From Candidatus Woesebacteria bacterium (lineage in GTDB: Bacteria > Patescibacteriota > Microgenomatia > UBA1400 > PJMF01): a DNA stretch of 64,000 bases. The notes below the pieces were generated by a model, which saw nothing but the letters and a program-made list of their open reading frames with translations, was not told the DNA's origin and did no database searches. Below, piece by piece: positions 1 to 64,000 of this stretch; positions within the stretch are counted from its first letter, which is position 1; each line of letters starts with the position of its first letter. Both the position numbers and the translations under genes were made by a program. The stretch is from assembly GCA_017999345.1 (NCBI GenBank), contig JAGNLY010000001.1, positions 6,884 through 70,883 on the forward strand. The letters run 5' to 3'.

Positions 1-408
1 GTTTATCATCCAGGTTCAGAAAAAAGTTCTGACAACTTGCTTTTGGAAACACAACTTCAAGCAATTAGTGAGCTTTCAAACAACTGTGACTTAATAGGTC
101 TTGAATTTTTAGGTGATTCTTTGTCAGCAGTTACAATTACAGCCGCCCTTGATATTCCTTGGGTTTATAACGCAAGAGAAATTGGATATGAAGAATTTAA
201 AAATAATTTAAGAATTTGTATTGAGAGTGGAGCTATGGGATTTATGGCAGGCGATCCTTTTTGGTCTGGAGAATATACCAAGAAAATGTTATCTTCCTAT
301 AAAGACCAAGAAGCAATCAAAGATTACATCAAAACTAGCATTAGAGACAAAGTTATAGAGGCTAATAGAATAACTAGTGAAATTAATGCTCAAGGAGGAG
401 GTAATTAA
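1..408 (+). CDS. C-terminal part of a class I aldolase-like protein (LacD/tagatose-bisphosphate aldolase-like); 5' end lies outside the window
   Basis: The frame is open from nt 1 (VYHPGSEKSS...) to the stop at 406-408. PWVY...GAMGFMAGDPFWSG resembles the LacD-type P-F-I-Y...GVLCGRATWSG tail. This is motif recall only. Confidence 0.35.
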   Translation, partial: VYHPGSEKSSDNLLLETQLQAISELSNNCDLIGLEFLGDSLSAVTITAALDIPWVYNAREIGYEEFKNNLRICIESGAMGFMAGDPFWSGEYTKKMLSSYKDQEAIKDYIKTSIRDKVIEANRITSEINAQGGGN

Positions 409-409
409 T

Positions 410-700
410 ATGAACAAAATGCTTAAGGAATTGTGTATATTTGTTTTTTCTGTCGTTGAAGTATCGTTGGTTTTTAGATTTGTTTTGAAGTTATTTGGTG
501 CAAGCTCTGAGGCAGGATTTGTAAATTTTATTTATGAAAATACCACGCCACTTTTGTCACCATTCTTATTGGCATTTCCACATCCAAGTGTGAATGGCAA
601 GTTTGTTTTAGAATTTACAACTTTATTCGCAATTTTTGTTTATGCGTTTGTAAGTTATTTAATTCAAGAAGTTTTAGATTTTATCATTAGTAAAAAATAA
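410..700 (+). CDS. YggT-family small membrane protein
   Basis: GGAGGAGG lies 6 nt upstream of ATG 410, so the track start at 377 is an extension. The protein has two hydrophobic helices and an IYENTTPLLSPF segment like the YggT T-x-P-l-l-x-P motif. Confidence 0.5.
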   Translation: MNKMLKELCIFVFSVVEVSLVFRFVLKLFGASSEAGFVNFIYENTTPLLSPFLLAFPHPSVNGKFVLEFTTLFAIFVYAFVSYLIQEVLDFIISKK

Positions 701-718
701 CGTTTGAGGAAAAATAAT

Positions 719-1330
719 ATGTTTACATTACCAAAACTTAACTATGAATATGATGCTTTGGAGCCATATATCGATGCTAGAACTATGGAAATCCATTACA
801 CAAAACATCATCAAGCTTATACAGACAAGCTTAATGCTGCTTTAGAAGGTCAGGAAAATTTACTGGGCAAAACTATAGAAGAATTACTTTCAAATCTTGA
901 AGCAATTCCAGAATCAATCAGACCGGCGGTGATCAATAATGGCGGTGGTTTTTATAATCACACATTATTTTGGGCAATGCTTTCACCAAATGGTGGCGAA
1001 GCACCTACTGGCAAACTTAAGGATGAAATTAATGCAAAGTTTGGAACATTAGAAGATTTTAAAACTGAGTTTGGAAATGCTGCAACAACAAGATTTGGTT
1101 CTGGTTGGGCATGGCTTGTCGTTGACAGTGCAGGTGCCTTAGAAGTGATGTCGACAGCCAATCAAGATTCTCCAATTTCAGTGGGTAAAACACCAATTTT
1201 GGGCTTAGACGTTTGGGAGCATGCATATTATCTGAATTACCAGAATAGAAGACCAGATTATATAACAGCATTCTGGAATGTAGTTAATTGGGCTGAGGTT
1301 GAGAAACGTTACTCAGAAGTGGTAAGCTGA
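719..1330 (+). CDS. sodA: Fe/Mn superoxide dismutase
   Basis: [31 protein letters not shown] and [18 protein letters not shown] are the Fe/Mn-SOD signatures. GAGGA precedes ATG 719; the track start at 704 is a TTG extension. Confidence 0.95.
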
Positions 1331-1406
1331 AATTCAGTATAAGATTTTAAATTAATTTTCTATTTAAATAGATCGATAATTTAGTGTTAAAAATGAATAT
1401 AATTTT

Positions 1407-1991
1407 ATGTTGCAAGTAATTTTAGATGTAGAAACAAAAAAAACTTTCGATGAAGTCGGTGGTTTTTTCCCTGACAGATTAGGAATTTCTTTTGTTGGTG
1501 TTTGTGTTCGCGAAAGTATGTCTGGCAAGGGAGAAATGCAAAGCTATTGGGAAAAAGATTTGCCAAAATTATTTCCGCTTCTTGAAAAAGCAGATGTCAT
1601 CATTGGTTTTAATGTAGATAATTTTGATATGCAAACTTTTGTTCCATATTACAATGCCGATATTACAAAAATACCAACGCTAGATGTTTTAACAAGAATA
1701 AAAAATAGTGCTGGCCACAGAATTAGTCTTGATGCAGTTGCGCAGGAAACATTAGGAATTGGCAAAAGTGGCGATGGTTTGGATGCTATTAAATATTACA
1801 ATACCAAACAGTGGGACAAACTTGAAAAATATTGTTTGCAAGATGTAGCAGTCACTCGTGATGTTTATGATTATGGACTTCAAAAAGGTCTTGTGAAGTT
1901 TAAAAATAAATGGAATAGATTGGTTGAATGTCCTGTTGATTTTAGTTTTACACCAAAAAAAGATGATGGTTTGCAGATGAGCCTCATTTAG
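1407..1991 (+). CDS. DEDD-type 3'-5' exonuclease (RNase H-like fold)
   Basis: Exo motifs occur in the expected order: LDVETKKT (DxE), GFNVDNFDM (NxxxFD) and YCLQDVAVTRDVY (YxxxD). Confidence 0.6.
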   Translation: MLQVILDVETKKTFDEVGGFFPDRLGISFVGVCVRESMSGKGEMQSYWEKDLPKLFPLLEKADVIIGFNVDNFDMQTFVPYYNADITKIPTLDVLTRIKNSAGHRISLDAVAQETLGIGKSGDGLDAIKYYNTKQWDKLEKYCLQDVAVTRDVYDYGLQKGLVKFKNKWNRLVECPVDFSFTPKKDDGLQMSLI

Positions 1992-2043
1992 TATCTTAAA
2001 AACTCTCTGCTAAGCAAAGCTTAGATGTTCGTTTTTAAGATAC
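1991..2043 (+). repeat. Palindromic intergenic element, copy E1 (apical hairpin CTAAGC/GCTTAG)
   Basis: GTATCTTAAAAAC-TCTCTG-CTAAGCaaaGCTTAG-ATGTTC-GTTTTTAAGATAC. The 13-bp outer stem is perfect. The element starts at the stop codon of the upstream gene. Confidence 0.8.
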
Positions 2044-2061
2044 TAAATACAATCTTTTATC

Positions 2062-2108
2062 TATTAAACTCTCGCAAACTTCGTTTGAATGTTCGCTTTT
2101 TTAAATAT
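2062..2108 (+). repeat. Palindromic intergenic element, copy E2 (apical hairpin AAAC/GTTT)
   Basis: The core TCTCGC-AAACttcGTTT-GAATGTTC-GCTTTTTT is nearly identical to the reverse complement of the copy at 6329-6380. Confidence 0.75.
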
Positions 2109-2185
2109 GAAAAATTGTATTATAAATTCTCTAACTTGATATTAAATAAAATTGTTAATCAAAGATTTGTGGGTATAATAAAAAT

Positions 2186-2719
2186 ATGTCCGACTTACAA
2201 AAATTTTCCGCTAAAATTTGTCATACAGCAACCGGTATGTTGATAGTCGATGGCAAAGTGCTTTTAGTTAAACATAAAAAGTTAGGTTTTTGGCTAAACC
2301 CTGGTGGACATATTGAGGCTGATGAACTTCCACATATAGCTGTAGAACGTGAATTCTGGGAAGAGACTGGGATTAAAGTAAAAGCATATAATTTTCAAGA
2401 ATTAATGGAATCAAGTACTTCGGAATATGTCCCTTTGCCAATCTTGACCAGCTTGCATTGGATAAATAAAGAAAGTTATGAAAAGCGTCTTTCCAGTAGT
2501 GATAAGACTAAAAGGGTTGTGACTGAAAAGTGGCCACTGGGCTGTGAGCAACATTTTAATTATATGTTTTTAGTGAGGCCAGTCAAAGATATTGAATTCA
2601 GACAAAATACTGAAGAATCTGATGGTATTTCATGGTTTTCACTTGAGGATTTGGATAATTTGGATACAATTGAAGATATCAGGAACGAAATTAAATTAGG
2701 ATTTAAACTACTGCGATAG
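2186..2719 (+). CDS. NUDIX hydrolase
   Basis: The Nudix box GGHIEADELPHIAVEREFWEETGI matches Gx5Ex7REUxEExGU. Confidence 0.8.
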   Translation: MSDLQKFSAKICHTATGMLIVDGKVLLVKHKKLGFWLNPGGHIEADELPHIAVEREFWEETGIKVKAYNFQELMESSTSEYVPLPILTSLHWINKESYEKRLSSSDKTKRVVTEKWPLGCEQHFNYMFLVRPVKDIEFRQNTEESDGISWFSLEDLDNLDTIEDIRNEIKLGFKLLR

Positions 2720-2820
2720 AATTTTTCTAAATAAGAAACAATATGGGCGAAGAAACAGCAAGTAACGATGTATTTGATCCAATGAAGCTAACTGGTTGTG
2801 CTTAAACTTTATATTTCATC

Positions 2821-2994
2821 ATGTATAAAGATCTTTTTGCTGAAGCTAACATGGTAAAAAACATGTTTCCAAATGTCAAAGCTCCTCTTTCGGCAGCTCA
2901 GCAAGAATTAATGAGAATTAATAAACTTGACGCATATGATCAAAAAACTATCGATATAATTCTAAAACTTCAGCAAGCAATGAAGACTTCATGA
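2821..2994 (+). CDS. Possible 57-aa small protein (below the track size cutoff)
   Basis: ATG...TGA reads MYKDLFAEANMVKNMFPNVKAPLSAAQQELMRINKLDAYDQKTIDIILKLQQAMKTS. The sequence looks helical and protein-like, but no Shine-Dalgarno site is present. Confidence 0.3.
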   Translation: MYKDLFAEANMVKNMFPNVKAPLSAAQQELMRINKLDAYDQKTIDIILKLQQAMKTS

Positions 2995-3006
2995 TATTTG
3001 ATTTAG

Positions 3007-3035
3007 TTAGTCTAAATGATAATTCATGTTAGAAT
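3007..3035 (+). promoter_or_regulatory. Candidate sigma70-type promoter of the suf operon
   Basis: TTAGTC, a 17-nt spacer, then TAGAAT, about 28 nt upstream of the AAGGA ribosome-binding site and ATG 3063. Confidence 0.3.
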
Positions 3036-3062
3036 AGTTCCTCAACACTAAGGATTATTCAA

Positions 3063-3830
3063 ATGTCAAAAAATAGCTTCAGATTATCAAACCTAAAAGT
3101 TTCTATTGATGGAAAATCAATTCTTCGTGGAGTGGATTTGGAAGTAAAGGCTGGAGAAGTTCACGCTATCATGGGTCCAAATGGTTCTGGAAAATCAACT
3201 TTAGCCAATACTTTGGCAGGTCATCCAAGTTACCAGGTTGAAAGCGGAAGTGTTGTAATAAGTTCGCAAAAAACCCAAGAAAATATTTTAGACATGTCTC
3301 CAGACGAAAGAGCTAACCTTGGAGTTTTTCTAGCATTCCAGTACCCGGTGGAGGTCCCAGGAGTAAGAGTTCAAAATTTTCTTAAATTAGCTTACGAAGC
3401 TAGATTCAAAAATCAGCCAGAGCGACAATTCAAAAAAGCAATTGATTTTAGAAAGCATTTGCAAAATTTAGCAGAAGAATTAAAAATTAATAAAGATTTT
3501 TTGAGTCGCGGTCTTAATGAAGGTTTTAGTGGTGGCGAAAAGAAACAACTTGAAATTTTACAAATGGCTTTGCTTGAACCTAAATTTGCAATTTTAGATG
3601 AAACAGATTCTGGATTAGATATTGATGCAATTAAAAAAGTTGCCAATGGAGTTGTTGAAATTATCAAAAAACACAACACCGGCGTGATAGTAATCACACA
3701 TTATCAGCGAATTTTGGATTATCTTAAACCAGATTTTGTCCACGTTATGGTAAACGGCAAAATTGTGGAAACGGGTGATGCAACTTTAGTAGATAAGTTA
3801 GAGAAGAAAGGTTACGCTGATCTTAACTAA
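3063..3830 (+). CDS. sufC: Fe-S cluster assembly ATPase SufC
   Basis: Walker A GPNGSGKST, signature FSGGEKK and Walker B ILDETDSGLD. The length and the neighbouring sufB/D/S/U genes fit SufC. Confidence 0.95.
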   Translation: MSKNSFRLSNLKVSIDGKSILRGVDLEVKAGEVHAIMGPNGSGKSTLANTLAGHPSYQVESGSVVISSQKTQENILDMSPDERANLGVFLAFQYPVEVPGVRVQNFLKLAYEARFKNQPERQFKKAIDFRKHLQNLAEELKINKDFLSRGLNEGFSGGEKKQLEILQMALLEPKFAILDETDSGLDIDAIKKVANGVVEIIKKHNTGVIVITHYQRILDYLKPDFVHVMVNGKIVETGDATLVDKLEKKGYADLN

Positions 3831-3835
3831 ATAAA

Positions 3836-3893
3836 TTAATATTCAAAAGCTCTCGCAGGCAGTTCGCCTGAATGTTCGCTTTTTAAATATTAA
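3836..3893 (+). repeat. Palindromic intergenic element, copy E3 (apical hairpin AGGC/GCCT)
   Basis: TTAATATTCAAAAGC-TCTCGC-AGGCagttcGCCT-GAATGTTC-GCTTTTTAAATATTAA, directly after the sufC stop. The core is identical to the copy at 42754-42816. Confidence 0.8.
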
Positions 3894-3923
3894 TTTAATT
3901 TATTTAAACAATAATATATTTTT

Positions 3924-4406
3924 ATGAAAAAAGCTGACCACCAACTCACAAATAACGTCAAATTACTTCAAAAAGTTGTGCTAATTCATAACAATAAATT
4001 TTTGATTATGCGCAGATCAGAATCATCTCATTCAAGACCACTCGCTTGGGATTTGCCAGGAGGTAATTCTGAATGGCCAGAAACTCTTGATAACAAAGAG
4101 AACATGCATAAAAATGATGCTGTGAGAGAAATTTTTGAAGAAACTGGAATACAGTTGGACTCAGAAAAAATTATCATAGAAAATTTAGTTGATTTCAGAA
4201 CCTTTTTTGATGCAGAAAATCAAGTTTACAGTGTAATCGTTGGTTGGAAGATTAATTTAGATGAAAATTTTGATGAAGAATCAGTTGAAATTAGCGATGA
4301 GCATATTAATTTTAAATGGATCACGATTGAAGAAATTGATAACTTTGATTTTGGCGGTAACAAAGGTGAGTTTGTGAAAGAAATTATAAAAAAATCAGTA
4401 TCATAA
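3924..4406 (+). CDS. NUDIX hydrolase
   Basis: The Nudix box is spread as GGNSEW...NDAVREIFEETGIQ. The gene is embedded in the suf operon. Confidence 0.7.
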   Translation: MKKADHQLTNNVKLLQKVVLIHNNKFLIMRRSESSHSRPLAWDLPGGNSEWPETLDNKENMHKNDAVREIFEETGIQLDSEKIIIENLVDFRTFFDAENQVYSVIVGWKINLDENFDEESVEISDEHINFKWITIEEIDNFDFGGNKGEFVKEIIKKSVS

Positions 4407-4436
4407 TTTAAAGATATCATTAAAAAGGTACAGATT

Positions 4437-4781
4437 ATGAATGGTCTCGACAATGAAAACACACTAATGAAAAGCATAGTATCAGAAGCATTAGCGAAGC
4501 TTCTCTTGGTTTCATCAGAAAAGCCAGACAGAATTTTAAACAGTACTGATGGAAAATCTAAATGGAGACGTGGGTGGTTTGCATCAGTGCTTGGTTACAT
4601 TGATATGTTGGGAATAGATTACTTTCAAAAGGATGAAAAATTGGAAATAAGAATTTCTGAATCTAGGAAAAGCTGGACTTCTGGAGAAATGAGACAAAGA
4701 GCATTAGTATTGCAAAGTGATATTGATCAAGCAGATACGTTAATAAATGATATTTTAAACTATATAAATAATGACAAATAA
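4437..4781 (+). CDS. Hypothetical protein (114 aa) inside the suf operon
   Basis: An intact ORF packed between the NUDIX gene and sufB. It has no cysteines and no motif I recognise. Confidence 0.5.
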   Translation: MNGLDNENTLMKSIVSEALAKLLLVSSEKPDRILNSTDGKSKWRRGWFASVLGYIDMLGIDYFQKDEKLEIRISESRKSWTSGEMRQRALVLQSDIDQADTLINDILNYINNDK

Positions 4782-4786
4782 ATTTG

Positions 4787-6214
4787 ATGGCAAGATTTAC
4801 TAATAAGAAAACCAAAAATTTTGAAACAAGTGCTTCAGATTCTTATGAGCACGGTTTTTCCTATTCTACTGATGATTATAAATTTATTTCAAAACCTGGA
4901 ATTAATGAAGGTGTTGTTAAGGAAATTTCTGGAATTAAAAATGAACCAGAATGGATGCTTAAATTACGTTTAGAAGCTCTAAAAGCTTTTCAAGTGAAAC
5001 AAACTCCAATTTGGGGCGCAGATTTATCTTCAATTGATTACGATAAAATTCATTATTATTTAAGACCATCTGATAAACAAGAAAAATCTTGGGATGATGT
5101 GCCACCAGAAATTAAGGCCACTTTTGAAAAATTAGGAATTCCTGAGGCTGAACGTGAGGCTTTGGCAGGAGTTAAAGCCCAATATGATAGTGAAGTTGTT
5201 TATGGCTCACTAAAAGATATTTGGTCAAAAGATGGCGTGGTTTTCCTTTCAATGGACGAAGGACTCGCTCAATATCCAGATTTAGTAAAAGAATATTTCA
5301 ATAGAGTTATTCCTTATGGAGATAATAAATTTTCAGCTTTAAATACAGCAGCTTGGTCAGGTGGTTCATTTGTTTATATTCCAAAAGGGGTTCATGTACA
5401 AATGCCATTACAGACTTATTTTAGAATTAATTCTCCAAATGCTGGTCAGTTTGAAAGAACTTTAATTATTGTTGATGAAGGCGCAAGTGTTCACTACGTT
5501 GAAGGTTGTACTGCTCCAAGTTTTTCAAGTGGTTCGTTACATGCGGCGGTTGTAGAAATTTATGTTAAAAAAGGCGCAAGGTGTCAGTACACGACGGTCC
5601 AAAATTGGTACAAAAATGTTTATAACTTAGTCACCAAAAGAGCTCATGTTGAAGAAGAAGGTGAGATGGTTTGGACAGATTTTAATATGGGTTCAAAAGT
5701 AACCATGAAATACCCAGGTTTTATTTTGGCTGGAAAAGGTGCAAGAGGCGAGGTTTTGTCTATGGCTTTAGCTGGCGCAGGCCAACATCAAGACACAGGA
5801 ACTAAATCAATTCATTTAGCCCCATACACAAGCTCATCAGTTGTTTCTAAATCAATTAGCAAAAGTGGCGGTAGAACCAGTTATCGTGGTTTAGTTAATG
5901 TTGGTCCACATGCACATCATTCAAAAAATACAGTGATTTGTGACGCTTTGCTTTTGGATGGAATTTCTCGTTCTGACACTTATCCGACAGATAAAATTTT
6001 TAACTCAAATGTGGAAGTTCAGCACGAAGCCACTGTCTCTAAAATTGGTGATGACCAATTATTTTATTTAATGAGTAGAGGTGTGACTGAGGAACAAGCT
6101 CGTAAAATGATTGTGAATGGATTTATTGATGATTTGATTCGTAAATTGCCAATGGAGTATGCAGTAGAAATGAATAGGTTAATTGATCATGAGATGGAGG
6201 GCTCAATTGGTTAG
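4787..6214 (+). CDS. sufB: Fe-S cluster assembly scaffold SufB
   Basis: Typical SufB blocks: GGSFVYIPKGV, VHYVEGCTAP, TKRAHVEEEGEMVWTD and HEATVSKIGDDQLFYLMSRG. ATG 4787 follows the track's TTG at 4784. Confidence 0.95.
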   Translation: MARFTNKKTKNFETSASDSYEHGFSYSTDDYKFISKPGINEGVVKEISGIKNEPEWMLKLRLEALKAFQVKQTPIWGADLSSIDYDKIHYYLRPSDKQEKSWDDVPPEIKATFEKLGIPEAEREALAGVKAQYDSEVVYGSLKDIWSKDGVVFLSMDEGLAQYPDLVKEYFNRVIPYGDNKFSALNTAAWSGGSFVYIPKGVHVQMPLQTYFRINSPNAGQFERTLIIVDEGASVHYVEGCTAPSFSSGSLHAAVVEIYVKKGARCQYTTVQNWYKNVYNLVTKRAHVEEEGEMVWTDFNMGSKVTMKYPGFILAGKGARGEVLSMALAGAGQHQDTGTKSIHLAPYTSSSVVSKSISKSGGRTSYRGLVNVGPHAHHSKNTVICDALLLDGISRSDTYPTDKIFNSNVEVQHEATVSKIGDDQLFYLMSRGVTEEQARKMIVNGFIDDLIRKLPMEYAVEMNRLIDHEMEGSIG

Positions 6215-6225
6215 TTGTTTAACTT

Positions 6226-6290
6226 AATAAATATTTTAAAAAACTCTCTGCTAAGCAAAGCTTAGATGTTCGTTTTTTCAAATATTTATT
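6226..6290 (+). repeat. Palindromic intergenic element, copy E4 (apical hairpin CTAAGC/GCTTAG)
   Basis: AATAAATATTTTAAAAAAC-TCTCTG-CTAAGCaaaGCTTAG-ATGTTC-GTTTTTTCAAATATTTATT. The 19-bp outer stem has one mismatch. The core is identical to E1. Confidence 0.8.
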
Positions 6291-6328
6291 TATACTAAAC
6301 AAAAATCAATTAAAAGATAACATTAAGT

Positions 6329-6380
6329 AAATATATAAAAACGAACATTCAAACGAAGTTTGCGAGAGTTTTTATTAATT
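6329..6380 (-). repeat. Palindromic intergenic element, copy E5 (inverted; apical hairpin AAAC/GTTT)
   Basis: AAAAACGAACATTCAAACGAAGTTTGCGAGAGTTTTT is the reverse complement of the E2 core. A partial CGAGAGAGTTTTT follows at about 6397-6409. Confidence 0.75.
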
Positions 6381-6440
6381 TACTCAAAATAACGATCGAG
6401 AGAGTTTTTCAAATTTATTAAATAAATACTTACGAATAAT

Positions 6441-6935
6441 ATGACAAAGTACACAATTAACAAAGACGAAAAAAAGGATATCTCAATCAAAGAATCTGGA
6501 GAGTATATCGTCGAGCTCGTCGGTCAAGGAGCGCAAGCTGAAATATTCGGCAATTTTTTGAGCGAAAATAATGAAAAGATTGACGTCAAAATTACCATCA
6601 TTCACAAAGCTAAAAACACAATGGCAAACACAACTTTGAGAGGTGTTGGTAGAGATAAATCGACAATTAAATTTTTTGGAAAAATTATCATTGAGGAAAA
6701 TTGTGGCCAAAGTAATTCGTTCCTAACAGAAAGAGTTTTGTTACTTTCTGACGATGCAAAAGCGGAAACCATTCCAGAATTAGAGATTCTTACCGATGAT
6801 GTTAAATGCTCTCACGCAGCAAGTATTAGTAGAATTCCCGAACTACAATTGTTTTATTTAGAATCAAGAGGGATTTCAAAACATGATGCAGAAAATTTAA
6901 TAATCGACGGTTTTCTCCAACCTAAAAAAAGTTAA
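6441..6935 (+). CDS. sufD: Short SufD-like protein (C-terminal SufBD domain only)
   Basis: LSDDAKAETIPELEILTDDVKCSHAASISRIPELQLFYLESRGIS matches the SufB/SufD C-terminal block. It is only 164 aa and sits between sufB and sufS. Confidence 0.7.
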   Translation: MTKYTINKDEKKDISIKESGEYIVELVGQGAQAEIFGNFLSENNEKIDVKITIIHKAKNTMANTTLRGVGRDKSTIKFFGKIIIEENCGQSNSFLTERVLLLSDDAKAETIPELEILTDDVKCSHAASISRIPELQLFYLESRGISKHDAENLIIDGFLQPKKS

Positions 6936-6975
6936 TTTCAGCCTTAATTTTCTTATCGATGTTATAATAGCCTCC

Positions 6976-8217
6976 ATGTTAAATACAGATAATATCAAGC
7001 GAAACTTCCCAATTTTATCAAGAGAAATAAATGGTAAAAAATTGGTTTATTTGGATAATGCTGCCACCAGTCAAAAACCATTTTCTGTTGTGGAAGCTAT
7101 TTCTAGTTATTATCTAAATAATAATGCAAATGTTCACAGAGGCGTGCATACGCTTTCTGATGAAAGCACCACAATTTTTGAAGATTCTAAAAAGGAAATT
7201 GCTGAATTTTTTGGAGCCAAAAATTCTGAATTAATTCTCGTGAGGAATACTACTGAAGCAATTAATGGTGTTGCTTATGGCTGGGGAGATCACAATATTA
7301 TTGAGGGTGATGTGATAATTACGTCAATTTTAGATCACCATTCAAATATTGTTGTTTGGCAAGAACTTTGTAAACGTAAAAATGCCAATTTAATTTTTAT
7401 TGGTCTAACAAAAGATGGTCAAATTGATCTAAAAGATTTAGATGAAAAAATTAAGCAATTTTCTGAAAAAATTAAACTAATTGCTTTGCCACACGTATCA
7501 AATGCACTTGGAAGTGTTTTAAATATTCGAGATTTAGTTGGCAAAATAAATTCATCTGCAAAATTTGCTAAAATTTTAATTGATGGGGCTCAATCGGCTC
7601 CACACATGAAAATTAATTTTCATAATTTAGGCGTAGATTTTTTTGTTTTTTCTGGACACAAAATGTTAGGGCCAATGGGAATCGGTGGATTATTGGTAAA
7701 GGAAAAAATACTTAAAACTGGAGAAATGGAACCATGGTTATTTGGTGGCGGAATGATTTCTGAAGTTCACCAAACACACACTGAATTTAACGATGATGTT
7801 AATGAGCGATTTGTGGCAGGAACACCTGATGTTGCTTCAACAGTTGGTTTAGCAACAGCATGTAAATATTTAAATAATTTGGGAATGGAAAATGTTTTTA
7901 CTCATGATCAAGAGATGGTTCAGTATGCATTATCCAAATTAGCTGAAAATAAAAAAATTAAAATAGTCGGGCCAATAAATTCAGATAGAGTTGGCTCAGT
8001 GGCATTTCTTTATGAAGGAGCACATGCACACGATGTGGCTCAGGTTTTAAATAGCGATGGCATTGCAGTTCGTTCCGGTCATCATTGCACGATGCCACTT
8101 CACACCTCACAAAATTGGGCAGCTACAACTCGCGTAAGTTTTCAAGTTTATAATTCAAAAGAAGACATAGATTTATTAATTGAAAGTTTGAAAAAGGTTG
8201 AAAAAATATTGGTTTAG
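6976..8217 (+). CDS. sufS: Cysteine desulfurase SufS (class V aminotransferase)
   Basis: YLDNAATSQKP, NANVHRGVH, the PLP-lysine context SGHKMLGPMGIG and the active-site segment RSGHHCTMP. Confidence 0.9.
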   Translation: MLNTDNIKRNFPILSREINGKKLVYLDNAATSQKPFSVVEAISSYYLNNNANVHRGVHTLSDESTTIFEDSKKEIAEFFGAKNSELILVRNTTEAINGVAYGWGDHNIIEGDVIITSILDHHSNIVVWQELCKRKNANLIFIGLTKDGQIDLKDLDEKIKQFSEKIKLIALPHVSNALGSVLNIRDLVGKINSSAKFAKILIDGAQSAPHMKINFHNLGVDFFVFSGHKMLGPMGIGGLLVKEKILKTGEMEPWLFGGGMISEVHQTHTEFNDDVNERFVAGTPDVASTVGLATACKYLNNLGMENVFTHDQEMVQYALSKLAENKKIKIVGPINSDRVGSVAFLYEGAHAHDVAQVLNSDGIAVRSGHHCTMPLHTSQNWAATTRVSFQVYNSKEDIDLLIESLKKVEKILV

Positions 8218-8220
8218 CTT

Positions 8221-8595
8221 ATGACAGATACCTATCATGAAGATTTATTGGATGAAGCTAAAAATCCCAGTAATATTGGTAAAATTGAAAATCCAGATTT
8301 ATTTTCAACTCAATATAATGCCAGTTGTGGTGATGTAATATCTGTGACTATTAGATTGAGTTCAGACAAAAAGAAAATTGAAGATATAAAATGGAAAGGT
8401 CAGGGTTGCATTATTTCTCAAGCATCAATGAGTGTTCTTTCAGAAAAAATTAAAGGTATGGAACTTTCAAAATTGATAGAGATTAATCAAGATGAGATCT
8501 TAAAAGATTTAGGCTTAGAAAACATTACCGTTGGTAGAATAAAATGTTTAAATTTAGGTTTGAGCGCTATCAAAAAGTTAGCAAAAGATATTTAA
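8221..8595 (+). CDS. sufU: SufU/IscU-type Fe-S scaffold (NifU N-terminal domain)
   Basis: NASCGDVISV, GQGCIISQASMS and a C-terminal RIKC supply the three conserved cysteines. The gene is immediately downstream of sufS. Confidence 0.85.
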   Translation: MTDTYHEDLLDEAKNPSNIGKIENPDLFSTQYNASCGDVISVTIRLSSDKKKIEDIKWKGQGCIISQASMSVLSEKIKGMELSKLIEINQDEILKDLGLENITVGRIKCLNLGLSAIKKLAKDI

Positions 8596-8644
8596 GCTTT
8601 ACGATATAAATTTAATTATAAATTTGTTACACTTTAGACCACTT

Positions 8645-9226
8645 ATGAATATTTTTGTTGGCTCTACAAATCCAGTTAAAGTTAATTCAGTAATTAATGC
8701 TTCCATAAAAACTTGGCCCGAGGTTAAAGTTGAGGGTTTTGAAGTTGCTAGCGGAGTTTCTGAGCAGCCTGTTGGTGATGATGTTACCAAGATTGGTGCA
8801 ATCAATCGAGCCACTGCGGTTTTACAGCTCGGCTTAAAGAAATATGAAACAGATAATTTTAAGTTTCCAGATGATCAAGTTTTAGGTGTTGGTTTAGAAG
8901 GTGGTGTCATTGAAGATAGCGAGGGTCAAATGTGGTCAACAGTCTGGGCAGTGGTTGTTGATAAGACTGGTTTTAAAGAATTTAGCAATGGCGCTAGATT
9001 TAGAGTTCCAGAAATTGTGGCGAGCCAAATTAGATCTGGTGGTGAAATGGGGCCGATTATTGCTAAAATAGTGGGTGAGGAAGATGTTAGGAAAAAACAA
9101 GGAATGATTGGCATTGCCACCAAAAATTTTGTTGATCGAACTGAGGAATATCAAGCCATAGTCAAGTTAACGCTTGGTTTGTGGTATGGTAGAGATTGGG
9201 TAAAAGAGCTATCAATTACAAGGTGA
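8645..9226 (+). CDS. Non-canonical purine NTP phosphatase (YjjX/DUF84-like)
   Basis: The N-terminus MNIFVGSTNPVKVNSV and ASGVSEQPVGDDVT resemble inosine/xanthosine triphosphatases. ATG 8645 is preferred over the track start at 8624. Confidence 0.6.
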   Translation: MNIFVGSTNPVKVNSVINASIKTWPEVKVEGFEVASGVSEQPVGDDVTKIGAINRATAVLQLGLKKYETDNFKFPDDQVLGVGLEGGVIEDSEGQMWSTVWAVVVDKTGFKEFSNGARFRVPEIVASQIRSGGEMGPIIAKIVGEEDVRKKQGMIGIATKNFVDRTEEYQAIVKLTLGLWYGRDWVKELSITR

Positions 9227-9231
9227 TTTAT

Positions 9232-9942
9232 ATGAAACCACAAAGATTAACAGCAAAACTATCTGACAAGCAGGTTTTTAATGAAAAATTTACGCAGTAT
9301 GTTTTTGAGATGGAGCATCCAAATAGATTAGAATTTGACTCTGGGCAATATGTTTCAATTGCAGTTGATGAAACTGGTGATAGAAGAAGTTACTCAATCT
9401 GTAGTAATCCTGATACTAATCATAGTTTTGAACTTCTTGTCGACCACTCTCCAAATGGCAAAGGCACAAATTTTTTCAAAAAATTAGAGTTTGGAGATGA
9501 AATTGATGTTTTGGGTCCCTTGGGAAGATTTGTTTTAGCTCCACCAAAAGAGGGTGAAGATGAAATTATTTTTGTCGCCACTGGGTCTGGAATTGCTCCA
9601 TTTAGATCAATGGCACTTTATTTATTAAGGGATTTGGGTGAAAAACGTCCAGTTACTTTATATTGGGGACATAGATTTGTTGAAGAACTGTTTTGGGAAA
9701 ATGAATTTCAAGATTTGGTTGAAGCTTACGATAATTTTAAGTTTCATCCAGTGATATCTAAAGCAGTTGAAGAATGGTCTTTATGCAAAGGAAGAGTTAC
9801 AGATTGTTTATCTATCCATGACATACCTGTAAAAGGTTGCTATTATCTATGTGGAAATGCAAAAATGATTGAGGATGTTAATAATTTACTACAATCTCGT
9901 GGAGTTCCAAAAGAGAATATCCATTTTGAAAAGTTTAATTAA
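9232..9942 (+). CDS. Ferredoxin-NADP reductase-like FAD/NAD(P) oxidoreductase
   Basis: The FAD motif RRSYSICS and the NAD(P) motif FVATGSGIAPFRSM. ATG 9232 lies 5 nt after the upstream TGA. Confidence 0.7.
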   Translation: MKPQRLTAKLSDKQVFNEKFTQYVFEMEHPNRLEFDSGQYVSIAVDETGDRRSYSICSNPDTNHSFELLVDHSPNGKGTNFFKKLEFGDEIDVLGPLGRFVLAPPKEGEDEIIFVATGSGIAPFRSMALYLLRDLGEKRPVTLYWGHRFVEELFWENEFQDLVEAYDNFKFHPVISKAVEEWSLCKGRVTDCLSIHDIPVKGCYYLCGNAKMIEDVNNLLQSRGVPKENIHFEKFN

Positions 9943-9972
9943 AGTATTTAGAAAATAAAAACAAAGGAAGTC

Positions 9973-10236
9973 ATGAATGATGATTCAAAAACTACTACTG
10001 CTAAGCAAATTGGTAAATACAAAGTAGAAGTGATTCGTAGTAAGTGTATAAGTGCTGGTAGCTGTGAGGCAATTGCTCCAGGAGTATTTGAGCTTGATGA
10101 AGAGGGAATCGCAGTTGTTATTTCTCAAGATGGAAACTCTGATGAAGAGAAGTTATTAGCAGCCCAAAGCTGTCCAACCAACGCAATAGTAATTACCGAT
10201 ACAGAAACTGGCGAACAAGTTTGGCCAAAAGGATAA
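9973..10236 (+). CDS. Small ferredoxin (single-cluster type)
   Basis: CISAGSCEAIAPGVFELDEEG...SCPTNAI gives a CxxxxxC...CP cluster-ligand pattern. It is adjacent to the reductase gene. Confidence 0.7.
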   Translation: MNDDSKTTTAKQIGKYKVEVIRSKCISAGSCEAIAPGVFELDEEGIAVVISQDGNSDEEKLLAAQSCPTNAIVITDTETGEQVWPKG

Positions 10237-10238
10237 TT

Positions 10239-10976
10239 ATGAAAAACATACCTCTATTAATTGGAACAATACTTGGCACTTTATTGCTTGTTGTAGGAAT
10301 TTCATTTATGTTTTCTGGAGGATCAAATGGTGGCGCTGATGAATCAATTAAGGTAGATCCTCAAGTCGCTATGGGTGATGCCAGAAACTTCAAAGTTGGC
10401 AAATCTAGTGCTGTGGTAGTCAAATCGCCAGAAGAGGAATCTGCAATGGCCACTGATTCTGCCAATGAAAATTCTGATCAAAAAATGATTACTGTGGTGG
10501 AATTTTCAGATTTTCAATGTCCAGCTTGTAGATCGGCAGCAGGTCTTGGAAAGCTAGTCACTGATACTTATCCTGGAAGAGTAAAGTTTGTGTATAGACA
10601 CTTCCCACTTGATACAATTCATCCAAATGCTAGAAATGCGGCAATCGCTGCAGAAGCTGTTGGCGCCATAAATAAAGAAAAGTTTTGGGACATGCATGAC
10701 ATGCTTTTTGAGAACCAAGATCAGTGGAGTGATGCCAAAAGTAAAAAGGAATTAATCGACATATTTGTTACATATGTCGAGAAGTTGGATATTGACAGAA
10801 CTCAATTTCTAGAGAGAATAGATGATAATTCTGTCATAGAAATGGTAACAAATGACTCAAACACTGGCACGCAGTTAGGAGTAAATTCGACACCAACTTT
10901 TTATGTAGATGGAAATAAAGTGTCTGCCCAACAGTTATTATCAACTGTACAATCATTAACAGCTGGTACAGAATAA
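10239..10976 (+). CDS. Membrane-anchored DsbA-family thiol:disulfide oxidoreductase
   Basis: An N-terminal transmembrane helix and a thioredoxin-fold active site FQCPACR. The gene starts at ATG 10239. Confidence 0.75.
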   Translation: MKNIPLLIGTILGTLLLVVGISFMFSGGSNGGADESIKVDPQVAMGDARNFKVGKSSAVVVKSPEEESAMATDSANENSDQKMITVVEFSDFQCPACRSAAGLGKLVTDTYPGRVKFVYRHFPLDTIHPNARNAAIAAEAVGAINKEKFWDMHDMLFENQDQWSDAKSKKELIDIFVTYVEKLDIDRTQFLERIDDNSVIEMVTNDSNTGTQLGVNSTPTFYVDGNKVSAQQLLSTVQSLTAGTE

Positions 10977-11007
10977 AGAGCCAAATAAGGCTAGATTAGG
11001 GTAGATT

Positions 11008-11529
11008 ATGAAAAAATACACACCATACATTTTTCCGTTAGTTGTTTTAGGAGTCATTTTTCTTCTAGTTTTTAGATGGTATAGCATGAAAACTGAAAGA
11101 CTTGACGATAGTTCATTTGCAGAAGGTGTCGAAATTGAAAACTTAAGTCAAGATGAGCTGGTAAAATCAATAAATGGCGTTGGTGATTATGCTAGTGTCA
11201 ACTTAAATTCAAAAGACGAAGACACAACTGGTGTTGTTAGATATGAAGTTAAAGATGATAAGGTCAGATTTTCTGTAATGGCAAATCTTCCTGAGTCTGA
11301 TGAGGAATATAATGTTTGGTTGAAAGAAGTTGACGGAACAGAAATGAGAGAAGTATTCTCATTAGTTTCAGGTAAAGGTGGCTATATTGGTTCTGCTGCT
11401 TTGCCTTCAGAATTATTGCCTTTTGAAATAATTGTATCTCAAGAAAAAACCGCAAAAGGCGCTATGGATACAAGTATTTTAAATGGTGTTATTAAAGAAG
11501 TCGAAAATTCTGAGATGATGACTAAATAG
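11008..11529 (+). CDS. Hypothetical membrane-anchored protein
   Basis: A single N-terminal transmembrane helix (IFPLVVLGVIFLLVF) followed by an acidic soluble domain. No motif recognised. Confidence 0.5.
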   Translation: MKKYTPYIFPLVVLGVIFLLVFRWYSMKTERLDDSSFAEGVEIENLSQDELVKSINGVGDYASVNLNSKDEDTTGVVRYEVKDDKVRFSVMANLPESDEEYNVWLKEVDGTEMREVFSLVSGKGGYIGSAALPSELLPFEIIVSQEKTAKGAMDTSILNGVIKEVENSEMMTK

Positions 11530-11686
11530 GCAAACTAAATTTGCTTCTTGATGAGTTCGTCGAGTGTGCTAAGCTTAAATAAGACACATATACACGACGC
11601 ATCAATATAAAGTAATTAACATTATTGATCTAGTATAAAAACAACTATTAAGCCTTAATAATAAAAAGGCAAGAAAAGGAGTAATT

Positions 11687-11905
11687 ATGGCAGATGCATC
11701 AAAAGCATTCAGCTACACAAACGCAAAGGGTCAAGTATATTACTTGCACACCAAAGAAGTAACTCTAAAAAATGGTAGAGTTCAAAGAATTTATTACTTT
11801 GCAAGAGACGTACGTCCAGAAGCACTTGGAGCAGTTCCAGCTGGCTACGAAGTTATGGAAACAAAGAGAACAAATATGCCAGTTCTTAAGAGATCAGGCA
11901 AATAA
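11687..11905 (+). CDS. Hypothetical small basic protein (72 aa)
   Basis: AAAAGGAG lies 7 nt upstream of the ATG, and a strong terminator follows directly. Confidence 0.55.
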   Translation: MADASKAFSYTNAKGQVYYLHTKEVTLKNGRVQRIYYFARDVRPEALGAVPAGYEVMETKRTNMPVLKRSGK

Positions 11906-11928
11906 TCTCGCTGTTTAAATTTGAAATC

Positions 11929-11958
11929 AAACCCCCTGATTATTCAGGGGGTTTTTGT
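11929..11958 (+). terminator. Rho-independent terminator
   Basis: AAACCCCCTGAttatTCAGGGGGTTTTTGTTT: an 8-bp GC-rich stem followed by a T-run. Confidence 0.8.
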
Positions 11959-11983
11959 TTATTTCAATTGATATAATCAAGCT

Positions 11984-12316
11984 ATGAAATTATCCAGAGA
12001 AAATATATACAAATGTCTTTCAACCGTGATTGACCCAGAATTAAATTTTGATATTGTGAGTATTGGCTTAATATACGATGTAACTATTTCAAAGCTACAG
12101 TTGAAGTCAGGTGAAAAAGATAAAGTTCATATATTAATGACTTTGACTACTCCAGGGTGTCCATTAATTGGTGTTATTCAGCAAATGATTAAAGAAGCAT
12201 TATCTGATATTGAAGGCATTGATATTAATAAAGATGTTGATATTGAGCTTACCTTTGATCCACCATGGATAACTGATATGATGACAGAAGAAGCAAAAGC
12301 CGAGCTGGGTTTTTAG
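11984..12316 (+). CDS. DUF59/MIP18-family Fe-S assembly protein (SufT-like)
   Basis: VIDPELNFDIVSIGLIYDV and TTPGCPL are the DUF59 hallmarks. Confidence 0.8.
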   Translation: MKLSRENIYKCLSTVIDPELNFDIVSIGLIYDVTISKLQLKSGEKDKVHILMTLTTPGCPLIGVIQQMIKEALSDIEGIDINKDVDIELTFDPPWITDMMTEEAKAELGF

Positions 12317-12355
12317 TATTAGTTATGTGTAATTAGACAGGATTTAAAATTAAAT

Positions 12356-13012
12356 ATGAACGTTTATCCAAGTATCCTAACCGACGAAATTGAAATAGTA
12401 GAGGAGCAAATGGAATTGTGTAAAAACAATCCAGATGTGGAAATAATTCAAGTGGACATCATTGATGGGTTTTTTGTTGACAATCTCACGATTTATCCTA
12501 GCGATTTAAATGACGTAAATTTTGGAGATCTTAGGATAGATTTTCATTTGATGACTCAAGAACCAATGGATTTTGTTCATGAAATTCGTGACTCCAAAGA
12601 CCTTTTGCCTGTTAGAGCTGTTATCGGCCAAATAGAGCAAATGTCCTCTCAAGAGGCATTTTTGAAGGAAGTCAAAAAAAATGGCTGGATGGCAGGATTA
12701 TCACTAGATTTGCACACACCTTTAGAATCAATTGAAGAAGACGCTTGGGAATTTATTGATGTAATTCAAATTATGGGAAATAAGGCTGGATTTCATGGTC
12801 AGGAATTTAATGTTTCTGCTTTAAACATACTCAGTGAACTTCATGATCTGATTGAGGACAAAGGTCTCGATATCGAAATAATTGTTGACGGTGGCATAGA
12901 GTTAGATAATGTTAAAGAAATTGAAGATCATGACGCAGATAGCGTGGCCCCAGAAAATGGCTTGTGGAAGGCAGAAAACTTTGATGATGCCTACAGTGAT
13001 TTTTTAGATTAG
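12356..13012 (+). CDS. Ribulose-phosphate 3-epimerase family protein (divergent)
   Basis: YPSILT, VDIIDGFFVDNLT and DFHLMTQEP align with the PSIL, D-x-MDGHFVPN and D-x-HLM blocks of Rpe. The first metal-binding His is replaced. Confidence 0.6.
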   Translation: MNVYPSILTDEIEIVEEQMELCKNNPDVEIIQVDIIDGFFVDNLTIYPSDLNDVNFGDLRIDFHLMTQEPMDFVHEIRDSKDLLPVRAVIGQIEQMSSQEAFLKEVKKNGWMAGLSLDLHTPLESIEEDAWEFIDVIQIMGNKAGFHGQEFNVSALNILSELHDLIEDKGLDIEIIVDGGIELDNVKEIEDHDADSVAPENGLWKAENFDDAYSDFLD

Positions 13013-13156
13013 AGAAAGATCTATTTACAAAGTAGTAAAAGATGAGAGAGAATTGATCTAAGCACTAAATGGATTTGAAGTAGAATTAAATGAACGATGT
13101 GACTTGCTTCATCGAACAGAAACAACATAATAAATAAAAAATAATAATCACTGCCC

Positions 13157-14083
13157 ATGTACGATATCATCACAATTGGATCGAGTTTAATTGATAGTTT
13201 TATAAGATCTAGTTTGTTTACTGCAAAATCCGAGAATCAAAATTCAGAAATTTGCTTGAATTATGGGGAAAAAAACGAAATTGACGAATATATAATTAAA
13301 ACTGGCGGTGGTGGTAGCAACACAGCTGTTGGTTTTTCTAGAATGGGTTATCGAACCGGTGTCATAACTGAAATTGGTAATGATGAGTTTTCCAAAATAA
13401 TTCTAGATGACTTTAGAAAAGAGTATGTCTCCACAAATCTTGTTATTAGCGAGAAACATGAGAATACAGGTGGTTCGATAATCTTGTTGGGTGATGATGG
13501 CGGAAGAACGGTTATGGTTCATCGTGGCGCTTCCTCGATGTTAGATCCACGAGATATTCCAGCAGAAGCACTTTCTAGAACTGATTGGGTTCACCTTTCA
13601 AGCATTTCTGGTCAATTAGATACACTTAAGAAAATTTTTACAACTTTAAAAAAAGACAACAAAGCTTTTTCTTGGAATCCAGGAAAAAAAGAACTCAAAT
13701 TAATTGCTGAAGGAAAGTTATCTTTTAAAGATATTTCATGCGAAATTCTCTTTTTGAATAAAGAAGAATGGGAGTCAATTAAAGACCAACAAAAGGAAGC
13801 TCAATTATTTACCAAGCAAGTGATTGTTACTAATGGTAAAAAAGGTGGGCAAGTTTTTGTTGATGAATCTATGGTCGCGGAGTTTAAATCAGGAGATGCT
13901 AAGTCTGTTGATGATACTGGGGCTGGCGATTCTTTTGTGGTCGGTTATGTAACGGCTCATCTTAAAGGAAAAATTCTTAGAGAATGTTGTGAATGGGGCA
14001 AGCGCAACGCAGTATCAGTTATTGGTTATGTTGGGTCAAAGCCGGGTTTGTTGACAATCAACCAGATGAAAGTGCATAATTAA
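13157..14083 (+). CDS. PfkB-family carbohydrate kinase
   Basis: The GG motif KTGGGGSNTAVG and the C-terminal DTGAGDSF signature. Confidence 0.8.
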   Translation: MYDIITIGSSLIDSFIRSSLFTAKSENQNSEICLNYGEKNEIDEYIIKTGGGGSNTAVGFSRMGYRTGVITEIGNDEFSKIILDDFRKEYVSTNLVISEKHENTGGSIILLGDDGGRTVMVHRGASSMLDPRDIPAEALSRTDWVHLSSISGQLDTLKKIFTTLKKDNKAFSWNPGKKELKLIAEGKLSFKDISCEILFLNKEEWESIKDQQKEAQLFTKQVIVTNGKKGGQVFVDESMVAEFKSGDAKSVDDTGAGDSFVVGYVTAHLKGKILRECCEWGKRNAVSVIGYVGSKPGLLTINQMKVHN

Positions 14084-14091
14084 ATTACAAC

Positions 14092-15153
14092 ATGACTGAT
14101 TACAAAGAAATACTAGAAAAAGAAATTGATGAACTTAAATCAAAGGTTGTTTCTTCAACACTTCCTGAAGAAATGCGCAGAAAAGTTGATAAGGACATTG
14201 TTTCTTTGGAGCGAAGTATCGCTCTTGGTAGTTATGATGAGAAGTATGAGAAAGTTTCAAAATATATTGATTGGGTTTTGAAAGTTCCCTGGACGCAAGA
14301 AACTACAGATACTTTAGATATAGAAAAAACTAAAGCTATTTTTGAAAAACACCACTTTGGAATGCTTGATGTTAAAAACCGTTTTCTAGAATATGTTTCA
14401 GTTCTTAAATTAAGAAGCATGAATCAGGAAACTGCAAATGAGTTTAGAGCTCCAATTCTTTTGCTGGTGGGTCTAGTTGGTACTGGAAAAACCACTTTCG
14501 CAACTTCTTTGGCTGAAGCTCTGGGAAGGCAATTAGTTAGAATTCCTTTCGGAGGTATGGGTTCTGCCGCCGAGCTTCGTGGTAATTCCAGATTGATTTT
14601 AGGTTCGGAGCCCGGAAGAGTCATCAAGGGTATTTGCGAAGCTGGAGTCAGAAATGCAGTTATCCTCTTAGACGAAATTGATAGAGGAAGTGCCGAAGCT
14701 AATAAAGATATCATGGGTGTTTTGGTTGAGCTACTTGATCCAAAACAAAATCATGAGTTTAGAGATAATTACATTGACTATCCTGTTAATTTATCACATG
14801 CAATATTTTTGGCCACAGCAAATAATACAGTAGCTATTGCCACAGCTGTTATGGACCGTATGGAAAAAATTTCCATGCCATCTTACACTGACAATGAAAA
14901 AATCGTGATTGCGCAAAAGTATATTTTGCCTGGCTTACTCAAAGATGTGGGCTTAAAACCTGAACAATTTATCATTCAAGATGAAGTTTGGGGAGTAGTT
15001 ACTCGTCCTTTGGGTTTTGACGCTGGTATCAGAACTTTGGGCAGAACTCTTGAGGGGGCTGTCAGAAAAGCAGCTAGAATTATTGTTGAAAAAGGTTATC
15101 CAAAAATTGTCATTACACTTGAGAATAAAAATATTTTCTTGCCTCAATATTAA
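14092..15153 (+). CDS. Lon-like AAA+ ATPase without a protease domain
   Basis: Walker A LVGLVGTGKTT, Walker B ILLDEIDR, and Lon-type flanks (VLKLRS..., PSYTDNEKIVIAQKY). The ORF ends before any Ser-Lys protease domain. Confidence 0.7.
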   Translation: MTDYKEILEKEIDELKSKVVSSTLPEEMRRKVDKDIVSLERSIALGSYDEKYEKVSKYIDWVLKVPWTQETTDTLDIEKTKAIFEKHHFGMLDVKNRFLEYVSVLKLRSMNQETANEFRAPILLLVGLVGTGKTTFATSLAEALGRQLVRIPFGGMGSAAELRGNSRLILGSEPGRVIKGICEAGVRNAVILLDEIDRGSAEANKDIMGVLVELLDPKQNHEFRDNYIDYPVNLSHAIFLATANNTVAIATAVMDRMEKISMPSYTDNEKIVIAQKYILPGLLKDVGLKPEQFIIQDEVWGVVTRPLGFDAGIRTLGRTLEGAVRKAARIIVEKGYPKIVITLENKNIFLPQY

Positions 15154-15837
15154 TTGGTTTATAATCCATTTATGGTTGACTTAAATAAAGATAAGCTCTT
15201 GGCAGATCTGTACCTAAAATTAGCTAAAAATTACAAAAAATTTCCATTAGCAAAAGTTGCTGAAGACATGATTCCAGGAGATGGTTCATCTAGTGCTAAA
15301 ATTTTATTTATTGGTGAAGCGCCAGGATTTCAAGAAACTGTTGAGAGAAAACCATTTGTCGGCAGATCAGGAAAATTTTTTAGAAAAACTTTGATAGAAG
15401 AGGCTAATATTTCTGACAAAGATGTTTATATAAGTAACATTGTTAAAGTTAGGCCGCCTGAAAATAGAGACCCAACGCCAGAGGAGATTGAGGCATTTAA
15501 GCCAATTTTAAATCAGGAAATTGAAATTATTCAACCAAAGTTAATTATTACTTTGGGTAGATTTAGCATGTCAAAGTTTTTAAAAGATGTAAAAATATCT
15601 GACGTACATGGAAAACTGTATAAAATTGAATGGCCAGTCTCAAAAAATATCAGTAAATTATTTATTTTACCGATGTACCACCCAGCTGCGGGGTTAAGAA
15701 GTGGAAAAATGCGCGAAGCTTTTGTTAACGATTTCAAGAAAATTCCTAAAATAATTGAGTGGATAGGTGGCCAAAATTTAGATGCTGATCTAAAGAGCAC
15801 CGTTGAAGAATACCTATTCGAGTCTGTGATAAAATAA
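15154..15837 (+). CDS. Family 4 uracil-DNA glycosylase
   Basis: IGEAPGFQETVERKPFVGRSGKFF and MYHPAAGLR motifs. The start is either TTG 15154 or ATG 15172. Confidence 0.8.
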   Translation: MVYNPFMVDLNKDKLLADLYLKLAKNYKKFPLAKVAEDMIPGDGSSSAKILFIGEAPGFQETVERKPFVGRSGKFFRKTLIEEANISDKDVYISNIVKVRPPENRDPTPEEIEAFKPILNQEIEIIQPKLIITLGRFSMSKFLKDVKISDVHGKLYKIEWPVSKNISKLFILPMYHPAAGLRSGKMREAFVNDFKKIPKIIEWIGGQNLDADLKSTVEEYLFESVIK

Positions 15838-15883
15838 GTACTAGAAATAGCAAACGCTATATCTAACACCCCAAAGGGCACTA

Positions 15884-16696
15884 GTGAAAATTTTTTTATT
15901 ATTAATTCCATTAATTACAGTCATATTCGGCAACTTGATTTACAAATTTCAAAACAGAAAAAAAGAAATTCTAAAACTTGACTTAGTACAGTTTACCTAC
16001 TTATTTTTGATTGCTCCAGCAATGTTTATTTGGATGAAATCGTTTATTTTTTATATACTTAGAAATGAGCTTGACCTCAATCTTTCAATCACTGATTTAT
16101 TTATTGTCGATACAATTTTTAGTGTGCTGTCGTTTGTGGTTATTTCAGCGATTGCCATTCACACGCTCACCAAAACTTTCTGGATTAAGCGCTATCATGA
16201 TCCAGAATTTGATATATATCACCTTTCTGAATATTTTCATCTTTGGTGGTCTCATATTATTATGTGGGGTGGTGGCATGGTTATATGTACTTTTGTTTCA
16301 ATAGTTAACGTTTTGGTTCCAATTCATTTGACTTCAACCTTTTTGGATCCACAATTTTATTTAGTCTTATTTTCAGGAATTTTCTTTGGAATTTCAATGT
16401 TTATGTTCGTGTGGAATTCAGATCCAAAGCAGGGAAATTACATGAGGTTGATGAAGCTTTTGTTTGCCTTTTTCCTCTTGATTCACATTTTCATTTACTT
16501 TATCTTTGATCCATCATTCAATATCACAAATGGTGTTTATTGGTTTATGTTAGTCGCATTTGCTTCATCCGTATTTGCTTCAGCAACATTTGAAAAATCA
16601 AAGCGAACTAATAAGTTTAGAAATTTTTTACTTCATAAAGGTTGGGGTGAAAATCAGGTAGTTGATATCTTTAGTAGTTTTAAAAAATATAAATAA
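15884..16696 (+). CDS. Hypothetical polytopic membrane protein
   Basis: About 7 hydrophobic segments. No motif recognised. Confidence 0.5.
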   Translation: MKIFLLLIPLITVIFGNLIYKFQNRKKEILKLDLVQFTYLFLIAPAMFIWMKSFIFYILRNELDLNLSITDLFIVDTIFSVLSFVVISAIAIHTLTKTFWIKRYHDPEFDIYHLSEYFHLWWSHIIMWGGGMVICTFVSIVNVLVPIHLTSTFLDPQFYLVLFSGIFFGISMFMFVWNSDPKQGNYMRLMKLLFAFFLLIHIFIYFIFDPSFNITNGVYWFMLVAFASSVFASATFEKSKRTNKFRNFLLHKGWGENQVVDIFSSFKKYK

Positions 16697-16718
16697 TTAA
16701 GTTTTAAGAAAGAAATTT

Positions 16719-18383
16719 ATGTCAAAACTCAGAATTATTCCACTAGGTGGAATGGGAAATGTTACTCAAAACATGTACCTTTATGAATACGATAACGAAA
16801 TATTAATTGTTGATTGTGGAATTGGATTTCCTGACTCCTACATGCCTGGAGTGGATATTTTAATTCCTGACATTACTTTTTTGTTAAGTGAGCTAGAAGC
16901 AGGCAAAAAAATTGTTGGTATGTTACTTACACATGGTCATGACGATCATATTGCTGCTTTGCCTTATTTAATTCCAAATTTACCAGATTTTCAAATTTAT
17001 GGTTCACCACTCACCGCTGGTTTTGCAGAACAAAGAATGAGAGACAGTAAAGATGATAAATTTGTAAATGTAGTTGAGGACAACACCGACATTCAGATTG
17101 GCGAACATTTTTCAGTTAAATTTTTCCCAGTAACTCACTCAGTTCCAGATACAAGACATATTGCAATCACTACTCCAGAGGGAATTATTTATCATGGTAG
17201 CGATTTTAAGTTAGATCCAACCCCGGTGGATGGCGTAACCTCTGATTTAGAACACATTTCTCAGCTAGCAGACAAAAATGTCCTTTGTATGATGATCGAC
17301 TGTTTAAGAGTTGAATATCCAGTTTGGGTGGAATCTGAATCACTCACTGGACCAGCAATTGACAGCGTGATGGCCACCACAGAAGGCAAATTGGTTATGA
17401 CCTTGATGAGTTCGCACATTCATAGAATTCAACAAACAATTAATGCAGCCCACAAGCATGGTAGAAAAGTTATTTTTATTGGTAGATCAGTAGAACAAAA
17501 TGTGGAAGTCGCCACCCGGCTTGGAAAACTAATGATTCCTGAAGGTATGAAAGTTGATAAAAAACATATCAACGATGTTGCAGATGACAAACTTTGCGTA
17601 ATTGTCGCAGGCAGTCAAGGTCAAGAAGGATCATCTTTGATGAGAGCAGTTTTTGGTGATCATAGATCTTTAATAATCAAGAAAAACGACACAGTTGTCT
17701 TTTCAGCTGATGCAATTCCAGGCAATGAACTTACTTTTTATGGGGCAATTAACGAGCTTTGCAGAAACAAAATTCACGTTGTTTATCCATCAGTCATGCC
17801 AAGCTTGCACAAATCTGGTCATGCCAGTGCTCCAGAACAACAAGAGCTTTTGAGTTTAGTTAAGCCAAAATATGTAATGCCAATTGGTGGTGACGACAGA
17901 CATAGATTTAAGTTTTTTGAGTTAGTGGCTTCCAAGCTTGGTTTTGACGAAAAACACGTGATTATTCCAGATAGTGGTGAGATTGTTAGTTTTGAAAATA
18001 CAGAATATTCAGTGGATGGTGAGATTAATCTAAAAGCTCAAATTATTGATGGCTTGGGTATTGGCGATGTTGGTCCTTCTGTTCTGAAAGATCGAAGATC
18101 TTTGGGTCAAGCAGGTATAGTTGCAGTTATTATTCCTCGAGTCAGTGGTAGTTTAGATCTTGGCAAAATTGAAGTTGTTTCTAGAGGATTTGTTTTTATG
18201 AGAGAAGCACAAGATGTGATTGAGTTTATAAAATCTGAAACTGCGAAATTGGTATCAGAAGAGCAAAGAAAAAATACTAACCTGACTGTTATTCAAGGCT
18301 TAATCGAAAAGCGTATTTCTCGAAGACTTTATAAAATTATTAGAAGAGAACCAATGATTGTTTCTGTCTTTATTGACGTGTAA
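16719..18383 (+). CDS. rnj: Ribonuclease J
   Basis: IPLGGMGNVTQNMYLYEY, the metallo-beta-lactamase motif THGHDDH and a beta-CASP region. The 554-aa length is typical. Confidence 0.9.
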   Translation: MSKLRIIPLGGMGNVTQNMYLYEYDNEILIVDCGIGFPDSYMPGVDILIPDITFLLSELEAGKKIVGMLLTHGHDDHIAALPYLIPNLPDFQIYGSPLTAGFAEQRMRDSKDDKFVNVVEDNTDIQIGEHFSVKFFPVTHSVPDTRHIAITTPEGIIYHGSDFKLDPTPVDGVTSDLEHISQLADKNVLCMMIDCLRVEYPVWVESESLTGPAIDSVMATTEGKLVMTLMSSHIHRIQQTINAAHKHGRKVIFIGRSVEQNVEVATRLGKLMIPEGMKVDKKHINDVADDKLCVIVAGSQGQEGSSLMRAVFGDHRSLIIKKNDTVVFSADAIPGNELTFYGAINELCRNKIHVVYPSVMPSLHKSGHASAPEQQELLSLVKPKYVMPIGGDDRHRFKFFELVASKLGFDEKHVIIPDSGEIVSFENTEYSVDGEINLKAQIIDGLGIGDVGPSVLKDRRSLGQAGIVAVIIPRVSGSLDLGKIEVVSRGFVFMREAQDVIEFIKSETAKLVSEEQRKNTNLTVIQGLIEKRISRRLYKIIRREPMIVSVFIDV

Positions 18384-18500
18384 ACTTGACTTATAAACTT
18401 GCCTCTTGTCAAGTAATGTGAATATGGTATATCCTATAATATAAAGAAAGTCGAGTAGTTGAGGTAAACTTTAAAAAATTATCTAAAATTACTCAATAAA

Positions 18501-20678
18501 ATGGGAAGAAAAAGAAAAAGATCGCCACTAAAATTGAAGATTAGAACAGAGACAATTCACTCTATTATTGCTGTGATTCTCGTGGCGATTGGATTTTTAG
18601 TCATCATTTCTCTTACAGGACAAGGAAAACTTTTGACAGTAATTAATAATTATTTGTCAGCTAAGTTTGGCTCTTCAATGCTTTTTTTACCATTTGTCTT
18701 TATTTCATCTGGAATGGTGATGTTTCGTACCAAATGGATGTGGTCAAAACCACACGTTTTGCTTGGAACAATGCTAATTATGCTTGGTTGGTTGGGATTT
18801 TTGAGAACTGGTGAAATCGGAGCAAATACTTTTGTTAATTTATCAACATTGATCTCACCAATGGGAGCTTATGTTGTATTCTTTTCTCTGGCAGTTATCG
18901 GCATACTGATTATTTCTCAACTTTCAATTCATGAAGTGGCTGATTTACTTGCCAAACTAAAAATTGAAAGAAAAACTAAGGAAAATTCAGAAAAGCAATC
19001 ACTTTTTGATGATGAAAATATCAAGAAGGCCAAAGGCTTTAAACTTCCTAAACTTAATTTAAATTTTGGTAAAACTGAGCAAAAGCTTGATTTTGATAAG
19101 GCATCAAAAGATGATGAGGCATTTAGCGAAGCTGAACATGGTGCAACCGCAATCTCAGATAAGCAGAAAAATATCGATGGTGAATCTTCAGAAAATAACT
19201 TAGAAAATAACCTGATGACTCCAACCAATTCTCAAACTATTTGGGAATATCCGCCATTATCACTACTTTCTAATTCAGAAGGTGGTAAGGCAGATAGAGG
19301 CGATGTTAATAAAAATGCAGATATTATTGAGGAAACTTTGGAATCTTTTGGAATTAGAGCCAAAGTTAAGGAGGCAAACTATGGTCCTTCAGTTACTCAA
19401 TACGCGCTTGAAATTGCTAGAGGTACTAAGCTTTCTAAAATCACTGGTTTAGCCACTGACTTAGCATTAGCTTTAGCGGCGCCCGGTGGTCAAGTTAGAA
19501 TCGAAGCTCCAATTGCAGGTAGGTCATTGGTGGGTGTGGAAGTAGCTAACTATTCAGCTCAATTCGTGACGCTCAGAAAAATGCTTAGTAGCTCAATTCT
19601 AAAAAAACATCCTTCAAAATTAGCTGTTGCTTTGGGAATTAATGTTGCTGGAAAGCCATTAATTGCTGACATTGCCAAGATGCCACATTTATTGATTGCT
19701 GGTTCCACTGGTTCAGGAAAATCTGTTTGTATCAATACTTTTATGTGTTCGATGCTTTTTAGAGCAAGTCCAGATGAAGTCAAATTTATTCTGGTTGACC
19801 CAAAACGTGTGGAGTTAACAGCATATAACAATATTCCTCATTTGCTCACACCTGTGATCGTGGAGCCAAAAAAAGTTGTCTCAGCGCTCAAATGGGCAAC
19901 TCACGAAATGGACAGAAGATACAAGCAATTAGCTGAAGTTGGAGTTAAAAATATCGAAGGTTATAACGAACTAGCAGGTCATTCCGCAATGCCAAGTATT
20001 GTGATTGTGATTGATGAGCTGGCTGACATTATGTTGTTTGCGCCATCTGAAGTTGAAGAAAGTATTACTAGAATTGCACAAATGGCTCGTGCCGTTGGAA
20101 TCCACCTAGTTTTGGCCACTCAGAGACCTTCTGTTGACGTTATTACTGGATTAATCAAAGCTAATATCCCAACTAGAATTGCCTTTAACGTTTCAAGTAT
20201 GACTGACTCAAGAGTTGTTTTAGACACTCCTGGAGCAGAAAAGCTTTTAGGAAAAGGCGATATGCTTTACGTACCACCGGACCAATCTAGACCAAGTCGT
20301 GTCCAGGGTACTTATGTTTCAGAAACTGAAATTAAAAGTATGATTGATTTTATTAAATCTCAAGGCAAAAAACCTGAATATTCAGACGAAGTTACTGATA
20401 AATATAAATCATCTGCTGAAGGTGGCCATTCAGAGGGAACTGTTGGATCTGACAAAGATGAGCTTTTTGATGAAGTTATTAAATATGTTGCACAAAGTGG
20501 CAAAGGATCGTCATCAAGTATTCAAAGAAGATTTTCAGTTGGTTATAACAGAGCGGCTAGAATTCTAGATCAGATTTATGAATCTGGTATGGTTGGTCCT
20601 GCTCAAGGAAGCAAGCCAAGAGAAGTTAATACTGCAAAAATAATGGAATATTTTAGAACCTCAAATAGTGGAGATTAA
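18501..20678 (+). CDS. ftsK: DNA translocase FtsK/SpoIIIE
   Basis: N-terminal transmembrane helices, Walker A GSTGSGKS, Walker B VIVIDELADIM, and a C-terminal gamma-like winged-helix segment SSSSIQRRFSVGYNRAARILDQ. Confidence 0.9.
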   Translation: MGRKRKRSPLKLKIRTETIHSIIAVILVAIGFLVIISLTGQGKLLTVINNYLSAKFGSSMLFLPFVFISSGMVMFRTKWMWSKPHVLLGTMLIMLGWLGFLRTGEIGANTFVNLSTLISPMGAYVVFFSLAVIGILIISQLSIHEVADLLAKLKIERKTKENSEKQSLFDDENIKKAKGFKLPKLNLNFGKTEQKLDFDKASKDDEAFSEAEHGATAISDKQKNIDGESSENNLENNLMTPTNSQTIWEYPPLSLLSNSEGGKADRGDVNKNADIIEETLESFGIRAKVKEANYGPSVTQYALEIARGTKLSKITGLATDLALALAAPGGQVRIEAPIAGRSLVGVEVANYSAQFVTLRKMLSSSILKKHPSKLAVALGINVAGKPLIADIAKMPHLLIAGSTGSGKSVCINTFMCSMLFRASPDEVKFILVDPKRVELTAYNNIPHLLTPVIVEPKKVVSALKWATHEMDRRYKQLAEVGVKNIEGYNELAGHSAMPSIVIVIDELADIMLFAPSEVEESITRIAQMARAVGIHLVLATQRPSVDVITGLIKANIPTRIAFNVSSMTDSRVVLDTPGAEKLLGKGDMLYVPPDQSRPSRVQGTYVSETEIKSMIDFIKSQGKKPEYSDEVTDKYKSSAEGGHSEGTVGSDKDELFDEVIKYVAQSGKGSSSSIQRRFSVGYNRAARILDQIYESGMVGPAQGSKPREVNTAKIMEYFRTSNSGD

Positions 20679-20706
20679 TTATTAGTAGTTAAAGGAAGAA
20701 CGTAAA

Positions 20707-21957
20707 ATGCAAGAAAATCTTGGTGTAAATGATAAAGTTAAGCAAATTGCATATTCTTCCCAAAAATCTCCTTATCTAACAATTACAATTTTTTTAGCAA
20801 TTTTAGTGGTGATACTTTTGGTTAATTCCTTTTTAAGTTTAAAGAACAGAGCTTCGAATAACATTATTCCAGACAACACCTCGATCAGTGATTCTGTGAA
20901 TGATGCCTTGGATGGTTCAGATTCAAAAGTCACAGATTTATCTAACATGTTGGCTGAAAACGACAAGCTTCAACAAAATATTTATCCAATCACAAGTTCC
21001 TACAAGGGATTTGTTCAAGAAAATAAAGAGGGTTTAATTGATGTCACTCCTTTGGATAAATCTAGCGAGCCATACACAATTTCAAAATATGGCAAAAAAT
21101 ATGATGGAGGGGCTTTGGGTTTAGGAAATACTGGATTAATGCTTGCTCCTGATTTACAAAAATTTGCATTTTCTGAAGACGGAAAAGTGTTTGTCGTCGG
21201 TGTTGATGGCGAAAAAGAGCTAAAAATCGATCTTAAAGGAGTTCAATATATTACTGGTTGGTCTTCTGATTCAAATCTTTTATTGGTTTATGTTTCATCA
21301 AATATTATAAAAAGTAATTTGGAGTCGGGTGGACCTGGTTATGAACCACCGGATCAATTTGAAGTTGACCAAAATTTAACTCCAAGTGGTTTTGTTTTAA
21401 TTGATTTTAAAAATGGATCAATGAGACACATGGTTGAGCTAGATGGCATGCTGGTCTATTCGTGGGTAGGAAGTGAAGGATTAATTATTTCAACAGGAAT
21501 GGGTCAGAATGAATTTTTTGTTTACTACTCGATTGCAGAAAAAATGGTTGATAGAAAAGCAGTCAACTCATTAAATGAGGTTTTTGGTCAACAAATGTCA
21601 TTTTCTGAAGATGGAAAAAAATGGTCAACTGTAACTTCAATAAAGCCAAACAGTACAGAGATGGCTAAAGCAACAATTGGAAATTTCCCTAAGATGGGTG
21701 ACATTGCATCTATTGAGTTTCCATGGGCTTCAAGACAAAGACCTAGATTGTCACCACAGGGGAATATGCTAGCCTTAGTGGGTTATGAGATTTTAAATGG
21801 TCCTCAATATGTTTATTTGTATGATGGAAAAGATATTAAACAAATTGTAGAGGGCATACCTGAAATATGGATTGATGAATCGAAATTATTATATACAAAT
21901 ACCGATTCTGTATTTATTTACAACCTTCTAACCAAAGAGTCAACGAAATTGCGCTAA
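20707..21957 (+). CDS. Hypothetical membrane-anchored protein, possibly TolB-like beta-propeller
   Basis: One N-terminal transmembrane helix. Repeated LSPQGNMLAL and FSEDGK segments resemble PD40-type repeats. The assignment is weak. Confidence 0.45.
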   Translation: MQENLGVNDKVKQIAYSSQKSPYLTITIFLAILVVILLVNSFLSLKNRASNNIIPDNTSISDSVNDALDGSDSKVTDLSNMLAENDKLQQNIYPITSSYKGFVQENKEGLIDVTPLDKSSEPYTISKYGKKYDGGALGLGNTGLMLAPDLQKFAFSEDGKVFVVGVDGEKELKIDLKGVQYITGWSSDSNLLLVYVSSNIIKSNLESGGPGYEPPDQFEVDQNLTPSGFVLIDFKNGSMRHMVELDGMLVYSWVGSEGLIISTGMGQNEFFVYYSIAEKMVDRKAVNSLNEVFGQQMSFSEDGKKWSTVTSIKPNSTEMAKATIGNFPKMGDIASIEFPWASRQRPRLSPQGNMLALVGYEILNGPQYVYLYDGKDIKQIVEGIPEIWIDESKLLYTNTDSVFIYNLLTKESTKLR

Positions 21958-21978
21958 TTTCTGAATCTGATATAATTT

Positions 21979-22983
21979 TTGTATATGAAAAATAAAACTC
22001 TATTGTTGGTTCTTTCGTTCGCCGTAGTTGCTAGCTTGTTAACTATGGCTTCAAAATCAAATATTTCATTTTTTGGTCAGGGCAGAATGAGCTCTCTGCT
22101 TAGAGGTGACGGGTTTAATGAAACTATGGAGCAATTTGATAGTACTAGTGGATCTGAAGTGATGTATAAAAATGCTGAGCCTGCAAGGGATATGGCCTAT
22201 GGTGGAGTGATGATGGATAGCTCAATTATCGCTGAGCCATTGCCAACCGACTCAATGCCAATCGATCTAAAAATGATGCCTCCATATTATGGTGATGATG
22301 CTCTTGATGTACAAGACAGAGTTTATCAAAAATCTTCCTATCACGTAGTTATTGTTGATGATGTTCAAGCATATTTGCGAGGAATGAAAGAGTACATTTT
22401 AAGTATCGGCGGTGTAGTCTTAAATTCCGGAGTTTCTGCAGGCGATGGCTCAAACAATACTTATAATAGTGGTTCTTTGTACGTAAAAGTTCCAGTCAAT
22501 AAATTTGATGAGGTAACTGGAAGAGTGACTGAAAATGTTGAAAAAGTATTTTCGGAAAGTATTAATGCTAGCGACATAACTGGACAGTTAGTTGGTTCTA
22601 CTGAAACTTTACAAGATTTGAAAGATCAAAAATCTCTAAAAGAAGCAGCTTTGTCTGAAGCAAAATCTGAGGTTGAGAAGAGAAGATATCAAATTGAGAT
22701 TAGCAGATTAGATCAACAAATCGCATCAGCAGAGAAAGGTCTTGATAACGTCGAAGCTCAAATTGAGTATTCGTCAGTCTCAATTGAGGCTTCTGATAGC
22801 GAAAAATACTATAATCCAGATGCAGATGTTGGATTTAAAGAAGAATTCTTGAAAGCTTGGGAATCAGTTAAAGAAGTTATAAAACTTGCATTATACTTTG
22901 GTATTTGGGTATTTGTTTACTCGATAGTATGGCTGCCAATAGTCATAGTGATCAAAAAACTTTTTAGGAAGTTTGGGAATTAA
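21979..22983 (+). CDS. DUF4349-like protein (signal peptide, coiled coil, C-terminal transmembrane helices)
   Basis: The architecture is a signal or anchor, a central coiled coil (LKDQKSLKEAALSEAKSEVEKRRYQIE) and C-terminal hydrophobic helices. ATG 21985 is the likely start. Confidence 0.45.
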   Translation: MYMKNKTLLLVLSFAVVASLLTMASKSNISFFGQGRMSSLLRGDGFNETMEQFDSTSGSEVMYKNAEPARDMAYGGVMMDSSIIAEPLPTDSMPIDLKMMPPYYGDDALDVQDRVYQKSSYHVVIVDDVQAYLRGMKEYILSIGGVVLNSGVSAGDGSNNTYNSGSLYVKVPVNKFDEVTGRVTENVEKVFSESINASDITGQLVGSTETLQDLKDQKSLKEAALSEAKSEVEKRRYQIEISRLDQQIASAEKGLDNVEAQIEYSSVSIEASDSEKYYNPDADVGFKEEFLKAWESVKEVIKLALYFGIWVFVYSIVWLPIVIVIKKLFRKFGN

Positions 22984-23007
22984 GAGCTTGTTTTGATTAG
23001 TTAAAAT

Positions 23008-23038
23008 AAATCCCCGTCAAAACCTTGACGGGGATTTT
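23008..23038. terminator. Bidirectional terminator hairpin
   Basis: AAATCCCCGTCAAaaccTTGACGGGGATTTT has A/T runs on both sides. It sits between convergent transcription units. Confidence 0.75.
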
Positions 23039-23051
23039 GTTGGTTCTTCGG

Positions 23052-23168
23052 CTATGCTTTTTCCCAGCCGAAGAGTTCGAATAACCAAACCCAATCTTCA
23101 TCAATCTCTAAAACGAGGCTGATGGATTTGGTTTCGTATCTCATCCGAACTTTTTTGTCGTCAGTCAT
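23052..23168 (-). CDS. 38-aa small protein (not in the ORF track)
   Basis: AAAGGAGGT lies 8 nt upstream of the ATG. It reads MTDDKKVRMRYETKSISLVLEIDEDWVWLFELFGWEKA. A TATAAT is upstream and hairpins follow. Confidence 0.5.
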   Translation of the reverse strand: MTDDKKVRMRYETKSISLVLEIDEDWVWLFELFGWEKA

Positions 23169-23302
23169 CTTTTATTACCTCCTTTCACAGAAAGATATGG
23201 CAGCAGCATTGCAGCCAAGATGAATGAAACATGTCGGTATTATAGACTATTTGCATTTATATGAAGAAAATCCCCATCGCAAGATGGGGATTCTTTTGGA
23301 AA

Positions 23303-23437
23303 TTAATCGGTTGGCTTTTTGTTGGCTAACCTCCGATCAATCTTATCATGTTCTTTCTTGTAGAGATGGAAATCCTTCTCCAAAATCCAGTACGTGATTT
23401 TATTTGTTTTGTGTTGAATCTTTGCGTACCACTTCAT
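23303..23437 (-). CDS. 44-aa small basic protein (not in the ORF track)
   Basis: GGAGG lies 6 nt upstream of the ATG. It reads MKWYAKIQHKTNKITYWILEKDFHLYKKEHDKIDRRLANKKPTD. The terminator AATCCCCATCttgcGATGGGGATTTTCTT follows. Confidence 0.5.
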   Translation of the reverse strand: MKWYAKIQHKTNKITYWILEKDFHLYKKEHDKIDRRLANKKPTD

Positions 23438-23505
23438 CTTTTGCCTCCAGCAAATAGGGATAGTTTAGGAGCGCGTTTGCTCCTTTGAAAAATTAACAAC
23501 ACTGA

Positions 23506-23534
23506 ATTATATACTATAAGATTAGTTATTTCAA
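23506..23534 (-). promoter_or_regulatory. Near-consensus sigma70 promoter for the 44-aa ORF
   Basis: The minus strand reads TTGAAA, a 17-nt spacer, then TATAAT. A hairpin (AGGAGCaaacgcGCTCCT) lies in the leader. Confidence 0.45.
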
Positions 23535-23612
23535 TTATTTATTTGGGAAATTATTCACTAGCAAACCCAGAAATAGCTTATTAGGCTTGTTCTGAGTTAT
23601 TTAGCATTTTTG

Positions 23613-24029
23613 TGGAGATGACGAGTAATGATCTCGTGTCCGCAACAGTAAGTTAGCATTATCTACAGACATAGTTTATTTTTGTTAATGTAAAAGAGGA
23701 GAATAAACAAACCCTGCTTTTACAATCTTTGTCAACTTTTACTTAAGCAAAAACCAACAAACGAGTTTTTGTCGTCACATTGACTGGGTTGAGTCATTCT
23801 AATTAAAAACGCCAATGAGATTATTTAATAGAATGCCTAATTAAGCAACTAAAGCTGCGTAAGAAGGTGCTGAGAAGTAACTGGCAACATCGGATTTAAC
23901 CTTTGTTAACATACTCTTAGCAGTTGCAATTTTATCTGCAATTATTTTTTGACTCTGTTTTACATCTTTCTTAGTCAAAGATGGTCTGCAAATGTTAAAG
24001 TACGTATCACGTCAAAGCAATACATCCCC
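23613..24029 (-). ncRNA. ssrA: tmRNA (SsrA)
   Basis: The 5' end GGGGATGTATTGCTTTGACG pairs with the 3' end GGAC-ACGAG-ATCATTA-CTCGT-CATCTCC-A and includes a G3:U70 wobble. CAAAAAATAATT-GCA resembles the E. coli resume context. The proposed tag is ADKIATAKSMLTKVKSDVASYFSAPSYAALVA, with its stop at 23843-23841. Confidence 0.85.
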
Positions 24030-24078
24030 ATAGACTGGATATTATATACTTTTTTGTACCAAAATCTATCGATAGGGT

Positions 24079-24738
24079 TTATTTTTGTGCCAAAACTAAG
24101 CCCATTACTTTTTTTGTTCCATGTAATTTTAAAATCTTTGCGCACTCATTGAGTGTACCACCGGTTGTGATGACATCGTCAATTAAGGTCACAATTTCTG
24201 GAATTTTACTAATCTTTGGATTGATTTGAAAAGAATCGGCAACATTTGATTTTCTTTGTTCTTTATTTTTAATAGACATTTGGCTGGCTGTATTTTTGAT
24301 TTTGATTAATAAATCAATTGATGGAATATTAGTTAGTTTTGATAATTCAGTTGCGATTATTTCTGTTTGATTAAAACCTCGAATTGCCTTTTTATTTTTG
24401 TGAATCGGCACAGGAATCAAGTAATTTGAATTTGAAATATTTGCGCTTCGATAAATTAAGTTTGCAATTGTTTTTCCAATTCCAATCACGCCTCTGTATT
24501 TAAATGTATGAATTAATTTTGCAATTGTGTCTTGATACTTTACTACCACAGTAATTTCATCGAGATATTTTATTTGATCTGATTTTCTAAAAGGAAAAGA
24601 AATGAACTCTATTTGCTCATAACAATCATTGCAAATTAGTGTGTTTATTTTATTGCAGCCCACACAATATTCAGGAAAGATAATTTCAACTATTTCAGTT
24701 TTTATAAAGTTGAATATTAAAGTAATGATTTTAAGCAC
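24079..24738 (-). CDS. comF: ComF-family phosphoribosyltransferase-like protein
   Basis: An N-terminal CxxC...CxxC zinc ribbon (CVGCNK...CNDCYE) and the PRTase loop LIDDVITTGGT. Confidence 0.8.
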   Translation of the reverse strand: MLKIITLIFNFIKTEIVEIIFPEYCVGCNKINTLICNDCYEQIEFISFPFRKSDQIKYLDEITVVVKYQDTIAKLIHTFKYRGVIGIGKTIANLIYRSANISNSNYLIPVPIHKNKKAIRGFNQTEIIATELSKLTNIPSIDLLIKIKNTASQMSIKNKEQRKSNVADSFQINPKISKIPEIVTLIDDVITTGGTLNECAKILKLHGTKKVMGLVLAQK

Positions 24739-24866
24739 AGATCATTTTAACGTGAGAATCTTTAGTTAAGATTGGGTGGGTTTTGGAGGCCGCAGTAGTA
24801 AAAAAACGTCCGAGGTAGGGTGGTAATTCCAACACGTAGTGGTCATCCGAGCCTGATATTTTTCTG

Positions 24867-24940
24867 TGGTCGTATCTGGACTCGAACCAGAGACCTCACC
24901 GATGTGAACGGTGCGCTCTAACCAACTGAGCTATACGACC
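24867..24940 (-). tRNA. tRNA-Val (anticodon CAC)
   Basis: GGTCGTATAGCTCAGTTGGTTAGAGCGCACCGTTCACATCGGTGAGGTCTCTGGTTCGAGTCCAGATACGACCA folds as a cloverleaf by hand. CCA is not encoded. Confidence 0.9.
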
Positions 24941-25009
24941 ATTTTAAATTTGCAGAACTGAAAAACAATATGCTGATTATATCCTCTTCATGCCTTTGCA
25001 CCAATAGGT

Positions 25010-26176
25010 TTAAATCAACTCAAATTTTCTCAAAACTGCTTCAACTTCATTAGCATTGTTAGTTTTGAAAAGTTCGGCTCTGACAATTTTTGCATTTGAG
25101 ATACTTCTTGTGTACCAGCCAAGATGTTTTCTCATTGGAAGAAAATTATGTTTTGGATCATGTGAATATGTCTTTTCAAATTCAAATGAATGGTCTAGCG
25201 CAACTTCAAAAATATTTTTGTGATTTTCAATATTATTTTTTTGGAAAACAAATGGATTTCCAAATGTAGCTCTGCCAATCAAAATTCCATCAACTCCATA
25301 TTTTTCAATTCTTTCATGAGCTTCATTTAAATCTTTTGTATCACCATTACCAAGAATTAAAGTATTAGTTTGGTGGCAGAGTTCAGCTGCTTTTTTTATC
25401 TCATCCCAGTCGGCAAATCCAGAATATTGTTGTTTCAATGTTCTGCCATGAAGGGCAATTGCAACGGGTTCCATTTCCAAAAGATTTGGAATCCATGTTT
25501 CAACAACTGGAGTAGAGTAACCAATTCTTGTTTTAACGCTGACTGGAATACTTCGAGGTTGTTGATATTCTTGTGGTAAAAGTTGATGTCTTTTTTCAAC
25601 AGCATTGGAAATTTCTTCAGAAATGTCAGGACAATCTTTTGCTCGCTGTCCAGCTAGATAATCTTTAATTCCTTGTTTAACTGATTTAATTATTTCTTGT
25701 GCTAGTTTTGGTGTTTTAATCAGCGCTGCCCCAGAGCCAGAATGTTCAACAGTTTTTGCAGGACAGCCCATGTTAATATCAATCCCATCAAAACCTAGTT
25801 GGCAAAGAATAATTGCAGTTTGTCTAAAGCTCTCCGGAGTTTTGCCGTATATTTGAGCAACTATTGGGCGCTGAGATTCATCATAAATGAAATCTTTTAA
25901 GAGAGAGGTAGCGCCATGACAAATTCCTTCAACATTGGCAAATTCGGTGTAAATAACATCAGGATTGCCATATTTTTTTTGAATTTTTCTACAAGGCTGA
26001 TCGGTAACTCCATCCATAGGAGATAAACCAATGATTGGTTTTTTTAGATCTGCCCAAAAATTACTAGTAACTTTATTATCATTAAGATTTTTCACTCTTG
26101 TATTATACCTGCTATTTCCGACAATCTCAGTTCTAGAAGTATTTTTTCGTTTTGAGTAATTTGTGGTGAGTACCAC
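25010..26176 (-). CDS. dus: tRNA-dihydrouridine synthase
   Basis: LSPMDGVTDQPCR, DINMGCP and the TIM-barrel blocks. In-frame GTG 26095 overlaps the upstream stop as GTGA and is a more likely start than 26176. Confidence 0.85.
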   Translation of the reverse strand: MVLTTNYSKRKNTSRTEIVGNSRYNTRVKNLNDNKVTSNFWADLKKPIIGLSPMDGVTDQPCRKIQKKYGNPDVIYTEFANVEGICHGATSLLKDFIYDESQRPIVAQIYGKTPESFRQTAIILCQLGFDGIDINMGCPAKTVEHSGSGAALIKTPKLAQEIIKSVKQGIKDYLAGQRAKDCPDISEEISNAVEKRHQLLPQEYQQPRSIPVSVKTRIGYSTPVVETWIPNLLEMEPVAIALHGRTLKQQYSGFADWDEIKKAAELCHQTNTLILGNGDTKDLNEAHERIEKYGVDGILIGRATFGNPFVFQKNNIENHKNIFEVALDHSFEFEKTYSHDPKHNFLPMRKHLGWYTRSISNAKIVRAELFKTNNANEVEAVLRKFELI

Positions 26177-27927
26177 TCAATCAAATTTCTAATTAAATTA
26201 TTATATCTTGGTTTATTTTCAGGTAGACTATTTATTGCAAACTGAGTGTATTTTTTTAGTTCAACAAAAACATAATGTTTTTTGATATTCTTACTTGCAT
26301 ACAACTCATTGAGGTCATTCAATAGTGTTTCAAAGCCTAAGTTTTTATTAATCGTTGAAACTCCTTGATTTTGATAATGTAAAATAAATCTAAGCTTATT
26401 TGTTCCAACCACACCTGAGTAAGATAAATTTGATAAGTTGCCATTCATGTCATAAGCAAAAATATTTACTTTTGATTCCCCCAAAGAGATCCTAGAAATA
26501 TCTAATAAATATTCACCATTTTCTGGTTTTTCAATTTCAATAATTTTCATGGATTGCGAATTATTTTGTGATTCACCACCTGCTGGTAAATTTTCATTAC
26601 TTACAAAATCACTAAGATGTTCTGTAAATATTTGCAAATTATTTATTTGCGTTCCGTCAGCTTTTTTAATTTCAATTGTTGTGTTTTCATCAGTGCTTAT
26701 ATGAATGTAACTCAAATCAGTAAAACTGGGAGTCAGCGTTCTGGTTGAGATAAGGTCCTTTTGATGTTCTGAAAATTTTTGATAATTGTATGCAGGATCA
26801 GTTATGTATAAATCCTCAGTTATTATTTCATTGCCGGGAGCTGTAACTTGGTTAGTGCTTGGTTCTACCACGCCGTCTCCAACTAAAAAGTGACCATCAA
26901 TCTGTAAGACTACTGGTTTATTGTTTAAAATTTCAGCTTTTGCGGTAGTTAATTCAGGTCCAGAAACTCTCTTATATTCAAGGTTTGGAGTTTGATAATT
27001 ATTATTAATTTCTTTAGTCAGTCTCGAAATTGCCATCCAGTTGACTAAGCCATTTGCTAAATAACCATCCGGTTGAGATTTTAGCCATGTATTTATTGTT
27101 GATGGGTTTACTAGATTATTATCTGGCATTTTATTTATGCCATGAAAATTCATAATCATTGAAATTGAAGTAACTAAACATCCCCAGCGGTCGATATTCG
27201 TTTCATCTGCCCAGTTTGAAGCAGAGTCATATTCTTCATTTGCCCAAATTGGATCATTTTGTTTCTGTGGAATGATGTTAAGTATATTTGATTGAGAACT
27301 TAACATTTTAACTATGATATTGTCATAAATTGCTTGAGTCGGAAAAATTGTTCCTGCGCCAGCTTTAATCCCGATCTTTCCATAATCATTATCAAATGTT
27401 GGATCAACAATATTAACAATTTCATTTTCATCAATTTTAATAATAATTTGACCTTCATTCAGCTGAATCTTTACGTGATGAAAAACATTAATTCCTAAAT
27501 GAGCAATGTCACTAAAGTCCCAAACCACCTTGCCATTTTTTACATGCGATAGAAAAAATGAGTTGCCGACAAAATGTATTTCATACCAATTCAGAACGTC
27601 TTTAAAACCAAAAGAAATATTTTTATCAGCTCCTTGAATATATTTGTAATCGAGTTCATAAATAATATTTTTCCAATTAGGATTCCAATAGATGTCTTTT
27701 GGAACAAGCTCAGCTAAAGTTGATGATTTATTAACCAAAACATTTGCTTGATTATCAACAATGCTCCACATGTCAAAAGTATTTCTCACAGAGTCCCATT
27801 TTTCAAAGCCATTACTAAAATCATCCTGAAATAAAATAGTTTCTGCCTTTACAATTGGGCTATTTTTCATCAAATATAGGAATATTGATAAAGTAATTGC
27901 AAAAATTTTAAATAGTCTTAATTTCAT
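26092..27927 (-). CDS. Secreted protein with a LamG/DUF1080-like lectin domain and a C39-like cysteine peptidase domain
   Basis: A signal peptide; an N-terminal FQDDFSNGFEKWD...IHFVGN beta-sandwich pattern; central WGCLVTSISMIMNFHG (catalytic Cys context) and QIDGHFLVGDG (His). Confidence 0.5.
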   Translation of the reverse strand: MKLRLFKIFAITLSIFLYLMKNSPIVKAETILFQDDFSNGFEKWDSVRNTFDMWSIVDNQANVLVNKSSTLAELVPKDIYWNPNWKNIIYELDYKYIQGADKNISFGFKDVLNWYEIHFVGNSFFLSHVKNGKVVWDFSDIAHLGINVFHHVKIQLNEGQIIIKIDENEIVNIVDPTFDNDYGKIGIKAGAGTIFPTQAIYDNIIVKMLSSQSNILNIIPQKQNDPIWANEEYDSASNWADETNIDRWGCLVTSISMIMNFHGINKMPDNNLVNPSTINTWLKSQPDGYLANGLVNWMAISRLTKEINNNYQTPNLEYKRVSGPELTTAKAEILNNKPVVLQIDGHFLVGDGVVEPSTNQVTAPGNEIITEDLYITDPAYNYQKFSEHQKDLISTRTLTPSFTDLSYIHISTDENTTIEIKKADGTQINNLQIFTEHLSDFVSNENLPAGGESQNNSQSMKIIEIEKPENGEYLLDISRISLGESKVNIFAYDMNGNLSNLSYSGVVGTNKLRFILHYQNQGVSTINKNLGFETLLNDLNELYASKNIKKHYVFVELKKYTQFAINSLPENKPRYNNLIRNLIEWYSPQITQNEKILLELRLSEIAGIIQE

Positions 27928-28032
27928 ATCTAGGTCATTTATTCTCCTGTATGTAGTAAAATCTAATGAGTGATTGGCAGTATTTAATGTTATTATCCTT
28001 GCAGGAAGATTGCGCCTGAAAAACCAAAACTA

Positions 28033-29094
28033 ATGAAAATTGTTCATGTTGCCAAATATTACTTGCCACACTTGGGTGGAGTTGAGATACATTTAAAAGA
28101 AATTTCTTCTTTATTGGTTAAATTGGGACATGAGGTCACTATTGTCACCACTAAGCATGATTTAAAATTGGCAGATTCAACAAATTATAATGGCGTCAAG
28201 ATTGTTAGAATTCCAGATTTTCAAGATGAAAAAAATCCTAGTTTACTAAAGATTAAAACTTGGACAGCTATCAAGAAACACAGAGAACTTTTTGATCAAG
28301 CTGACATTGTTCATGTTCATGACGTTTTTTGGTGGATTATTCCAGTTTTTAGGTTAATTAGAAAAAAAACTTTTATCACTTTTCATGGTTGGGAAACAAC
28401 TTACCCCGTGAGTTTTAATGCCAAGATTCAAAGATATCTTTATTCAAAACTTTCACTTGGGTCTATTCATGTTGGTTCATGGATTCAAGATTTTTACTTT
28501 GATAAACCGGATTTTGTAACTTATGGAGGTATTAATCCAAAAAGATTAACCAAATCTAAAATCAATTTTAAAGAAGAAAAAACTAAAAATAAGAAGACAA
28601 TAAAGCTGGCATTTGTTGGCCGACTTTCACAAGATAACGATACCAAAAAATATATTCAGCTTGTTAATGCCCTGAAAAATTTAGGTAAAGAGGTTGAAAT
28701 TATTTGGATTGGTGAAGGAGAATTTCGAAAACAATGCGAAAAATTGGGAAAGGTTACTGGGTTTGTAAAAAATATTAGTAAATATTTAGTGGGTAAAGAT
28801 TTAGTTTTTGCATCATCATATCTTTCAATTTTGGAAGCTCAATTAACTGCTAATAATGTTTGTTCATTTTATTCTAATGAATTAAAAAAAGCATATTTAG
28901 AAAGTTATCCTGGTTCTAAATTTATGCTGATTACTAACTCAATTGATTCAATGATTGCTAAGATTGTATTATTATTTGATTCTCCAAAATCACAACTTCA
29001 ATTTGGTATGTTTGCAAGAGAGTTTGCCAAGCAACAAACATGGGATAAAGTTTTGAATTTATACTTGAAACTTTGGAGAAAAGTTAAAATATAA
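28033..29094 (+). CDS. GT4-family glycosyltransferase
   Basis: The N-terminus MKIVHVAKYYLPHLGGVEIHLKEIS and a C-terminal Rossmann half (FVGRLSQDND...) are typical of GT4. Confidence 0.75.
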   Translation: MKIVHVAKYYLPHLGGVEIHLKEISSLLVKLGHEVTIVTTKHDLKLADSTNYNGVKIVRIPDFQDEKNPSLLKIKTWTAIKKHRELFDQADIVHVHDVFWWIIPVFRLIRKKTFITFHGWETTYPVSFNAKIQRYLYSKLSLGSIHVGSWIQDFYFDKPDFVTYGGINPKRLTKSKINFKEEKTKNKKTIKLAFVGRLSQDNDTKKYIQLVNALKNLGKEVEIIWIGEGEFRKQCEKLGKVTGFVKNISKYLVGKDLVFASSYLSILEAQLTANNVCSFYSNELKKAYLESYPGSKFMLITNSIDSMIAKIVLLFDSPKSQLQFGMFAREFAKQQTWDKVLNLYLKLWRKVKI

Positions 29095-29154
29095 ATATTT
29101 ATTCAATTACTATTATAAATATTAATATACCAATCTAAACTATAAGAACTAAAA

Positions 29155-30099
29155 ATGAAAAAAGTCTCTCTTATTATCACAATTTTAAATGAAGAAGAAA
29201 CAATTATTTCTTTATTAGAAAGTGTGGTTGGGCAAACTATTTTGCCAAATGAATTTATTATTGTTGATGGTGGTTCTTCAGATAAAACAATTAAACTTAT
29301 TAACAAATTTGTTAAGAAAACCCAAAAAACCATTAAATTTCCAATCAAAATTTTAACTAAAAAAGGAAATAGGAGTAAGGGCAGAAACTTTGCGATTGAG
29401 AATTCAAGTTTTGATTGGATTGCAATTACTGATGGTGGTTGTATTTTGGATAAGTACTGGCTCGAGGAATTAACACAAAAGCAGAGGAAAATAGGAGCTC
29501 AAGTTGTTGCTGGTTATTACTCTGCTAAGGCAAGTACTTCATTTGAAAAAGCGGTTGTGCCATATGTTTTAGTGATGCCAGATAAGTTGGACGAGAATAA
29601 CTTTTTGCCCGCCACACGGTCTGTTTTACTTAACAAAAAAATATGGCAAAATGCTGGAAAATTTAATGAAAATCTAAGTGATAATGAAGATTACGAATTT
29701 TCCAAAAGGTTGAAAAATACTGGGGTTGAAATTGGATTTGCAAAGACGGCTATTGTTTATTGGCTGCCACGAAAAACTCTAAAAAGTTTTATAAACATGA
29801 TTTTTAGATTTGCCCGTGGAGATATTCAAGCTGGTATTGTTAGACCGAAAGTTTTATTGATTTTTGGAAGATATTTTGTTGGACTTTTGTTATTAATTTT
29901 TGGAATTTATCAGTACTTTTGGCAACAAAACGTTTGGATATTATTCGGTTTATTACCGGTGCTAATGCTTCTATATATTTTGTGGTCAATTGTTAAGAAT
30001 TATCGCTACTCAAAGCAAAGTTTTTATTGGTACCCGGTACTGCAAATCTCGTCAGATTTGGCTGTAATGTGGGGAAGTATTAAGGGGTTGAGATGGTAG
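29155..30099 (+). CDS. GT2-family glycosyltransferase with C-terminal transmembrane helices
   Basis: VSLIITILNEEETI...FIIVDGGSSDKT, a DGG segment, and 2-3 C-terminal transmembrane helices. Confidence 0.8.
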   Translation: MKKVSLIITILNEEETIISLLESVVGQTILPNEFIIVDGGSSDKTIKLINKFVKKTQKTIKFPIKILTKKGNRSKGRNFAIENSSFDWIAITDGGCILDKYWLEELTQKQRKIGAQVVAGYYSAKASTSFEKAVVPYVLVMPDKLDENNFLPATRSVLLNKKIWQNAGKFNENLSDNEDYEFSKRLKNTGVEIGFAKTAIVYWLPRKTLKSFINMIFRFARGDIQAGIVRPKVLLIFGRYFVGLLLLIFGIYQYFWQQNVWILFGLLPVLMLLYILWSIVKNYRYSKQSFYWYPVLQISSDLAVMWGSIKGLRW

Positions 30100-30100
30100 C

Positions 30101-30349
30101 TTATTTGCTATTTCTTTGTTCCCATTGTTGGATTGCATATTTAATTTTTGATAGGGTGGATTGTTTGTTTAAAATATCGGTATGAGCTGTCATAAGTTCA
30201 TGACTTGTTGTGCCTGTTTTATTAGCGATAACTTTAACGTTTTCTCTTGCTTCTACTAATGAATCCATTACTCTGATTCTAGCTGCTCTGAGTTCTCCAA
30301 TTGAAAGGTGGCTAAAATCAGTTTCGTACCTGTTAGATTCATTCATCAT
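30101..30349 (-). CDS. Hypothetical 82-aa helical protein
   Basis: It starts 1 nt after the ABC-F stop and is therefore likely co-transcribed. No motif recognised. Confidence 0.45.
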   Translation of the reverse strand: MMNESNRYETDFSHLSIGELRAARIRVMDSLVEARENVKVIANKTGTTSHELMTAHTDILNKQSTLSKIKYAIQQWEQRNSK

Positions 30350-30350
30350 T

Positions 30351-31814
30351 TTACCTTTCTAAATCCAACACGTCATCTATTTGAATTTGCCACACAAACT
30401 CATCGACGTGAGATACTAAAATCATAGCACCTTCGAAATCATTTAGGGCAGTGGCAATTATTGGTAAATGTCTAAAATTAATGTGATTAGTTGGCTCATC
30501 TAAAATTAACAAACCTGGTCTTAATAAAACTAAGCGCGCAAAAGCAACTAAGCCTTTTTGACCTTCCGACAAACTGCCAATTTCTGACTTAATTAAGTGA
30601 GAGTCAATCAAAAATCCTGATGCCACTGAACGCAAATATTCTTCACCTCGATCATCTCCAGATTCTTGCAGAGCTTTTGAAAGTGCCTGATAAACAGTGT
30701 CTTCAAAATTAAGTGTAGAAAAATCTTGTCGATAATAACCAACCCTTAGGCTTGGTGGTAGTACTAGCCCAGGATGTGTTCCTTTAGCCATTGATTCAAT
30801 CAGAGTACTTTTGCCAATTCCATTTGGACCAATAATTTGTAAATGTCTTTTCTTCATTAAAATTATGTCGGCGGGTTTTGTAATTCTTTGAGTACCATCC
30901 ATAATTGTGAAGGAGGTAATTTTCATAACGTCATTTGGAAAATCTTTTTGCACAGGAATTTTAAATGGTTTAATAGTTCTGTCTTCTTTTCTAACGTCCA
31001 CTTTTTCGCTTTCAAATAGCTCAATTTTTTCTCTCATTTTTTTGGCCACTTTACGCATTTTTCCACCCTTGTGAGCAAAGAAATTAGCTTTATCTTTATT
31101 TTCCTGAATTCCTCGAGCTTTTTGGGCATTTAAACGATTTTCTTTTTCAATTCTGGCTGCAATTTCTTCAACGACATCATAATAGTCGCCAGCATACTGC
31201 TCAATTTTCTTGGTAAAACTGTCTAAATAAAGCACGCCTTTGGTGAAGGTATTTAAGAAATTAGCATCATGAGAAATAACAACTACACTTTTTTGATAAT
31301 TAACCAAAAAGTTAGTTAGGTGTTCAATTCCTGCAAAATCAAGATTATTTGTAGGCTCATCCAACAAGAGAAGATCTGGGTCTTGAATCAATGCAGCTGC
31401 AAGTAACAGTCTAGCTTGTTGGCCACCAGAAAAGTCTGTGAGCAATTTGTCATTACTAGTTTTTAGATTAACTGCATCTAAGACTTGAGCAATTCTTTTT
31501 TTGACTTCATGATCTTCTTTAGGACAGTATTTTTTGAAGTATTCAAGCACTGTTAGTTTTAGGTCTGCAGGAGGAATAACTTGATAAGCAGTTGCGATTG
31601 TGAGACTTCTGTCCACTGAAATTTCGCCAGAATCTGGCTTAATAGCACCAGTTAGAAGTTGAAATAGGGTGCTTTTGCCAGCGCCATTTTGGCCCATCAA
31701 AGCAACTTTCATACCACTTCGTACTGAAAAACTAACTTCATCTAAAATTATTTTGTTGTGGTTAAATGAAAATGAAACATTTTCAAACCTGATTATTGTA
31801 TTTTGATTTGACAT
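30351..31814 (-). CDS. ABC-F family ATPase (two ABC domains, no transmembrane domain)
   Basis: Two Walker A motifs (GQNGAGKST, GPNGIGKST), two signature motifs (FSGGQQ, LSEGQK) and a charged linker between the domains. Confidence 0.85.
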   Translation of the reverse strand: MSNQNTIIRFENVSFSFNHNKIILDEVSFSVRSGMKVALMGQNGAGKSTLFQLLTGAIKPDSGEISVDRSLTIATAYQVIPPADLKLTVLEYFKKYCPKEDHEVKKRIAQVLDAVNLKTSNDKLLTDFSGGQQARLLLAAALIQDPDLLLLDEPTNNLDFAGIEHLTNFLVNYQKSVVVISHDANFLNTFTKGVLYLDSFTKKIEQYAGDYYDVVEEIAARIEKENRLNAQKARGIQENKDKANFFAHKGGKMRKVAKKMREKIELFESEKVDVRKEDRTIKPFKIPVQKDFPNDVMKITSFTIMDGTQRITKPADIILMKKRHLQIIGPNGIGKSTLIESMAKGTHPGLVLPPSLRVGYYRQDFSTLNFEDTVYQALSKALQESGDDRGEEYLRSVASGFLIDSHLIKSEIGSLSEGQKGLVAFARLVLLRPGLLILDEPTNHINFRHLPIIATALNDFEGAMILVSHVDEFVWQIQIDDVLDLER

Positions 31815-31902
31815 TTTTTTATTTAATAAACATCAATTATATCATCAAAATGATCGAGAAAGTTGATAAATTAAATTTTTATGCTCAAATACAATAAGTC
31901 TG

Positions 31903-31911
31903 TGGTATAAT
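31903..31911 (+). promoter_or_regulatory. Extended -10 promoter element (TGgTATAAT)
   Basis: TGGTATAAT is the same 9-mer that precedes tRNA-Arg at 34406. It lies about 200 nt upstream of the lipoprotein gene. Confidence 0.35.
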
Positions 31912-32114
31912 ACTATAGGTTATTATTTAGTCTTGTTATTTCGCATAACAATAAACTGAAAATAACCAAAGTTCTTTAACATACCACGTGATTTAGAAAT
32001 TTAATGATGGCTTGCCCATACTAATTGCATATAAAAATAAAATATGTGCGCTTGGCATGGGCAAGCATGAAATTTAATTCAAACTTGCTCAAATAAATTT
32101 ATTTGGAGAAAGAA

Positions 32115-32447
32115 ATGAAAAAGAATAAAAGCAAGTTTAGTTTTTGGTTTTTGGCGGTTTTGGCCGCCACAATGGTTGTTGTTGCAGCTTGTGGCACAGT
32201 TGCACCGGTAGAAGTTGTTTCGAGCGCGACTTATACGCTCACTAATTCTGACGGTGTCGTCGCCACTATCAGTTGGGATGGTGCCAACTGGAGCTGCACA
32301 ACGGTGCCCGCGATTGAGGGTTCACCCTGCGCCCAAATGTTGGGCTCTCAATACATGTTTTTCTATGGCACTGATAAGATCGCCAAGGAAAAACTCTTGG
32401 GAGGAGTCCAGGTGGGATCATTGATCCCTCAATCAAATTGGAAATAG
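32115..32447 (+). CDS. Putative lipoprotein, G+C-rich relative to its surroundings
   Basis: GGAGAAAGAA precedes the ATG. The signal peptide has a lipobox-like VVAAC. The composition is visibly richer in G+C. Confidence 0.55.
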   Translation: MKKNKSKFSFWFLAVLAATMVVVAACGTVAPVEVVSSATYTLTNSDGVVATISWDGANWSCTTVPAIEGSPCAQMLGSQYMFFYGTDKIAKEKLLGGVQVGSLIPQSNWK

Positions 32448-32461
32448 TAATAAAATTCTTG

Positions 32462-32495
32462 TTTCAGTCTCCGTCTTTTTTGACGGAGACTGAAA
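32462..32495. terminator. Perfect hairpin after the lipoprotein gene
   Basis: TTTCAGTCTCCGTCttttttGACGGAGACTGAAA forms a 14-bp stem. Confidence 0.55.
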
Positions 32496-32538
32496 TTAAG
32501 GAATAAATTTTCACAGTCACGTGGTATAAATTTTCTTT

Positions 32539-32667
32539 GCGGAGAGCGAGGGATTTACCCTCGTCATGCTCACATTTTTACATTATATTGAAGCTCACTT
32601 GATCAGGCACACCCCTAAGAGTATTTGCTAGGTGAACTAAGTTCACTTAGCGGGCACGAGTCATCCC
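32539..32667 (-). repeat. tRNA-Ser-linked element, copy B
   Basis: It differs from copy A by one base. On the minus strand it ends ...GACGAGGGTAAATCCCTCGCTCTCCGC, which is the T-stem/acceptor 3' strand of tRNA-Ser(UGA). Confidence 0.85.
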
Positions 32668-32714
32668 TCAGTTAAATTTGACAAAAACTGAGCTAAAGCT
32701 CACTTTCTGTCTAA

Positions 32715-32732
32715 TGGCGGAGAGCGAGGGAT
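32715..32732 (-). pseudogene. Isolated 3'-terminal fragment of tRNA-Ser(UGA), with CCA
   Basis: The minus strand reads ATCCCTCGCTCTCCGCCA. The upstream sequence is not tRNA-like. Confidence 0.7.
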
Positions 32733-32789
32733 GAAATTGGAACTTTTTTTCTCGATAAAGTGAGGCCTATAGATTAATAATATTTAAAA

Positions 32790-33374
32790 TCATTTTTTCA
32801 ATACATATAAAGTATGATGAGTGAATCTCAAAAAATTGAAAAAAGATTTTTTGTATACAATTTTCAATCCTATTTTTTTAAATTTATTTTCCCATTCTTT
32901 TTCAGAATTAAAGTTTAAAGCAAAGTTCATACTTAATTCTTCTGGAATATTTCCCAAAACATCTCTGAGTTTTACCCATTGCTTTTCAATATTACTTTTA
33001 TATGTATCTTCAAAAATAATAATTCTCTTTTTCGATATTCTTTTAACTTCCTTTAAGATAACATCTTGCTTTTCAATATGATGTAAGACACCAATTAACA
33101 TAGAAAAATCATAAAAATCATTTTTAAAAGGAATCTTTTGTCCATCGAAGATTGCATGAGGGAGATCGGTTAGGTTCATATCAATAACATCTAATCCATT
33201 GATTTTTACTTTTGAGTTTAAAGAAATATATTTTGAAATTAGCATATTGCCCGCACCCACATCCAAACCATTTTTTAGTGATTTAACATGTGGAGAAATA
33301 AGTTGTGCTAGGTATTTAGCTCTAGTTGCTAAAAATGGCCAATAGATAAATTTTAGTGGATTATTTTTTTTCAT
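32790..33374 (-). CDS. Class I SAM-dependent methyltransferase
   Basis: Motif I GLDVGAGNM and the post-I/II blocks (DFSMLIGVLHHI). It is bracketed by copies of the tRNA-Ser 3' end. Confidence 0.75.
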   Translation of the reverse strand: MKKNNPLKFIYWPFLATRAKYLAQLISPHVKSLKNGLDVGAGNMLISKYISLNSKVKINGLDVIDMNLTDLPHAIFDGQKIPFKNDFYDFSMLIGVLHHIEKQDVILKEVKRISKKRIIIFEDTYKSNIEKQWVKLRDVLGNIPEELSMNFALNFNSEKEWENKFKKIGLKIVYKKSFFNFLRFTHHTLYVLKK

Positions 33375-33474
33375 TAATTAAGTAAATGAGTCAAATATAT
33401 TTATGTCAATTAAAATTGATTTTCATCTGCGTATTTCATCACAAAATATGTGGAGATACTTGATTAAGATTATA

Positions 33475-33606
33475 TGGCGGAGAGCGAGGGATTTACCCTC
33501 GTCATGCTCACATTTTTACATTATATTGAAGCTCACTTGATCGGGCACACCCCTAAGAGTATTTGCTAGGTGAACTAAGTTCACTTAGCGGGCACGAGTC
33601 ATCCCC
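33475..33606 (-). repeat. tRNA-Ser-linked element, copy A
   Basis: The minus strand runs GGGGATGACTCGTGCCCGCTAAG...GAGCATGACGAGGGTAAATCCCTCGCTCTCCGCCA. It lies 48 nt downstream of tRNA-Ser(UGA), after a hairpin. Confidence 0.85.
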
Positions 33607-33654
33607 ACTTATTATGTACAAAAAAATGAACTAAAGTCCATTTTTTGTACATTG

Positions 33655-33738
33655 CGGAGAGCGAGGGATTCGAACCCACGGGACCATAAAGGTCACGGTT
33701 TTCAAGACCGTTGCGATTGACCACTCTGCCAGCTCTCC
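33655..33738 (-). tRNA. tRNA-Ser (anticodon UGA)
   Basis: GGAGAGCTGGCAGAGTGGTCAATCGCAACGGTCTTGAAAACCGTGACCTTTATGGTCCCGTGGGTTCGAATCCCTCGCTCTCCG has a long variable arm. CCA is not encoded. Confidence 0.9.
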
Positions 33739-33817
33739 ATACTTCTAGTCAAGAGAAATATTATACCATTCAATTATATCTTTTTGTCTAGTTTTTTTTA
33801 GTGTACACTTATTTTAT

Positions 33818-34378
33818 ATGATGTCCGAAAATGAAAATGATAATGAGCATGATAAAAAGTATGCTGATTATTTTAAAGATATTCCAAAGCCACGCGTAGA
33901 AGATACTATTTTTGAGTGGGATTCACCAAGTAGGCCGTTCAAAAAAAGAAATAGGCAATATCACACCACCGTTATGACGATTGCGATTTTACTTTGTTTA
34001 ATTTTATTTTTTGCTGGTCAAGTGTTAACAATTGCAGTGGTTATAGCCTTAGTTTTTTTAGCCTATATCATGTCAACAATTCCACCTCACGCAATTACAA
34101 ATAAGATTACATCTTACGGAATTAGATCTGATGAAGATTTGTACTATTGGGATGAACTTGGCAGATTTTGGTTTGATGAAAAATATGGACAAAAAATCCT
34201 TCATGTTGAAGTTGGAAGATTTCCACATCGACTTGCATTGCTTTTAGGAAATGAAAAAGAAGAAACTTTTAAAGAAATTTTATCTGAGGTTTTGCTTATG
34301 CAAAAGCCAGCCCTTACTTCAACTGAGAAATTTGCAGATTGGTTGAAAAATAAAGTTCCTCTCGATCTTGATTCCTAA
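33818..34378 (+). CDS. Hypothetical membrane protein (2 transmembrane helices)
   Basis: Two adjacent hydrophobic helices (TTVMTIAILLCLILFFAGQVLTIAVVIALVFLAYI). No motif recognised. Confidence 0.5.
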   Translation: MMSENENDNEHDKKYADYFKDIPKPRVEDTIFEWDSPSRPFKKRNRQYHTTVMTIAILLCLILFFAGQVLTIAVVIALVFLAYIMSTIPPHAITNKITSYGIRSDEDLYYWDELGRFWFDEKYGQKILHVEVGRFPHRLALLLGNEKEETFKEILSEVLLMQKPALTSTEKFADWLKNKVPLDLDS

Positions 34379-34405
34379 TTATATTTAATTTCAATCAATT
34401 TTCTC

Positions 34406-34414
34406 TGGTATAAT
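34406..34414 (+). promoter_or_regulatory. Extended -10 promoter element for tRNA-Arg
   Basis: TGGTATAAT ends 22 nt upstream of the tRNA 5' end. Confidence 0.4.
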
Positions 34415-34436
34415 ATCGTTTGTAACAAAAATGTTT

Positions 34437-34510
34437 GCACCCATAGCTCAGTTGGATAGAGCATCTGTTTGCGGAATAGAAGGTCGTGTGTTCGAATCAC
34501 ACTGGGTGCA
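34437..34510 (+). tRNA. tRNA-Arg (anticodon GCG)
   Basis: GCACCCATAGCTCAGTTGGATAGAGCATCTGTTTGCGGAATAGAAGGTCGTGTGTTCGAATCACACTGGGTGCA. The anticodon loop is TTGCGGA with G37. Confidence 0.85.
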
Positions 34511-34584
34511 CAAGTTGTGATACTTCAGGCTCGAGAAGATGCCTGGGTACGAGGTGAGAGCGATGCTCTAGAAAGAAATTCATT

Positions 34585-35325
34585 ATGCTTGCCAAAATTA
34601 TTTTTCTAACATTTATCAGCAGCATACTTTCTTTGTTTGGATCCTTTCTATTATCTCTAAAAAAAACTTGGTCAAGAAATTTTACACTTAAGCTAACTGC
34701 CTTTTCTTCTGGAGTTTTATTAACCACCTCATTACTTCATTTAGCTCCAGAATCCATGGAATCTCTAGAACCACAAAATATGTTTACCACCGTATTTTTG
34801 GCAATAGTTTTCTTTTTTGTTTTGGAAAGATTGGTACTTTGGCATCACCACCATGATGATGATTGCCACAATCCTAAACCAACTGCATATTTGATAACAA
34901 TCGGGGATAGCTTCCATAATTTTATTGATGGAGTTTTAATTACTGGAACATTTTTGGTTGATCCAAAGCTGGGGGTTTTTACCGCAATTGCGGTGGCGGC
35001 TCATGAAATTCCTCAAGAAATTGCTGATTTTTCGATAATGGTTGGGGCAGGAGTGAAAAAAAACTCAGCGCTTTTTTATAATTTTGTGTCAGCACTTTTT
35101 TCAGTGCTTGGAGCAATCATTGCTTACTATTTTAGCGCAACAGCTGAGTGGCTAATTCCTTATACAGTGGCCTTTTCAGCGGGAATGTTTTTGTATATCG
35201 CTTTATCAGATTTGATTCCGGAACTTCATCATGACGACTTAGATAAAAGACAGAAATTTGAGCATTTAGTTTTATTTTTCTTGGGAATTTTACTGATTTT
35301 TGTAATTTCACATTTTGAAGTTTAA
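34585..35325 (+). CDS. ZIP-family divalent metal transporter
   Basis: A His-rich loop WHHHHDDDCH, GDSFHNFIDG and AAHEIPQEIADF motifs. Confidence 0.85.
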   Translation: MLAKIIFLTFISSILSLFGSFLLSLKKTWSRNFTLKLTAFSSGVLLTTSLLHLAPESMESLEPQNMFTTVFLAIVFFFVLERLVLWHHHHDDDCHNPKPTAYLITIGDSFHNFIDGVLITGTFLVDPKLGVFTAIAVAAHEIPQEIADFSIMVGAGVKKNSALFYNFVSALFSVLGAIIAYYFSATAEWLIPYTVAFSAGMFLYIALSDLIPELHHDDLDKRQKFEHLVLFFLGILLIFVISHFEV

Positions 35326-35362
35326 AAATTTGTACAATGTTATTGAGTAATTATTAAAAAGT

Positions 35363-35449
35363 GGAGGGATGTCGGAGTGGTTTAACGGCCAGCTCTCGAA
35401 AAGCTTGGGGGACTTACGTCTCACGGGGGTTCGAATCCCCCTCCCTCCG
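35363..35449 (+). tRNA. tRNA-Ser (anticodon CGA)
   Basis: GGAGGGATGTCGGAGTGGTTTAACGGCCAGCTCTCGAAAAGCTTGGGGGACTTACGTCTCACGGGGGTTCGAATCCCCCTCCCTCCG has a long variable arm. Confidence 0.9.
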
Positions 35450-35498
35450 CACTGGTCAGCAATATCGACGAAGTCGATAATTGTTGAGTAGTATGGAA

Positions 35499-35587
35499 GG
35501 GGATGAGAAGCAAGGTGCCCGATCAAGCGAGCCTCAAAATAATATAAGAATGCGAGCGTGACGAGGGTAAATCCCCCTCCCTCCGCA
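35499..35587 (+). repeat. tRNA-Ser-linked element, short copy C
   Basis: GGGGATGAGAAGCAAGGTGCCCGATCAAGCGAGCC...GCGTGACGAGGGTAAATCCCCCTCCCTCCGCA ends in the tRNA-Ser(CGA) 3' strand. It lacks the internal ~44-nt module. Confidence 0.8.
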
Positions 35588-35668
35588 TTGGTCTGAAAAG
35601 AGTTTCAAAATATAAATAGTTAGACACTAAAGTTGATAAAATATTCTTGAAAAGCTACAATAAAAACT

Positions 35669-35962
35669 ATGAAAAATAAAAATATTTACTATTTATATAA
35701 GCTTTTTAATTTCTTAAAAGTTGGCTTTTTTATTTTATTTTCTTCTTGGGTACTTTTATATTTAGTTCCAGCTTTTAGTCAGCCAACTATTTTTACAATA
35801 AAGACTAATATTTTTGAAGTTATTTTTGCAAGACAATATTTTTCAAAATCATTATATATAGCTTTTATACTTGGAATATTAACATTATTACTATTTTTTA
35901 TTACATCATACTTTAGAAAAAAAATAGAGATCATTGATACAAAAAGTAAAAAGAAAAGCTAA
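35669..35962 (+). CDS. Hypothetical small membrane protein (97 aa)
   Basis: Two or three hydrophobic segments. It is very AT-rich and its coding status is uncertain. Confidence 0.4.
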   Translation: MKNKNIYYLYKLFNFLKVGFFILFSSWVLLYLVPAFSQPTIFTIKTNIFEVIFARQYFSKSLYIAFILGILTLLLFFITSYFRKKIEIIDTKSKKKS

Positions 35963-36226
35963 TTATTTTTCAACGGCTTCTTTAGCCTCAAAATATTCAA
36001 ATGAACTAGCATCAAATCTATCTAAAAGACGATGATCCACCATCGAAAATTTGTCCATTACCATTTTTCTTAATTCTCCAGATAAAGGGTTATCTCCAGC
36101 ATCTTCTATTAAATCAGATATTTCTTTTAAATATGAGATTAGCACTTTCTTATTTTCGATATAGATTAGTTTCATTTGCTCAACCTCCTCAGTGGTAAAA
36201 GTTGTTTTATAATTATTATCTGTCAT
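35963..36226 (-). CDS. 87-aa protein of unknown function (paralog of 50502-50765)
   Basis: GGAG in AAAGGAGAT lies about 9 nt upstream of the ATG. A gap-free hand alignment gives 52 of 87 identical residues with the other copy. Confidence 0.6.
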   Translation of the reverse strand: MTDNNYKTTFTTEEVEQMKLIYIENKKVLISYLKEISDLIEDAGDNPLSGELRKMVMDKFSMVDHRLLDRFDASSFEYFEAKEAVEK

Positions 36227-36547
36227 TTTTATCTCCTTTTCATTTACAACTATAATAGTAAATTCAGTATAGCGTTAAATAAAGAAAAATAATATTCAAT
36301 TTAAAAGTAAATATTATTATTGATGAGACCAAATTAAAAAAAACAAGTGCTTACAGAAAAATACAGATCAAAAAACTTACTCATGATTAGAAAAAATATC
36401 TAGTAAAAAGCTTTTTCTTCTTGTAGTAAAGTTCCAAGTACGTCCGATTCGGACCGCCAAGTGAACATGGCGGATGACCAACGAGCTACCACACTGATTA
36501 GTACTCTCAACAAATACAATCATTTTATGATAAGCTAACAAAATAAT

Positions 36548-37354
36548 ATGTCTTCAAAACAAAAAATTGGGCTTGCACTTGGAAGTGGCGGACTGAGAGG
36601 TTTCGCACATATTGGAGTGATAAAAGCTTTAGTTGAGTCAGATATCAAAATCGATGTAATTACGGGAACAAGTTCTGGTGCTGTCATAGGTGGTTTTTAC
36701 GCACTTACAAAAGATATTAAATGGGTAGAAGACATTTTTATGAATCTCAAACTAAATGATTTAGCAACTTTTTCAGATGTTGCATTGAGATCAGGTATAA
36801 TTAAGGGAAATAACATGGAGTCATTTTTAGACAGGTATTTCAATGACGCGAATATTGAAAATTTAGACATAAAGTTCGCAGCAATTGCAACTGATATCCG
36901 AACTACAAAGGATATTATTTTTTCAAAAGGAAGTTTGACAAAAGCTGTAAGAGCCAGTAGTTCACTGCCTGGTTTTATTGACATGTTTCATGATAATGGG
37001 AGTTATTTAATTGATGGTGGGATTTCTCAGCCCGTACCTATCAGAGCAGCTAGAGAATTGGGAGCCGACAAAGTAATTGCTATAAATTTAGATGATTATA
37101 ATTACCGAAAATTTGAATTTAGTAGTAAAACTAAGGCAACCACAGTTGTTCAAGCTTCTTTAAAACTTATTAGGTATAGATTAGGTCAAGAATTATGTAG
37201 TGAAGCAGATTGGGTGATTGAGCCAGATGTATCCGATATAATTAATTGGTCAAGTTTAAGATATCGTGAGAAGAGAATTAAAGCAATTGATATGGGTTAT
37301 CAAGCTGCTATGGAAAAAATTAAGGCTATTAAGTTAGATATTTCCTTGTTTTAA
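36548..37354 (+). CDS. Patatin-like phospholipase
   Basis: The oxyanion motif GSGGLRG, the nucleophile motif GTSSGA and the catalytic Asp in IDGG. Confidence 0.85.
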   Translation: MSSKQKIGLALGSGGLRGFAHIGVIKALVESDIKIDVITGTSSGAVIGGFYALTKDIKWVEDIFMNLKLNDLATFSDVALRSGIIKGNNMESFLDRYFNDANIENLDIKFAAIATDIRTTKDIIFSKGSLTKAVRASSSLPGFIDMFHDNGSYLIDGGISQPVPIRAARELGADKVIAINLDDYNYRKFEFSSKTKATTVVQASLKLIRYRLGQELCSEADWVIEPDVSDIINWSSLRYREKRIKAIDMGYQAAMEKIKAIKLDISLF

Positions 37355-37381
37355 ACATTATTGAGTTAATTTAATAAATAC

Positions 37382-38716
37382 TTAGCCAGCAATATATCTA
37401 AGCCAAATAATTCCAAAAGTAATCAAGCTATTAATAATAACTAAAGGCATAGCCAATCCAAGATATTTAAAGAAAGAAGTTTTCCAACCTTCTTTTTCTG
37501 CCTGACCGAAAGCAATCACATTACATGCAGCAGCAATTGGAGAACCGCCTCCGCCAATTGAGGTTCCTAAATTTAAAGCCCACCATAGTGGATAAACTGT
37601 AATCCCTGCTGTTTCCATCGATTTAATTGCGCCAACCATGGTGATGTTATATGGCACATTATCAATAAATGTTGAAATGACAGCAGATCCTGAGGAAATC
37701 ATTAAAGTTAGATAGGTAATATTTCCACCTGATATTTTTACTAATTGTGCTGCGAGAAGTTCAATTACGTGAGTGAATTCAAGAGAGCCAACAATAATAA
37801 ACAAACCCATGAAAAAGAAGATAATTTCCCAATCAATTAGTTCGCGAAAAACTTTATAAGGTTTTCTATGAAAGATCATCATAGCCAAAAATGCACCACC
37901 AATAGTTATAGTAGCGTTATCTATCGTGATATCCAAAAGATTATGAATTTGTTCTTTGAATATCATAATCAGAATTACCATAATTAATATTGGCAGTCCT
38001 TTGTAAAGAATTTTTCTATTTTTTATTGCGGCTTTTGGTTTAAAGAATTCAACACTTTTTTTGTCTACAACAACTGAGCTCAAGTCTTTTTTAAAAATAA
38101 TAATGCTATAAATTAAAGTTACGACCGACAGAATCATTACAATTAACCCAGAATTAGAAACAACCTCTGCAAAACTAAGTCCAACAGTTTTAGCTTGATA
38201 GTAGGTGGTTGGATCAGAGATTGGAGTCATTGCGCCACCTATATTTGACATCATGATCGTAACGAAAAAATATGGTAAATATGGAAGTTTGAATGTTTTA
38301 ATTAAGATAACCAGAATTGGAATGATAATTAATACAGTAGGAATGTTTGAAAAGAGAGCAGTCATAAAAAGTGTTAGGTATCCCAAGCTAATTAACAACA
38401 AAACAGGATGACCTTTCACTAGTTTAACAATCCAAATTGCTAGCGCTTCAAATATTCCAGACTCTTTAACAATTCCAACCAAAACCATCATGCCTATTAC
38501 AAAGCCTAAAATATCTAAATTATTAGCAATAAACTCAAAGGCATTTTTTTGTGAAGAATTGGTGGCGGTCCTAAATACTTGCATCAAAATTAATATTGTG
38601 GCACCCAAAATTGAGACAATCACTTTGTTAAGTTTTTCACTGATTAGAAAAAAATAAACAACTGATAGAGTTGCTAGTGAAATGACTGAGAAAATTGATA
38701 ATCCAAAAAGTTCCAT
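37382..38716 (-). CDS. ArsB/NhaD-superfamily ion or anion permease
   Basis: About 11-12 transmembrane helices with an internal-repeat organisation typical of CitMHS/ArsB_NhaD permeases. It is paired with a CBS protein. Confidence 0.65.
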   Translation of the reverse strand: MELFGLSIFSVISLATLSVVYFFLISEKLNKVIVSILGATILILMQVFRTATNSSQKNAFEFIANNLDILGFVIGMMVLVGIVKESGIFEALAIWIVKLVKGHPVLLLISLGYLTLFMTALFSNIPTVLIIIPILVILIKTFKLPYLPYFFVTIMMSNIGGAMTPISDPTTYYQAKTVGLSFAEVVSNSGLIVMILSVVTLIYSIIIFKKDLSSVVVDKKSVEFFKPKAAIKNRKILYKGLPILIMVILIMIFKEQIHNLLDITIDNATITIGGAFLAMMIFHRKPYKVFRELIDWEIIFFFMGLFIIVGSLEFTHVIELLAAQLVKISGGNITYLTLMISSGSAVISTFIDNVPYNITMVGAIKSMETAGITVYPLWWALNLGTSIGGGGSPIAAACNVIAFGQAEKEGWKTSFFKYLGLAMPLVIINSLITFGIIWLRYIAG

Positions 38717-38731
38717 ATATTTATCTCTGCT

Positions 38732-39232
38732 TTAAGCCTTATTAGGTTTGTCTACTGAGTCTTTCATTTCGTTATAATATTTTGGCATCTTCATTCCATA
38801 GGCAAGTGCCTTTTTAATCTCTGAACGAGTAATAACACCCAACAATTCTCCTTGTTCTATCACTGGAACAATGTATAAATCATTTTTCAAAAAATCAGCT
38901 GCGACGGCCATAATGTTGTCATTTAGATTGGTAATAGTAAATTTTTTCCTCATGATTGTACTCACCTTTTTATTCTGAAGCTCAGCACAATTTTCACTAA
39001 AAAAACCAGGACGATACATCGCAGCAGCCATTTGGATATTGTGACGAAATTGACGAGGAATTGTGGCAGCGGCTATATCTTGAAGAGCGAGAATTCCGAC
39101 AACTTTTTTGTCATTATCAAGTACAACTAAACCATTAACTTTTTTCTCAATTAAGATTCTGAGAGATTCAAAAATAGTGGCTTCTTGAGAAATGGTGATA
39201 ACATGTTTGTGATAGAGTTCGGAAATAAGCAT
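38732..39232 (-). CDS. CBS-domain pair protein
   Basis: Two CBS repeats (VITISQEATIFESL...VVGILALQDI and FTITNLNDNIMAV...LLGVITRSEI). Confidence 0.75.
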   Translation of the reverse strand: MLISELYHKHVITISQEATIFESLRILIEKKVNGLVVLDNDKKVVGILALQDIAAATIPRQFRHNIQMAAAMYRPGFFSENCAELQNKKVSTIMRKKFTITNLNDNIMAVAADFLKNDLYIVPVIEQGELLGVITRSEIKKALAYGMKMPKYYNEMKDSVDKPNKA

Positions 39233-39293
39233 AAATTTATTCTAGCAGATTTTGAAAATTACTGTCTATATGTCAATCTGATACAATTCAATT

Positions 39294-39752
39294 ATGTCTT
39301 TAATATTAATTTCTTTTTGGGGCTTGGTAAATTTATCTTTGTCCTTAATTTCTGTTTCAAAAATTAGAAATAATAAGGAAAAATGTGATTTCATCTGGTG
39401 GTGGGCTTCACCATCTGGGGCTTTTGTTTGGGAAGATATGTTTGTTTTTGGAATGTTGCATAGCGGTTTGGCTTTTTATAGCGTAATAATTAATAATCCA
39501 GAATTTTGGCTAATTTCATTTCTTGTTTTTTGGATAGTCAGAAGTGCTGGCGAAACACTATATTTTTTCTTGCAACAATTTATTGTTCCAAAACATCATC
39601 CTCACGAAATTAGTAGCCATTTTGCTAGACTTAGAAAAATTTTTGGAAATATTTCAGATCAAAAGTGTTTTATTATCATGCAGGTTACGATGCAATCGAT
39701 TTTAGTTTTATCAATTATTTTGCTCTATATTATAATGTTCAGAAAAATATGA
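39294..39752 (+). CDS. Hypothetical membrane protein
   Basis: Four hydrophobic segments. Its stop overlaps the next start as ATGA. Confidence 0.45.
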   Translation: MSLILISFWGLVNLSLSLISVSKIRNNKEKCDFIWWWASPSGAFVWEDMFVFGMLHSGLAFYSVIINNPEFWLISFLVFWIVRSAGETLYFFLQQFIVPKHHPHEISSHFARLRKIFGNISDQKCFIIMQVTMQSILVLSIILLYIIMFRKI

Positions 39753-41632
39753 TAAATAGGAGTCCTGAAACTCAATATAGACCACTGGAAAAACAAACAA
39801 CATCCGATTTTATTGCGGACTTATTTAACAAAAAATTAAGAGAGGGCTTCAATAACAACATTGAACTTCAACCCGACCAGCTGTTAAAAATAAATTCACC
39901 TGAATCAATAATAGAGTTAGCATCTACGAGAGTAACTGAAATTTGGAATCAAGAAATTAGTGAAATATTTTATGAATTAGTTGGTATTTGGGAAAAGTCA
40001 ATTGATGATGGCGACGCTAATTCTCACATTAAAAAAATATTAAAAAATCCAAAATATTTAGAGTCTTTAGTAAAAATTAGATATTTTTCAGAATTTACTG
40101 ATGTTAGATATTCTTCACCTGAAATTTTGGAGACTTTAGTAAATATTTCAATTCTAAGACAACAGTGGGAAATGTTTTTACTTGAAAATTGGATTGAACA
40201 AATTCCAGACAATAAATTCGAGAATTGGGGTATTGAAAAAAACCAATTTTTATTGTCATTACAACTTACGAACGAAATAGGCCCATTAGTAAGTAAAGGT
40301 TTTCTAATGCAGCTGACAAATTCCTACGATCATTTGCTTCCAAATAAAATTAAATTTCCTCAGTCTGAAGGTAACAATACATCTTGGACTTATGAAGTCA
40401 TTAAGTTTCCACAGGTTTCTCAAGATAATCATCAAACAAATGACATCTTAGAAGAGTCAAGACTTTCATTAAAACAAGCTTTTCCTCAGGTTGTGCCATT
40501 AATTATTGAAAAATATAGAATAATAGCTGAAAAAACATTATTACTTTATCCTGAAAAAGGAAAAAGATTTGCGGAGTTTTTATTAGCAGTTGCCAATGCC
40601 TATGATTCAAGTGAAACAGATTTTAATAACATTACTAAAATTTGGGAAGACGTCGAAAAATTTCAGGCTGAGATCGTAAAATCTGAATGGCCTATAGATT
40701 TAATAGTGATTGGTGAAATATACATTACTGGGCCACTTAAAAAAGCTGATTTTAATTTGGATGTAGGATTAAGTACAAAAGAATCAAAAAGAATCCAATC
40801 TGAGAATATAAAGTATTCCAAAATAGCTAAGAAAATTTCATCAAAATATGAACCCAATCAAAATGGAAAATTGAAGTATGTAACTACAGATATTTTGCTC
40901 GCCGGTATGGGACCCAACCTTTTGTGGAGAAATCAAGGTGTGGCTGACAAAATAATTTTTACATATTCTAATTCTATAGAGGATGTTAGCAGGGAAACTG
41001 TATTTCCTTTTCATAAAGGTCTATTTCAGCCTGACAATATTGATTATAAAACAGATGATGAAATGATTGAATTATCAACCATTTCCACAGCAGTTCATGA
41101 ATTAGGACATACAATTTTAAGCATGAATAAAGCTCTATATACCAAAAGAGTAGGATATTATCAAAAGCACAGCGAGATGATCGAAGAAATTAAAGCTGAT
41201 ACAAATGGTATTAGAATTTTTTGGGAAGATGAAAAAACTAAACCAAACTTTGGAAGAGCAAAAAAAATGTTGGAGTTTGTAGTTTCGTATTATGCTTCAT
41301 ATGTTGCATCAAGCGGAAGTGATTATAACGAATCAACAGATGAAGATGCAGATTTTAATACATATCGTGAAATGGCTGGAATTGTAATTTGCGCGCTCAT
41401 TGATTCTGGCGCTTTGAAAATTACTGGAGAAAAATTTGAGATTGTAGATGTTGAGGCAGGGTTTAATGCTATAGTTGAAATTTCTGATAAGGTGTTGAAA
41501 GAATATAGCAATCCATTCACGACACCTGCATTAATAAATAAATTTTGTAGAGAAATTGAAAAAAATAATAGAGAAAATACTGGGTTTAGGGAATTTATGA
41601 AGATTGTCAGTGAAATTGAAATAACTTCTTAA
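39749..41632 (+). CDS. Zinc metallopeptidase-like protein, DPP III (M49)-like motifs
   Basis: VHELGH (HExxH) is followed 28 residues later by EEIKAD, resembling the M49 EExK/RAE/D second motif. The start is ATG 39749, not the track's 39665. Confidence 0.45.
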   Translation: MINRSPETQYRPLEKQTTSDFIADLFNKKLREGFNNNIELQPDQLLKINSPESIIELASTRVTEIWNQEISEIFYELVGIWEKSIDDGDANSHIKKILKNPKYLESLVKIRYFSEFTDVRYSSPEILETLVNISILRQQWEMFLLENWIEQIPDNKFENWGIEKNQFLLSLQLTNEIGPLVSKGFLMQLTNSYDHLLPNKIKFPQSEGNNTSWTYEVIKFPQVSQDNHQTNDILEESRLSLKQAFPQVVPLIIEKYRIIAEKTLLLYPEKGKRFAEFLLAVANAYDSSETDFNNITKIWEDVEKFQAEIVKSEWPIDLIVIGEIYITGPLKKADFNLDVGLSTKESKRIQSENIKYSKIAKKISSKYEPNQNGKLKYVTTDILLAGMGPNLLWRNQGVADKIIFTYSNSIEDVSRETVFPFHKGLFQPDNIDYKTDDEMIELSTISTAVHELGHTILSMNKALYTKRVGYYQKHSEMIEEIKADTNGIRIFWEDEKTKPNFGRAKKMLEFVVSYYASYVASSGSDYNESTDEDADFNTYREMAGIVICALIDSGALKITGEKFEIVDVEAGFNAIVEISDKVLKEYSNPFTTPALINKFCREIEKNNRENTGFREFMKIVSEIEITS

Positions 41633-41653
41633 TATTTTTATTTTAAAACTTTT

Positions 41654-41706
41654 GGGAAAGTTTCTTCTAACACTCGCTTGCGCTCGTGCCGGTCAGAAAC
41701 TTTCCC
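41654..41706. terminator. Long hairpin between convergent genes
   Basis: GGGAAAGTTTCT and AGAAACTTTCCC form a 12-bp stem around a 29-nt G+C-rich loop. Confidence 0.5.
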
Positions 41707-41717
41707 GCAAATTTTCC

Positions 41718-42221
41718 TCATTTTGATACTGCCCCCCTGGCGAACCAACCGATAACAGCTCCGACGAACAATACTACCAACAGTCCCAAAAGGGCTTTTG
41801 GTGACGATAAAGCCTGAGTTATTAAATCGGTTTCAGCCGTCACGATTTTCGTTGTGTCGAGTGAAGTTGCCTCTTGCGAGTCAACTTCATCTTGGAAAGT
41901 AGTTGTCTGCTCAGCATTTGATTGCTCTGCAGCTACTTCTTTTTCCGGCTTGGGTTCAAAGGCGTCTGCGGGTATAAAGTAGGACGCCGCAAAAAGTATT
42001 ACTATCACTACCCAAGCAAAACAGAAAAACTTTGTCATGCCGTCTTTTGTCTTAAACCCGGCAAACAAGATTACAACTGTGATTGCTGCTAACGCGAAAA
42101 GGATTAGGCTATCGCCCAACCCTGTCGCCACAGCAACTCCAACAAATACTGCTGTTACCAGCAGTAGACCCACAACTTTTGTAGAGGTGGGAATTTCTTT
42201 ATGCTCAGTTGTACCAGTCAT
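41718..42221 (-). CDS. Hypothetical membrane protein, G+C-rich
   Basis: AAAGGTGA precedes the ATG. There are four transmembrane helices and an acidic linker. I hand-counted 28 of 60 G+C in 41761-41820. Confidence 0.5.
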   Translation of the reverse strand: MTGTTEHKEIPTSTKVVGLLLVTAVFVGVAVATGLGDSLILFALAAITVVILFAGFKTKDGMTKFFCFAWVVIVILFAASYFIPADAFEPKPEKEVAAEQSNAEQTTTFQDEVDSQEATSLDTTKIVTAETDLITQALSSPKALLGLLVVLFVGAVIGWFARGAVSK

Positions 42222-42506
42222 TTTTAACTTTTCACCTTTCTAGTGATTGTTTGTAGTCCGTGCAATCTGCACGAACGGGTTTAAAAATTGAGGAAAATTA
42301 TAAGACAATCTCATTTCTGAGATTGAATTTTTGTTAAGAAGACATCTCCTTTGCAAGACAATTCTCGCATTGGAAATGCCAACATACTGATTATACATAT
42401 TATAGGTCTATTTGTCAAGTTTAATCGTTAAAATTTAGTCGAGTAGAGAGCTTTTAGATTTTTGATAAATTTGTAGCAAAATTATTGATTATAATGAATA
42501 ATTAAG

Positions 42507-42755
42507 ATGAAAAACTGGTTTGTTTATATCCTAAAATGTGGTGATAATTCACTTTATACAGGTTCAACAACTGATCTTGAAAAAAGATTGGCTAAACACT
42601 CAAGTGGTTTGGGTGCAAAATATACTCGTAGTCACCTGCCAGTAAAATTAGTTTATTTTGAGAAACTTTCTAGTAAATCACTAGCTTTTAAACGTGAAGC
42701 TGAGATTAAGAGGTTATCTAGAAAAGAAAAGCTGTTAATTTTAGATACCAAATAA
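42507..42755 (+). CDS. GIY-YIG domain protein (stand-alone URI nuclease domain)
   Basis: WFVYILKCGDNSLYTGSTTDLEKRLAKH is the GIY...YIG pattern, followed by a conserved Arg and Glu. Confidence 0.8.
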   Translation: MKNWFVYILKCGDNSLYTGSTTDLEKRLAKHSSGLGAKYTRSHLPVKLVYFEKLSSKSLAFKREAEIKRLSRKEKLLILDTK

Positions 42756-42816
42756 TAAATATTTGAAAAGCTCTCGCAGGCAGTTCGCCTGAATGTTCGC
42801 TTTTCAAATATTTATT
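42754..42816 (+). repeat. Palindromic intergenic element, copy E6 (apical hairpin AGGC/GCCT)
   Basis: AATAAATATTTGAAAAGC-TCTCGC-AGGCagttcGCCT-GAATGTTC-GCTTTTCAAATATTTATT. The 18-bp outer stem is perfect. Confidence 0.85.
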
Positions 42817-42892
42817 AAAGTCAATAAAATTAACTGATTTATACTATAATAATTAATATACGAAATCAAAATATTTTTTATAGTGAACATGG

Positions 42893-43513
42893 ATGGAAAG
42901 AATGAAAAAAATTATTTTAGCTTCACAGTCACCACAAAGAAAATTGTTAATGGAGGCACTTGGTTTACCGTTTGAAGTTATGCCGGCAAATATTGATGAA
43001 AAAAATATCATTGAGGTTGATCAAAAGTTGAGGTGTCAAAAAATTGCCAAAGCGAAAGCTGACTTTATTAAAAAAACACTAATGGAGAGCGGCGTCAAAA
43101 ATAATAACCACTACATAATTATTGCAGCAGATACCTATACAGTTTTTAACGGCAAGGCATATGAAAAACCTGAGAACTTAAATGAAGCACGACGAATGTT
43201 GGCAGAACAATCTGGTCAGGCCGGACTTTGTTTTAGCGGTTTTGCATACATTGATACAACTGAAAAACTTGAATATAACTCGGTTGCAACCACAAGCTTA
43301 GTTTTCAGAGATCTTTCAAATTCTGAAATAGAAAAATATGTTAAAGAAAATCCAGTCTTAACATGGTCGGCTGGATTTTGTCCTGCATATCCAGCTGGGG
43401 TAAATTTAATTTCTGAAATTAATGGTTCGTTGAGTAGTTTTACACATGGCCTTCCAATGGAGATGCTGATACCACTTTTGAAACGATCCGGAGTTTTTGA
43501 TGAAGAAAATTAA
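42893..43513 (+). CDS. maf: Maf-like nucleoside triphosphate pyrophosphatase
   Basis: IILASQSPQRKLLMEALGLPFEV and IIAADT blocks. Confidence 0.8.
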   Translation: MERMKKIILASQSPQRKLLMEALGLPFEVMPANIDEKNIIEVDQKLRCQKIAKAKADFIKKTLMESGVKNNNHYIIIAADTYTVFNGKAYEKPENLNEARRMLAEQSGQAGLCFSGFAYIDTTEKLEYNSVATTSLVFRDLSNSEIEKYVKENPVLTWSAGFCPAYPAGVNLISEINGSLSSFTHGLPMEMLIPLLKRSGVFDEEN

Positions 43514-44717
43514 ATTTCCAAAACTACCAAAGTTTCAGAAACTTTTTAATTTAAAAAAACCAAAAATAAAAAATATTTCGCATTCATTTGTATTCTTGAA
43601 AAATATAAAAAGTTTTTTTCAAAAAGTTAGCAAATTTTTTTCTAGATTCTTTTCACATAGATTTATAATTAGAACGATCATTTTTTCTTTTTTTCTTGGT
43701 TTGAATATTGCATTGGGAAATTATTTTATCAAAACTAATAGCTTTCATTTTCCAAATCAAATTACCGACATTCTCAGTAATTACGGAATAGTTGAAAAAG
43801 AAAAATTTAATTATTTGAAAGCTGAACTTTCAAAGGATTATAACCGAAGTTTGGATCCACAAATTATTTTAGAAAAGTTAAATGAAGAAAGAAAAATCTA
43901 TGAGGTTGGTGAGCTTGAATACAATGATTCACTAGCAACTGCAGCTGCAATTTTGTTATCGCAAGCAGAGAAATATGAATTTGATCTTAGTGATAAAGAT
44001 TTTTCACTTGATTTGAAAGGTGCCTTAGATGAAGTTGGATATGATTATTCTTACGTTAACCATAATATTTTGGTTGGACCGACACTAGAACAAGCGGTGG
44101 TAAATTCTTGGTTTTCTGATGAAAATCAAGCAGCTGCTATCAAAAATGATGAATTTATTGAAGTTGGATTTGCAACCAAAATTATTGAGTTAAAATATAT
44201 GGGTACGGTTGGCGTGGTTGTCCAAGTTTTAGGCAGTCCACAAAAAACCGTCGCAGTCGCGCCTCAAAAAAATACTTCAAATGAAATAAAGTTTCCAGTA
44301 ATTTCTGATCAAGAAGTTATTGATGCATTGAATAACTATAGATTAGTTCACAATGTACGAACTTTGAATGTTGATGAAAACTTATGCAGATACGCTGAAA
44401 AACGAGTTCGAGATTTAGTTTTATTTGGTGGTTTGGATGGGCACTCAGGATTTACAAAAGATTTTGAAGACCAAGGTAACTTGCCAGGTCCTATTAAAAG
44501 TTATAATGGCAATCAAGTTGCTGAAAACTTAGCTCATCAATATTGTCGAAACATGACCACTGGAGATTCATTTGTTGCTGAGACTGGAACAGCCATTATT
44601 GAATGGTGTTTCGATTCTTCAACTAAGGGTCATAGAGAAGCACAATTAAATCCAGAATATGAAAATGTTTGCGTTAGACATGGAAATAATATGTATGTAG
44701 TAATATTTGGAAATTAA
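43497..44717 (+). CDS. Membrane-anchored CAP/SCP (PR-1-like) domain protein
   Basis: A basic N-terminus plus a transmembrane helix. The C-terminal ALNNYRLVHNVRTLNVDENLCRYAEKR...GHREAQLNPEY matches the CAP-domain pattern. Confidence 0.55.
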   Translation: MMKKIKFPKLPKFQKLFNLKKPKIKNISHSFVFLKNIKSFFQKVSKFFSRFFSHRFIIRTIIFSFFLGLNIALGNYFIKTNSFHFPNQITDILSNYGIVEKEKFNYLKAELSKDYNRSLDPQIILEKLNEERKIYEVGELEYNDSLATAAAILLSQAEKYEFDLSDKDFSLDLKGALDEVGYDYSYVNHNILVGPTLEQAVVNSWFSDENQAAAIKNDEFIEVGFATKIIELKYMGTVGVVVQVLGSPQKTVAVAPQKNTSNEIKFPVISDQEVIDALNNYRLVHNVRTLNVDENLCRYAEKRVRDLVLFGGLDGHSGFTKDFEDQGNLPGPIKSYNGNQVAENLAHQYCRNMTTGDSFVAETGTAIIEWCFDSSTKGHREAQLNPEYENVCVRHGNNMYVVIFGN

Positions 44718-44767
44718 ATTGATATTAATTGAAACGTTCTTAAAGAATATAAATTATTGGTTAAAAA

Positions 44768-46051
44768 ATGCTAACAAAACTTGAAATAAAAACAGAAATA
44801 AAATCACTTATAAAAAAATTTCTTATTTGGAGAGTTTTATTAATTATTCCAGTTATTTTGGCCACTATCTTTTTGCCATTTAGAGATTCATCTTTATATA
44901 CAATTTTTACAGGACAGGTTGACAAATATGTTGAAGTTGATGATTCATTAATTTATCCATGGGGGAATTTTGACGGAGTTCATTATTTAGCAATTTCTTA
45001 TAGGGGGTATATTGATGAAGGAAGATTTTTACCTCTATATCCAATATTAATTAGAATCTTATCAACCTTTATTGCTACTATTTTTGATTTAGAAATTACA
45101 GGAAGTTTGTTATTTTGGTCAGGTATATTTTTAAGTAATTTATTTTTCTTTTTAAGTTTAGTTTTACTCAAAAAATTATTGGAGTTAGATTTTAAAAAGG
45201 AAATTGTAGATAAAGCAATTATTTTAATTCTTGTTTTTCCTACAGCATTTTTCTTTGTTTCAATTTATACCGAAAGTTTATTTTTATTTTTGAGTTTGTT
45301 AATTTTATTATTGGCTAGAAAAAAGAAATGGTGGAAAGCAATTATCCTCTCTTCACTGTTGGCAATTACAAGGTTGCCAGGAACTTTAATTTTAATTCCA
45401 TTAATTTATGAATACATAATTAGTGAAACTAGTTTTGAAATGAATGCTAAAAAAATGTTTTCTGCAAAAAATAAAAAAGATTTTAAACTTAATCTATTCA
45501 ATCTTTTTCATTCATTATGTAAAAAATGGTCTGGATTTTTAAAGTTCTTAATTACTCCTATTTTACTAATTGTCTTTGCAGCTTTTAATAATTACCATTG
45601 GCAGGACCCATTCTATTTTGTTCATGCGCATGCTGCTTTGGGTAATGGTAGAGAGGTGGAGGGATTTGTATTTCCATTGATAACTGTATATAGATATCTA
45701 AAAATATTTTTAACAGTTTCATGTAGACAATATGAATTTTGGGTAGCATTATTAGAATTTTCATCATTAATTTTTGCACTAATTGGATTAGTTTTTGCAT
45801 TCATCAAAAAAGTTAGACTTTCATATTTATTATTTGCTTTAGCAATAATTCTATTACCTTTATTGTCAGGAACATTAACTGGATTTCCGAGATATTTAAT
45901 TTTGGCATTTCCAATATTTTTAGGTTTTGCAAATATATTTGAAAATAAAAATTATCGCGTAAAAGTTTTATGGAGAGTTTTAATTTTTATTTGTGCGTCA
46001 CTGCAGTTTTTATTAATTATGCTTTTTGCTAGAGGATGGTTTGTGGCCTAA
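44768..46051 (+). CDS. GT-C-type membrane glycosyl/mannosyltransferase (PIG-V-like)
   Basis: Polytopic. The WGNFDGVHYLAISYRGY loop resembles the PIG-V family W-x-x-W-D-x-x-x-Y motif. Confidence 0.5.
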   Translation: MLTKLEIKTEIKSLIKKFLIWRVLLIIPVILATIFLPFRDSSLYTIFTGQVDKYVEVDDSLIYPWGNFDGVHYLAISYRGYIDEGRFLPLYPILIRILSTFIATIFDLEITGSLLFWSGIFLSNLFFFLSLVLLKKLLELDFKKEIVDKAIILILVFPTAFFFVSIYTESLFLFLSLLILLLARKKKWWKAIILSSLLAITRLPGTLILIPLIYEYIISETSFEMNAKKMFSAKNKKDFKLNLFNLFHSLCKKWSGFLKFLITPILLIVFAAFNNYHWQDPFYFVHAHAALGNGREVEGFVFPLITVYRYLKIFLTVSCRQYEFWVALLEFSSLIFALIGLVFAFIKKVRLSYLLFALAIILLPLLSGTLTGFPRYLILAFPIFLGFANIFENKNYRVKVLWRVLIFICASLQFLLIMLFARGWFVA

Positions 46052-46061
46052 GCTTGGTGAA

Positions 46062-46514
46062 TTAATTTAAATCTAAGGACAGAAGATGGTTTTCATAGTC
46101 TGAAAATCCTAACCTTTTATAGAGTTTTTTTGCCAAGATATTGTTTGGAGTCACTTCAAGCTGAATTGCCACAGAATTTTCTGGCATGGTTTTTATTAGA
46201 TAATTAATAAATGTCGAACCAATTCCTTGGCTTCTATATTCTGGTTTAATATATAGTTCATCTAACATTAATATGTTTCCTCCAAACTCATTGCTCCAAA
46301 AATTAATCAGAATTGAATAGCCGATAATTTCATTATCATTTTTTATTGTTAAAATCTTTCCACGAGCTGGTTGAGACCTAAGTGTTTTAAAGGTGAGCTC
46401 AATTTTTTCTAAACTTATTGGTTTTCCAGTTGGATCCTCATGATAAAGATTATTCATTAGGTTGGAAATATCTTTTTCGTCGTTTTTCGACCATACTTCA
46501 AATTTGATCATCAT
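46062..46514 (-). CDS. GNAT-family N-acetyltransferase
   Basis: The acetyl-CoA motif A YRSQGIGSTFINYL within a GNAT-sized fold. Confidence 0.8.
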   Translation of the reverse strand: MMIKFEVWSKNDEKDISNLMNNLYHEDPTGKPISLEKIELTFKTLRSQPARGKILTIKNDNEIIGYSILINFWSNEFGGNILMLDELYIKPEYRSQGIGSTFINYLIKTMPENSVAIQLEVTPNNILAKKLYKRLGFSDYENHLLSLDLN

Positions 46515-46562
46515 ATCTTTTCATATTATAGTAAAATTACCTCAAATAAAATAAGGATAACT

Positions 46563-47268
46563 ATGAAAAATAACTTAGAAAAATCTATATTAAATAACGT
46601 CGAACGTCCGATGTTCATCTTAGCTCATCCAGATGATGAAGCTTTGTTTTGGGGAGCTTTAAACTGCCTTTGTTAAAGCTCAAGTTTCACCTTACTTACT
46701 TTATTTAACATTTGGAGAGTTGGGAATCCCTCCAAAATCTATACTTACTCCCCATGACATGGCTCAAATTAGAGCAGAAGAACTAAAAAATGCTGCTGGT
46801 TTTTTGAACGCCAGTTATAAAATTCTTAGTTTTCCAGATTTAAATTTGCCATTTGTATCTTTTGAATCACTTGTAAAATCAGTTTTGCCAATTGTTAGAT
46901 TACAAAATATTGACACAATCTTTTCATTTCACCCTAATGAAACAACGAGAAAATTTGATCATCCTGATCATAATATTGCTGGCCAAATTGCTCGCTATGT
47001 TGGAGCGGCTGCAGATGTTAAGAACTTCATGCCAGAATATAAAGTTCTTTCTAATCGTCCAAAGCTTTATTTGTGGACAAGTAAAAATTCTTTGGCAACA
47101 CATAGTATGAAGTTGAGCAAGCCAGTTAGAAAGAGAAGAGATGAATATTTAATGGAAAATTATCCTTCACAATTTAGTATTCAAAATTACCTTCTTTGGA
47201 AAAGAATATTTGCAAAAATCACTAAAAGCAAAGTTGGACATTTAGAGAGATATCAAAAGGTGAGATAA
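46563..47268 (+). pseudogene. PIG-L/LmbE-family deacetylase interrupted by a +1 frameshift
   Basis: Frame A reads MKNN...PMFILAHPDDEALFWGALNCLC and stops at 46674-46676. Frame B, open from 46663, continues TAFVKAQVSPYLLYLTFGELG...HPDHN. The shift must occur within 46663-46673. Confidence 0.7.
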
Positions 47269-47278
47269 TATAGTCAAT

Positions 47279-48343
47279 ATGATAGAAATAAATGAAACAT
47301 ACGAAGTTGGCGAAGTGATTGAAATTGTTAGTCAACAAGCTTTTTCTACAGATGGCCAAAGTTTTTATGTTCAAACAGTAAAAGTTAAACCCAATTCTTC
47401 CACTGATGAACAGATAATTACGCTTGGCAGCGAGTTCCAACCTCTTAATGAAAATCAAAAATTAAGTGTTGGATCCAAGGTTATTATTTCTCAGCAACCA
47501 TCAATGGAAAACCAAACACAGCTTGTTGTGAATGACACTTATCGTATTCCAGTTTTGGTGTCGCTGGCGGTTATATTTACTTTTTTAGTGATTATGATTG
47601 GAGGAAAGCGTGGGGTGTTTTCAATCATGGGAATGATTTTTAGTTTGTTTGTGTTGATTTCATTTATTGTGCCACATATTTTGTCAGGGGATAATCCTTT
47701 TTTGATTACATTTATCGGTGCTACTGTAACTTCGGTGGTCACGATGTATGTTTCTCATGGTTTTAAAAGACAAACACACATTGCGCTTATTTCTATGATG
47801 ATTTGTTTGGGATTTGCGGCATTATTGTCAACAACTGCTGTCGAGCTTGGACATTTTGTTGGTTTGGGTTCAGAGGATGCTTCTTTCTTGCAATTTGGAT
47901 CTGCGCAAAAAATTAATTTGCAGGGACTATTATTGGCAGGGATTTTATTGGGAACGTTAGGTATTTTGGATGATATAACTTTGGCACAGACAGCTGTGAT
48001 TGAACAATTAAAAGCAGTGAATAAAAAACTTGATTTTTCTGAGTTGTATTTTAGAGGTTTAGAAGTTGGTAAGGATCACGTAGCCTCTTTGGTTAATACT
48101 TTAATTTTTGCCTATGCTGGCACCAGTTTGCCACTTTTTCTTTTATTTACACTTTTTAGAACTCAGCCGAATTGGGTGATTTTAAATTCAGAAATTGTTG
48201 CCGAAGAAATTATTAGAACTTTGGTTGGTTCAATTGCCTTAATAATGGCCGTTCCAATTACTACTGCAATTGCGGCTTATTGGATTACTAGAAAAAATAT
48301 AAAGGTTGATGGTTTGGACAGATTAAGCTCACACGGACATTAA
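47279..48343 (+). CDS. YibE/F-like polytopic membrane protein
   Basis: An N-terminal soluble segment is followed by about 7 transmembrane helices. GILDDITLAQTAVIEQL resembles the conserved YibE/F loop. Confidence 0.45.
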   Translation: MIEINETYEVGEVIEIVSQQAFSTDGQSFYVQTVKVKPNSSTDEQIITLGSEFQPLNENQKLSVGSKVIISQQPSMENQTQLVVNDTYRIPVLVSLAVIFTFLVIMIGGKRGVFSIMGMIFSLFVLISFIVPHILSGDNPFLITFIGATVTSVVTMYVSHGFKRQTHIALISMMICLGFAALLSTTAVELGHFVGLGSEDASFLQFGSAQKINLQGLLLAGILLGTLGILDDITLAQTAVIEQLKAVNKKLDFSELYFRGLEVGKDHVASLVNTLIFAYAGTSLPLFLLFTLFRTQPNWVILNSEIVAEEIIRTLVGSIALIMAVPITTAIAAYWITRKNIKVDGLDRLSSHGH

Positions 48344-48401
48344 AATGTTAAATTTTTTTAGGACAACTTTGTATTTAGGACAATTTTAATTTTGAGGCAA
48401 T

Positions 48402-49439
48402 TTATAATTTATCTGCAATTAATTGAGCATATGTTTGGGGGTCAATAGGTACGACACCTTGTCTTTTGGTTCCGCCGGCATTCCAGCGCCCACCGAAATA
48501 AGGGATGTCCATCTCATTTAGTCTCTTGTTTGTTGGAAAAGCATTGCCGGCACGAACCTTGTATTCCCAGCCTCCTGCTTTAGGAGTTGCAACAACAAAA
48601 ATGGTAGCATCTTCTTTTGCCGGCGGGAATAATTCACTTCTTAGTGTATTTTCACTTATTATTAGGTACACGCCCTTACCCATATATTGCAATTTGCCGT
48701 CATTAACCAGTTGTTGCGCTTCGTCTCTTTGAGACAATCTTTGTTTTAAAAGTAATTGTGCTTCTTCGGGTAACGTTTCATTACGTAAAAACTTATTGAG
48801 ACAGAAAAGGCTAAATTTTAAGTCGCGTTTTGGTTCAAGCGCGACAAGCAAATCACCGATGTTATTTTTTCGACCGGTGTGATCAGCATCTATAGCTGCT
48901 TGGTTAAATCTTTGGTCTGAGGCATCAACTTGCCCCGTAAGTACTAAAACACTTAGTAAGCTATCAGCATCTACATGGTTAATAATTATCACACAGTCTT
49001 TATCAGCCATTGAACCATGTTCATGAACATATGTTGTAACTAGAGGGGTAGTTGAGATGGGACGAGCCATTTCTGTAAGCGGAATGTGATGGTCAATATT
49101 AAGTACATTGCTTGAATCATGCATCACACCAATGAGAGTACCATCTTTGCTTCGGACTTCAGTTCCTTTTTCGTGTTCACTTACTGGAAAATCAAGCCCA
49201 ATTATTATTATTGACTTGGATATATTTGGAATCATTGATCGTAATTCTGCAGCAGTAATTTTTGAAAAAAGAGGAACGAGATATAGTTGTTCATATTTTT
49301 GAATTGGTTCCTCTAAACCTAAAACATCAATTGCTTCTACTGGAACATCGAATTCCGTCAGCCATTCCTTTTCGACAATTAATTTTGGGTTTGCAGAAGC
49401 AATTTCTTGAGTTTGCGATGCGACATCAAATATTTTCAT
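48402..49439 (-). CDS. Divergent DHH/DHHA1-like phosphoesterase (tentative), G+C-rich
   Basis: NIDHH, INHVDADSLLS and a C-terminal FGGRWNAGGT (GGGH..AAG-like) are present, but the motif order is atypical. Confidence 0.35.
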   Translation of the reverse strand: MKIFDVASQTQEIASANPKLIVEKEWLTEFDVPVEAIDVLGLEEPIQKYEQLYLVPLFSKITAAELRSMIPNISKSIIIIGLDFPVSEHEKGTEVRSKDGTLIGVMHDSSNVLNIDHHIPLTEMARPISTTPLVTTYVHEHGSMADKDCVIIINHVDADSLLSVLVLTGQVDASDQRFNQAAIDADHTGRKNNIGDLLVALEPKRDLKFSLFCLNKFLRNETLPEEAQLLLKQRLSQRDEAQQLVNDGKLQYMGKGVYLIISENTLRSELFPPAKEDATIFVVATPKAGGWEYKVRAGNAFPTNKRLNEMDIPYFGGRWNAGGTKRQGVVPIDPQTYAQLIADKL

Positions 49440-49541
49440 ATTATGGATGATAATACATTATTTTTTCTTTTCATAGAAGTTCTATAGTATGGACATTGAT
49501 GTTTGATATAATCAGATGGTATTAGTTGAAAGGAGAAAAAT

Positions 49542-49700
49542 ATGCAAGGAAAAAAAGAAGAGTTACCAGCAACTGAAGGTCAGCTAAAACAAATAGCTGA
49601 TTTCTTACACAAAGAGGTAGAAGAACTTACTGTGAAAGAGGTTGAGGAAGTTGGAGGTCAAGCAACACTAGAAGAGCAACAACATAGCGGATCTGCATGA
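49542..49700 (+). CDS. 52-aa acidic small protein (not in the ORF track)
   Basis: AAAGGAG lies 6 nt upstream of the ATG. It reads MQGKKEELPATEGQLKQIADFLHKEVEELTVKEVEEVGGQATLEEQQHSGSA. Confidence 0.45.
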   Translation: MQGKKEELPATEGQLKQIADFLHKEVEELTVKEVEEVGGQATLEEQQHSGSA

Positions 49701-49760
49701 TCAAGTTTTTTAATTTAATTTTAATTTAAAAAAAACATACCGCACAGTATTTTAAAGAAA

Positions 49761-49785
49761 GGTTGGGCAAATATTTCACCCAACC
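49761..49785 (-). terminator. Terminator hairpin of the 49806-50294 gene
   Basis: The minus strand reads GGTTGGGtgaaatatttgCCCAACCTTTCTTT. Confidence 0.6.
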
Positions 49786-49805
49786 AATTCTTCAAAACAC
49801 ATTTT

Positions 49806-50294
49806 TTACCCCCAAAACTTCCAAACTCCCAACAGGCTAACTAAAACGATTATTAACCCAATTAATGGCAGCGTATACTTGCTCGCCATCCATGAGGGTT
49901 TTTCAACATGCCAGATTGGTGACTTGGAGAGAATGAAAGCTCCAAAGCACAACCCGGTCATTGCCAGCATTCCAGCAAAGTTTCCAACAAAAGCGATTAA
50001 AATTGCACATGCATTCAAAATAAACTGAATCGTATATGCAATGAAACCGATTGTGGGATCTCCCTTGGATATGGCTAGAGCAAATAGTGCGCCGACTAGC
50101 ATGAGTGTGGCCATAAAACATAATGCGGCCACAACTCTAAGCATTACTACCTCATTTTTCCACAGCGCAACGCTCACCAAAATGTTGGCGATTAACATCG
50201 CGAGAGTGGTTTCGTACGGTTTTTCATACAATATATTTCTCATTGTCATCTCCATGTGTTTATCAAATTTTTTGAGTGGTAAATTTCTATTCAC
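49806..50294 (-). CDS. Hypothetical membrane protein, G+C-rich
   Basis: Four or five transmembrane helices. The track start is GTG 50294. ATG 50243, with GGAG 6 nt upstream, is an alternative start. Confidence 0.5.
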   Translation of the reverse strand: MNRNLPLKKFDKHMEMTMRNILYEKPYETTLAMLIANILVSVALWKNEVVMLRVVAALCFMATLMLVGALFALAISKGDPTIGFIAYTIQFILNACAILIAFVGNFAGMLAMTGLCFGAFILSKSPIWHVEKPSWMASKYTLPLIGLIIVLVSLLGVWKFWG

Positions 50295-50501
50295 TCAAGC
50301 AAAATGAGTGCTGGAGTAGTGTGGGATGCCATCAACTTGCTTGAGTGAATAGAGGTGCGGTATGTTAAAGAACATGTTTGAAAAGAAAAATAAAGCGCAA
50401 TGCCAAATCCATCTATAACAAACGATGGAATTATATCAAAATTTATACAAAAATACAATTATAGGACAGTTTGTTTCAATTTAGACGAGAATTGGTGGGA
50501 G

Positions 50502-50765
50502 TTAAGCTTCTTGATTTTCGTTTGCTTCGAAATATTCAAAAGAAGCTACGTCAAATTTATCCCAAAGTCGGTGGTCAATCATAGAAAATTTGTCCATTAG
50601 CATTTTTCTGTTTTCACCTGTAATTGGGGTTTCTCCAGAATCTTCAATTATTTGTGCAACTTCTCGTAAATATGAAGTCAGAATTTTTTTTGCTTCCAAA
50701 TATGCAGTCTTTTTTTGCATAATCTCATCTGCAGTAAATGTGGTTTTATATTGAATGTCTGACAT
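50502..50765 (-). CDS. 87-aa protein of unknown function (paralog of 35963-36226)
   Basis: AAGGAGTAATT precedes the ATG. The shared blocks are YKTTFT, SYL, IED.G, RKM.MDKFSM.DHRL and SFEYFEA. Confidence 0.6.
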   Translation of the reverse strand: MSDIQYKTTFTADEIMQKKTAYLEAKKILTSYLREVAQIIEDSGETPITGENRKMLMDKFSMIDHRLWDKFDVASFEYFEANENQEA

Positions 50766-50809
50766 AATTACTCCTTAATTCTTTGTATGATGTATAATTT
50801 TATTTTAAT

Positions 50810-51196
50810 ATGCATAAAAAAGATCTACAAGAAATAATAGCACATTTTACTTTTGTTGGTACTATTGACCGAAAGATATTCACTAAACAAAATATTACAG
50901 AGGACATCAATGCATATTGTATCTCCACAGAGCATGGTTATTTTGTGCTTTTTCAAGCAGATTATATTTCAAGCGATAAGGATGGAATTGAAAAAGTAGT
51001 TTTCCATATTTGTAAAAGAAATCTGAATGTTATTCCTCGATTAATGATTCCCTTGATTAAGGGCGGTGAATATCAACTTATAACTGAAATAGAAGGTTCT
51101 AAGAAGAAATATTTAAACAAGTTTGTGACTGTGAGTGTTGCCCTAAATGGTGATGCTCGATTTTATAAGCGTTGGTTTAAGTCTCGAACAAAATAG
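50810..51196 (+). CDS. Hypothetical protein (128 aa)
   Basis: An intact ORF divergent from the 87-aa gene. No motif recognised. Confidence 0.45.
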   Translation: MHKKDLQEIIAHFTFVGTIDRKIFTKQNITEDINAYCISTEHGYFVLFQADYISSDKDGIEKVVFHICKRNLNVIPRLMIPLIKGGEYQLITEIEGSKKKYLNKFVTVSVALNGDARFYKRWFKSRTK

Positions 51197-51231
51197 AAAT
51201 AATTCTTGCTCGTAGTGAAGGATGTTCATTG

Positions 51232-51362
51232 TCGGAGGTGAAGGGATTTACCCTCGTCATGCTCATAATTTTAAAATAATTTTTGACATTCGCTTGATAG
51301 GGCACACCTCTAAGAGTATTTTCTAGGTGAACTAAGTTCTCTTAGCGGGCGAAAGTCATCCC
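51232..51362 (-). repeat. tRNA-Ser-linked element, copy D
   Basis: The minus strand runs GGGATGACTTTCGCCCGCTAAGAG...GAGCATGACGAGGGTAAATCCCTTCACCTCCGA. The end matches tRNA-Ser(GGA), not Ser(UGA). Confidence 0.85.
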
Positions 51363-51411
51363 TTAATTTAATTTGACAAAAACTGAGCTAAAGCTCACTT
51401 TTCGTCAAAAG

Positions 51412-51494
51412 CGGAGGTGAAGGGATTCGAACCCTTGGATCCAAAAGGATCACGCTTTCCAGGCGTGTGCAATTGACCACTATGCGACACCTCC
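51412..51494 (-). tRNA. tRNA-Ser (anticodon GGA)
   Basis: GGAGGTGTCGCATAGTGGTCAATTGCACACGCCTGGAAAGCGTGATCCTTTTGGATCCAAGGGTTCGAATCCCTTCACCTCCG. Confidence 0.9.
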
Positions 51495-51522
51495 AAATAA
51501 CCTGCGAAGATCTTACATTATA

Positions 51523-52008
51523 CTAAATATCTAAATTCTTTATAGCCTCAAGCATGTCTTGATGACGAATAAATCCAGCCTCTTTGGATAAAATCTCATT
51601 TTTTGTAAACCATTCACAGTTAAAAATATTTTCTTGTGCTGGATTATTTGATAAATCAATCTTTAGTTCTCCAACAACCTCACACTGATAGCCAATGCAT
51701 ATAATGTGAGTTCCATTTTTTTCTAAATTAGCATGTTCTTTTTCGCCCAATACAAATCCCCAAGCTCCAACAATTTTGCCAATTTTTATATCCAAACCAA
51801 CTTCTTCCTTGACCTCTCTAATTAAAGCTTCTTTAATATTTTCTCCGAACTCAATTCCACCGCCAGGAAAATCATGTATCACAACATTTTTACCATGAGC
51901 TTTAACATTTTCAGAAATTACTAGAAATTTTCCTTCATGAATTATTAGGGCTTTTACACCTGGACGTATTCTTTTATTTTGTGGCAATTGATCGGCAGAT
52001 AAACTCAT
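51523..52008 (-). CDS. NUDIX hydrolase
   Basis: The Nudix box GGGIEFGENIKEALIREVKEEVGL. Confidence 0.8.
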   Translation of the reverse strand: MSLSADQLPQNKRIRPGVKALIIHEGKFLVISENVKAHGKNVVIHDFPGGGIEFGENIKEALIREVKEEVGLDIKIGKIVGAWGFVLGEKEHANLEKNGTHIICIGYQCEVVGELKIDLSNNPAQENIFNCEWFTKNEILSKEAGFIRHQDMLEAIKNLDI

Positions 52009-52116
52009 AAAATACGTTTCTACCCACTCGAAGCAGGTTTGGTCTGATGCTATAATACTCAGATCTTGTCGTTGAGATTGCTGGAAATATTATACAATAG
52101 ACTAGGTTAACCAAGT

Positions 52117-52201
52117 GGAGACATCGCATAGTGGCCAATTGCACAAGGTTGCTAACCTTGACCGATTTATCGGTTCGTGGGTTCAAATCCCACTGTCTCC
52201 G
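52117..52201 (+). tRNA. tRNA-Ser (anticodon GCU)
   Basis: GGAGACATCGCATAGTGGCCAATTGCACAAGGTTGCTAACCTTGACCGATTTATCGGTTCGTGGGTTCAAATCCCACTGTCTCCG. Confidence 0.9.
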
Positions 52202-52267
52202 CACTGATCAGTAAGTTATCAATAAGTTGACAAGTTGGTGAAGGATTAATTGTGAGTACATACTGAT

Positions 52268-52651
52268 ATGACTAATCTCATTGAATCACCCAAATTTTTA
52301 ATCAGTTCTCTGGTTATTTTTGATTCGTGTATATTCGAAATAAAAGAGATTATTACCACCTCAAATGGATATTCATATAAAGTTAGAACTAAGGCTTATC
52401 TCAGAGACCCATCTGATTTAGAATGGCGCAATCAATTGGTTTCTAATGAAAAAATAATATTAGAATCACAGCTGAAATCCTTCGATCACCCTAAACCTAA
52501 ATATGAAATAGGTGAACGTGTTAAATTGCCATATTTTAATTGTTTTGTTAGATTTATAAAATTTGAAAACCATCATTATTTGTATTACGTGATGGATGAA
52601 AAAAATGAGGGTAGTGGTTGGATTAAAGAAGAAGAATATCTAACTCGCTAA
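52268..52651 (+). CDS. Hypothetical protein (127 aa)
   Basis: An intact ORF. No motif recognised. Confidence 0.45.
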   Translation: MTNLIESPKFLISSLVIFDSCIFEIKEIITTSNGYSYKVRTKAYLRDPSDLEWRNQLVSNEKIILESQLKSFDHPKPKYEIGERVKLPYFNCFVRFIKFENHHYLYYVMDEKNEGSGWIKEEEYLTR

Positions 52652-52663
52652 GACAATTGTTAA

Positions 52664-53599
52664 ATGTATAAAAAAACTAAATTCGGCGCAACCTTCAGTC
52701 ATCCTCAACTAGAATATTTAAAAATTCCACTCAATTTTGCACTAGAAGAGTCTCTAAATCAAAATTTTTCTTATTTAAGACTCGGAGCCTACTGGAATCG
52801 AATCGAAAAAAATCCCAATCAATATGATTTTAAAGAACTGATTTATTTGCTTAATTTTTTTGAAAAAAATAAACAAAAAATAATTTTAACTGTAGGAGTA
52901 AAAGCTCCTCGTTGGCCAGAATTTTATTGGCCCGATTTTATTGAACAAAAAAGCACTACTTCACCAGAAACTCAAGAAAAAATCCTTAAATTTATCAAGA
53001 AAGTTATTGAGGCAACTAAACATTTTAGTTGTATTACTCATTACCAAGTGGAAAATGAACCTTTTGATCCGAGTGGTCCAGAAAATTTGACTATTTCTGA
53101 AAGTTTTCTTAAACAAGAAATTGAGCTTGTTAGAAAATTAGATAAACGACCAATTATTTTAACTCTCTGGGGAAATGCACTTTTGAGTAGGGGATTTTTC
53201 AAAAAAGCTGAGGAATTGGCTGACATCATTGGGTTAGACCTATACTACAAACAATTTATTGCTCAAGTTTTTGGAAAAAATTTTTATAAAGGTCCAAACC
53301 AAAGTGATTCAGCACTCATAAATCTAATTAATTCGAGCACAAAACCAGTTTGGCTCACTGAACTACAAGCCGAACCTTGGGAAAAAGACGAGGCTGGCTA
53401 TTTATCTAAAAATCCTGAGAGCATGAACTCCGAGCAATTACAGAAAAATATTGAGCGAGCTCAAAAATTGTCAGTTCAAGAGAATTTGTTGTGGGGTTTT
53501 GAATATTGGCTGTGGCAAAAAAGACAAGGTGACCGCGGATTAGATTTGTTTGCTGTTAATTATGATAAAGATTTGTTAAAATCAGACTCGACTGATTAA
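52664..53599 (+). CDS. Clan GH-A-like (TIM-barrel) glycoside hydrolase
   Basis: QVENEPFDP is an acid/base NEP motif, and WLTELQAEPW is a candidate nucleophile Glu, at typical spacing. Confidence 0.5.
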   Translation: MYKKTKFGATFSHPQLEYLKIPLNFALEESLNQNFSYLRLGAYWNRIEKNPNQYDFKELIYLLNFFEKNKQKIILTVGVKAPRWPEFYWPDFIEQKSTTSPETQEKILKFIKKVIEATKHFSCITHYQVENEPFDPSGPENLTISESFLKQEIELVRKLDKRPIILTLWGNALLSRGFFKKAEELADIIGLDLYYKQFIAQVFGKNFYKGPNQSDSALINLINSSTKPVWLTELQAEPWEKDEAGYLSKNPESMNSEQLQKNIERAQKLSVQENLLWGFEYWLWQKRQGDRGLDLFAVNYDKDLLKSDSTD

Positions 53600-53614
53600 T
53601 GGTCAAATAAATAT

Positions 53615-53702
<88 letters not shown>

Positions 53703-53736
53703 AATAACAAATTAATAGTAGTGATATTATGATTTT

Positions 53737-54057
53737 ATGAATGAGAATGAATACTTTTCTGAAGAAAGCTTGGCAGCTGCTAAAGCAGGTGTTAATCGCA
53801 TGAGAAGAGAAATTTCTATTGCAATAAAAAATGGACTTCTCATAGGTGGCAAGTGGCCAGAAAATTATAAAGAAAGTCATTATTTGCAATATGCTCCTTC
53901 TCAAGGGAGAAATGTAACTGTGCAAATTAATGGTGATGTTTATCAAAATGTAACTCATATAGAATACGGAAGGCCTTGTGGTGTATTAATTCTTAAACAT
54001 GAAGATGGACGAACTGATTTCTATCCTGAAGAAATTAATAATATCGAAATAAATTAA
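53737..54057 (+). CDS. Hypothetical protein (106 aa)
   Basis: An intact ORF. No motif recognised. Confidence 0.45.
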   Translation: MNENEYFSEESLAAAKAGVNRMRREISIAIKNGLLIGGKWPENYKESHYLQYAPSQGRNVTVQINGDVYQNVTHIEYGRPCGVLILKHEDGRTDFYPEEINNIEIN

Positions 54058-54104
54058 GCATTTATAGATTTTTTATTCCCTGTAACTGTAATACAATAGC
54101 CACT

Positions 54105-55571
54105 ATGCGCATCACAGCTCTTAAACTTTTAGCATTCCTAAATGGTGGATTAGTAATGATCCTAGAAATTACTGGGGCAAGATTAATTGCACCATTTTAC
54201 GGCACAACATTTTTTGTTTGGAGCAGTTTAATTAGCATTATTCTAGCCGCACTTAGTATTGGCTACTACTGGGGTGGAAAATTAGCTGATCATCCTCGCC
54301 GTTTATCATGGTTATTATATTTATTGTGGGCAAGTGGTCTTGCATTAACCGCCCTAATTTTTCTCAAAGAACCAATTTTTGGTATCTTTGCTAGTACTTA
54401 TGGTAACAAATATTGGCTACTGGTTATTACCACTGTTCTGTTTGCTCCAGTTACGATTATTTTTGGTATGATCTCGCCCTTAATAGTCAGAATTTCTCTA
54501 CAGGGTATTTCCAATACAGGACAAACTGTCGGTCAACTTTATGCAGTTTCAACAATTGGCAGCATTGCAGGAACATTATTAGCTGGCTATGTACTGCTTG
54601 GACTAATTGGCTCAACAGCAATTTTATGGTTTATTTTGATAGTTATTGGAATTGAATTCCTAATTGCTTGGAAAATACAAACTAATAAACAAAACCAACA
54701 TCTTATACTTTTAGCCTTATTATTTATTATGATTATTAGTTGTGGTCTGTATATAAATTGGAAATCAAATATTTATGTGGCAGATATTGATACACAATAT
54801 TCAAGATTTTTAATCACTGATAGCATTCGAAAAGAAAAAAGAATTCGATCACTGACTAACGACTATGGTTTTGCTCAAGCCGAAATTGACTTGGATCATC
54901 CAGAAAATCTTACTAGTAAATATCATCAACTATTCACTTCAAGTATTGAGCTTAAACCTGACACAAAACGAATTTTAGCAATCGGTGGTGGAGCATTTGT
55001 TTTTCCTCAGCACATTGCGAAGAATTATCCAGATATTCAAGTTGATGTTGTTGAAATTGATCCAAAGTTAATTGAGGTTTCTAAGTCATTTTTTTTCTTT
55101 GAAGAATTGCCAAATCTTACAGTTCATCACGCTGATGGCCGACAGTTTTTGCTGTCTACTAATAATAAATATGATTTAATTTTTATAGACGCGTTTGCTG
55201 GCAGATATATTCCATTTCATTTAGTTACGCGAGAATTTGTATCCGAGCTAAATCAACATCTAGAAACTGATGGTATCGTGATAACAAATTTAATTGGTAT
55301 TCAACGACCAAATCAAAATGACAACTTTTTAAATGCTATCTATCACACATTTGGAACTGAGTATTCATACCAAAATATTATTCCAACTTCGGTAACAAAT
55401 ATTAACCCAAACGACATTCATAATTATGTTTTAATCAGTTCCAACAGACTACTTGATTATCAGCAAATATCTAACTATCAAGAATTATTTCAATTATCTT
55501 GGCAACCAACTTCTAATCCATTTATTATGACTGATGATTATGCTCCGGTAGAGCATTTGGCTGCGTATTAA
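54105..55571 (+). CDS. Fused membrane domain and spermidine synthase-like methyltransferase-fold protein
   Basis: About 7 N-terminal transmembrane helices are followed by ILAIGGGAFVFP...VDVVEIDP...DLIFIDAF, the aminopropyltransferase/SAM-fold motifs. Confidence 0.75.
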   Translation: MRITALKLLAFLNGGLVMILEITGARLIAPFYGTTFFVWSSLISIILAALSIGYYWGGKLADHPRRLSWLLYLLWASGLALTALIFLKEPIFGIFASTYGNKYWLLVITTVLFAPVTIIFGMISPLIVRISLQGISNTGQTVGQLYAVSTIGSIAGTLLAGYVLLGLIGSTAILWFILIVIGIEFLIAWKIQTNKQNQHLILLALLFIMIISCGLYINWKSNIYVADIDTQYSRFLITDSIRKEKRIRSLTNDYGFAQAEIDLDHPENLTSKYHQLFTSSIELKPDTKRILAIGGGAFVFPQHIAKNYPDIQVDVVEIDPKLIEVSKSFFFFEELPNLTVHHADGRQFLLSTNNKYDLIFIDAFAGRYIPFHLVTREFVSELNQHLETDGIVITNLIGIQRPNQNDNFLNAIYHTFGTEYSYQNIIPTSVTNINPNDIHNYVLISSNRLLDYQQISNYQELFQLSWQPTSNPFIMTDDYAPVEHLAAY

Positions 55572-55618
55572 GATTATTTGAAAATTATCAGAATGCTTAA
55601 TAGTTTATAATCAAATTT

Positions 55619-56512
55619 ATGTTAAATACTTATAGCAGCCAAAAACGTGGTTTTTTATCACTAGCTTTAACGGCATTTATTCTTGGAAATTTTGGTTTAT
55701 TAATTAGAGCATTGGCTCCAACATTTAGCGACGCTGGACAGGTGATAGCTCGTTCTTTTGTTGCAACTACGATTATTAGTTTAATTATTTTTTACAAAAA
55801 ACTAAATCCATTAAAAATCAATAAAAAACAAATTAAATATATTTTAGCTTTTTGTATTACTTTTCCATTGTCAGTTTTGGCTTTTACAATTTCTGCAAAC
55901 TCAATCAAAGTATCAAATAGTCTTTTTATGTTATTTGTCGGAAGTCTTTTTTCAACTGCCATCTACGGAAAATTTTTGTTTAAAGAAAAATTTACTTTTA
56001 AGCACATTGCATCATTAATTTTAGTTTTAATTGGTCTAACATTTTTTATCTATCCATTTTCAATACAAAGTATTTCTTTGGGATTAATTCTTGGAATTTT
56101 GGCAGGGTTATCAGAAGGCACCAGTCATACTTTAAGAAAACTTATGAGCGGAATCAAAAGAGAGGTGATTGTGTTTTATCAAAGTTTGTCGGGGGCGATA
56201 GTTGCAATATTATTTTTTCTAGTTGGTAATGAGCCACTGATTAAAGAGTTTCATTTTATTTCAATTCCAGCCGCTATTATTTTTGGTTCTCTTTTAGTTG
56301 TCATCGGATATTTGCTAGTTTATGGTTTTGAAAATTTTGATGTAAACTTGGGTACAATTATTTTAGCCACAGAATTATTTTTTGCTTTGCTAATTAATGC
56401 TATTTTCTTAAAAGAAATTCCTACGACCTATGAAATTATTGGCGGGTTATTTATTTTTTCTGGAACAGTTATTACTAGTTTGAAATTGGGCGGTAAAAAA
56501 ACTCTAAGTTAA
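55619..56512 (+). CDS. EamA/DMT-family transporter
   Basis: Ten transmembrane helices arranged as two similar halves, typical of DMT transporters. Confidence 0.6.
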   Translation: MLNTYSSQKRGFLSLALTAFILGNFGLLIRALAPTFSDAGQVIARSFVATTIISLIIFYKKLNPLKINKKQIKYILAFCITFPLSVLAFTISANSIKVSNSLFMLFVGSLFSTAIYGKFLFKEKFTFKHIASLILVLIGLTFFIYPFSIQSISLGLILGILAGLSEGTSHTLRKLMSGIKREVIVFYQSLSGAIVAILFFLVGNEPLIKEFHFISIPAAIIFGSLLVVIGYLLVYGFENFDVNLGTIILATELFFALLINAIFLKEIPTTYEIIGGLFIFSGTVITSLKLGGKKTLS

Positions 56513-56538
56513 TCAGATCAAGAGCCAATATAAACTTT

Positions 56539-57564
56539 TTATTTTTTTCCAACTGTTTTTTCTAATGTGACTTCAATTACGTGAAAAACAATTCCTGTAT
56601 ATAAGAATAATTCCATTATTTCTGCCCATTCTCTAATCAAATTATCAATTGAATATATTGGGTAGGAATAATAAATTCCTGGCAGAAAAAAGAATCCCAG
56701 AAAGTAGCTTGATGGTATCAGCCATCTCATAGCCGGTGGTAATTTAATTTTTGTTTTTTTTATCAACCACATTAACGCACCCAACATGCCAATTATTGCG
56801 TAGCCAACTTCAACGCTCCACTGGATTGATTTGAGATTATGAACTGTGGTTTCGTTTTGTGTATTATTTTCAATCAAATATTCATTTGGAGCAATATTAA
56901 AAATTCGTTGCCCCCATGAAATTTCCTCTCCAGCAAAAAAGGTGAGAGTAGAGGCAATGAGCACGACTAAGATCATTTCCCATTTAAGTAATTTCTTATG
57001 ATAAAAAATAAGTTGGCGAGCAAGTGTTAATGCTCCGATTAGTAGCACCAGCACCTGAAGATTTTCAATTAAACGATCTTCTTTAATTATTTGCAAAAAG
57101 TAATCCATTGGCCATGAGCGAACAACAATAAATATCAAAGTAGCAACAAAAGGAGTAATCAATATTATTTGATGGAAATTTTTTTTCCACCATTTATTAC
57201 TTTGAGAAAATAAGACTAGAGTTCCTAAAAACAAGCTTAGTATTCCTAATTGTTGTTGGTGAATTCTAGTAACGGCATAAACGTAATTTGTTGGAGCAAA
57301 AAAATCCCAGATTAATAAAACCATTGTTAATGTAGCTGTTGCAATAAAATTGATGCTTATTGGTAGCTGGTATTTTTTTGTTTGAAGAAACTTATTTCCT
57401 TTCAACCTTATAAATCCAAGATATATTAAAGCAATAAACAACAATGTTACGGAAGAGACTCCGGCGTAGGAAAGAGTTTTTGTATTACTACTGAAAGAAT
57501 CTGCCAACAGAGCTGCGCTAGTAATAATTGTGACTAACTTAATTAGCAATATTCTTAAATTCAT
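56539..57564 (-). CDS. Hypothetical polytopic membrane protein
   Basis: About 9 transmembrane helices. No motif recognised. Confidence 0.5.
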   Translation of the reverse strand: MNLRILLIKLVTIITSAALLADSFSSNTKTLSYAGVSSVTLLFIALIYLGFIRLKGNKFLQTKKYQLPISINFIATATLTMVLLIWDFFAPTNYVYAVTRIHQQQLGILSLFLGTLVLFSQSNKWWKKNFHQIILITPFVATLIFIVVRSWPMDYFLQIIKEDRLIENLQVLVLLIGALTLARQLIFYHKKLLKWEMILVVLIASTLTFFAGEEISWGQRIFNIAPNEYLIENNTQNETTVHNLKSIQWSVEVGYAIIGMLGALMWLIKKTKIKLPPAMRWLIPSSYFLGFFFLPGIYYSYPIYSIDNLIREWAEIMELFLYTGIVFHVIEVTLEKTVGKK

Positions 57565-57667
57565 GAGTAAGTATTATTTTTACAATTTAAATTATAGTAT
57601 TAATCGAATTTGCTTACTAGATACTTTCCATTCAAAGCTAAAATTGATACTCTTACGTATAATAAAT

Positions 57668-58825
57668 ATGATTAAAACTGAAAACCAAGAGCTTATTAGA
57701 AAATTGATGCCTCTTGAAGAAACATATTGGAGTTTGGAAAAAACTTACGGAATACCTAGTGACTCAGCTTCACGAGTAGAAAATATTTCAATTGAAAGTT
57801 CAATTAATAATTTGATGTACCCTGGCAGAAAGCCTGTTTCTTTGCGCAATGTTTATCAGCCACAAAAAGTTTTAAATGGTAAGGAAGCAGAAAATTCAAG
57901 ATTTATTTTTTCATTGGGTACTCAGCTAAATCAAGGTGGTACAGCCACAATTCATAGAGCTTTTGATAGATTGCTTGGTAAAGCAGGTATCGCAAAAGTA
58001 ATTCATCAAGATTCTTCAGCTGAATTTAGGCATAAGGTTAATGAGCAGGTTCAATTAGAAGCAGAGATAATGTCTATTCTTACTAATGATCCGTATTTAA
58101 AAAGTCATATCGTTGAGGTATGGGATGTGTCAAATGTAAGAATAAATGGAAAAGACAGCATTGTGATTTTTGAAGAATATATGGATACTGAAAAATACTT
58201 TACTCTGAATCGTACAGAAAATTATAGAAGATTAGCTGGTCCACAGAGACTGAGTTTAATTGAGCAATTATGTAAAATTGTAGACAAATTAGCTGAGTAT
58301 CAAATTTTTCATCATGATCTATCTGCCGCTAATATTTTTGTAGATCTAGAGACTTTACAAGTAAAAATTGGAGACTTCGGTACTTCAAATTTTGCATTTA
58401 ATGTTGGTAAATATGGAGTAGAGGTTAATGCAGCTTGGACGAGTCCAGAGAGGGAGTTGTATGATGGGAAAACTGAAGACCCAGGACTTGCTTCAGAAGT
58501 TTTTTCACTGACAACACTAGCATATTTTATAATCACAGGAGGCGACAGGCCATTTGTTGTGCGGAAATTGCCAAGTGAAAGATATCCTTATCTAAGTACT
58601 TCTAAAAAATTTGAAACTGGCTTTCATCCAGATTCAGGAAATGATTTGAGAGATTTGGCAAAAAATATATTTAATAAAGAACAAATTGAGCGTCTAATTA
58701 TTGTTTTTGAGAAAGGTTTAGCTTTGGATCCAGCAGAAAGATATCAATGCGGTGAGGAACTTATGAATGCAATCAATGAAGCTATTTTACCTCCTGATGA
58801 AATAATAGGATTCGTAAGAGAATAA
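57668..58825 (+). CDS. Ser/Thr protein kinase-like protein
   Basis: A catalytic loop HHDLSAANIF, a DFG motif (IGDFGTS) and an APE-like WTSPER. ATG 57668 avoids an overlap with the divergent gene. Confidence 0.7.
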   Translation: MIKTENQELIRKLMPLEETYWSLEKTYGIPSDSASRVENISIESSINNLMYPGRKPVSLRNVYQPQKVLNGKEAENSRFIFSLGTQLNQGGTATIHRAFDRLLGKAGIAKVIHQDSSAEFRHKVNEQVQLEAEIMSILTNDPYLKSHIVEVWDVSNVRINGKDSIVIFEEYMDTEKYFTLNRTENYRRLAGPQRLSLIEQLCKIVDKLAEYQIFHHDLSAANIFVDLETLQVKIGDFGTSNFAFNVGKYGVEVNAAWTSPERELYDGKTEDPGLASEVFSLTTLAYFIITGGDRPFVVRKLPSERYPYLSTSKKFETGFHPDSGNDLRDLAKNIFNKEQIERLIIVFEKGLALDPAERYQCGEELMNAINEAILPPDEIIGFVRE

Positions 58826-58889
58826 TTTTATTTTCTATGCTTTCAATTTAAGCTTAAATAATTAAAATTTCCTGTATAATTATTCTTAT

Positions 58890-59480
58890 ATGTCTCAAAC
58901 AACAAAACTATTCTTGGTCGGTATATTATGTTTCTTATTAGGTGCTGGAGCACTTTTTACTTGGTCTTCATATTCCAAAACCCAGCAAGAAAACACACAG
59001 TTGAAGGCACAATTACAACCACCAACAGCTACGCCTACGGTTGTTCCAAATAATCCAAATGAGAAAAAGATGGTAGCCGCAAGTCCAACTCCAGTCGTTG
59101 AAAATGATCAAATGGCACCAGCCACAGAAGTTGGCTCAATCACGGGAACGACTGGCTATCCATCTGAAGGAATTCCTCCTCTAGAAATTTATGCTTTTAA
59201 GGAAAGTGACTATTCTGTGTATTTTAAAATAGTTACAAAAACCAATCAACAAGCTTTTACGATTGAAGATATTACCCCAGGTGTTTACTTTGTTGTTGCT
59301 TATCCAGTCGGTGGAGAAGGTCTGACTGGAGGTTACACAAAAGCTGTTCCTTGTGGACTTTCAGTTGATTGTAAAGATCATTCTTTAATCGAGGTTGAAG
59401 TTATGGCTGGTAAAACAAAATCTGGTGTAGAAATTAAAGATTGGTATGCACCAAGTGACCAATTCCCACCAAAGCCATAG
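58890..59480 (+). CDS. Hypothetical membrane-anchored protein with a Pro/Thr-rich linker
   Basis: An N-terminal transmembrane helix, the linker PPTATPTVVPNNP, and a beta-rich C-terminal domain. Confidence 0.5.
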   Translation: MSQTTKLFLVGILCFLLGAGALFTWSSYSKTQQENTQLKAQLQPPTATPTVVPNNPNEKKMVAASPTPVVENDQMAPATEVGSITGTTGYPSEGIPPLEIYAFKESDYSVYFKIVTKTNQQAFTIEDITPGVYFVVAYPVGGEGLTGGYTKAVPCGLSVDCKDHSLIEVEVMAGKTKSGVEIKDWYAPSDQFPPKP

Positions 59481-59558
59481 GGTATATATTTGCTTAAGTT
59501 AGCCAAGTTCTTTGCCCACATTTTAGTCTGAATAAGACAAAAATTCTCGCATGATTTC

Positions 59559-59587
59559 TTGACATCCTATAACACTTGATGTATATT
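59559..59587 (+). promoter_or_regulatory. Near-consensus sigma70 promoter
   Basis: TTGACA, a 17-nt spacer, then TATATT. The next plus-strand gene is the Flp-like pilin about 245 nt downstream. Confidence 0.45.
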
Positions 59588-59833
59588 AGATGTGTACTTT
59601 AAAATCATGCTAATATTGATTTTTATTAAAAATTAATCAAATTTTTGTTACTGCAACAATCTTTTTTGATCGAATCTAATAAAGTGAAATTTTAGCAGCT
59701 TATAATCCAACCACTTCTTTAAAATCAATTGTGGGTTTAACTGTTGGCTCAAGCAAAATTGTTTGAGCTGGCTAAAAGCCCACATTTGTTCGTTTCTCCC
59801 CCAAGACGGGTGGAGAAACAAGGAGTTTGTCTC

Positions 59834-59992
59834 ATGTTATTCGCACCGAAGGAAAAAGGTCAAGGTTTGCAGGAGTATCTGATTCTTCTCGCACTCATCG
59901 CTATCTTTGCGATCCTGGTCTTTACCGCCTATGGCGGCGAAATCAAGGAATTGTTCGAGAAAATAAAAAATTCTATGAATGGGGTTTTATAA
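59834..59992 (+). CDS. flp: Flp/Fap-type pilin (type IVb/Tad prepilin), 52 aa
   Basis: AAGGAG lies 8 nt upstream of the ATG. MLFAPKEKG-QGLQEYLILLALIAIFAILV matches the Flp G/xxxxEY motif plus a hydrophobic helix. The track's start at 59744 is an N-terminal extension. Confidence 0.65.
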   Translation: MLFAPKEKGQGLQEYLILLALIAIFAILVFTAYGGEIKELFEKIKNSMNGVL

Positions 59993-60008
59993 GAATTGAA
60001 GTACAAAA

Positions 60009-60035
60009 TGCCGTTCTGAAAAGGACGGCATTTTT
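60009..60035 (+). terminator. Rho-independent terminator after the flp-like gene
   Basis: TGCCGTTCtgaaaaGGACGGCATTTTT. Confidence 0.7.
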
Positions 60036-60098
60036 GCGTCTCAAAGAAAAAATTTTATGGAAAATATTGATATTTTTTAGTTTGTGAGCCATTATAAT

Positions 60099-60950
60099 TT
60101 AATCTGAAATTTTATATGGCACGTGGTGTTTGAAGTCTTGAGCTTTCACCCACTCAAGCACTTTTTCCACAGTCGGTGGCGAAACACCAACAACATCAAG
60201 TTTATTCACACTTTGCTCAAAAACTTGAAATAAAACTTGGTCAGCTTCTTGATAGGTGAAGCCAAATTGTTGCTCGTCGGTTTGGTCTTGCCACAAACCA
60301 GCGCTTGGTTTTTTATCAAGAAATATTGATGGCAAATTCAAATACTCTACAAGTTGCCTAACTTGAGTTTTATAAAAATTTAAAATTGGTTCAACGTCAG
60401 ATGCTTCATCACCAAATCTAGTGAAATATCCAAGAAAATTTTCTGATTTATTTTCAGTGCCACAAACTAGAGCATGGTTTTTTTTCGCAATGTCATAGAC
60501 TACAATCATGCGGATTCTTGCCATGACGTTGCCTTTTCTAAGTGCGTTTTCGTTTGCAGCGACAAACTTATCGTCGTTTTCGCCACTGTGCGCATCAACG
60601 CCTCCAGTTTGAAGATTATCTCCACTATCAATTCCAATTGTTGAAACCAAAAGATCGGTGGTTTGATCAATCGCCACTTCAACCCATTGCTCTTCAGCGA
60701 TCTTATTCCATTTGCAAATTTCTTTGGCATCTGACATATCTTGATTTTTATATGGCAAAAACACAGGAATAATATTTTCAGGTCCAACTGCTTTAGTTAA
60801 AAGCGAAAGTGAAAGAGCAGAGTCAATTCCACCAGACACAGCAATCACAGCTTTTCTTGCACCGACTTTATCATAAGTTTGTTTGAGAAACTCAACAGTT
60901 TCTTCAATTATTTGCTGGGGATTTTCAATTATCAGTGACATAGGGATCAA
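60099..60950 (-). CDS. nadE: NH3-dependent NAD+ synthetase
   Basis: The PP-loop AVSGGIDSALS and the NadE C-terminal blocks. It overlaps nadD by 4 nt. Confidence 0.85.
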   Translation of the reverse strand: MIPMSLIIENPQQIIEETVEFLKQTYDKVGARKAVIAVSGGIDSALSLSLLTKAVGPENIIPVFLPYKNQDMSDAKEICKWNKIAEEQWVEVAIDQTTDLLVSTIGIDSGDNLQTGGVDAHSGENDDKFVAANENALRKGNVMARIRMIVVYDIAKKNHALVCGTENKSENFLGYFTRFGDEASDVEPILNFYKTQVRQLVEYLNLPSIFLDKKPSAGLWQDQTDEQQFGFTYQEADQVLFQVFEQSVNKLDVVGVSPPTVEKVLEWVKAQDFKHHVPYKISD

Positions 60951-61504
60951 TTATACAATGAGTGGGTTTTTATATATTCTTGAATTTCTGGCAGCACTAA
61001 TTCAGAAATATCGCTATTTTGAGCGACAGTATTTCTAATTTGGGTAGAGGAGACAACAACTTCATCAATGTCGGCAAGAATTTTCATTTTAGGATCTGCA
61101 TTTTTAGTTGAAAATCCAGCGCGTGGATAAACATAGACATCAAATTTTGATAATAGTTCTTCATAACGATGCCATTTATGAAATTTTTCTACGTTGTCAG
61201 AACCAATGATCCAAGAAAATTTGTGGTGAGGATATTTTTTTGATAAGGCTTCAAGTGTGTCGATGCTATAACTTGGCTTGTGGCTTGATAGTTCAAAATC
61301 TTCAATTTTAATATGGTCTTCAGTCATAAAAGAGAGCATTTCTAGACGATGTTGGGCTGAAGAAACTTTTTTGTGGAATGGATGCAAAAAGCAGGGGACA
61401 TACCAAACTTCTTGGGCAATTTTTGAAGCAATGACTGTGCGAGCAATTGTTAGATGACCCAAATGTGGTGGGTCAAAACCTCCACCAAAAAGCATAATGT
61501 TCAT
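60947..61504 (-). CDS. nadD: Nicotinate-nucleotide adenylyltransferase
   Basis: GGGFDPPHLGHL (the HxGH motif) and a C-terminal ISSTQIR-like VSSTQIRN. Confidence 0.85.
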   Translation of the reverse strand: MNIMLFGGGFDPPHLGHLTIARTVIASKIAQEVWYVPCFLHPFHKKVSSAQHRLEMLSFMTEDHIKIEDFELSSHKPSYSIDTLEALSKKYPHHKFSWIIGSDNVEKFHKWHRYEELLSKFDVYVYPRAGFSTKNADPKMKILADIDEVVVSSTQIRNTVAQNSDISELVLPEIQEYIKTHSLYN

Positions 61505-61593
61505 AGGGAGCTATTTTACTATAATTTTATTAAAATATTAGAATGTTTCATGAAATGTAGGGCTACTGCGCATTGTGAAAATGACAAATTAAA

Positions 61594-63927
61594 TTAGCCC
61601 GCAAAAACAGCTTCAATTTCTTTGGTGGTTTCAGCTATTAACTTTCTCATCTGAGCAACAACGCCGTCTGGTTTTTCGAGGTCTTCCGCTATTTTTAGGT
61701 AATAATTCGTGAGTTGAGTTTTAGATACTCCAGTTGTATTCCACAAATTTGCATTATTAAGTGGGGGAATATTTTCAAATTGATTGTATATTTCAAGAAC
61801 CCCTGCCTCAAATTTATCCCAGATTAATGCAAGTTTTTTATCAACCTTATCTATTTTTTTTATCTCAAAAATTTCTCTAATGAATGACGCGTTGTTATTA
61901 CTTTTTTCAAAGAATATTGAAGCAAGTTTTGCTTTCATTAGTGTTCCTAAATTTCCCAAACCTTGGAGAAGTCTTACTAAGTCCTTCTTATTTGGTGAAA
62001 AACCTCTAAATTCACATCCATAAATAATTTCAGAAGTATAGTCTGCTCTTAGTCTAGTCTGCACATTATTTCCTGTAATTTTAAATTCTGAAATGCTGAT
62101 CTTTTGATTAGATGTTAGTTTTTTTATTTGATCACTTAGTATTTCCAATGTCTTTCTTTCTGTCCATCCTGTTGTTATTAAGGCAAAATTAATAATGGAA
62201 GCGATTCTTTCAGCAACTGATTCTTCAACCTTAATTTTTCTTTCTAAAAAGTCTTCTTTCCAGCCTACTGTCGCATGAATTGGCTTTTCTTCAAGATCTA
62301 GATCATGAAAAGCTGCCTCTGCTAATTCAAAGTTTTGCCTTAAGTTGACACGAGAAGGATTTTTTAAATTGGGTCGCGTGTAATCAATTTGATATTCACC
62401 ATAAGCATCTGAGCCAATTCCATGTCCAAATATTTGTGCTTGTCCCATGTGATGTCTAAAGATGTCGTAGAGAATGTGCTTTTTTTCAGGATGTGAATTT
62501 TCCAACATTCTACCACTACTGCTGTATTGACTTATATATTTACTATTTTTAGAATCACTGGGGTTTATTTCAACTAGATCATCAAAATCAAATTTTGCCT
62601 TTTTTTTAAGTAGTTCGTGATAGTCAATTTTTTGGCGAATATGATTTAATACCGCTCCCAAAAATGGTTTGGATACCTTGTTTTTTGATAACCATGAAAT
62701 AAAACTCTTTGGTTGATCACCATTTTTGGGTATTTTTTTGATTAAGGCTATCAATTCGTCTTTAAATTTCGTGTCGTCAGATTCGTCCTTTTTTTCATTA
62801 ATAATTTTTCCAGCTAATTCAACTGTTTTTGCAAATAGATAGTTCAGATTTATAGTTAAATCATTTTCATCACGATAGATAGATAATTTTTTAAACAATT
62901 GGTTTACATCTTTTGTTTGAGCTAGCGAATCTCCCTCACTATTTCGATCTAGGTTTTCATACCAAGCATAAATAGCAGCTGTTTCAAAAGGTAACTCCCC
63001 AATTTCAAGTTCTAATCCTAGAGTAGCTCTTTTATTTATAAATGCTTGTCTGTTCTCAACACCAAGCAGTTTTTTTCTTTTATGAAGTTCTTTTTCAATA
63101 TAACTGTTTAATATTGTTGCCATTTCATCTTTTGAAAATTTTTGAACAGCTTCTTTTGTTAGCTTTGCTCTTTGTGAAAAGTTAAGGTTTCCATAATCAA
63201 GCTTCTTTTGACGGCAGTATTCTTTAAGTAATGGCTTCTTAAATAGCCAGGTTCTCCATGCTATATATCCAGCTAATCTTGCATAGTCAATATTATTTGA
63301 CTTTTTCATTTCTAATTTTTGCCAACAAGCTGCTTCTTTTCCTGAATTATCTAAACCTAAAAATGTTGTAGAATCACCTTTATTTAGTTTCGCATTATGT
63401 GTTTTGCTTGTTGATAAATCTGTAAACATATTCAACATAGGATTAATGATTTCAATTTTTTGATTAGATTTTATCTTATTGAGATCAATTTTAAGATCGT
63501 TTATCTTAAGAATCTTTTCTAATTGAGACTTAGTTAAATTTTTTGCTAATTCTTTATATAACCACTCAACATTATTTTCATTGTGTTTTATTTTATCTAA
63601 AATGCTTAAAATCATTGATTTAGCTTTTATAATTTCATCTTTTTTGTTGGTAGGAAGATATAGGATAATCGTACTAATGGTTAATTTAATTTCGTCGGTT
63701 AGTTCTTCTTTTTCCTTTAATTTAGAAATAACAGAATAATCTATGCTAAACAAGTTTGAATCTTCAATATCAATTATTTGTTTTGGTTCAGAATATTCTT
63801 TAATTCCAAGGACGCCTTTTATATATTCGTGCTTAGGGTTTTTTAAATTCTTTGCCAACGCCCTTACTCTAGTAATAAGATCTTTTGCCTTTAATGTTCC
63901 ATATAATGGAAGTTCTCTGAATGCCAT
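61594..63927 (-). CDS. Large hypothetical protein (777 aa), Lys/Glu-rich
   Basis: A single long uninterrupted ORF. Sparse motifs (TLGLELEIGE, HATVGW, YGCEFRGF) are weakly reminiscent of glutamine-synthetase-fold amidoligases. This is speculative. Confidence 0.55.
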   Translation of the reverse strand: MAFRELPLYGTLKAKDLITRVRALAKNLKNPKHEYIKGVLGIKEYSEPKQIIDIEDSNLFSIDYSVISKLKEKEELTDEIKLTISTIILYLPTNKKDEIIKAKSMILSILDKIKHNENNVEWLYKELAKNLTKSQLEKILKINDLKIDLNKIKSNQKIEIINPMLNMFTDLSTSKTHNAKLNKGDSTTFLGLDNSGKEAACWQKLEMKKSNNIDYARLAGYIAWRTWLFKKPLLKEYCRQKKLDYGNLNFSQRAKLTKEAVQKFSKDEMATILNSYIEKELHKRKKLLGVENRQAFINKRATLGLELEIGELPFETAAIYAWYENLDRNSEGDSLAQTKDVNQLFKKLSIYRDENDLTINLNYLFAKTVELAGKIINEKKDESDDTKFKDELIALIKKIPKNGDQPKSFISWLSKNKVSKPFLGAVLNHIRQKIDYHELLKKKAKFDFDDLVEINPSDSKNSKYISQYSSSGRMLENSHPEKKHILYDIFRHHMGQAQIFGHGIGSDAYGEYQIDYTRPNLKNPSRVNLRQNFELAEAAFHDLDLEEKPIHATVGWKEDFLERKIKVEESVAERIASIINFALITTGWTERKTLEILSDQIKKLTSNQKISISEFKITGNNVQTRLRADYTSEIIYGCEFRGFSPNKKDLVRLLQGLGNLGTLMKAKLASIFFEKSNNNASFIREIFEIKKIDKVDKKLALIWDKFEAGVLEIYNQFENIPPLNNANLWNTTGVSKTQLTNYYLKIAEDLEKPDGVVAQMRKLIAETTKEIEAVFAG

Positions 63928-64000
63928 AGATTTCTAGTATTGCACTATTAATTTTAAAAAACAAGATAAATTAACTACTTGACAACCTGTAATATTAGTT

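Follow-up and report, generated by a model that had tools for sequence, protein, structure and literature searches.

We confirm a previously undescribed family of palindromic repeats in Candidatus Woesebacteria bacterium, present as six full copies and one half copy in the 64,000-nucleotide stretch of DNA analysed here (the window). Copies have been gained, lost, replaced, tandem-duplicated, nested and flipped in intergenic DNA within the time over which strains diverge, and cores have been copied between loci inside one genome. We consider it reasonably likely that this is a palindromic DNA repeat of REP/MITE-like type, non-autonomous and confined to one clade of the ultra-small Patescibacteria (CPR).

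Definition and distribution of the family

The motif CTCTSKS-N(8–20)-ATGTTCG has six matches in the window compared to 0.01 expected from shuffles, at the places given by a previous sequence-only reading of the same DNA (Table 1), and covariance models built from the copies found no further full copies in the 64 kb. All copies are intergenic, at a density of ~1 per 10 kb and with an uneven distribution: five of the six lie within the first 6.4 kb, in a gene run comprising SOD, an RNase-H-like exonuclease, NUDIX, sufC, NUDIX, sufB, sufD and sufS. The same operon holds a strain-specific 114-aa open reading frame (ORF; 4437–4781) that no copy adjoins.

Table 1 Copies of the palindromic repeat in the window, with matches to the search motif on the same strand
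Copy	Position	Strand	Motif match	Apical type	Setting
1	1986..2048	+	2003-2031	T1, CTAAGC-AAA-GCTTAG	Site A, after RNase-H-like exonuclease gene (1407-1991)
2	2062..2108	+	2069-2095	T2, CAAAC-TTC-GTTTG	Tandem, 14 nt beyond copy 1
3	3830..3899	+	3850-3878	T3, CAGGC-AGTTC-GCCTG	Site B, between sufC (3063-3830) and NUDIX (3924-4406)
4	6222..6294	+	6244-6272	T1	Site C, 8-12 nt past sufB (4784-6214)
5	6322..6388	-	6342-6368	T2	Inverted, 53 nt upstream of sufD (6441)
Seventh, truncated	6398..6428 (about)	-			Abuts copy 5; TATTTATTTAATAAATTTGAAAAACTCTCTC
6	42751..42820	+	42771-42799	T3	Begins at stop codon of GIY-YIG gene (82 aa, 42507-42755); upstream of maf (42893)

Each copy is a near-perfect palindrome of 60–75 bp with an asymmetric core of ~40 nt at its centre, in the order AAAAGC, TCTC(G), a 5-bp hairpin, (A)ATGTTC and GCTTTT. 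The apical hairpin (5–6 bp) covaries, the bubble that flanks it (TCTC.. / ..ATGTTC) is unpaired and the arms are AT-rich. In an alignment of 25 copies, representing 24 distinct sequences and drawn from the window plus at least six other assemblies, the element ends are fuzzy and variable and conservation climbs toward the centre. No two non-orthologous copies share the same arms; conservation is confined to the bubble and the central AAAAGC..GCTTTT. The apparent invariance of the core is partly due to the exact-pattern search, which only finds copies containing it; copies found via synteny or a model include the core variants CTCAC/AAGTGTTC, CTCTCT/AAACGTTC and TCACAC/AATCGTTC.

The three apical versions claimed by the sequence-only reading are present, each exactly twice in the window. 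Its proposed alternation of the closing pair (AAAAAC/GTTTTT or AAAAGC/GCTTTT) also stands, except in copy 2, which retains an intact core but has a vestigial outer stem and, at the closing pair, A opposite C. The outer stem spans 18 bp in copy 1, including the TAG stop codon (bubble TCTCTG/ATGTTC), and a perfect 19 bp in copy 6. In five of the six copies the fold consists of a long AT-rich stem, a bubble and an apical hairpin, with energies between −15.5 and −28.5 kcal/mol and z between −5.3 and −8.6, copy 6 being the most stable (−28.5 kcal/mol, z −8.6); the fold of copy 2 (2055–2115) has a z of −0.7. The seventh copy consists of a 5′ arm plus CTCTC followed by unrelated sequence. No known Rfam motif was found, a check that the sequence-only reading had proposed: scanning the window with Rfam 15 at gathering thresholds returned only a tmRNA and six tRNAs, and permissive scans of the copies returned generic microRNA-like hairpins only (10–23 bits versus thresholds of 40–175).

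Genome and metagenome scans identified true copies in Patescibacteria-labelled records, CPR records labelled otherwise and unlabelled AT-rich contigs, some of the last syntenic with the window; there were no true matches in viral contigs. The family extends beyond the window, contrary to the refuting case of no further copies named by the sequence-only reading, though within a narrow clade only, and the relatives are labelled Pacebacteria, Woesebacteria or Paceibacterota. One relative (L145) has no copies in 21 kb. Copies lie beside housekeeping loci that have no relation to one another (suf, dnaB, nusA, trpS and an rRNA spacer), so the family is not a regulon signal. Copies also form clusters, including tandem pairs (copies 1 and 2, and others in L059 and L104), an inverted pair (copies 4 and 5) and half or nested copies.

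Turnover between strains and sites

A sister strain (L138), 95–97.5% identical to the window, lacks copy 3 together with the whole 100-nt segment around it, and sufC and NUDIX overlap there as ATGA. The junction between the filled site in the window and the empty site in L138 is single and clean, with no target-site duplication longer than 1 nt around the 100-nt insert. Among relatives with 72–81% nucleotide identity, two lineages have a copy at site B and two do not; it is present in L123 and missing from L001 and L144. Copy 5 and the seventh copy are kept in the sister strain; copy 5 is absent from L001, L123 and L126, copy 6 is found in L140 as well, and copy 2 was not seen at site A of the relatives compared.

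Occupied sites also differ in what they hold. At sites A and C the window has type T1 and the sister strain T3, and site C is occupied in every relative examined by T3, T4, T5 or a degenerate T2-like copy, with five different apical types across lineages. At site C of L138 an old 5′ arm is followed by a complete new element, the same layout as at the seventh copy; at two such junctions the old arm stops at ...AAAAC-(T)CTC and the complete new element continues. At site D, where the window has no copy, L123 and L144 each carry one, both with the rare apical type TTGGG-ACAAG-CCCAA and with similar arms. The two cores match at 25 of 30 positions when one is reverse-complemented versus 15 of 30 directly which, as judged by this alignment, shows that the core was flipped between genomes at an orthologous site.

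Within the window, cores are identical between copies 1 and 4 (39 nt), 3 and 6 (39 nt) and 2 and 5 (30 nt), all at non-orthologous loci and with different arms. Gain and loss, identical cores at unrelated loci and nested copies together indicate copying rather than an origin by point mutation. By contrast, the occupation of sites A and C down to 72–81% nucleotide identity suggests a benefit to the host and counts against a mobile repeat.

A RAYT gene, which the sequence-only reading had proposed to look for, was not found in the DNA scanned. A Pfam scan of ~60 of the 74 window ORFs of at least 60 aa detected no transposase, RAYT/Y1, integrase or insertion sequence (IS), and a crude regular expression detected no HUH...Y candidate in ~209 kb of CPR DNA. 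One Transposase_mut fragment occurs in L144, 3 kb away from the closest copy and without matching ends.

Covariation, orientation and competing explanations

Across the 24 distinct copies from at least seven genomes, double changes occur at all five apical pairs, 98% of cells are paired and the observed covariation value was reached by none of 500 shuffles. The covariation proposed from six copies is thus present in the larger set, but its value as evidence for selection on a structure is weakened. Where DNA carries inverted repeats, template switching is documented both to even out differences between the arms and to invert the spacer between them (PMC8604942, PMC7202029), so compensatory changes alone are no proof of selection on structure. 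In this family, even an indel at the dnaB site recurs in mirror image on the two arms (L091 versus L132), and at site D of L123 the left arm encodes the C terminus of the preceding gene, with an inverted copy of that arm on the right. As a caution, DNA palindromes can acquire textbook-looking covariation with no RNA function at all.

The element could instead be a host RNA signal whose bubble binds a putative RNA-binding protein. It would work as an intrinsic terminator (possibly bidirectional) or, between cistrons, as a hairpin for mRNA ends or RNase III processing. We regard this as possible but unlikely. Like Rho-independent terminators, copies place a hairpin between an A-run and a T-run just past stop codons: sense copies, at about two-thirds of sites, start −9 to +16 nt from the upstream stop codon, and the bubble is closed by GC plus four A-U pairs followed by T4–6. 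The folds are very stable, covariation is found in both helices, all or most relatives have a copy at sites A and C, and the stems (20–27 bp) should, by their length, suffice for RNase III. Such a signal would resemble the RNase III sites between phage T7 early genes, which have conserved internal loops, and the mRNA 3′ ends that REP elements stabilise in Escherichia coli. Compared to Rho-independent terminators, however, the stem is AT-rich, two to three times longer than usual and broken next to the T-run by the 5×7 bubble, and the T-run itself pairs with the A-run. The core is shared by unrelated genes and genomes, and other transcription units in the same genome end in canonical GC-rich terminators that are unlike the copies.

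Orientation and turnover also count against an RNA signal. Sites are sense-only in ten cases, antisense-only in four and mixed in two, a sense bias that is not significant (10 versus 4, binomial p ~0.18), and the four to six antisense sites include one in the rRNA operon spacer of a relative and one 27 nt upstream of nusA. Folding energies sum to −563 kcal/mol for sense and −574 kcal/mol for antisense strands, with no G-U asymmetry. Because the asymmetric core is conserved in both orientations, flipping at one orthologous site, and because both strands fold equally well, the protein-binding RNA motif suggested by the sequence-only reading is disfavoured. Copies also lie within the suf operon, where the sister strain couples sufC and NUDIX translationally at the position of copy 3, and copies turn over between strains faster than a required signal would allow. 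The placement within operons, the antisense sites, the interrupted stem and the canonical terminators elsewhere weaken the suggestion of the sequence-only reading that copies probably terminate transcription. Presence and absence, replacement and flipping between close strains and orthologous sites favour the other option of that reading, a REP/MITE-like mobile hairpin, so that it is partly supported overall.

A chromosomal site with a host function in DNA binding or architecture, such as a cruciform or bubble read by a nucleoid protein, gyrase or replication factor as for BIME/REP, or a species-specific DUS/USS-like DNA-uptake signal located in terminators, would fit a core conserved regardless of orientation, shared across several species-level genomes and placed in intergenic, terminator-like positions. 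We consider such a site very improbable, as copies are infrequent and clustered (five of six in 6.4 kb, none in the 21 kb of L145), an uptake signal would need neither a covarying hairpin nor long arms and would also occur in genes, and strain-level gain and loss, identical cores at unrelated loci and nesting point to copying. Integron attC sites, read by structure and not by sequence as the family is proposed to be, bear a superficial likeness to it: in both, a variable terminal hairpin and an inner stem are separated from a paired outer box by an unpaired central spacer, and both follow ORFs; most copies have one orientation, and the 114-aa ORF is a strain-specific gene in the operon. That the copies mark gene cassettes is nonetheless hardly credible, and the missing R box in effect refutes attC identity: a paired RYYYAAC/GTTRRRY box and R''/R' (AAC/GTT) pairing are lacking, the GTT faces CTCTC within the unpaired bubble and the 5′ side has no AAC. 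The ~60 window ORFs scanned include no integrase, genes on either side of the copies are syntenic housekeeping genes rather than cassettes, the inserted 100-nt segment contains no ORF and the 114-aa ORF lacks an adjacent copy.

If the element is a mobile DNA repeat, as we prefer, a hairpin or cruciform with an unpaired bubble would be the form read by a putative trans-acting, structure-specific DNA enzyme or binding protein, and the conserved bubble is probably the recognition site of such a factor. Template switching during replication, or recombination between the arms, probably keeps the long AT-rich arms complementary, extends them into flanking DNA and inverts the core through them, with no selection on RNA. 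When transcribed at or after a stop codon, the element probably acts as an orientation-independent 3′ hairpin, with partial terminator, mRNA-end protector and RNase III substrate as candidate roles. This would explain persistence at some sites as a side effect and not as the cause of core conservation; any terminator or mRNA-end role would be secondary.

In a variant that we think distinctly unlikely, the invariant bubble would be both the recognition and the cleavage site of an undescribed CPR hairpin-specific DNA enzyme, not RAYT/IS200, and the ~40-nt core alone would be copied into pre-existing palindromes, with arms regenerated afterwards from flanking DNA. The bubble (C-TC / GTTCG) would then escape the template-switch 'correction' that keeps other parts of the palindrome paired, and the two junctions ending at ...AAAAC-(T)CTC hint at a break in the 5′ loop. 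If true, it would mean that bacterial repeats can be mobilised in a new way.

Relation to known repeats and consequences for CPR genomes

The family is REP/MITE-like, yet by their defining features it belongs neither to REPs nor to MITEs, nor to attC sites. REP/BIME elements of Enterobacteria and Pseudomonas, associated with RAYT (a domesticated IS200-like HUH transposase), are likewise short, imperfect, extragenic palindromes that are multi-copy, found in both orientations, clustered in tandem or inverted arrangement between genes of one operon and variable between strains; they are transcribed as 3′ hairpins, as the present copies probably are, and in both cases the structure is presumably read as folded single-stranded DNA. 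However, REPs are 20–40 nt long versus 60–75 nt here and carry a 5′ GT[AG]G, whereas none of the 25 aligned copies has GTAG or GTGG and the single-stranded motifs are TCTC and (A)ATGTTC. In REPs the stem sequence is conserved, in contrast to a conserved unpaired central bubble with variable stems, and REPs are mobilised by RAYT, which was not found in the 64 kb (~60 of 74 ORFs) of this host with its CPR genome of ~1 Mb. MITE/ERIC-type repeats (Correia/NEMIS, RUP, ERIC/IRU and Rickettsia RPE) resemble the family as non-coding, hairpin-forming, dispersed intergenic elements that are present in some strains and absent from others, occur in nested or truncated form and break short-read assemblies. 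MITEs differ in having a target-site duplication (none at the one clean junction), conserved terminal inverted repeats (here the ends are most variable and the centre most conserved) and a cognate IS (none found in the window). The design is thus inverted relative to REPs and MITEs, with an unpaired centre that is conserved and paired arms that are free to vary.

CPR/Patescibacteria genomes are streamlined (~1 Mb) and not known to be rich in repeats, and the literature searched contained no dispersed repeat family for this group. The family places strong hairpins into essential operons (suf and rRNA) and alters gene ends, as its arms supply stop codons and C-terminal residues. Finding the factor behind recognition of the bubble would reveal how DNA is moved in a lineage that is host-dependent and poor in recombination. 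Since the family differs between strains that are 97% identical, it is usable as a strain marker. Lastly, it breaks short-read assemblies of CPR genomes at its copies: short-read contigs of the window's own strain end inside copies 1, 2, 3, 5 and 6.

Copies of the element and covariation of their stems

The element is a palindromic intergenic repeat of 60–75 bases, in which an AT-rich 5′ arm running to AAAA(A/G)C is followed by TCTC(TG/GC), a short hairpin, (GA)ATGTTC, G(C/T)TTTT and the 3′ arm. All six full copies claimed in the sequence-only reading were found in place through degenerate-pattern matches and by reading four regions, which also confirmed the common design of AT-rich stem, TCTC loop strand, hairpin and ATGTTC strand. 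The pattern CTCTSKS-N8-20-ATGTTCG has six matches in the window versus 0.01 expected from dinucleotide shuffles. We scored every window position, with filters off, using covariance models built from the six copies (R1) and from 25 copies (R2); neither detected a further full copy, and both clearly told the two strands of the copies apart (for example, 84 versus 35 bits). Five of the six copies fold as drawn (−15.5 to −28.5 kcal/mol, z −5.3 to −8.6), and copy 2 keeps the core with its outer stem almost gone. The six form three pairs with identical cores and different arms: copies 1 and 4 (39 nt), copies 3 and 6 (39 nt) and copies 2 and 5 (30 nt).

Positions in the window of repeat copies, breaks in short-read contigs of the same strain (Logan SRR11088486; L137, L139, L141 and L143) and other features
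Feature	Position (nt)	Strand	Contig break	Remarks
Copy 1	1986..2048		~2027	site A, after exonuclease gene
Copy 2	2062..2108		2072	
Copy 3	3830..3899		~3874	site B, sufC/NUDIX gap
Copy 4	6222..6294			site C, after sufB
Copy 5	6322..6388	−	6344	
Truncated seventh copy	~6398-6428	−		5′ arm and CTCTC
Copy 6	42751..42820		42795	
Strain-specific segment	4380-4787			114-aa ORF at 4437-4781
sufD-like gene	6441-6935			164 aa
tmRNA gene	23610-24029	−		~420 nt
GC-rich terminator with T-run	11929-11954			
GC-rich terminator with T-run				after gene 21979-22983
GC-rich terminator with T-run				after gene 32103-32447
GC-rich terminator with T-run				after gene 49806-50294
Bidirectional terminator candidate	41633-41717			between convergent genes; 13-bp GC-containing perfect hairpin GGGAAAGTTTCT...AGAAACTTTCCC

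No known motif family was found by Rfam 15 at either stringency: gathering thresholds returned one tmRNA and six tRNAs from the whole window, and permissive scans of the copies gave nothing beyond generic long hairpins (microRNA precursors), all well under threshold. We also inspected the bubble for K-turn, loop-E/sarcin-ricin, hammerhead and box C/D motifs and rejected them: its GA is confined to one strand and varies between copies, and AGUA and CUGAUGA are absent. Compared with the 374-position Rfam model (77.5 bits), the tmRNA gene itself carries a long insertion; it is located in a 1.1-kb gene-free gap.

Covariation was assessed on 25 sense copies (24 distinct) aligned to a model. In the apical helix, both partners change in five of five pairs, with 98% of cells paired; double changes occurred at 11 of 19 pairs of the outer helix. 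None of 500 column shuffles matched the observed percentage paired, both-side-changed pairs or cells, or covariation score, 14 of 500 reached the observed count of further pair types, and control structures with 3′ partners slid by 1–3 columns scored far lower. The apical covariation proposed from the sequence is thus borne out on the larger set. Apical types comprise CTAAGC-AAA-GCTTAG (copies 1 and 4; T1), CAAAC-TTC-GTTTG (copies 2 and 5), CAGGC-AGTTC-GCCTG (copies 3 and 6; T3), CAGAC-AGTTC-GTCTG, CAGGA-ACAAG-TCCTG, TCGAA-ACARG-TTCGA and TTGGG-ACAAG-CCCAA, with the loop ACAAG retained over three different stems.

Turnover between strains and relatives

We compared the window with assemblies syntenic over the suf region at 72–81% nucleotide identity (loci L001=L118=L144, L123, L126 and L145) and with the sister strain GCA_964496685.1 (L138 and L142; 95–97.5% identical). 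The "invariance" of the core is partly circular, because copies found by exact pattern must contain it; in copies found by synteny or model it varies (ACTCACA...AAGTGTTC in L123, CTCTCT...AAACGTTC in L144 and TCACAC...AATCGTTC in L145), the constant parts being 5′ C-TC and 3′ GTTCG.

Occupancy differs between genomes. Site B holds a copy in the window and L123 and a 22-nt spacer in L001/L144; in the sister strain, sufC and the NUDIX gene overlap as ATGA, relative to which the window has a clean 100-nt extra segment that supplies a new stop codon. No target-site duplication longer than 1 nt was found at this filled/empty junction. Site C is filled in every genome examined, with five different apical types, and in the sister strain consists of an old 5′ arm followed by a complete T3 element. 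At site A the sister strain likewise has T3, and L001 and L123 have neither T1 nor T3. With T1 occupying these two sites (A and C) in the window and T3 occupying them in the sister strain, the pattern indicates that copies within one genome are replaced in concert. Site D (NTPase/oxidoreductase) is filled in L123 and L144 and empty in the window. The more distant relatives lack copies 2 and 5 and the truncated seventh copy; of these, the sister strain shares copy 5 and the truncated copy with the window. L059 and L104 contain tandem duplicates. At site A of L145 (JACKFW010000001.1, 7150-7270), three tandem ~30-nt units (aaaattggttgtgcttctagctaagtctta) stand where other genomes have the palindromic repeat.

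At two sites the arms of a copy change together. Two substitutions separating L001 from L123 at site A are each mirrored in the other arm, as is an indel between L091 and L132 at the dnaB site. Orientation varies as well: at site D, L123 and L144 have in common the rare TTGGG-ACAAG-CCCAA type and similar arms, and their cores match at 25 of 30 positions after one is reverse-complemented and at 15 of 30 otherwise.

Short-read contigs of the window's own strain end inside copies 1, 2, 3, 5 and 6, and the four tabulated contigs all start or end inside a copy, as expected because the repeats share k-mers of at least 30 nt. Assemblies of this lineage are systematically fragmented by the family.

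The suf region also varies in other ways. Between the NUDIX gene and sufB, the window has a ~410-nt segment, not present in the 97%-identical sister L138, in L001 or in L123, whose 114-aa ORF has no Pfam match; it represents a gene inserted into the suf operon in this strain only, and no repeat copy adjoins it. The short sufD-like gene, which matches only the C-terminal 136 positions of the SUFBD core, has counterparts of 161–184 aa in relatives. Large lineage-specific insertions occupy the sufD/sufS gap in relatives (L144 10721-13252; L145 12088-15392), comprising an 843-aa protein without a Pfam domain and a multi-gene block, and the suf locus is an insertion hotspot in this clade.

Occurrence in other genomes

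Copies are also present in CPR relatives, in both genome and metagenome scans, as the sequence-only reading required of a genuine family. A deliberately loose pattern gave at least 113 matches in 185,579 species-representative genomes, of which, among the matches listed, ~105 of 113 were chance, and taxonomic breadth is under-sampled. Those with a hairpin and AT-rich arms were, among the matches listed, all in Patescibacteria/CPR assemblies: JAHIVL01, VFLK01 ("Paceibacterota"), PFJN01 ("Pacebacteria") and JACKFW010000001.1 (a 1.08-Mb contig of isolate HK-STAS-PATE-15, apparently mislabelled Pseudomonadales). A stricter pattern applied to 241 million metagenome records returned 21 loci; 14 of these are true and together contain 16 copies. 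Viral contigs yielded no true copy and just two chance matches, and on this basis phage origin was rejected. Among SufB homologues, the window falls with genomes labelled Patescibacteria, Pacebacteria and Woesebacteria. In the literature we searched, no comparable repeat is described for CPR.

CPR-type loci also occur in records labelled Proteobacteria ("Pseudomonadales bacterium HK-STAS-PATE-15", "Vitreimonas sp."; L004, L112, L145 and the SufB homologue P0056), which probably reflects mis-assigned taxonomy. A second, unrelated palindrome family with AT-rich arms and the core ...CTAAAGC(G)AAAACTCGCTAATRCTCA... was observed at L125 5896-5990 and L123 ~7520-7560 (genome FLOH01000084), where it shares its intergenic regions with the repeat described here; the window has no copy of it.

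Nature of the element

The element is dispersed and polymorphic, occurs clustered, nested and flipped, and is copied between loci, which favours the "REP/MITE-like mobile hairpin" suggested from the sequence, and a REP/MITE-like palindromic DNA repeat is the best-supported and a probable reading. It behaves like REP/BIME elements but lacks GTAG and a conserved stem, with no RAYT found, and like MITEs but lacks conserved ends and, at the one filled/empty junction compared, a target-site duplication, with no IS found; its design is the inverse of both, the unpaired centre being conserved and the arms free. The expected RAYT did not appear: Pfam showed no transposase, Y1/RAYT or integrase in ~60 of the 74 window ORFs of at least 60 aa, and a crude HUH..Y regular expression run over 310 ORFs (~209 kb of related DNA) found none in element-bearing loci. 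These negatives are weak evidence, because the mobilising-enzyme gene of such repeats usually occurs once per genome. The GIY-YIG gene by copy 6 was discarded as partner nuclease, adjacency at one site being the sole evidence.

The main alternative, in which the element genuinely serves as an RNA signal for termination, processing or stabilisation, we consider unlikely. Counted per independent site, ten sites are sense-only, with model matches beginning −9 to +16 nt relative to the co-oriented upstream gene's stop codon; four are antisense-only (copy 5, L134, a copy 27–47 nt upstream of nusA in L131/L133, and L120, in a tRNA/23S rRNA gene gap inside an rRNA operon) and two mixed, and ten versus four is not significant (binomial p ~0.18). 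Across 25 copies, summed folding energy is −563 kcal/mol in sense and −574 in antisense; neither this nor the G-U count shows strand asymmetry, G-U pairs being equally rare on both strands. With the mirrored arm changes and the inverted-copy arm at site D of L123, this is evidence of a process acting on DNA. Inverted-repeat template switching homogenises arms and inverts the spacer (PMC8604942), and drives quasipalindrome mutation in E. coli (PMC7202029). The compensatory changes seen in the sequence are therefore real covariation, yet they do not prove selection on RNA. What needs explanation is the opposite, namely that no copy has its asymmetric bubble "corrected" to a fully paired helix.

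Canonical GC-rich hairpins with T-runs end several window transcription units, and the candidate between convergent genes resembles a classical bidirectional terminator, in contrast to the repeat design. The repeat is neither the ordinary terminator of this genome nor a regulon signal; an operator motif was rejected on the unrelated housekeeping genes that flank it, which across genomes include SOD, exonuclease, NUDIX, sufC, sufB, sufD, GIY-YIG and maf, dnaB, 5′-3′ exonuclease and glycosyltransferase, dnaJ and nusA, tyrS and recG, trpS, tatD and the rRNA spacer. A role in DNA architecture or uptake is improbable, and an integron attC site, for which the R box is absent, extremely so.

For a REP/MITE-like repeat, we infer a factor that recognises folded DNA with the conserved bubble, and arms that would be maintained and extended through template switching. 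Transcribed at stop codons, the hairpin may exert an orientation-independent 3′-hairpin effect; ribosome interference is reported for E. coli REPs whose stem begins at the stop codon, and by analogy the effect could include such interference here. The window exonuclease, sufC and GIY-YIG stop codons lie in stems or at the stem base. At site D of L123 (10290-10330), the left arm encodes the last 5–6 residues and stop codon of the upstream NTPase_I-T gene, which ends ...DLNINT* versus ...ELSITR* in the window (9190-9226, no element), and the right arm is an inverted copy of the left. By supplying last residues and stop codons, the repeats reshape protein C-termini.

Follow-up and report, generated by a model that had tools for sequence, protein, structure and literature searches.

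Tiny, protein-less, hairpin-forming units, probably DNA insertions, 3' of tRNA genes in Paceibacteria-type CPR bacteria

Behind the tRNA genes of Paceibacteria-type bacteria of the candidate phyla radiation (CPR) lies a family of tiny, protein-less DNA insertions that form hairpins. Each unit is about 130-190 bp long and reads in the same order: first a long hairpin, then a conserved core, and last a tail identical with the 3' end of the tRNA. We give an even chance to the view that the unit is a non-autonomous insertion element specific for tRNA 3' ends, its tail being a target or att duplication. The window analysed here is a 64,000-nucleotide stretch of a Candidatus Woesebacteria contig, in which an initial annotation had noticed four copies. 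The observation is real, and broader than stated: relatives occur in other Patescibacteria genomes. About 30 distinct ones were found (their loci are cited by number, L001 and so on), all on Patescibacteria-type contigs from metagenome-assembled genomes.

The 17-mer TGACGAGGGTAAATCCC occurs exactly four times in the window, at 32550, 33488, 35559 and 51243, against a chance expectation of 0.03. ARAGORN and Rfam place a tRNA-Ser gene directly upstream of copies B (UGA), C (CGA) and D (GGA), and alignment bears out for these three the annotated layout of hairpin, core and neighbour-identical tail (Table 1). Copy A, unlike the other three, adjoins no tRNA; a pseudo-tRNA 3' end precedes it instead. 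The annotated length of about 130 nt holds for cores A, B and D, which owe it to a 47-nt insertion nested between GTGCCCG repeats, while copy C and most relatives measure about 85-90 nt. The hairpin of B is homologous with those of A and D, and the stem changes in the alignment are compensatory.

Table 1. Coordinates of the four copies, their tRNA genes and the neighbouring cargo island in the window
Feature	Positions	Strand	Basis
Tail A, AATCCCTCGCTCTCCGC; downstream flank same as in L002	32539-32555	-	Sequence comparison
Core A, type 1, nested 47-nt insertion 32604-32650	32556-32669	-	Alignment, 17-mer, covariance model
Hairpin hp_A, terminator-like: TGAGC TTTA GCTCA, then T run	32670-32714	-	Orthologous with hairpin 3' of tRNA-Ser(UGA) in L002
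Pseudo-tRNA 3' end ("module", GGCCTCACTTTATCGAGAAAAAAAGTTCCAATTTCATCCCTCGCTCTCCGCCA), 53 nt	32715-32767	-	Aligns with right end of L044 LSR/Rep element
Cargo island, 194-aa methyltransferase ORF (32790-33374)	32768-33474	-	Pfam Methyltransf_23, Methyltransf_11
Tail B, AAATCCCTCGCTCTCCGCCA, copy of tRNA-Ser(UGA) 3' end	33475-33494	-	17-nt exact run with tRNA, counted from AATCC
Core B, type 1, nested 47-nt insertion 33542-33588	33495-33608	-	Alignment; covariance-model match 33476-33556, 73 bits
Hairpin hp_B (AATGTACAAAAAATGGACTTTAGTTCATTTTTTTGTACAT...), begins right after tRNA position 74	33609-33653	-	Sequence
tRNA-Ser(UGA), intact, target gene of units B and A	33654-33738	-	ARAGORN; Rfam tRNA 47.4 bits
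tRNA-Ser(CGA), intact	35363-35450	+	ARAGORN; Rfam 44.8 bits, at E-value threshold
Hairpin hp_C, long: CTGGTCAGCAATATCGAC GAA GTCGATAATTGTTGAGTAG, without T run	35451-35496	+	Sequence, alignment
Core C, type 1, long-linker variant, without nested insertion	35497-35568	+	Covariance-model match 35497-35587, 75 bits
Tail C, AATCCCCCTCCCTCCGCA	35569-35586	+	18-nt exact run with tRNA, counted from AATCC
Tail D, AATCCCTTCACCTCCG	51233-51248	-	16-nt exact run with tRNA, counted from AATCC
Core D, type 1, with nested insertion	51249-51364	-	Alignment, 17-mer, covariance model
Hairpin hp_D	51365-51410	-	Near hp_A by eye in alignment (no identity figure)
tRNA-Ser(GGA), intact	51411-51494	-	ARAGORN, Rfam

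The relatives sit behind tRNA-Ser (UGA, CGA and GGA), tRNA-Cys, tRNA-Ala and tRNA-Trp, with a cognate tail each time. The specificity for tRNA-Ser given in the initial annotation does not hold. At least three types of core have this layout in common: type 1, type 2 (in L015, L044 and L010) and type 3 (in L041). Comparison of the unit with Rfam, phages and plasmids gave no match.

The tail runs from A58/59 in the T-loop to about C74/A75 of the tRNA. Other genomes supplied 21 distinct unit/tRNA pairs; their identical runs have a median of 17 nt, and 15 pairs have no mismatch across the first 17; against non-cognate tRNA ends, a mean of 5.1 of 12 positions differ. The terminal nucleotides do co-vary with the neighbouring gene, as had been claimed. 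In four cases (C, L007, L017 and L021) identity continues into the non-tRNA trailer, which points to a copy made at the level of DNA and not from mature tRNA. Tail B continues ...GCCATAT, like the native tRNA end and flank of L002, whereas the tRNA now in the window has ...GCAATGT, which is consistent with the distal copy being the native end, displaced. L009, L014 and L020 have decayed tails. In our view the tail is not a variable end of the element but the target repeated (tRNA positions ~58/59 to 74/75), and insertion either creates or requires this repeat.

At one and the same tRNA, some genomes have the unit and others lack it. Empty sites are found at tRNA-Ser(UGA) in L004 and L045 and at tRNA-Ser(CGA) in L042 and L045, the tRNA running straight into the flank without hairpin or core. 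At filled sites, copies of the tRNA 3' end lie on both sides of the unit, and the upstream tRNA is intact. Units of different types stand in tandem behind one tRNA-like end in L010, L014 holds a type-2/type-1 chimera, and the junction AAATCC/C (the slash marks the break) is the breakpoint of further insertions in L033 and L020. L033 and L029 make an exact filled/empty pair, in which a 39-nt type-3 hairpin is inserted at AAATCC/CCC with no duplication seen. Together with large-serine-recombinase (LSR) elements at the same ends, these empty sites, tandems, chimeras and T-loop breakpoints make the att-type miniature integrative element of the initial annotation the best-supported reading, shorn of its Ser specificity and with no recombinase found for the unit. 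No recombinase, transposase or nuclease was linked to a unit in about 45 loci, and no circular or excised form was seen. The annotation's statement that the window holds no integrase, transposase or reverse transcriptase agrees with a Pfam scan of about 40 of its ORFs, most of them from the part between 20.7 kb and 64 kb; several of the scanned ORFs had no match.

Insertion would occur at the boundary of T-loop and T-stem, through an enzyme presumably acting in trans. A site-specific recombinase might use the 17-18-bp identity block, with the tRNA as attL and the core plus displaced native end as attR; alternatively, staggered cuts some 17-18 bp apart might give rise to a target-site duplication. 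The core may act folded on the tRNA-sense strand, as single-stranded DNA or as RNA, and its foot could take part in site recognition by pairing with AUCCC-N64 of the target copy. Besides the negative results for enzymes and circular forms, several points count against insertion. The unit has no terminal inverted repeats, a duplication of 17-18 bp exceeds those usual for DDE transposases, and the 39-nt type-3 hairpin has no duplication beside it. The classical integrase model, moreover, requires an element to carry a tRNA-specific 3' end. Closely similar hairpin-and-core bodies stand at different tRNAs within one genome (A and B versus D), so that model works only if retargeting or gene conversion is frequent or the end is copied from the target.

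The odd neighbour of copy A has its explanation in larger elements. In L044 the same tRNA holds an intact LSR/Rep integrative element whose right end, a pseudo-tRNA, is the same in kind as the 53-nt module of the window; that module also aligns with island ends in L008, L010, L026 and L029. The module is the right end, derived from attP, of an integrative element of the LSR type. The methyltransferase island is therefore what remains of such an element without its recombinase, lodged between two units; in L010 this island recurs, left flank included, behind a type-1 tail. LSR elements are found at the same tRNA-Ser 3' ends in L044 and L047, and the loci show that LSR/Rep elements, as well as remnants of them that have no recombinase, use either the genuine tRNA end or a tail as insertion site. 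Because each unit is followed by a 17-18-base copy of the local tRNA 3' end, the sites are hot spots where mobile DNA accumulates.

On the tRNA-sense strand, the core probably forms an imperfect hairpin. In its basal helix the unit's 5' foot (N-GGGAU) pairs with the tRNA-derived AUCCC and N64, and the pair covaries with the identity of the tRNA. The nucleotide 5' of GGG and tRNA nucleotide 64 form six pair types and are paired in 21 of 27 units; their covariation score is 0.129, against 0.080 for shuffled data, and none of 500 shuffles reaches it. Wobble changes in the helix are compatible with the sense strand only. The short repeats once taken for protein-binding arm sites (GTGAGC twice in A, GCGAGC twice in C) pair with each other instead, as two strands of one helix (G-C, Y-G, G.A, A.G, G-Y, C-G), and need not be identical, since L002 has GCGAGC with GTGAGC. 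Two blocks of 10-17 nt are invariant across very divergent genomes.

Invariant blocks and helix covariation would also fit an RNA under host selection. We think it unlikely, though worth taking seriously, that core and tail are a functional noncoding RNA, transcribed with or next to the tRNA, whose basal helix mimics the T-stem and whose single-stranded 3' tail mimics the acceptor 3' strand (plus CCA); it might serve as a decoy or competitor for an enzyme that binds tRNA ends, or as a partner of the tRNA 5' strand. The covarying sense-strand helices, tandem G.A motifs and invariant internal loops speak for such an RNA. So does the foot, which pairs with nucleotide 64 also when the T-stem of the tRNA itself contains a T.T mismatch and so does not simply copy that stem, and by our reading of the sequences CCA is commoner after tails (about 8-9 of ~26) than after adjacent tRNA genes (about 2 of ~22). 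The patchy occurrence, the tandem, chimeric and decayed copies and the empty sites in relatives argue the other way. The hairpin separating tRNA and core is often like an intrinsic terminator, no conserved promoter was found, the 5' acceptor strand is absent in cis, Rfam has no match, and the unit folds no better than shuffled sequences (z about -1.2).

Unlikelier still is that the units are not mobile as such, but are the two arms (hairpin as the P' side, core as the P side) left by internal deletion of larger tRNA-integrating elements, later spread from locus to locus by nothing but gene conversion or unequal crossing-over. Decay of islands into forms without a recombinase is indeed seen here (the window, L008, L010 and L014), identical hairpin-and-core pairs lie on both sides of an island in L008, and cores A and B are near-identical despite differing hairpins. 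Yet hairpin adjoins core in all of some 30 loci, with no full-length version bearing genes between them; identical deletion end-points would be needed at six or more tRNAs, and the 39-nt type-3 copy is a clean insertion.

We hold it improbable that core and tail are a guide RNA, a scaffold whose 3' guide, the tRNA 3' end, brings a nuclease or recombinase of the RNA-guided kind (similar to TnpB, Cas12 or bridge-RNA systems) to the tRNA gene, with TTCGA as the adjacent motif and the cut or insertion falling about 17-20 bp off, at the tRNA end. A conserved scaffold followed by ~17 nt equal to adjacent DNA does recall the omega RNAs of transposon ends, the insertion point is 17-18 bp from the T-loop motif, and a programmable guide would account for cognate tails at six or more tRNAs. 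Against this, no TnpB, IscB, Cas or IS110 gene appeared among the scanned window ORFs, selected island ORFs of L008, L014, L029 and L020 or the Pfam gene tables of L041-L047, and the units match no omega-RNA or CRISPR entry in Rfam. A filled locus would moreover target itself, and several copies have decayed tails.

Retroviral primer-binding sites cover the same span as the tails, 17-18 nt from the 3' end to position 58/59, and some tails have CCA where the adjacent gene has none (B, L001, L016 and L017). Even so, it is scarcely credible that the tail, read on the opposite strand, serves a retroelement as primer-binding site through complementarity to the tRNA 3' end: no reverse transcriptase was found among scanned ORFs or the precomputed gene tables of fetched loci, and Patescibacteria are reported to lack group II introns (PMC13011429). 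CCA follows only about one-third of tails, identity runs on into trailer DNA, and the units have no LTR-like repeats.

Set beside known systems, the insertion element that we favour has several partial likenesses. Integrative elements that target tRNA genes, with their non-autonomous derivatives (cis-mobilizable elements, tandem "accretion" arrays and tycheposon-type islands), are likewise bordered by an intact tRNA on one side and, on the other, by a direct repeat of the tRNA 3' end from the T-loop on; both also form tandem arrays delimited by partial tRNA repeats, include members without a recombinase and show presence/absence polymorphism. The unit differs in being merely ~130-190 bp and gene-free, with no integrase identified, in its conserved 85-nt core whose hairpin fold pairs with the tRNA-derived repeat, and in having the same body at six or more tRNA species with an always cognate repeat. 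LSR elements share its tRNA-Ser ends, and the island of the window carries their attP-derived pseudo-tRNA end, but they cross over at the tRNA 3' end (..GCCA/TTTTT) and not in the T-loop, so they are not obvious movers of the unit; their pseudo-tRNA end is a fixed, imperfect mimic with five extra bases in the T-loop region, whereas the unit's tail copies the local tRNA exactly.

MITEs and small palindromic repeats (REP/BIME, Correia and Rickettsia palindromic elements), some of which insert in or near RNA genes, are as short, non-coding, hairpin-forming, multi-copy, nested and chimeric as the units, which depart from them in lacking terminal inverted repeats, in their strict association and orientation with tRNA 3' ends and in duplicating 17-18 bp at defined tRNA positions. 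Integron attC sites and IS200/IS605 ends are folded single-strand recombination substrates and resemble the core in its imperfect hairpin, conserved stem boxes, bulges and variable terminal loop, in strand-specific folding and in an internal segment that pairs with the cleavage or target site. The unit lacks GTTRRRY/RYYYAAC core sites, neither IntI nor TnpA was found, and its primary sequence is highly conserved, unlike that of attC. Casposons differ from the unit in having Cas1, a polymerase and terminal inverted repeats, all of which it lacks; what the two share is insertion at the 3' end of a tRNA gene and an unusually long target duplication, 14-15 bp in casposons.

The repeats beside the tRNA-Ser genes are copies of one compact unit. 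The 17-mer TGACGAGGGTAAATCCC occurs exactly four times in the window, which is AT-rich, against 0.03 occurrences expected by chance, and the four aligned regions are built alike: a tRNA-like 3' end leads into a ~45-nt hairpin, then into a conserved core and a tail identical to the tRNA 3' end. The count of four copies (A to D) in the initial annotation is thereby confirmed. A real tRNA gene lies upstream of copies B, C and D. Copy A is instead preceded by a 53-nt pseudo-tRNA 3' end, which we call the module, directly beyond the stop codon of a 194-aa methyltransferase ORF. The genome is of Patescibacteria/Paceibacteria type, one of its proteins being identical to a protein annotated in a 'Candidatus Woesebacteria' metagenome-assembled genome, and ARAGORN and Rfam also place genes for tRNA-Ser(GCU), tRNA-Ser(ACU), tRNA-Arg, tRNA-Val and a tmRNA in the window.

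The tRNA-Ser(ACU) gene found by ARAGORN has the anticodon loop TTACTAA, an encoded CCA and no hairpin unit. A serine tRNA with A34 is unusual, and this one is among five tRNA-Ser genes in 20 kb. The trailer of tRNA-Ser(GCU) begins like the hairpin of copy C (CACTGATCAGTAAG...) and extends to ...GAAGGAT, core and tail being absent; it may be the remnant of a unit. The tmRNA is of the standard one-piece kind, with a predicted tag peptide that is unusually long (32 aa, ADKIATAKSMLTKVKSDVASYFSAPSYAALVA). Between tRNA-Arg and a ZIP zinc-transporter gene lies a GC-rich stretch of about 70 nt (CAGGCTCGAGAAGATGCCTGGGTACGAGGTGAGAGCGATGCTC) with no Rfam match, which could be a leader or regulatory RNA.

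Positions of units and associated features, in the window unless a locus from another genome (L number) is named
Feature	Position	Strand	Source
Copy A	32539-32667	-	
Copy B	33475-33606	-	
Copy C	35499-35587	+	
Copy D	51232-51362	-	
tRNA-Ser(UGA)	33654-33738	-	ARAGORN, Rfam
tRNA-Ser(CGA)	35363-35450	+	ARAGORN, Rfam
tRNA-Ser(GGA)	51411-51494	-	ARAGORN, Rfam
Pseudo-tRNA 3' end (module)	32715-32767	-	
Methyltransferase island	32715-33474		
Nested 47-nt insertion	32604-32650 (A), 33542-33588 (B), matching part of 51249-51364 (D)	-	
tRNA-Ser(GCU) trailer	52203-52260	+	
tRNA-Ser(ACU)	53615-53702	+	ARAGORN
tmRNA	23612-24029	-	
GC-rich stretch	34512-34584	+	
Recombinase ORF within tRNA 3' end	L044 11575-11610; L047 6839-6905		
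Cassette-like array	L010 150-2540		
Replaced tail, GC-rich region, small ORFs and HNH protein	L020 60-230 and 861-1646		
Conserved ~30-nt motif	L009 ~6040-6120, L026 ~2750-2800, L015 ~640-700	-	

Pattern scans of one-genome-per-species contigs and JGI metagenomes brought in about 30 distinct true copies and a few chance matches, the true relatives all lying in Patescibacteria-type contigs. A covariance model (R1), which is blind to core types 2 and 3, added no divergent copies to this sequence-pattern set. Several unit-bearing contigs are labelled in their records as Pseudomonadales/Gammaproteobacteria (L002, L005, L006, L008, L009) or Limisphaerales (L003) despite their Paceibacteria-type tRNA clusters; they are probably mis-binned or mislabelled metagenome-assembled genomes. 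The units sit behind tRNA-Ser(UGA, CGA, GGA), and also, with cognate repeats, behind tRNA-Cys(GCA) in L006, L007, L019 and L030, tRNA-Ala(GGC) in L013 and L028 and tRNA-Trp(CCA) in L017, so a restriction to tRNA-Ser, as proposed from the window, does not hold.

In 21 distinct unit/tRNA pairs, the inserted DNA has the intact tRNA on one side and, on the other, a direct repeat of the tRNA 3' end. Counted from AATCC, tail and tRNA are identical over a median of 17 nt (typically 16-21), with zero mismatches in the first 17 nt in 15 of the pairs, whereas tails set against non-cognate tRNA ends differ at an average of 5.1 of 12 positions. The proposal that the tail co-varies with its neighbour is borne out. 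In L009, L014 and L020 the tail has decayed. From the length of the identity, the duplicated segment runs from A58/59 in the T-loop to C74/A75. It reaches a few bases into the trailer in copy C, L007, L017 and L021, which argues for a copy made at the DNA level and not from the mature tRNA.

Relatives have empty sites: behind tRNA-Ser(UGA) in L004 and L045, and tRNA-Ser(CGA) in L042 and L045, the flanking DNA follows directly. Filled counterparts occur in the window, L002 and L016; for the type-1 unit itself, a near-isogenic pair of empty and filled sites did not turn up. Hairpin and core are both missing from the empty sites, and the hairpin is therefore part of the unit. The window copies have type-1 cores. 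A type-2 core, behind tRNA-Ser(GGA) in L015 and also in L044 and L010, ends ...GAATCGTR/AATCC (slashes mark junctions) and continues into a cognate tail. The type-3 core of L041 has a hairpin, GGCA-A-GC-GA...GA-GC-C-UGCC, homologous to helices P2/P3 of type 1, then GUCCGAAGGAC/C and the tail. In L033 a 39-nt type-3 copy sits exactly at AAATCC/CCC within a type-1 tail that L029 carries without the insert; this insertion made no duplication. L010 has a tandem of two units of differing types and L014 a type-2/type-1 chimera. Units are thus patchy in occurrence, sometimes stacked, chimeric or decayed, with tRNA positions ~58/59-74/75 duplicated around them. Such signs point to an insertion element more than to a housekeeping RNA. 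The miniature integrative element of the initial annotation survives in its cognate duplication, empty sites and stacked units, and fails in its restriction to serine, with Cys, Ala and Trp among the hosts.

Three genomes share a further conserved motif, CTGGCGGATGGCCTCTGAGCTACCGCA, some 30 nt long and placed immediately behind tRNA-like 3' ends. An orphan tail in L015 was considered as the site of the window's tRNA-Ser(ACU) and set aside, the flanking proteins not being homologous.

The minimal core is about 85-90 nt long: GGGAUG, a linker, GUGCCCGAUCAAGCGAA, an AU-rich variable loop and UUGAGCMUGACGAGGGUAAAUCCC. Its predicted structure on the tRNA-sense strand is backed by RNAalifold and explicit pair counts. 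P1 pairs UGCCC with GGGUA (G.U becomes A-U in four sequences) and is joined, through a tandem G.A and a bulged C, to P2, which pairs UCA with UGA (C-G becomes U.G in two sequences). P3 pairs GC with GC and is followed by a second tandem G.A; a C-G pair changes to U-A in L021, fully compensatory, and Watson-Crick pairs replace the G.A pairs in L017. The co-varying hexamers that had been read as protein-binding arm sites instead make up P3, one hexamer to each strand: two copies of GYGAGC pair with each other (G-C, Y-G, G.A, A.G, G-Y, C-G), and L002 combines GCGAGC with GTGAGC. The basal helix, P0, joins the 5' foot GGGAU to AUCCC at the core/tail junction and continues into the part that differs between tRNAs: in 21 of 27 units, tRNA nt 64 is paired with the nucleotide preceding GGG, six pair types being represented. 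P0 of L017 changes G-C to A-U, matching the tRNA-Trp T-stem. The foot of Ser(UGA) units pairs with T64, although the tRNA's own T-stem has a T.T mismatch there, so the foot does not just reproduce the 5' strand of the T-stem.

All wobble changes in the core are compatible with the sense strand only. Five core pairs vary on both sides, and the covariation score is higher than in all 500 shuffles and in every slid control. The majority of pairs, however, do not vary, and thermodynamic support is weak (MFE z-score about -1.2). Promoter scans were uninformative: neither strand showed a conserved promoter. Cores A, B and D also contain a nested, hairpin-containing insertion of 47 nt between 7-bp GTGCCCG repeats (CTAAGTGAAC TTA GTTCACCTAG...), absent from copy C, L002 and every other genome found. 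It is either a mobile hairpin, smaller still than the unit and nested in it, or a partial duplication that gene conversion has spread.

The tRNA-like ends are also used by islands with a large serine recombinase (LSR). Through a conserved 186-aa neighbour protein, 80% identical, we found the orthologous locus of a relative (L041/L044). There, in L044, an element of about 5.5 kb lies behind tRNA-Ser(CGA) and carries genes for a 495-aa LSR (Resolvase, Recombinase and Zn ribbon), a rolling-circle-type Rep, a DNA methylase with a Bsp6I-type restriction enzyme, and a ThsB-TIR protein. Its left junction reads ...CCCTCCGCCA/TTTTTTTAAATCG and its right end ...AAAGTTCCAATTTCATCCCACGCTCCCCGCCA/TTTTTAAAA. 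By alignment, the right end is the same module as that upstream of window copy A. The module also terminates islands in L008, L010 (three times), L020, L024, L026 and L029, and its exact motif GTTCCAATTTCATCCC recurs in L008, L010 (three times), L020, L024, L029 and L044. It has five more bases in the T-loop region than a tRNA, which would fit the half-site spacing of an attP-type site of serine integrases. A Rep homologue lies within the L029 island, an LSR homologue upstream of the decayed L014/L035 copy, and a second LSR beside tRNA-Ser(UGA) in L047. In L044 and L047 the LSR ORF enters the tRNA 3' end antisense, its C-terminus reading ...WRREGDSNPRG; the att site is therefore within the recombinase reading frame, and integration alters the C-terminus.

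The window's island shares the attP-derived right end of the LSR element. Its left end has no similarity to that of the element (alignment score below shuffles), and a methyltransferase is its only gene, with no recombinase gene abutting the att site. We considered the 194-aa ORF as a small recombinase and rejected this, as it is a methyltransferase; an exact-protein look-up returned no record. The methyltransferase island recurs with an identical left flank (TATAAT...AATCAATTT...TTGAC), directly behind a type-1 tail both in the window, where the tail is of Ser(UGA) type, and in L010, where it is of Ser(GGA) type. Islands therefore insert 3' of tRNA-like ends, whether real tRNA or tail.

L010 carries a cassette-like array of three modules about 0.85 and 1.3 kb apart, the intervals holding a 194-aa methyltransferase ORF (with a type-1 unit before it) and a 340-aa ORF, with hairpin units at both ends. 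In L020 the tail behind a type-1 core is replaced, and a GC-rich region with long-range complementarity (CTCCTCCCCC...GGGGGGAGGAG) comes next; the island there has small ORFs, an HNH homing-endonuclease-type protein and a terminal module, and no Rfam match.

L002 has the window's tRNA-Ser(UGA) locus with unit A alone, hairpin and flank being the same and the nested insertion absent. The most economical history of the window locus would begin with the tRNA followed by unit A; a second unit, B, would then have been added beside the tRNA, and an LSR-type island would have entered the junction of tail B and the hairpin of A, followed by loss of the recombinase and homogenisation of cores A and B. 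Tail B reads ...GCCATAT, like the native tRNA end of L002, and the present window tRNA ...GCAATGT, which would fit a distal copy that is the displaced native tRNA end.

How might the unit move? It would presumably be mobilised in trans. One option is that a recombinase crosses over where the T-loop meets the T-stem and that the unit provides a replacement 3' end; this would require retargeting or gene conversion for cognate tails. The other, staggered cuts some 17-18 bp apart that duplicate the target, would explain cognate tails on similar bodies at different tRNAs (hairpin A/core A and hairpin D/core D, for example) with no extra assumptions. Covariation in the foot/T-stem helix suggests a role for the sense strand, when folded, in the recognition of AUCCC-N. 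A bolder proposal is a new class of nucleic-acid-guided mobile element, protein-less and retargetable. Its sense strand, folded as ssDNA or RNA, would pair through the 5' foot, and perhaps the tail too, with the 3' strand of T-stem and acceptor at any tRNA gene; it would thereby guide its own insertion and copy 17-18 nt of target, served by a putative trans-acting enzyme. We think this improbable. Against an active element stand the failure to find an enzyme (no recombinase adjoins any unit in the scanned loci), the lack of terminal inverted repeats and the type-3 insertion without duplication.

Other readings fare variously. A host-selected RNA mimicking the tRNA end is possible. So is a guide RNA, of the TnpB/IscB omega RNA or bridge RNA kind, but the scanned ORFs and precomputed gene tables of the fetched loci hold no gene for an RNA-guided protein, and Rfam 15 gives no scaffold match even at E<=10. 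The complement of the tRNA 3' end had also been likened to a retroelement primer-binding site, and this lacks support: the scanned ORFs and gene tables contain no RT, LTRs were looked for in vain, CCA stands behind only about 8-9 of 26 tails, and tail identity continues into the trailer. A MITE is not supported, since the unit ends (hairpin start and ...GAGGGTAA) are by inspection not inverted repeats and the duplication, at 16-21 bp, is not short; nor is an integron attC, since the core consensus lacks R''/R' sites (RYYYAAC...GTTRRRY) and an integrase was not found. Ribozyme, K-turn, T-box, tmRNA-like and split- or permuted-tRNA readings fail for want of Rfam support, a 3-nt bulge or a 5' acceptor strand in cis. 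Patescibacteria reportedly lack group II introns, and the tRNA introns described in the same paper, which we rejected as an account of the unit, are group I introns of the anticodon loop (PMC13011429).

Bacteria of the candidate phyla radiation (CPR) have very small genomes, in which few mobile elements have been recognised. The unit appears to be undescribed, because it has no Rfam family (Rfam 15, at gathering thresholds and at E<=10 over the window region and five loci, gave only tRNA, tmRNA and chance matches), is absent from the phage and plasmid collections, has nothing beyond chance occurrences of the 17-mer in IMG/VR and is not described in the literature searched. What appears new is a gene-less hairpin unit of about 130-190 bp with a highly conserved, foldable core that pairs with the duplicated tRNA segment, found at at least six tRNA species, always with a cognate repeat, and built from modular types 1-3 with nested insertions. 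Together with the LSR/Rep elements at the same sites, the units show the 3' ends of CPR tRNA genes to be organised hot spots that accumulate cargo (methyltransferase, restriction-modification, Thoeris-like TIR, HNH), and they multiply the tRNA-like landing sites. Were pairing of foot and repeat to select the target, it would serve as an integration signal that is simple and can be retargeted. In metagenome-assembled genomes, the tails can lead the annotation of tRNAs and att sites astray. Tandem islands enclosed by an intact tRNA and a repeat of its 3' fragment are the classical pattern of tRNA-integrating elements, seen also at the unit loci, and the LSR elements there are ordinary members of that kind.

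Follow-up and report, generated by a model that had tools for sequence, protein, structure and literature searches.

A probable tandem array of small integrative modules at the 3' end of tRNA-Ser(UGA) in a Patescibacteria genome

An intact tRNA-Ser(UGA) gene lies on the minus strand at 33654..33738 of the window, the whole 64-kb stretch of DNA that was analysed (ARAGORN; Rfam tRNA model, 47.4 bits). Downstream of it stand three small tandem modules, U1, U2 and U3, each of which closes with a copy of the last 16-18 bases of the tRNA. The tRNA-end repeat ATCCCTCGCTCTCCGC has four exact copies on the minus strand, against 0.03 expected by chance; a pattern search for CCCTCGCTCTCCGC gave exact minus-strand positions at 33654, 33477, 32717 and 32539, and five or more matches to it were obtained in 0 of 100 shuffles. 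The first-pass annotation had reported these four copies in the order in which we find them, but had called them nested, whereas the units are arranged in tandem. The first copy, R0 (33654-33669, minus strand), is the last 16 nt of the tRNA gene itself, from A59 to the discriminator region. R1 (33475..33492) and R2 (32715..32732) consist of ATCCCTCGCTCTCCGC followed by CA, and R3 occupies 32539..32554, all three located on the minus strand by pattern search. The module boundary always falls at T-loop A58|A59, and a copy of the block ATCCC...CCGC comes after each module. The arrangement is thus attL/attR-like, with the intact tRNA and R0 at one end and R1, R2 and R3 closing the units.

U1 and U3 are both composed of a hairpin and a non-coding element of 114 nt, which we term type-1. 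U1 starts with hairpin 1 (33614..33652, minus strand; ATGTACAAAAAATGGAC TTTA GTTCATTTTTTTGTACAT), which resembles a terminator, and continues with type-1 copy A in its long form (33493..33606, minus strand, delimited by sequence comparison). The long form carries an optional 47-nt hairpin insert, which in copy A lies at 33543-33589 and is flanked by GTGCCC direct repeats. U3 consists of hairpin 2 (32680..32711, minus strand; GACAGAAAGTGAGC TTTA GCTCAGTTTTTGTC), which scores as terminator-like on both strands, and type-1 copy B (32555..32668, minus strand), also of the long form, with its insert at 32605-32651 and one mismatch to copy A. Compared over 129 nt each, copy A (33477-33605) and copy B (32539-32667), which lie 938 bp from each other, share 99% identity, and the one internal difference, GTGCCCGATC vs GTGCCTGATC, is the single-base difference that had been noted before.

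Between them lies U2 (32733..33474, minus strand), a methyltransferase cassette of 0.74 kb, delimited by Pfam matches, identity to a second array, a shared end motif and the GC profile. Its R1-side junction is R1 followed by CATATAAT, and a leader of 100 nt, which begins TATAAT, precedes the gene. The ORF (32790-33374, minus strand) encodes a class I SAM methyltransferase of 194 aa (Pfam: Methyltransf_23, 5.6e-08; Methyltransf_11, 6.8e-07), in agreement with the earlier assignment, and the proposal that it is the sole protein cargo of the array forms part of the core reading that our results support. The GC content of U2 is 0.25-0.27, compared with about 0.35 in the flanks. The cassette ends in a 38-nt right-end motif, t2 (ATAGGCCTCACTTTATCGAGAAAAAAAGTTCCAATTTC, ending AAAGTTCCAATTTC; 32733-32770, minus strand), which directly precedes R2, so that R2 is not the bare 18-nt fragment for which it had been taken. 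The t2 motif recurs before tRNA-end copies in at least six other genomes. In another array (L012), the same methyltransferase cassette is present with about 90% nucleotide identity from leader to t2; the homology opens right after one tRNA-end copy and stops at t2, and the flanking copies differ. On the contig of one relative, a methyltransferase homolog is 72% identical, whereas the conserved neighbouring protein is only 57% identical.

The same right end also terminates larger elements. In relatives, elements encoding a large serine recombinase (LSR) and a Rep protein are integrated at four tRNA-Ser isoacceptors and are followed by arrays of single-gene cassettes. In L029 and L039, the array lies downstream of tRNA-Ser(UGA) and an element with a 506-aa LSR and Rep, whose distal end is t2; five junctions of t2 with a tRNA end, 346-956 bp apart, each close one small gene, and in L029 all five fall within 2.3 kb. 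Homologs of this LSR (78-92% identity) are found at tRNA-Ser(CGA) in L041, at tRNA-Ser(GGA) in L044 and at tRNA-Ser(ACT) in L046-49, all in elements with the junction CCGCCA|TTTTTYTAAATC and a far-end t2. The right end of the window's cassette, TAAAGTTCCAATTTC|ATCCC, is the right end of these LSR and Rep elements as well, and over the extended t2, L046 and the window are identical at 38/39 positions. The L039 LSR contains Resolvase (5.2e-17), Recombinase (2.3e-16) and zinc-ribbon (3.6e-07) domains, the recombinase ORF in the relatives' elements runs antisense across the tRNA 3' end, and the Rep protein has a faint Pfam match to RepSA. The cargo of the relatives' cassettes includes GIY-YIG nucleases, kinase-like and Fic-like proteins and restriction-modification genes. 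A protein combining the three LSR domains stands beside the attachment site in relatives only (L039, L041, L044 and L046); no recombinase is encoded within the 64-kb window, and the window's modules are therefore non-autonomous. A regex and Pfam search for a tyrosine integrase returned only an Xer-like protein beside tRNA-Ala (L015/L026), unlinked to any junction and probably a housekeeping protein. Viral contigs, searched with a 21-mer of type-1, an 18-mer of t2 and the LSR protein, returned no match at all or else only relatives at 25% identity.

The tRNA-end copy that follows t2 matches the local tRNA in the window and in L019, which fits a crossover at the 5' edge of the block. In L044 and L046 it mismatches the local tRNA, as would fit either older modules behind t2 or a crossover at the block's 3' edge. 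Every junction lies in the T loop, and this, together with the recurrence of small GIY-YIG nucleases as cargo, would also be expected if the cassettes spread by homing. According to such a scheme, the nuclease cuts the conserved T-loop GGTTCGAATCC where a tRNA is unoccupied, the cassette is copied in when an occupied allele serves as the template for repair, and the cassette junction (GTTCCAATTTCATCC) destroys the cut site. L029 (with two copies) and L019 have GIY-YIG genes (83-96 aa) directly at the t2 junction, the stop codon falling within t2, and a GIY-YIG remnant is present in L016/L025. These proteins, however, comprise the catalytic domain only, with no DNA-binding domain; the window's cassette and most others have no GIY-YIG gene, homing cannot carry a cassette between different tRNAs, and a complete recombinase and Rep element with the same end is a simpler agent. 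We therefore give homing hardly any credence.

Comparison with relatives and strain variants, which the first-pass annotation had proposed, revealed that the units are variably present and that the four-repeat arrangement is not fixed across relatives. The most direct case is L001, a contig of GCA_964639735.1, whose flanks are 100% identical to the window and which encodes an identical 186-aa neighbouring protein. In L001 the tRNA is followed only by hairpin 2, an element of the short form and the flank; the flank that follows R3 in the window directly follows this single element. The missing block of about 0.94 kb comprises hairpin 1, copy A and the methyltransferase (U1 + U2), with its breakpoints at the repeats, and the trailer of R2, CATTAGACAGAAAG, matches the tRNA trailer CATATGACAGAAAG of L001. 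An assembly artefact in L001 appears unlikely on sequence grounds, because its short-form element is absent from the window. In four related species (L006, L010, L005 and L013) a gene directly follows the orthologous tRNA-Ser(UGA). These empty sites have no hairpin at all, so hairpin 1 belongs to the inserted unit; hairpins related to it are present in L010 and L011. The same site holds a decayed remnant in L003 and a different small unit in L041. L019 and L024 are of the same species, and in L019 the native tRNA-Ser(ACT) 3' end and flank continue from t2 exactly at ATCCC. Presence/absence polymorphism with breakpoints at repeats is thus observed between L001 and the window, at the empty sites and between L019 and L024. 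Contigs of other assemblies (L001, L002 and L036-L038) break inside the repeats, as is expected of repeated mobile DNA, and exact-protein look-ups of the flanking genes returned contigs breaking inside repeats and no further alleles.

We considered whether these observations require a dedicated mobile element at all. Local tandem duplication, combined with recombination (unequal or homologous) between the short repeats of the tRNA end, could have given rise to the array; the methyltransferase would then be an ordinary resident gene and the strain variant a simple deletion from R0 to R2. The near-identity of A and B at 938 bp distance agrees with this, as does the possibility that L001 arose from the window's arrangement through deletion between two direct repeats of 16-18 nt, and a more distant methyltransferase homolog (56% identity) is found in an ordinary chromosomal context. 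Yet the differing hairpins of U1 and U3 show that we are not dealing with a plain tandem duplicate, and simple deletion of window sequence cannot yield the short-form element of L001. Moreover, the GC content of the cassette is atypical, other genomes contain the cassette and its 38-nt right end again, next to other tRNAs and at the ends of LSR elements, and the same junction is found in the cassette arrays of L029. Local duplication as the full explanation consequently appears very unlikely to us. The near-identity of A and B had been taken to imply a recent duplication; gene conversion may account for that identity in place of duplication, because the strain variant carries the short form of the element.

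Taken together, it is likely, judging from comparative sequence data, that the locus was built up by three small non-autonomous integrative modules accreting in tandem at the 3' end of tRNA-Ser(UGA). The repeats and their order, the polymorphism with repeat breakpoints, the empty orthologous sites, the recurring cassette and the LSR elements at four serine tRNAs are observed, and they uphold the earlier proposal of serial insertion at one tRNA attachment site. Since this kind of site is occupied by a serine-recombinase element in relatives, serial insertion is the most likely origin of the array, and the tRNA-Ser(UGA) 3' end would represent a recombination hot spot in this Patescibacteria lineage (Paceibacteria-like MAGs). 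The methyltransferase module shares the right end of the LSR and Rep family (..AAAGTTCCAATTTC|ATCCC..) and was therefore most likely moved in trans by the LSR, in the way that cis-mobilizable elements or SCC-like cassettes lacking a recombinase are. Classically, LSRs do not target tRNA genes; here an LSR is the enzyme that we infer to have moved the window's modules, and the Rep protein of its element family would be of the rolling-circle type. As to the order of events, U3 would most likely have been resident first. The 0.94-kb block of U1 + U2 would then have entered at the tRNA, displacing the old tRNA 3' end, which became R2, and A and B may have been homogenised by gene conversion. The hairpin and type-1 units (U1 and U3) would constitute a second kind of small module, in which the strictly conserved 21-25 nt beside the type-1 junction would serve a recombinase as half-site or arm; here the explanation is at its weakest.

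Type-1 elements are not confined to tRNA-Ser(UGA). At a second locus of the window (35363..35587, plus strand; ARAGORN and repeat comparison), tRNA-Ser(CGA) (35363-35450) is followed by a hairpin, type-1 in its short form (35499-35570) and then the tRNA's own 3' end once more (ATCCCCCTCCCTCCGC, 35571-35586), with a similar trailer. At a third (51233..51494, minus strand; same methods), tRNA-Ser(GGA) (51411-51494) is followed by a hairpin (51365-51410), a long-form element (51248-51364) and its own 3'-end copy ATCCCTTCACCTCCG (51233-51247). The homology of hairpin 2 and copy B with the hairpin and element behind tRNA-Ser(GGA) (51230-51410), which had been pointed out for the hairpin, was confirmed for both. 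In relatives, type-1 also occurs after tRNA-Cys and tRNA-Ala, and the 3' end of the local tRNA always terminates the element. The terminal copy matches five different tRNAs, which a simple integrase model does not explain. Seven genomes of different species have type-1 after tRNA-Ser(CGA), six of them within a syntenic cluster of tRNA-Ser(UGA), tRNA-Arg(GCG) and tRNA-Ser(CGA). The conserved blocks of the element are GGGATGA, GTGCCCGATCAAGYGA and GAGCATGACGAGGGTAA, and the central spacer is saturated with changes; this pattern is more suggestive of a function at the site than of purely selfish mobility. Type-1 and t2 have nothing in common, and no recurrent gene neighbours of type-1 units were found. 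Three scans with Rfam 15 matched only tRNA and tmRNA, with nothing over the elements even at E up to 10, and a metagenome scan added one new lineage (L022), the remaining hits being chance matches in GC-rich DNA (L014, L020, L021 and L028).

Several candidate identities and origins were rejected. A promoter inside type-1 was suggested by a -10-like TATAAT before GAGC, but a consensus scan performed no better than shuffles, and the downstream genes are not consistently on the same strand. Derivation of the tRNA-end copies from mature tRNA by reverse transcription (18 nt to an m1A58 stop) was discarded because the copies lack a consistent CCA and include 2-11 nt of the local gene trailer, e.g. 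CACTGGTCAGCAA vs CATTGGTCTGAAA. A target-site duplication by a transposase does not apply either, as the duplicated length varies from 16 to 29 nt and terminal inverted repeats are absent. Spacer indels exclude a reading frame and with it a coding remnant; the antisense of the last 21 nt of type-1 is the only part that could be a C-terminal tail (..RDLPSSCS). Resemblance to a hammerhead or K-turn fails at core positions that vary (GGGATGA/GGGATGT), and a tRNA pseudogene (GATCAAGCGA vs D-loop GGTCAATCGC) is detected by neither the tRNA covariance model nor ARAGORN.

On a different view, type-1 would work beside tRNA genes, either as a structured non-coding RNA or as a site of folded single-strand DNA. 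Its 3' end would have to mimic the neighbouring tRNA, with a T-arm-like hairpin followed by the acceptor 3' strand, so that the repeats would reflect functional mimicry, and the array would stem from a duplicated RNA gene with a captured methyltransferase; an integrative reading of the methyltransferase cassette is compatible with this. A common fold recurs in independent minimum-free-energy predictions, with P1 NGGGAU/AUCCCN, P2 UGCCC/GGGUA and P3 UCA/UGA, followed by GC/GC, where a tandem G.A motif is possible. Covariation links the base that precedes GGGAU to the first tRNA-specific base behind AUCCC (C-G, G-C, A-U, U-A, G.U; permutation p ~0.01), the covariation score in a pair-count test is 0.138 vs 0.102 and was reached by 5 of 500 shuffles, and it is only in the tRNA-sense strand that all four substitutions at paired positions (4/4) are compatible with wobble pairing. 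The genome is AT-rich, but the conserved blocks on either side of the hypervariable spacer and the optional 47-nt hairpin domain are rich in GC, and retention of the element behind tRNA-Ser(CGA) across species agrees with this view. Nevertheless, folding z-scores are weak (-2.3 to +0.2), the covariation concerns one to three pairs at a level where the test's own false-positive rate is 5-25%, and no Rfam family matches. The element also sits behind a terminator-like hairpin with an unsupported promoter, its tRNA-end copy decays at some loci (L011; the second copy in L010), it is absent from the orthologous L039 site and from all L041 sequence, and no 5' partner was found for the acceptor strand. 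We regard this view as doubtful.

Accretion of integrative elements anchored at tRNA genes is already known as a kind, and the array, read as serially inserted modules, can be compared with several described systems. In staphylococcal SCC (SCCmec and recombinase-less SCC-like cassettes), LSRs integrate at the 3' end of a conserved housekeeping gene, which is left intact; short direct repeats of the target-gene end delimit the elements, which form tandem arrays, and recombinase-less cassettes are mobilised in trans. The present system shares the LSR (here in relatives), the target at a gene 3' end, the end repeats and the tandem arrays. It differs from SCC, whose target is rlmH, in using tRNA-Ser genes of four isoacceptors, in its Patescibacteria host and Rep protein, in cassettes as small as about 350 bp with one gene, and in the recombinase ORF running antisense across the tRNA 3' end. 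CIMEs, known with ICESt1/ICESt3, accrete in tandem with an autonomous element and resemble the window's modules as non-autonomous DNA between attachment sites; that family uses tyrosine integrases and the fda gene as target, its members are kilobases long, and accretion permits joint or separate excision. We know of no described counterpart to the 150-190-bp hairpin and type-1 unit. Actinomycete integrative plasmids of the pSAM2 type combine Rep, a tyrosine integrase acting on a tRNA gene 3' end and transfer genes; the likeness in Rep, site-specific recombinase and tRNA 3'-end integration rests only on the faint RepSA match. Tycheposons of Prochlorococcus integrate at tRNA genes, including tRNA-Ser(UGA), in streamlined genomes, where tRNA-anchored islands contain remnants and extra partial tRNAs, and they use tyrosine recombinases, attachment sites of about 40 nt and multi-gene cargo (bioRxiv 10.1101/2020.12.28.424599). 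The genome type, the integration at tRNA genes, the target and the remnants with extra partial tRNAs are alike here, whereas the only junction-linked recombinase is an LSR, the repeat measures 16-18 nt and the window's modules have no recombinase. No tyrosine recombinase of the tycheposon clade was encountered, the sole tyrosine recombinase being the Xer-like protein beside tRNA-Ala in L026.

As in integrons, single and mostly promoter-less genes stand in arrays, each closed by a short conserved site, and the recombinase is encoded elsewhere. Unlike in integrons, a pseudo tRNA 3' end (TAAAGTTCCAATTTC + ATCCC..CCGC) forms the site and the enzyme linked to it belongs to the serine recombinases; we found no IntI, attI or attC architecture, and the repeated site has no attC-type dyad structure. 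A speculative extension, which we consider unlikely at present, is that tRNA-Ser genes serve as integron-like platforms on which the LSR shuffles cassettes, with type-1 an active accessory and not debris. Each single-gene cassette would be closed by a pseudo tRNA 3' end of about 30 nt, and the 85-130-nt type-1 element, as structured RNA or folded DNA, might present the local tRNA-end copy as a secondary landing site. In its boldest version, type-1 would be a scaffold-plus-guide RNA, the target-adjacent T-loop TTCGA becoming GGGTAA in the element's own copy.

The genomes of Patescibacteria (CPR bacteria) are tiny and, to our knowledge, few mobile elements have been described for these organisms; in the literature searched, we found no description of tRNA-anchored cassette arrays in this group. 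The locus, together with its relatives, suggests a path along which genes move in these organisms, whereby one LSR and Rep family uses the shared 3' end of several serine tRNAs and leaves behind, or mobilises, single-gene cassettes. If true, this would provide a workable model for studying how uncultured ultra-small bacteria exchange accessory genes, a serine integrase whose natural target is compact, conserved and found several times in each genome, and a new conserved non-coding element linked to tRNA genes.

The tRNA-Ser(UGA) gene (33654-33738, minus strand), one of the ARAGORN calls in the window alongside four more tRNA-Ser genes (CGA, GGA, GCT, ACT), tRNA-Arg, tRNA-Val and tmRNA, heads an array of small units. 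The 14-mer CCCTCGCTCTCCGC from its 3' end has four exact minus-strand copies, at 33654, 33477, 32717 and 32539, against 0.03 expected from shuffles. We extended it to ATCCCTCGCTCTCCGC to compare the left neighbours of the four copies (R0 to R3): that of R0 is GGGTTCGA, i.e. the tRNA itself, that of R1 and R3 is GACGAGGGTAA, and that of R2 is AGTTCCAATTTC. Along the minus strand the order is the tRNA (R0), hairpin 1, element A, R1, a leader with the methyltransferase and the 38-nt motif t2 (32733-32770), R2, hairpin 2, element B, R3 and the flank; A and B, two copies of a small non-coding "type-1" element ending in the 3' end of the local tRNA, are 129 nt each and 99% identical. This order matches that of the first-pass annotation, which had called the units nested and the 18-nt tRNA fragment at R2 bare; the arrangement is tandem instead, and t2 directly precedes the fragment. 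The observation itself is confirmed, and its interpretation as serial insertion at a tRNA attachment site is supported. Modules are gained and lost as whole units bounded by a 16-nt tRNA-end block (ATCCC...CCGC).

Searching for exact matches to the protein of the 186-aa neighbouring gene retrieved a near-identical strain variant (L001, GCA_964639735.1), a contig of another assembly with identical flanks, arranged as tRNA, hairpin 2, short-form element, tRNA-end copy and flank. Relative to L001, the window holds about 0.94 kb extra, i.e. hairpin 1, A, R1, the methyltransferase and t2. The long type-1 form contains a 47-nt hairpin, set between GTGCCC repeats, that the short form lacks, and the UGA array of the window contains no short form; L001 is therefore a real allele, and a collapsed assembly is ruled out. 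The trailer after R2 (CATTAGACAGAAAG) corresponds to that after the tRNA in L001 (CATATGACAGAAAG), for which reason R2 is best read as a former tRNA 3' end, displaced. The orthologous tRNA-Ser(UGA) genes of L006, L010, L005 and L013 are directly followed by a coding gene and carry no unit, that of L003 is followed by a decayed remnant and that of the closest relative, L041, by a different small unit; no unit follows Ser(CGA) in L039 or Ser(GGA) in L019. Since the content of these sites differs among relatives, and at the UGA site between species and strains, the arrangement is not fixed; a fixed arrangement across distant relatives is what the first-pass annotation had named as evidence against insertion. 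The empty tRNA-Ser(UGA) sites also lack the hairpin, which is therefore part of the inserted unit.

Hairpin and type-1 element also occur in the window downstream of tRNA-Ser(CGA) (35363-35587) and tRNA-Ser(GGA) (51233-51494), where each unit closes with a copy of its own tRNA's 3' end and not with the UGA sequence. The tRNA-Ser(CGA) gene (35363-35450), called by ARAGORN, is absent from the Rfam tRNA-model list at the gathering threshold; its L010 orthologue scores 45 bits. When one genome per species was scanned for the invariant type-1 21-mer GAGCRTGACGAGGGTAAATCC, it was found at 14 loci, nearly all in Patescibacteria MAGs. There a tRNA on the same strand is followed by a hairpin and then, 100-190 nt from the tRNA, by the element, which ends in that tRNA's 3' end. 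The tRNAs include Ser(CGA) (L003, L005, L006, L010, L011, L013), Ser(GGA) (L007), Cys(GCA) (L008, L009, L022) and Ala(GGC) (L015). The copied segment runs from T-loop A59 to 2-11 nt inside the local gene trailer; it was therefore copied from the gene, and the mature tRNA is ruled out as its source.

The stretch of the window at 35600-36400 (GC 0.21-0.26, with 97-aa and 87-aa ORFs) begins directly after the type-1 element and tRNA-end copy of Ser(CGA); it is similar to the low-GC methyltransferase cassette and may represent a further one whose right end is not recognisable. Paralogous 87-aa genes (35963-36226 and 50502-50765, both minus; 72% identity over 186 nt), neither of which matched Pfam, lie a few hundred bases past the type-1 unit, one at the Ser(CGA) and one at the Ser(GGA) locus. 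Downstream of tRNA-Ser(GCT), 52203-52267 has the trailer CACTGRTCAG, a hairpin and a GAAGGAT stretch in common with the Ser(CGA) units; it could be a unit that has been truncated or has decayed, abutting the start of a 127-aa ORF. In L019, tRNA-Ser(GCT) is followed by a GC-rich segment of about 200 nt (~1010-1230, plus) with many potential helices in an AT-rich genome, without an Rfam match at gathering score. Two intergenic hairpin-repeat families of the window (e.g. AAAAGCTCTCGCAGGCAGTTCGCCTGAATGTTCGCTTTT), in direct and inverted copies (3826-3908, 42747-42829; 1967-2036, 6208-6277, 2066-2106, 6331-6371), look like terminator- or REP-type elements.

The type-1 element can be read as a recombination-site arm: its position relative to the junction is that of t2, strict conservation is confined to the 21-25 nt adjoining the junction, and a t2-closed cassette begins directly after type-1 and block in all three arrays (window, L012, L010). 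Its subtypes are not tied to tRNA identity, and the unit therefore moves between tRNAs. It might also be a structured RNA or folded strand, as suggested by a common fold in independent predictions, by covariation at the outer-helix extension (permutation p ~0.01), with no more than 4-5 of 500 shuffled pair-count controls scoring as high, a level at which the false-positive rate is appreciable, and by substitutions that are wobble-compatible in the tRNA sense only; folding z-scores, however, are weak, and no Rfam family matched. A related family of ~90-170 nt (L041, L012, L046, L010) ends in CGTGA plus block and has AAGCGA..GTGAGC motifs in common with type-1. About 290 nt upstream of the type-1-bearing tRNA-Ala(GGC) lies a 311-aa Xer-like tyrosine recombinase (L015 ~3159-4131, minus; L026 6192-7127, plus), below the XerC/XerD equivalog cut-offs and probably housekeeping.

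The class I SAM methyltransferase (32790-33374) has its closest homolog, besides the window's own protein, on L012 (88% amino-acid identity), in the order t2-R', hairpin, type-1, R(GGA-type), methyltransferase, t2-R', followed by a 340-aa gene, t2-R', a hairpin, a different ~150-nt element and R(GGA-type). The two cassettes share ~90% nucleotide identity from CATATAAT, directly after the tRNA-end copy, through the end of t2, and the tRNA-end copies flanking them are not alike. Cassette GC is 0.25-0.27, compared with ~0.35 in neighbouring genes. The L029/L039 homolog is 72% identical, whilst the conserved neighbouring protein on the same contig is only 57% identical to the window's. A 56% homolog lies in an ordinary chromosomal context without t2, so the family is not intrinsically mobile; one clade is cassette-borne, and the cassette is a portable module.

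L029 carries five copies of TAAAGTTCCAATTTC plus ATCCCAYGCTCYCCGC, spaced 956, 580, 346 and 375 bp, each t2 junction closing one small gene (GIY-YIG, P-loop kinase-like protein, GIY-YIG, 98-aa ORF). Loci fetched via homologs of the 186-aa protein, and hence chosen independently of any repeat, showed that this array shares its contig (L039) with a tRNA-Ser(UGA) and is located downstream of it; a 5.6-kb element, with no tRNA-end copy, separates the tRNA from the first t2. Besides a 506-aa large serine recombinase (LSR) with Resolvase, Recombinase and zinc-ribbon domains, the element encodes a Rep protein (REP_ORF2-G2P) and six more ORFs; the recombinase ORF crosses the tRNA 3' end in antisense orientation (..KKWRRARDSNPR). 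Three other serine tRNAs are occupied by homologous recombinases accompanied by the same Rep and small ORF: Ser(CGA) in L041 (the reference, 78% identical to that of L039; distal end outside the locus), Ser(GGA) in L044, from the same genome as L010 (92% to L041; t2 3.7 kb from the tRNA, then two t2-closed modules), and Ser(ACT) in L046-L049 (81% to L041; t2 5.4 kb from the tRNA). Between L046 and the window, the extended t2 (ATAGGCCTCACTTTATCGAGAGAAAAAAGTTCCAATTTC in L046) agrees at 38 of 39 positions. In L019 the native 3' end and flank of tRNA-Ser(ACT) follow t2, with the joint exactly at ATCCC; L024, of the same species, has this gene intact. We therefore identify t2 as the distal end of a family of serine-recombinase and Rep integrative elements using tRNA-Ser genes. 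The methyltransferase cassette of the window bears this end without the recombinase, and the window contains none.

The tRNA-Ser with the unusual anticodon ACT (window 53615-53702, plus; L024 745-830; L046 11453-11540; L019 ~3095) is conserved in relatives, occupied by an LSR element in L046-L049 and reduced in L019 to its 3' end, joined to t2. Stand-alone GIY-YIG proteins (83-96 aa), their stop codon often inside t2, recur as cassette cargo (L029 1918-2187, 2823-3113, 5940-6191; L019 ~3030-3078; L006 3535-3795; L016/L025 upstream of a partial element). Other cargo, of recombinase elements as well as cassettes (L041 8059-10549, L046 6162-8486, L039 5805-7071, L010 550-1341), looks defence- or conflict-related, including a C5 DNA methylase paired with a Bsp6I-type restriction enzyme, a 774-aa SMC_N protein, DUF3800, a weak HepT-like match and, judged by eye, a Fic-like HxxxxGNGRxxR motif in a 263-aa protein. 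A conserved ~45-nt sequence directly after a tRNA-end copy (TTGAAAAGTTMTGWCAGACCCGTCTAATATGRTYGAATGGGTTGA; L010 ~3600-3645 and L019 ~450-507, both minus) probably forms the left end of a further family of modules; further recurrent left ends are ATGATGGAACT (L010, L012) and GTCAGAAYTCCAGGYTAGRAATGTG (L044, L012).

All junctions fall between T-loop A58 and A59, and autonomous elements with the same end as the cassette exist in relatives. We propose that the recombinase would act on t2 plus block (attP-like) and on T-arm plus block (attB), and could move recombinase-less modules in trans. A crossover at the block's 5' edge, with the element bringing a replacement 3' end, would fit L019 and the window, where R2 is the local tRNA end with the strain variant's trailer. 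The copy that follows t2 in L044 and L046 departs from the local tRNA sequence up to about position 12, reflecting either older modules behind the element or a crossover at the 3' edge of the block. Likely, hairpin 2 and its element were resident, as in L001, and the 0.94-kb block then entered at the tRNA; its order of hairpin, type-1, tRNA-end copy, methyltransferase and t2 recurs in L012. A and B would later have been homogenised, or the 47-nt insert lost in L001.

SCC composite islands use a serine recombinase, target the 3' end of a conserved gene and include cassettes that lack a recombinase, and in these respects the window array and its relatives resemble them mechanistically. In the tycheposons of Prochlorococcus, elements are separated only by partial tRNAs and newcomers push older ones outward (bioRxiv 10.1101/2020.12.28.424599). 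The window array shares this accretion with tycheposons, but it and its relatives differ from both tycheposons and integrons in recombinase and site architecture. Literature searches yielded no account of such arrays in Patescibacteria, nor of serine recombinases there that target tRNA-Ser. The behaviour of the array is tandem accretion at a tRNA attachment site.
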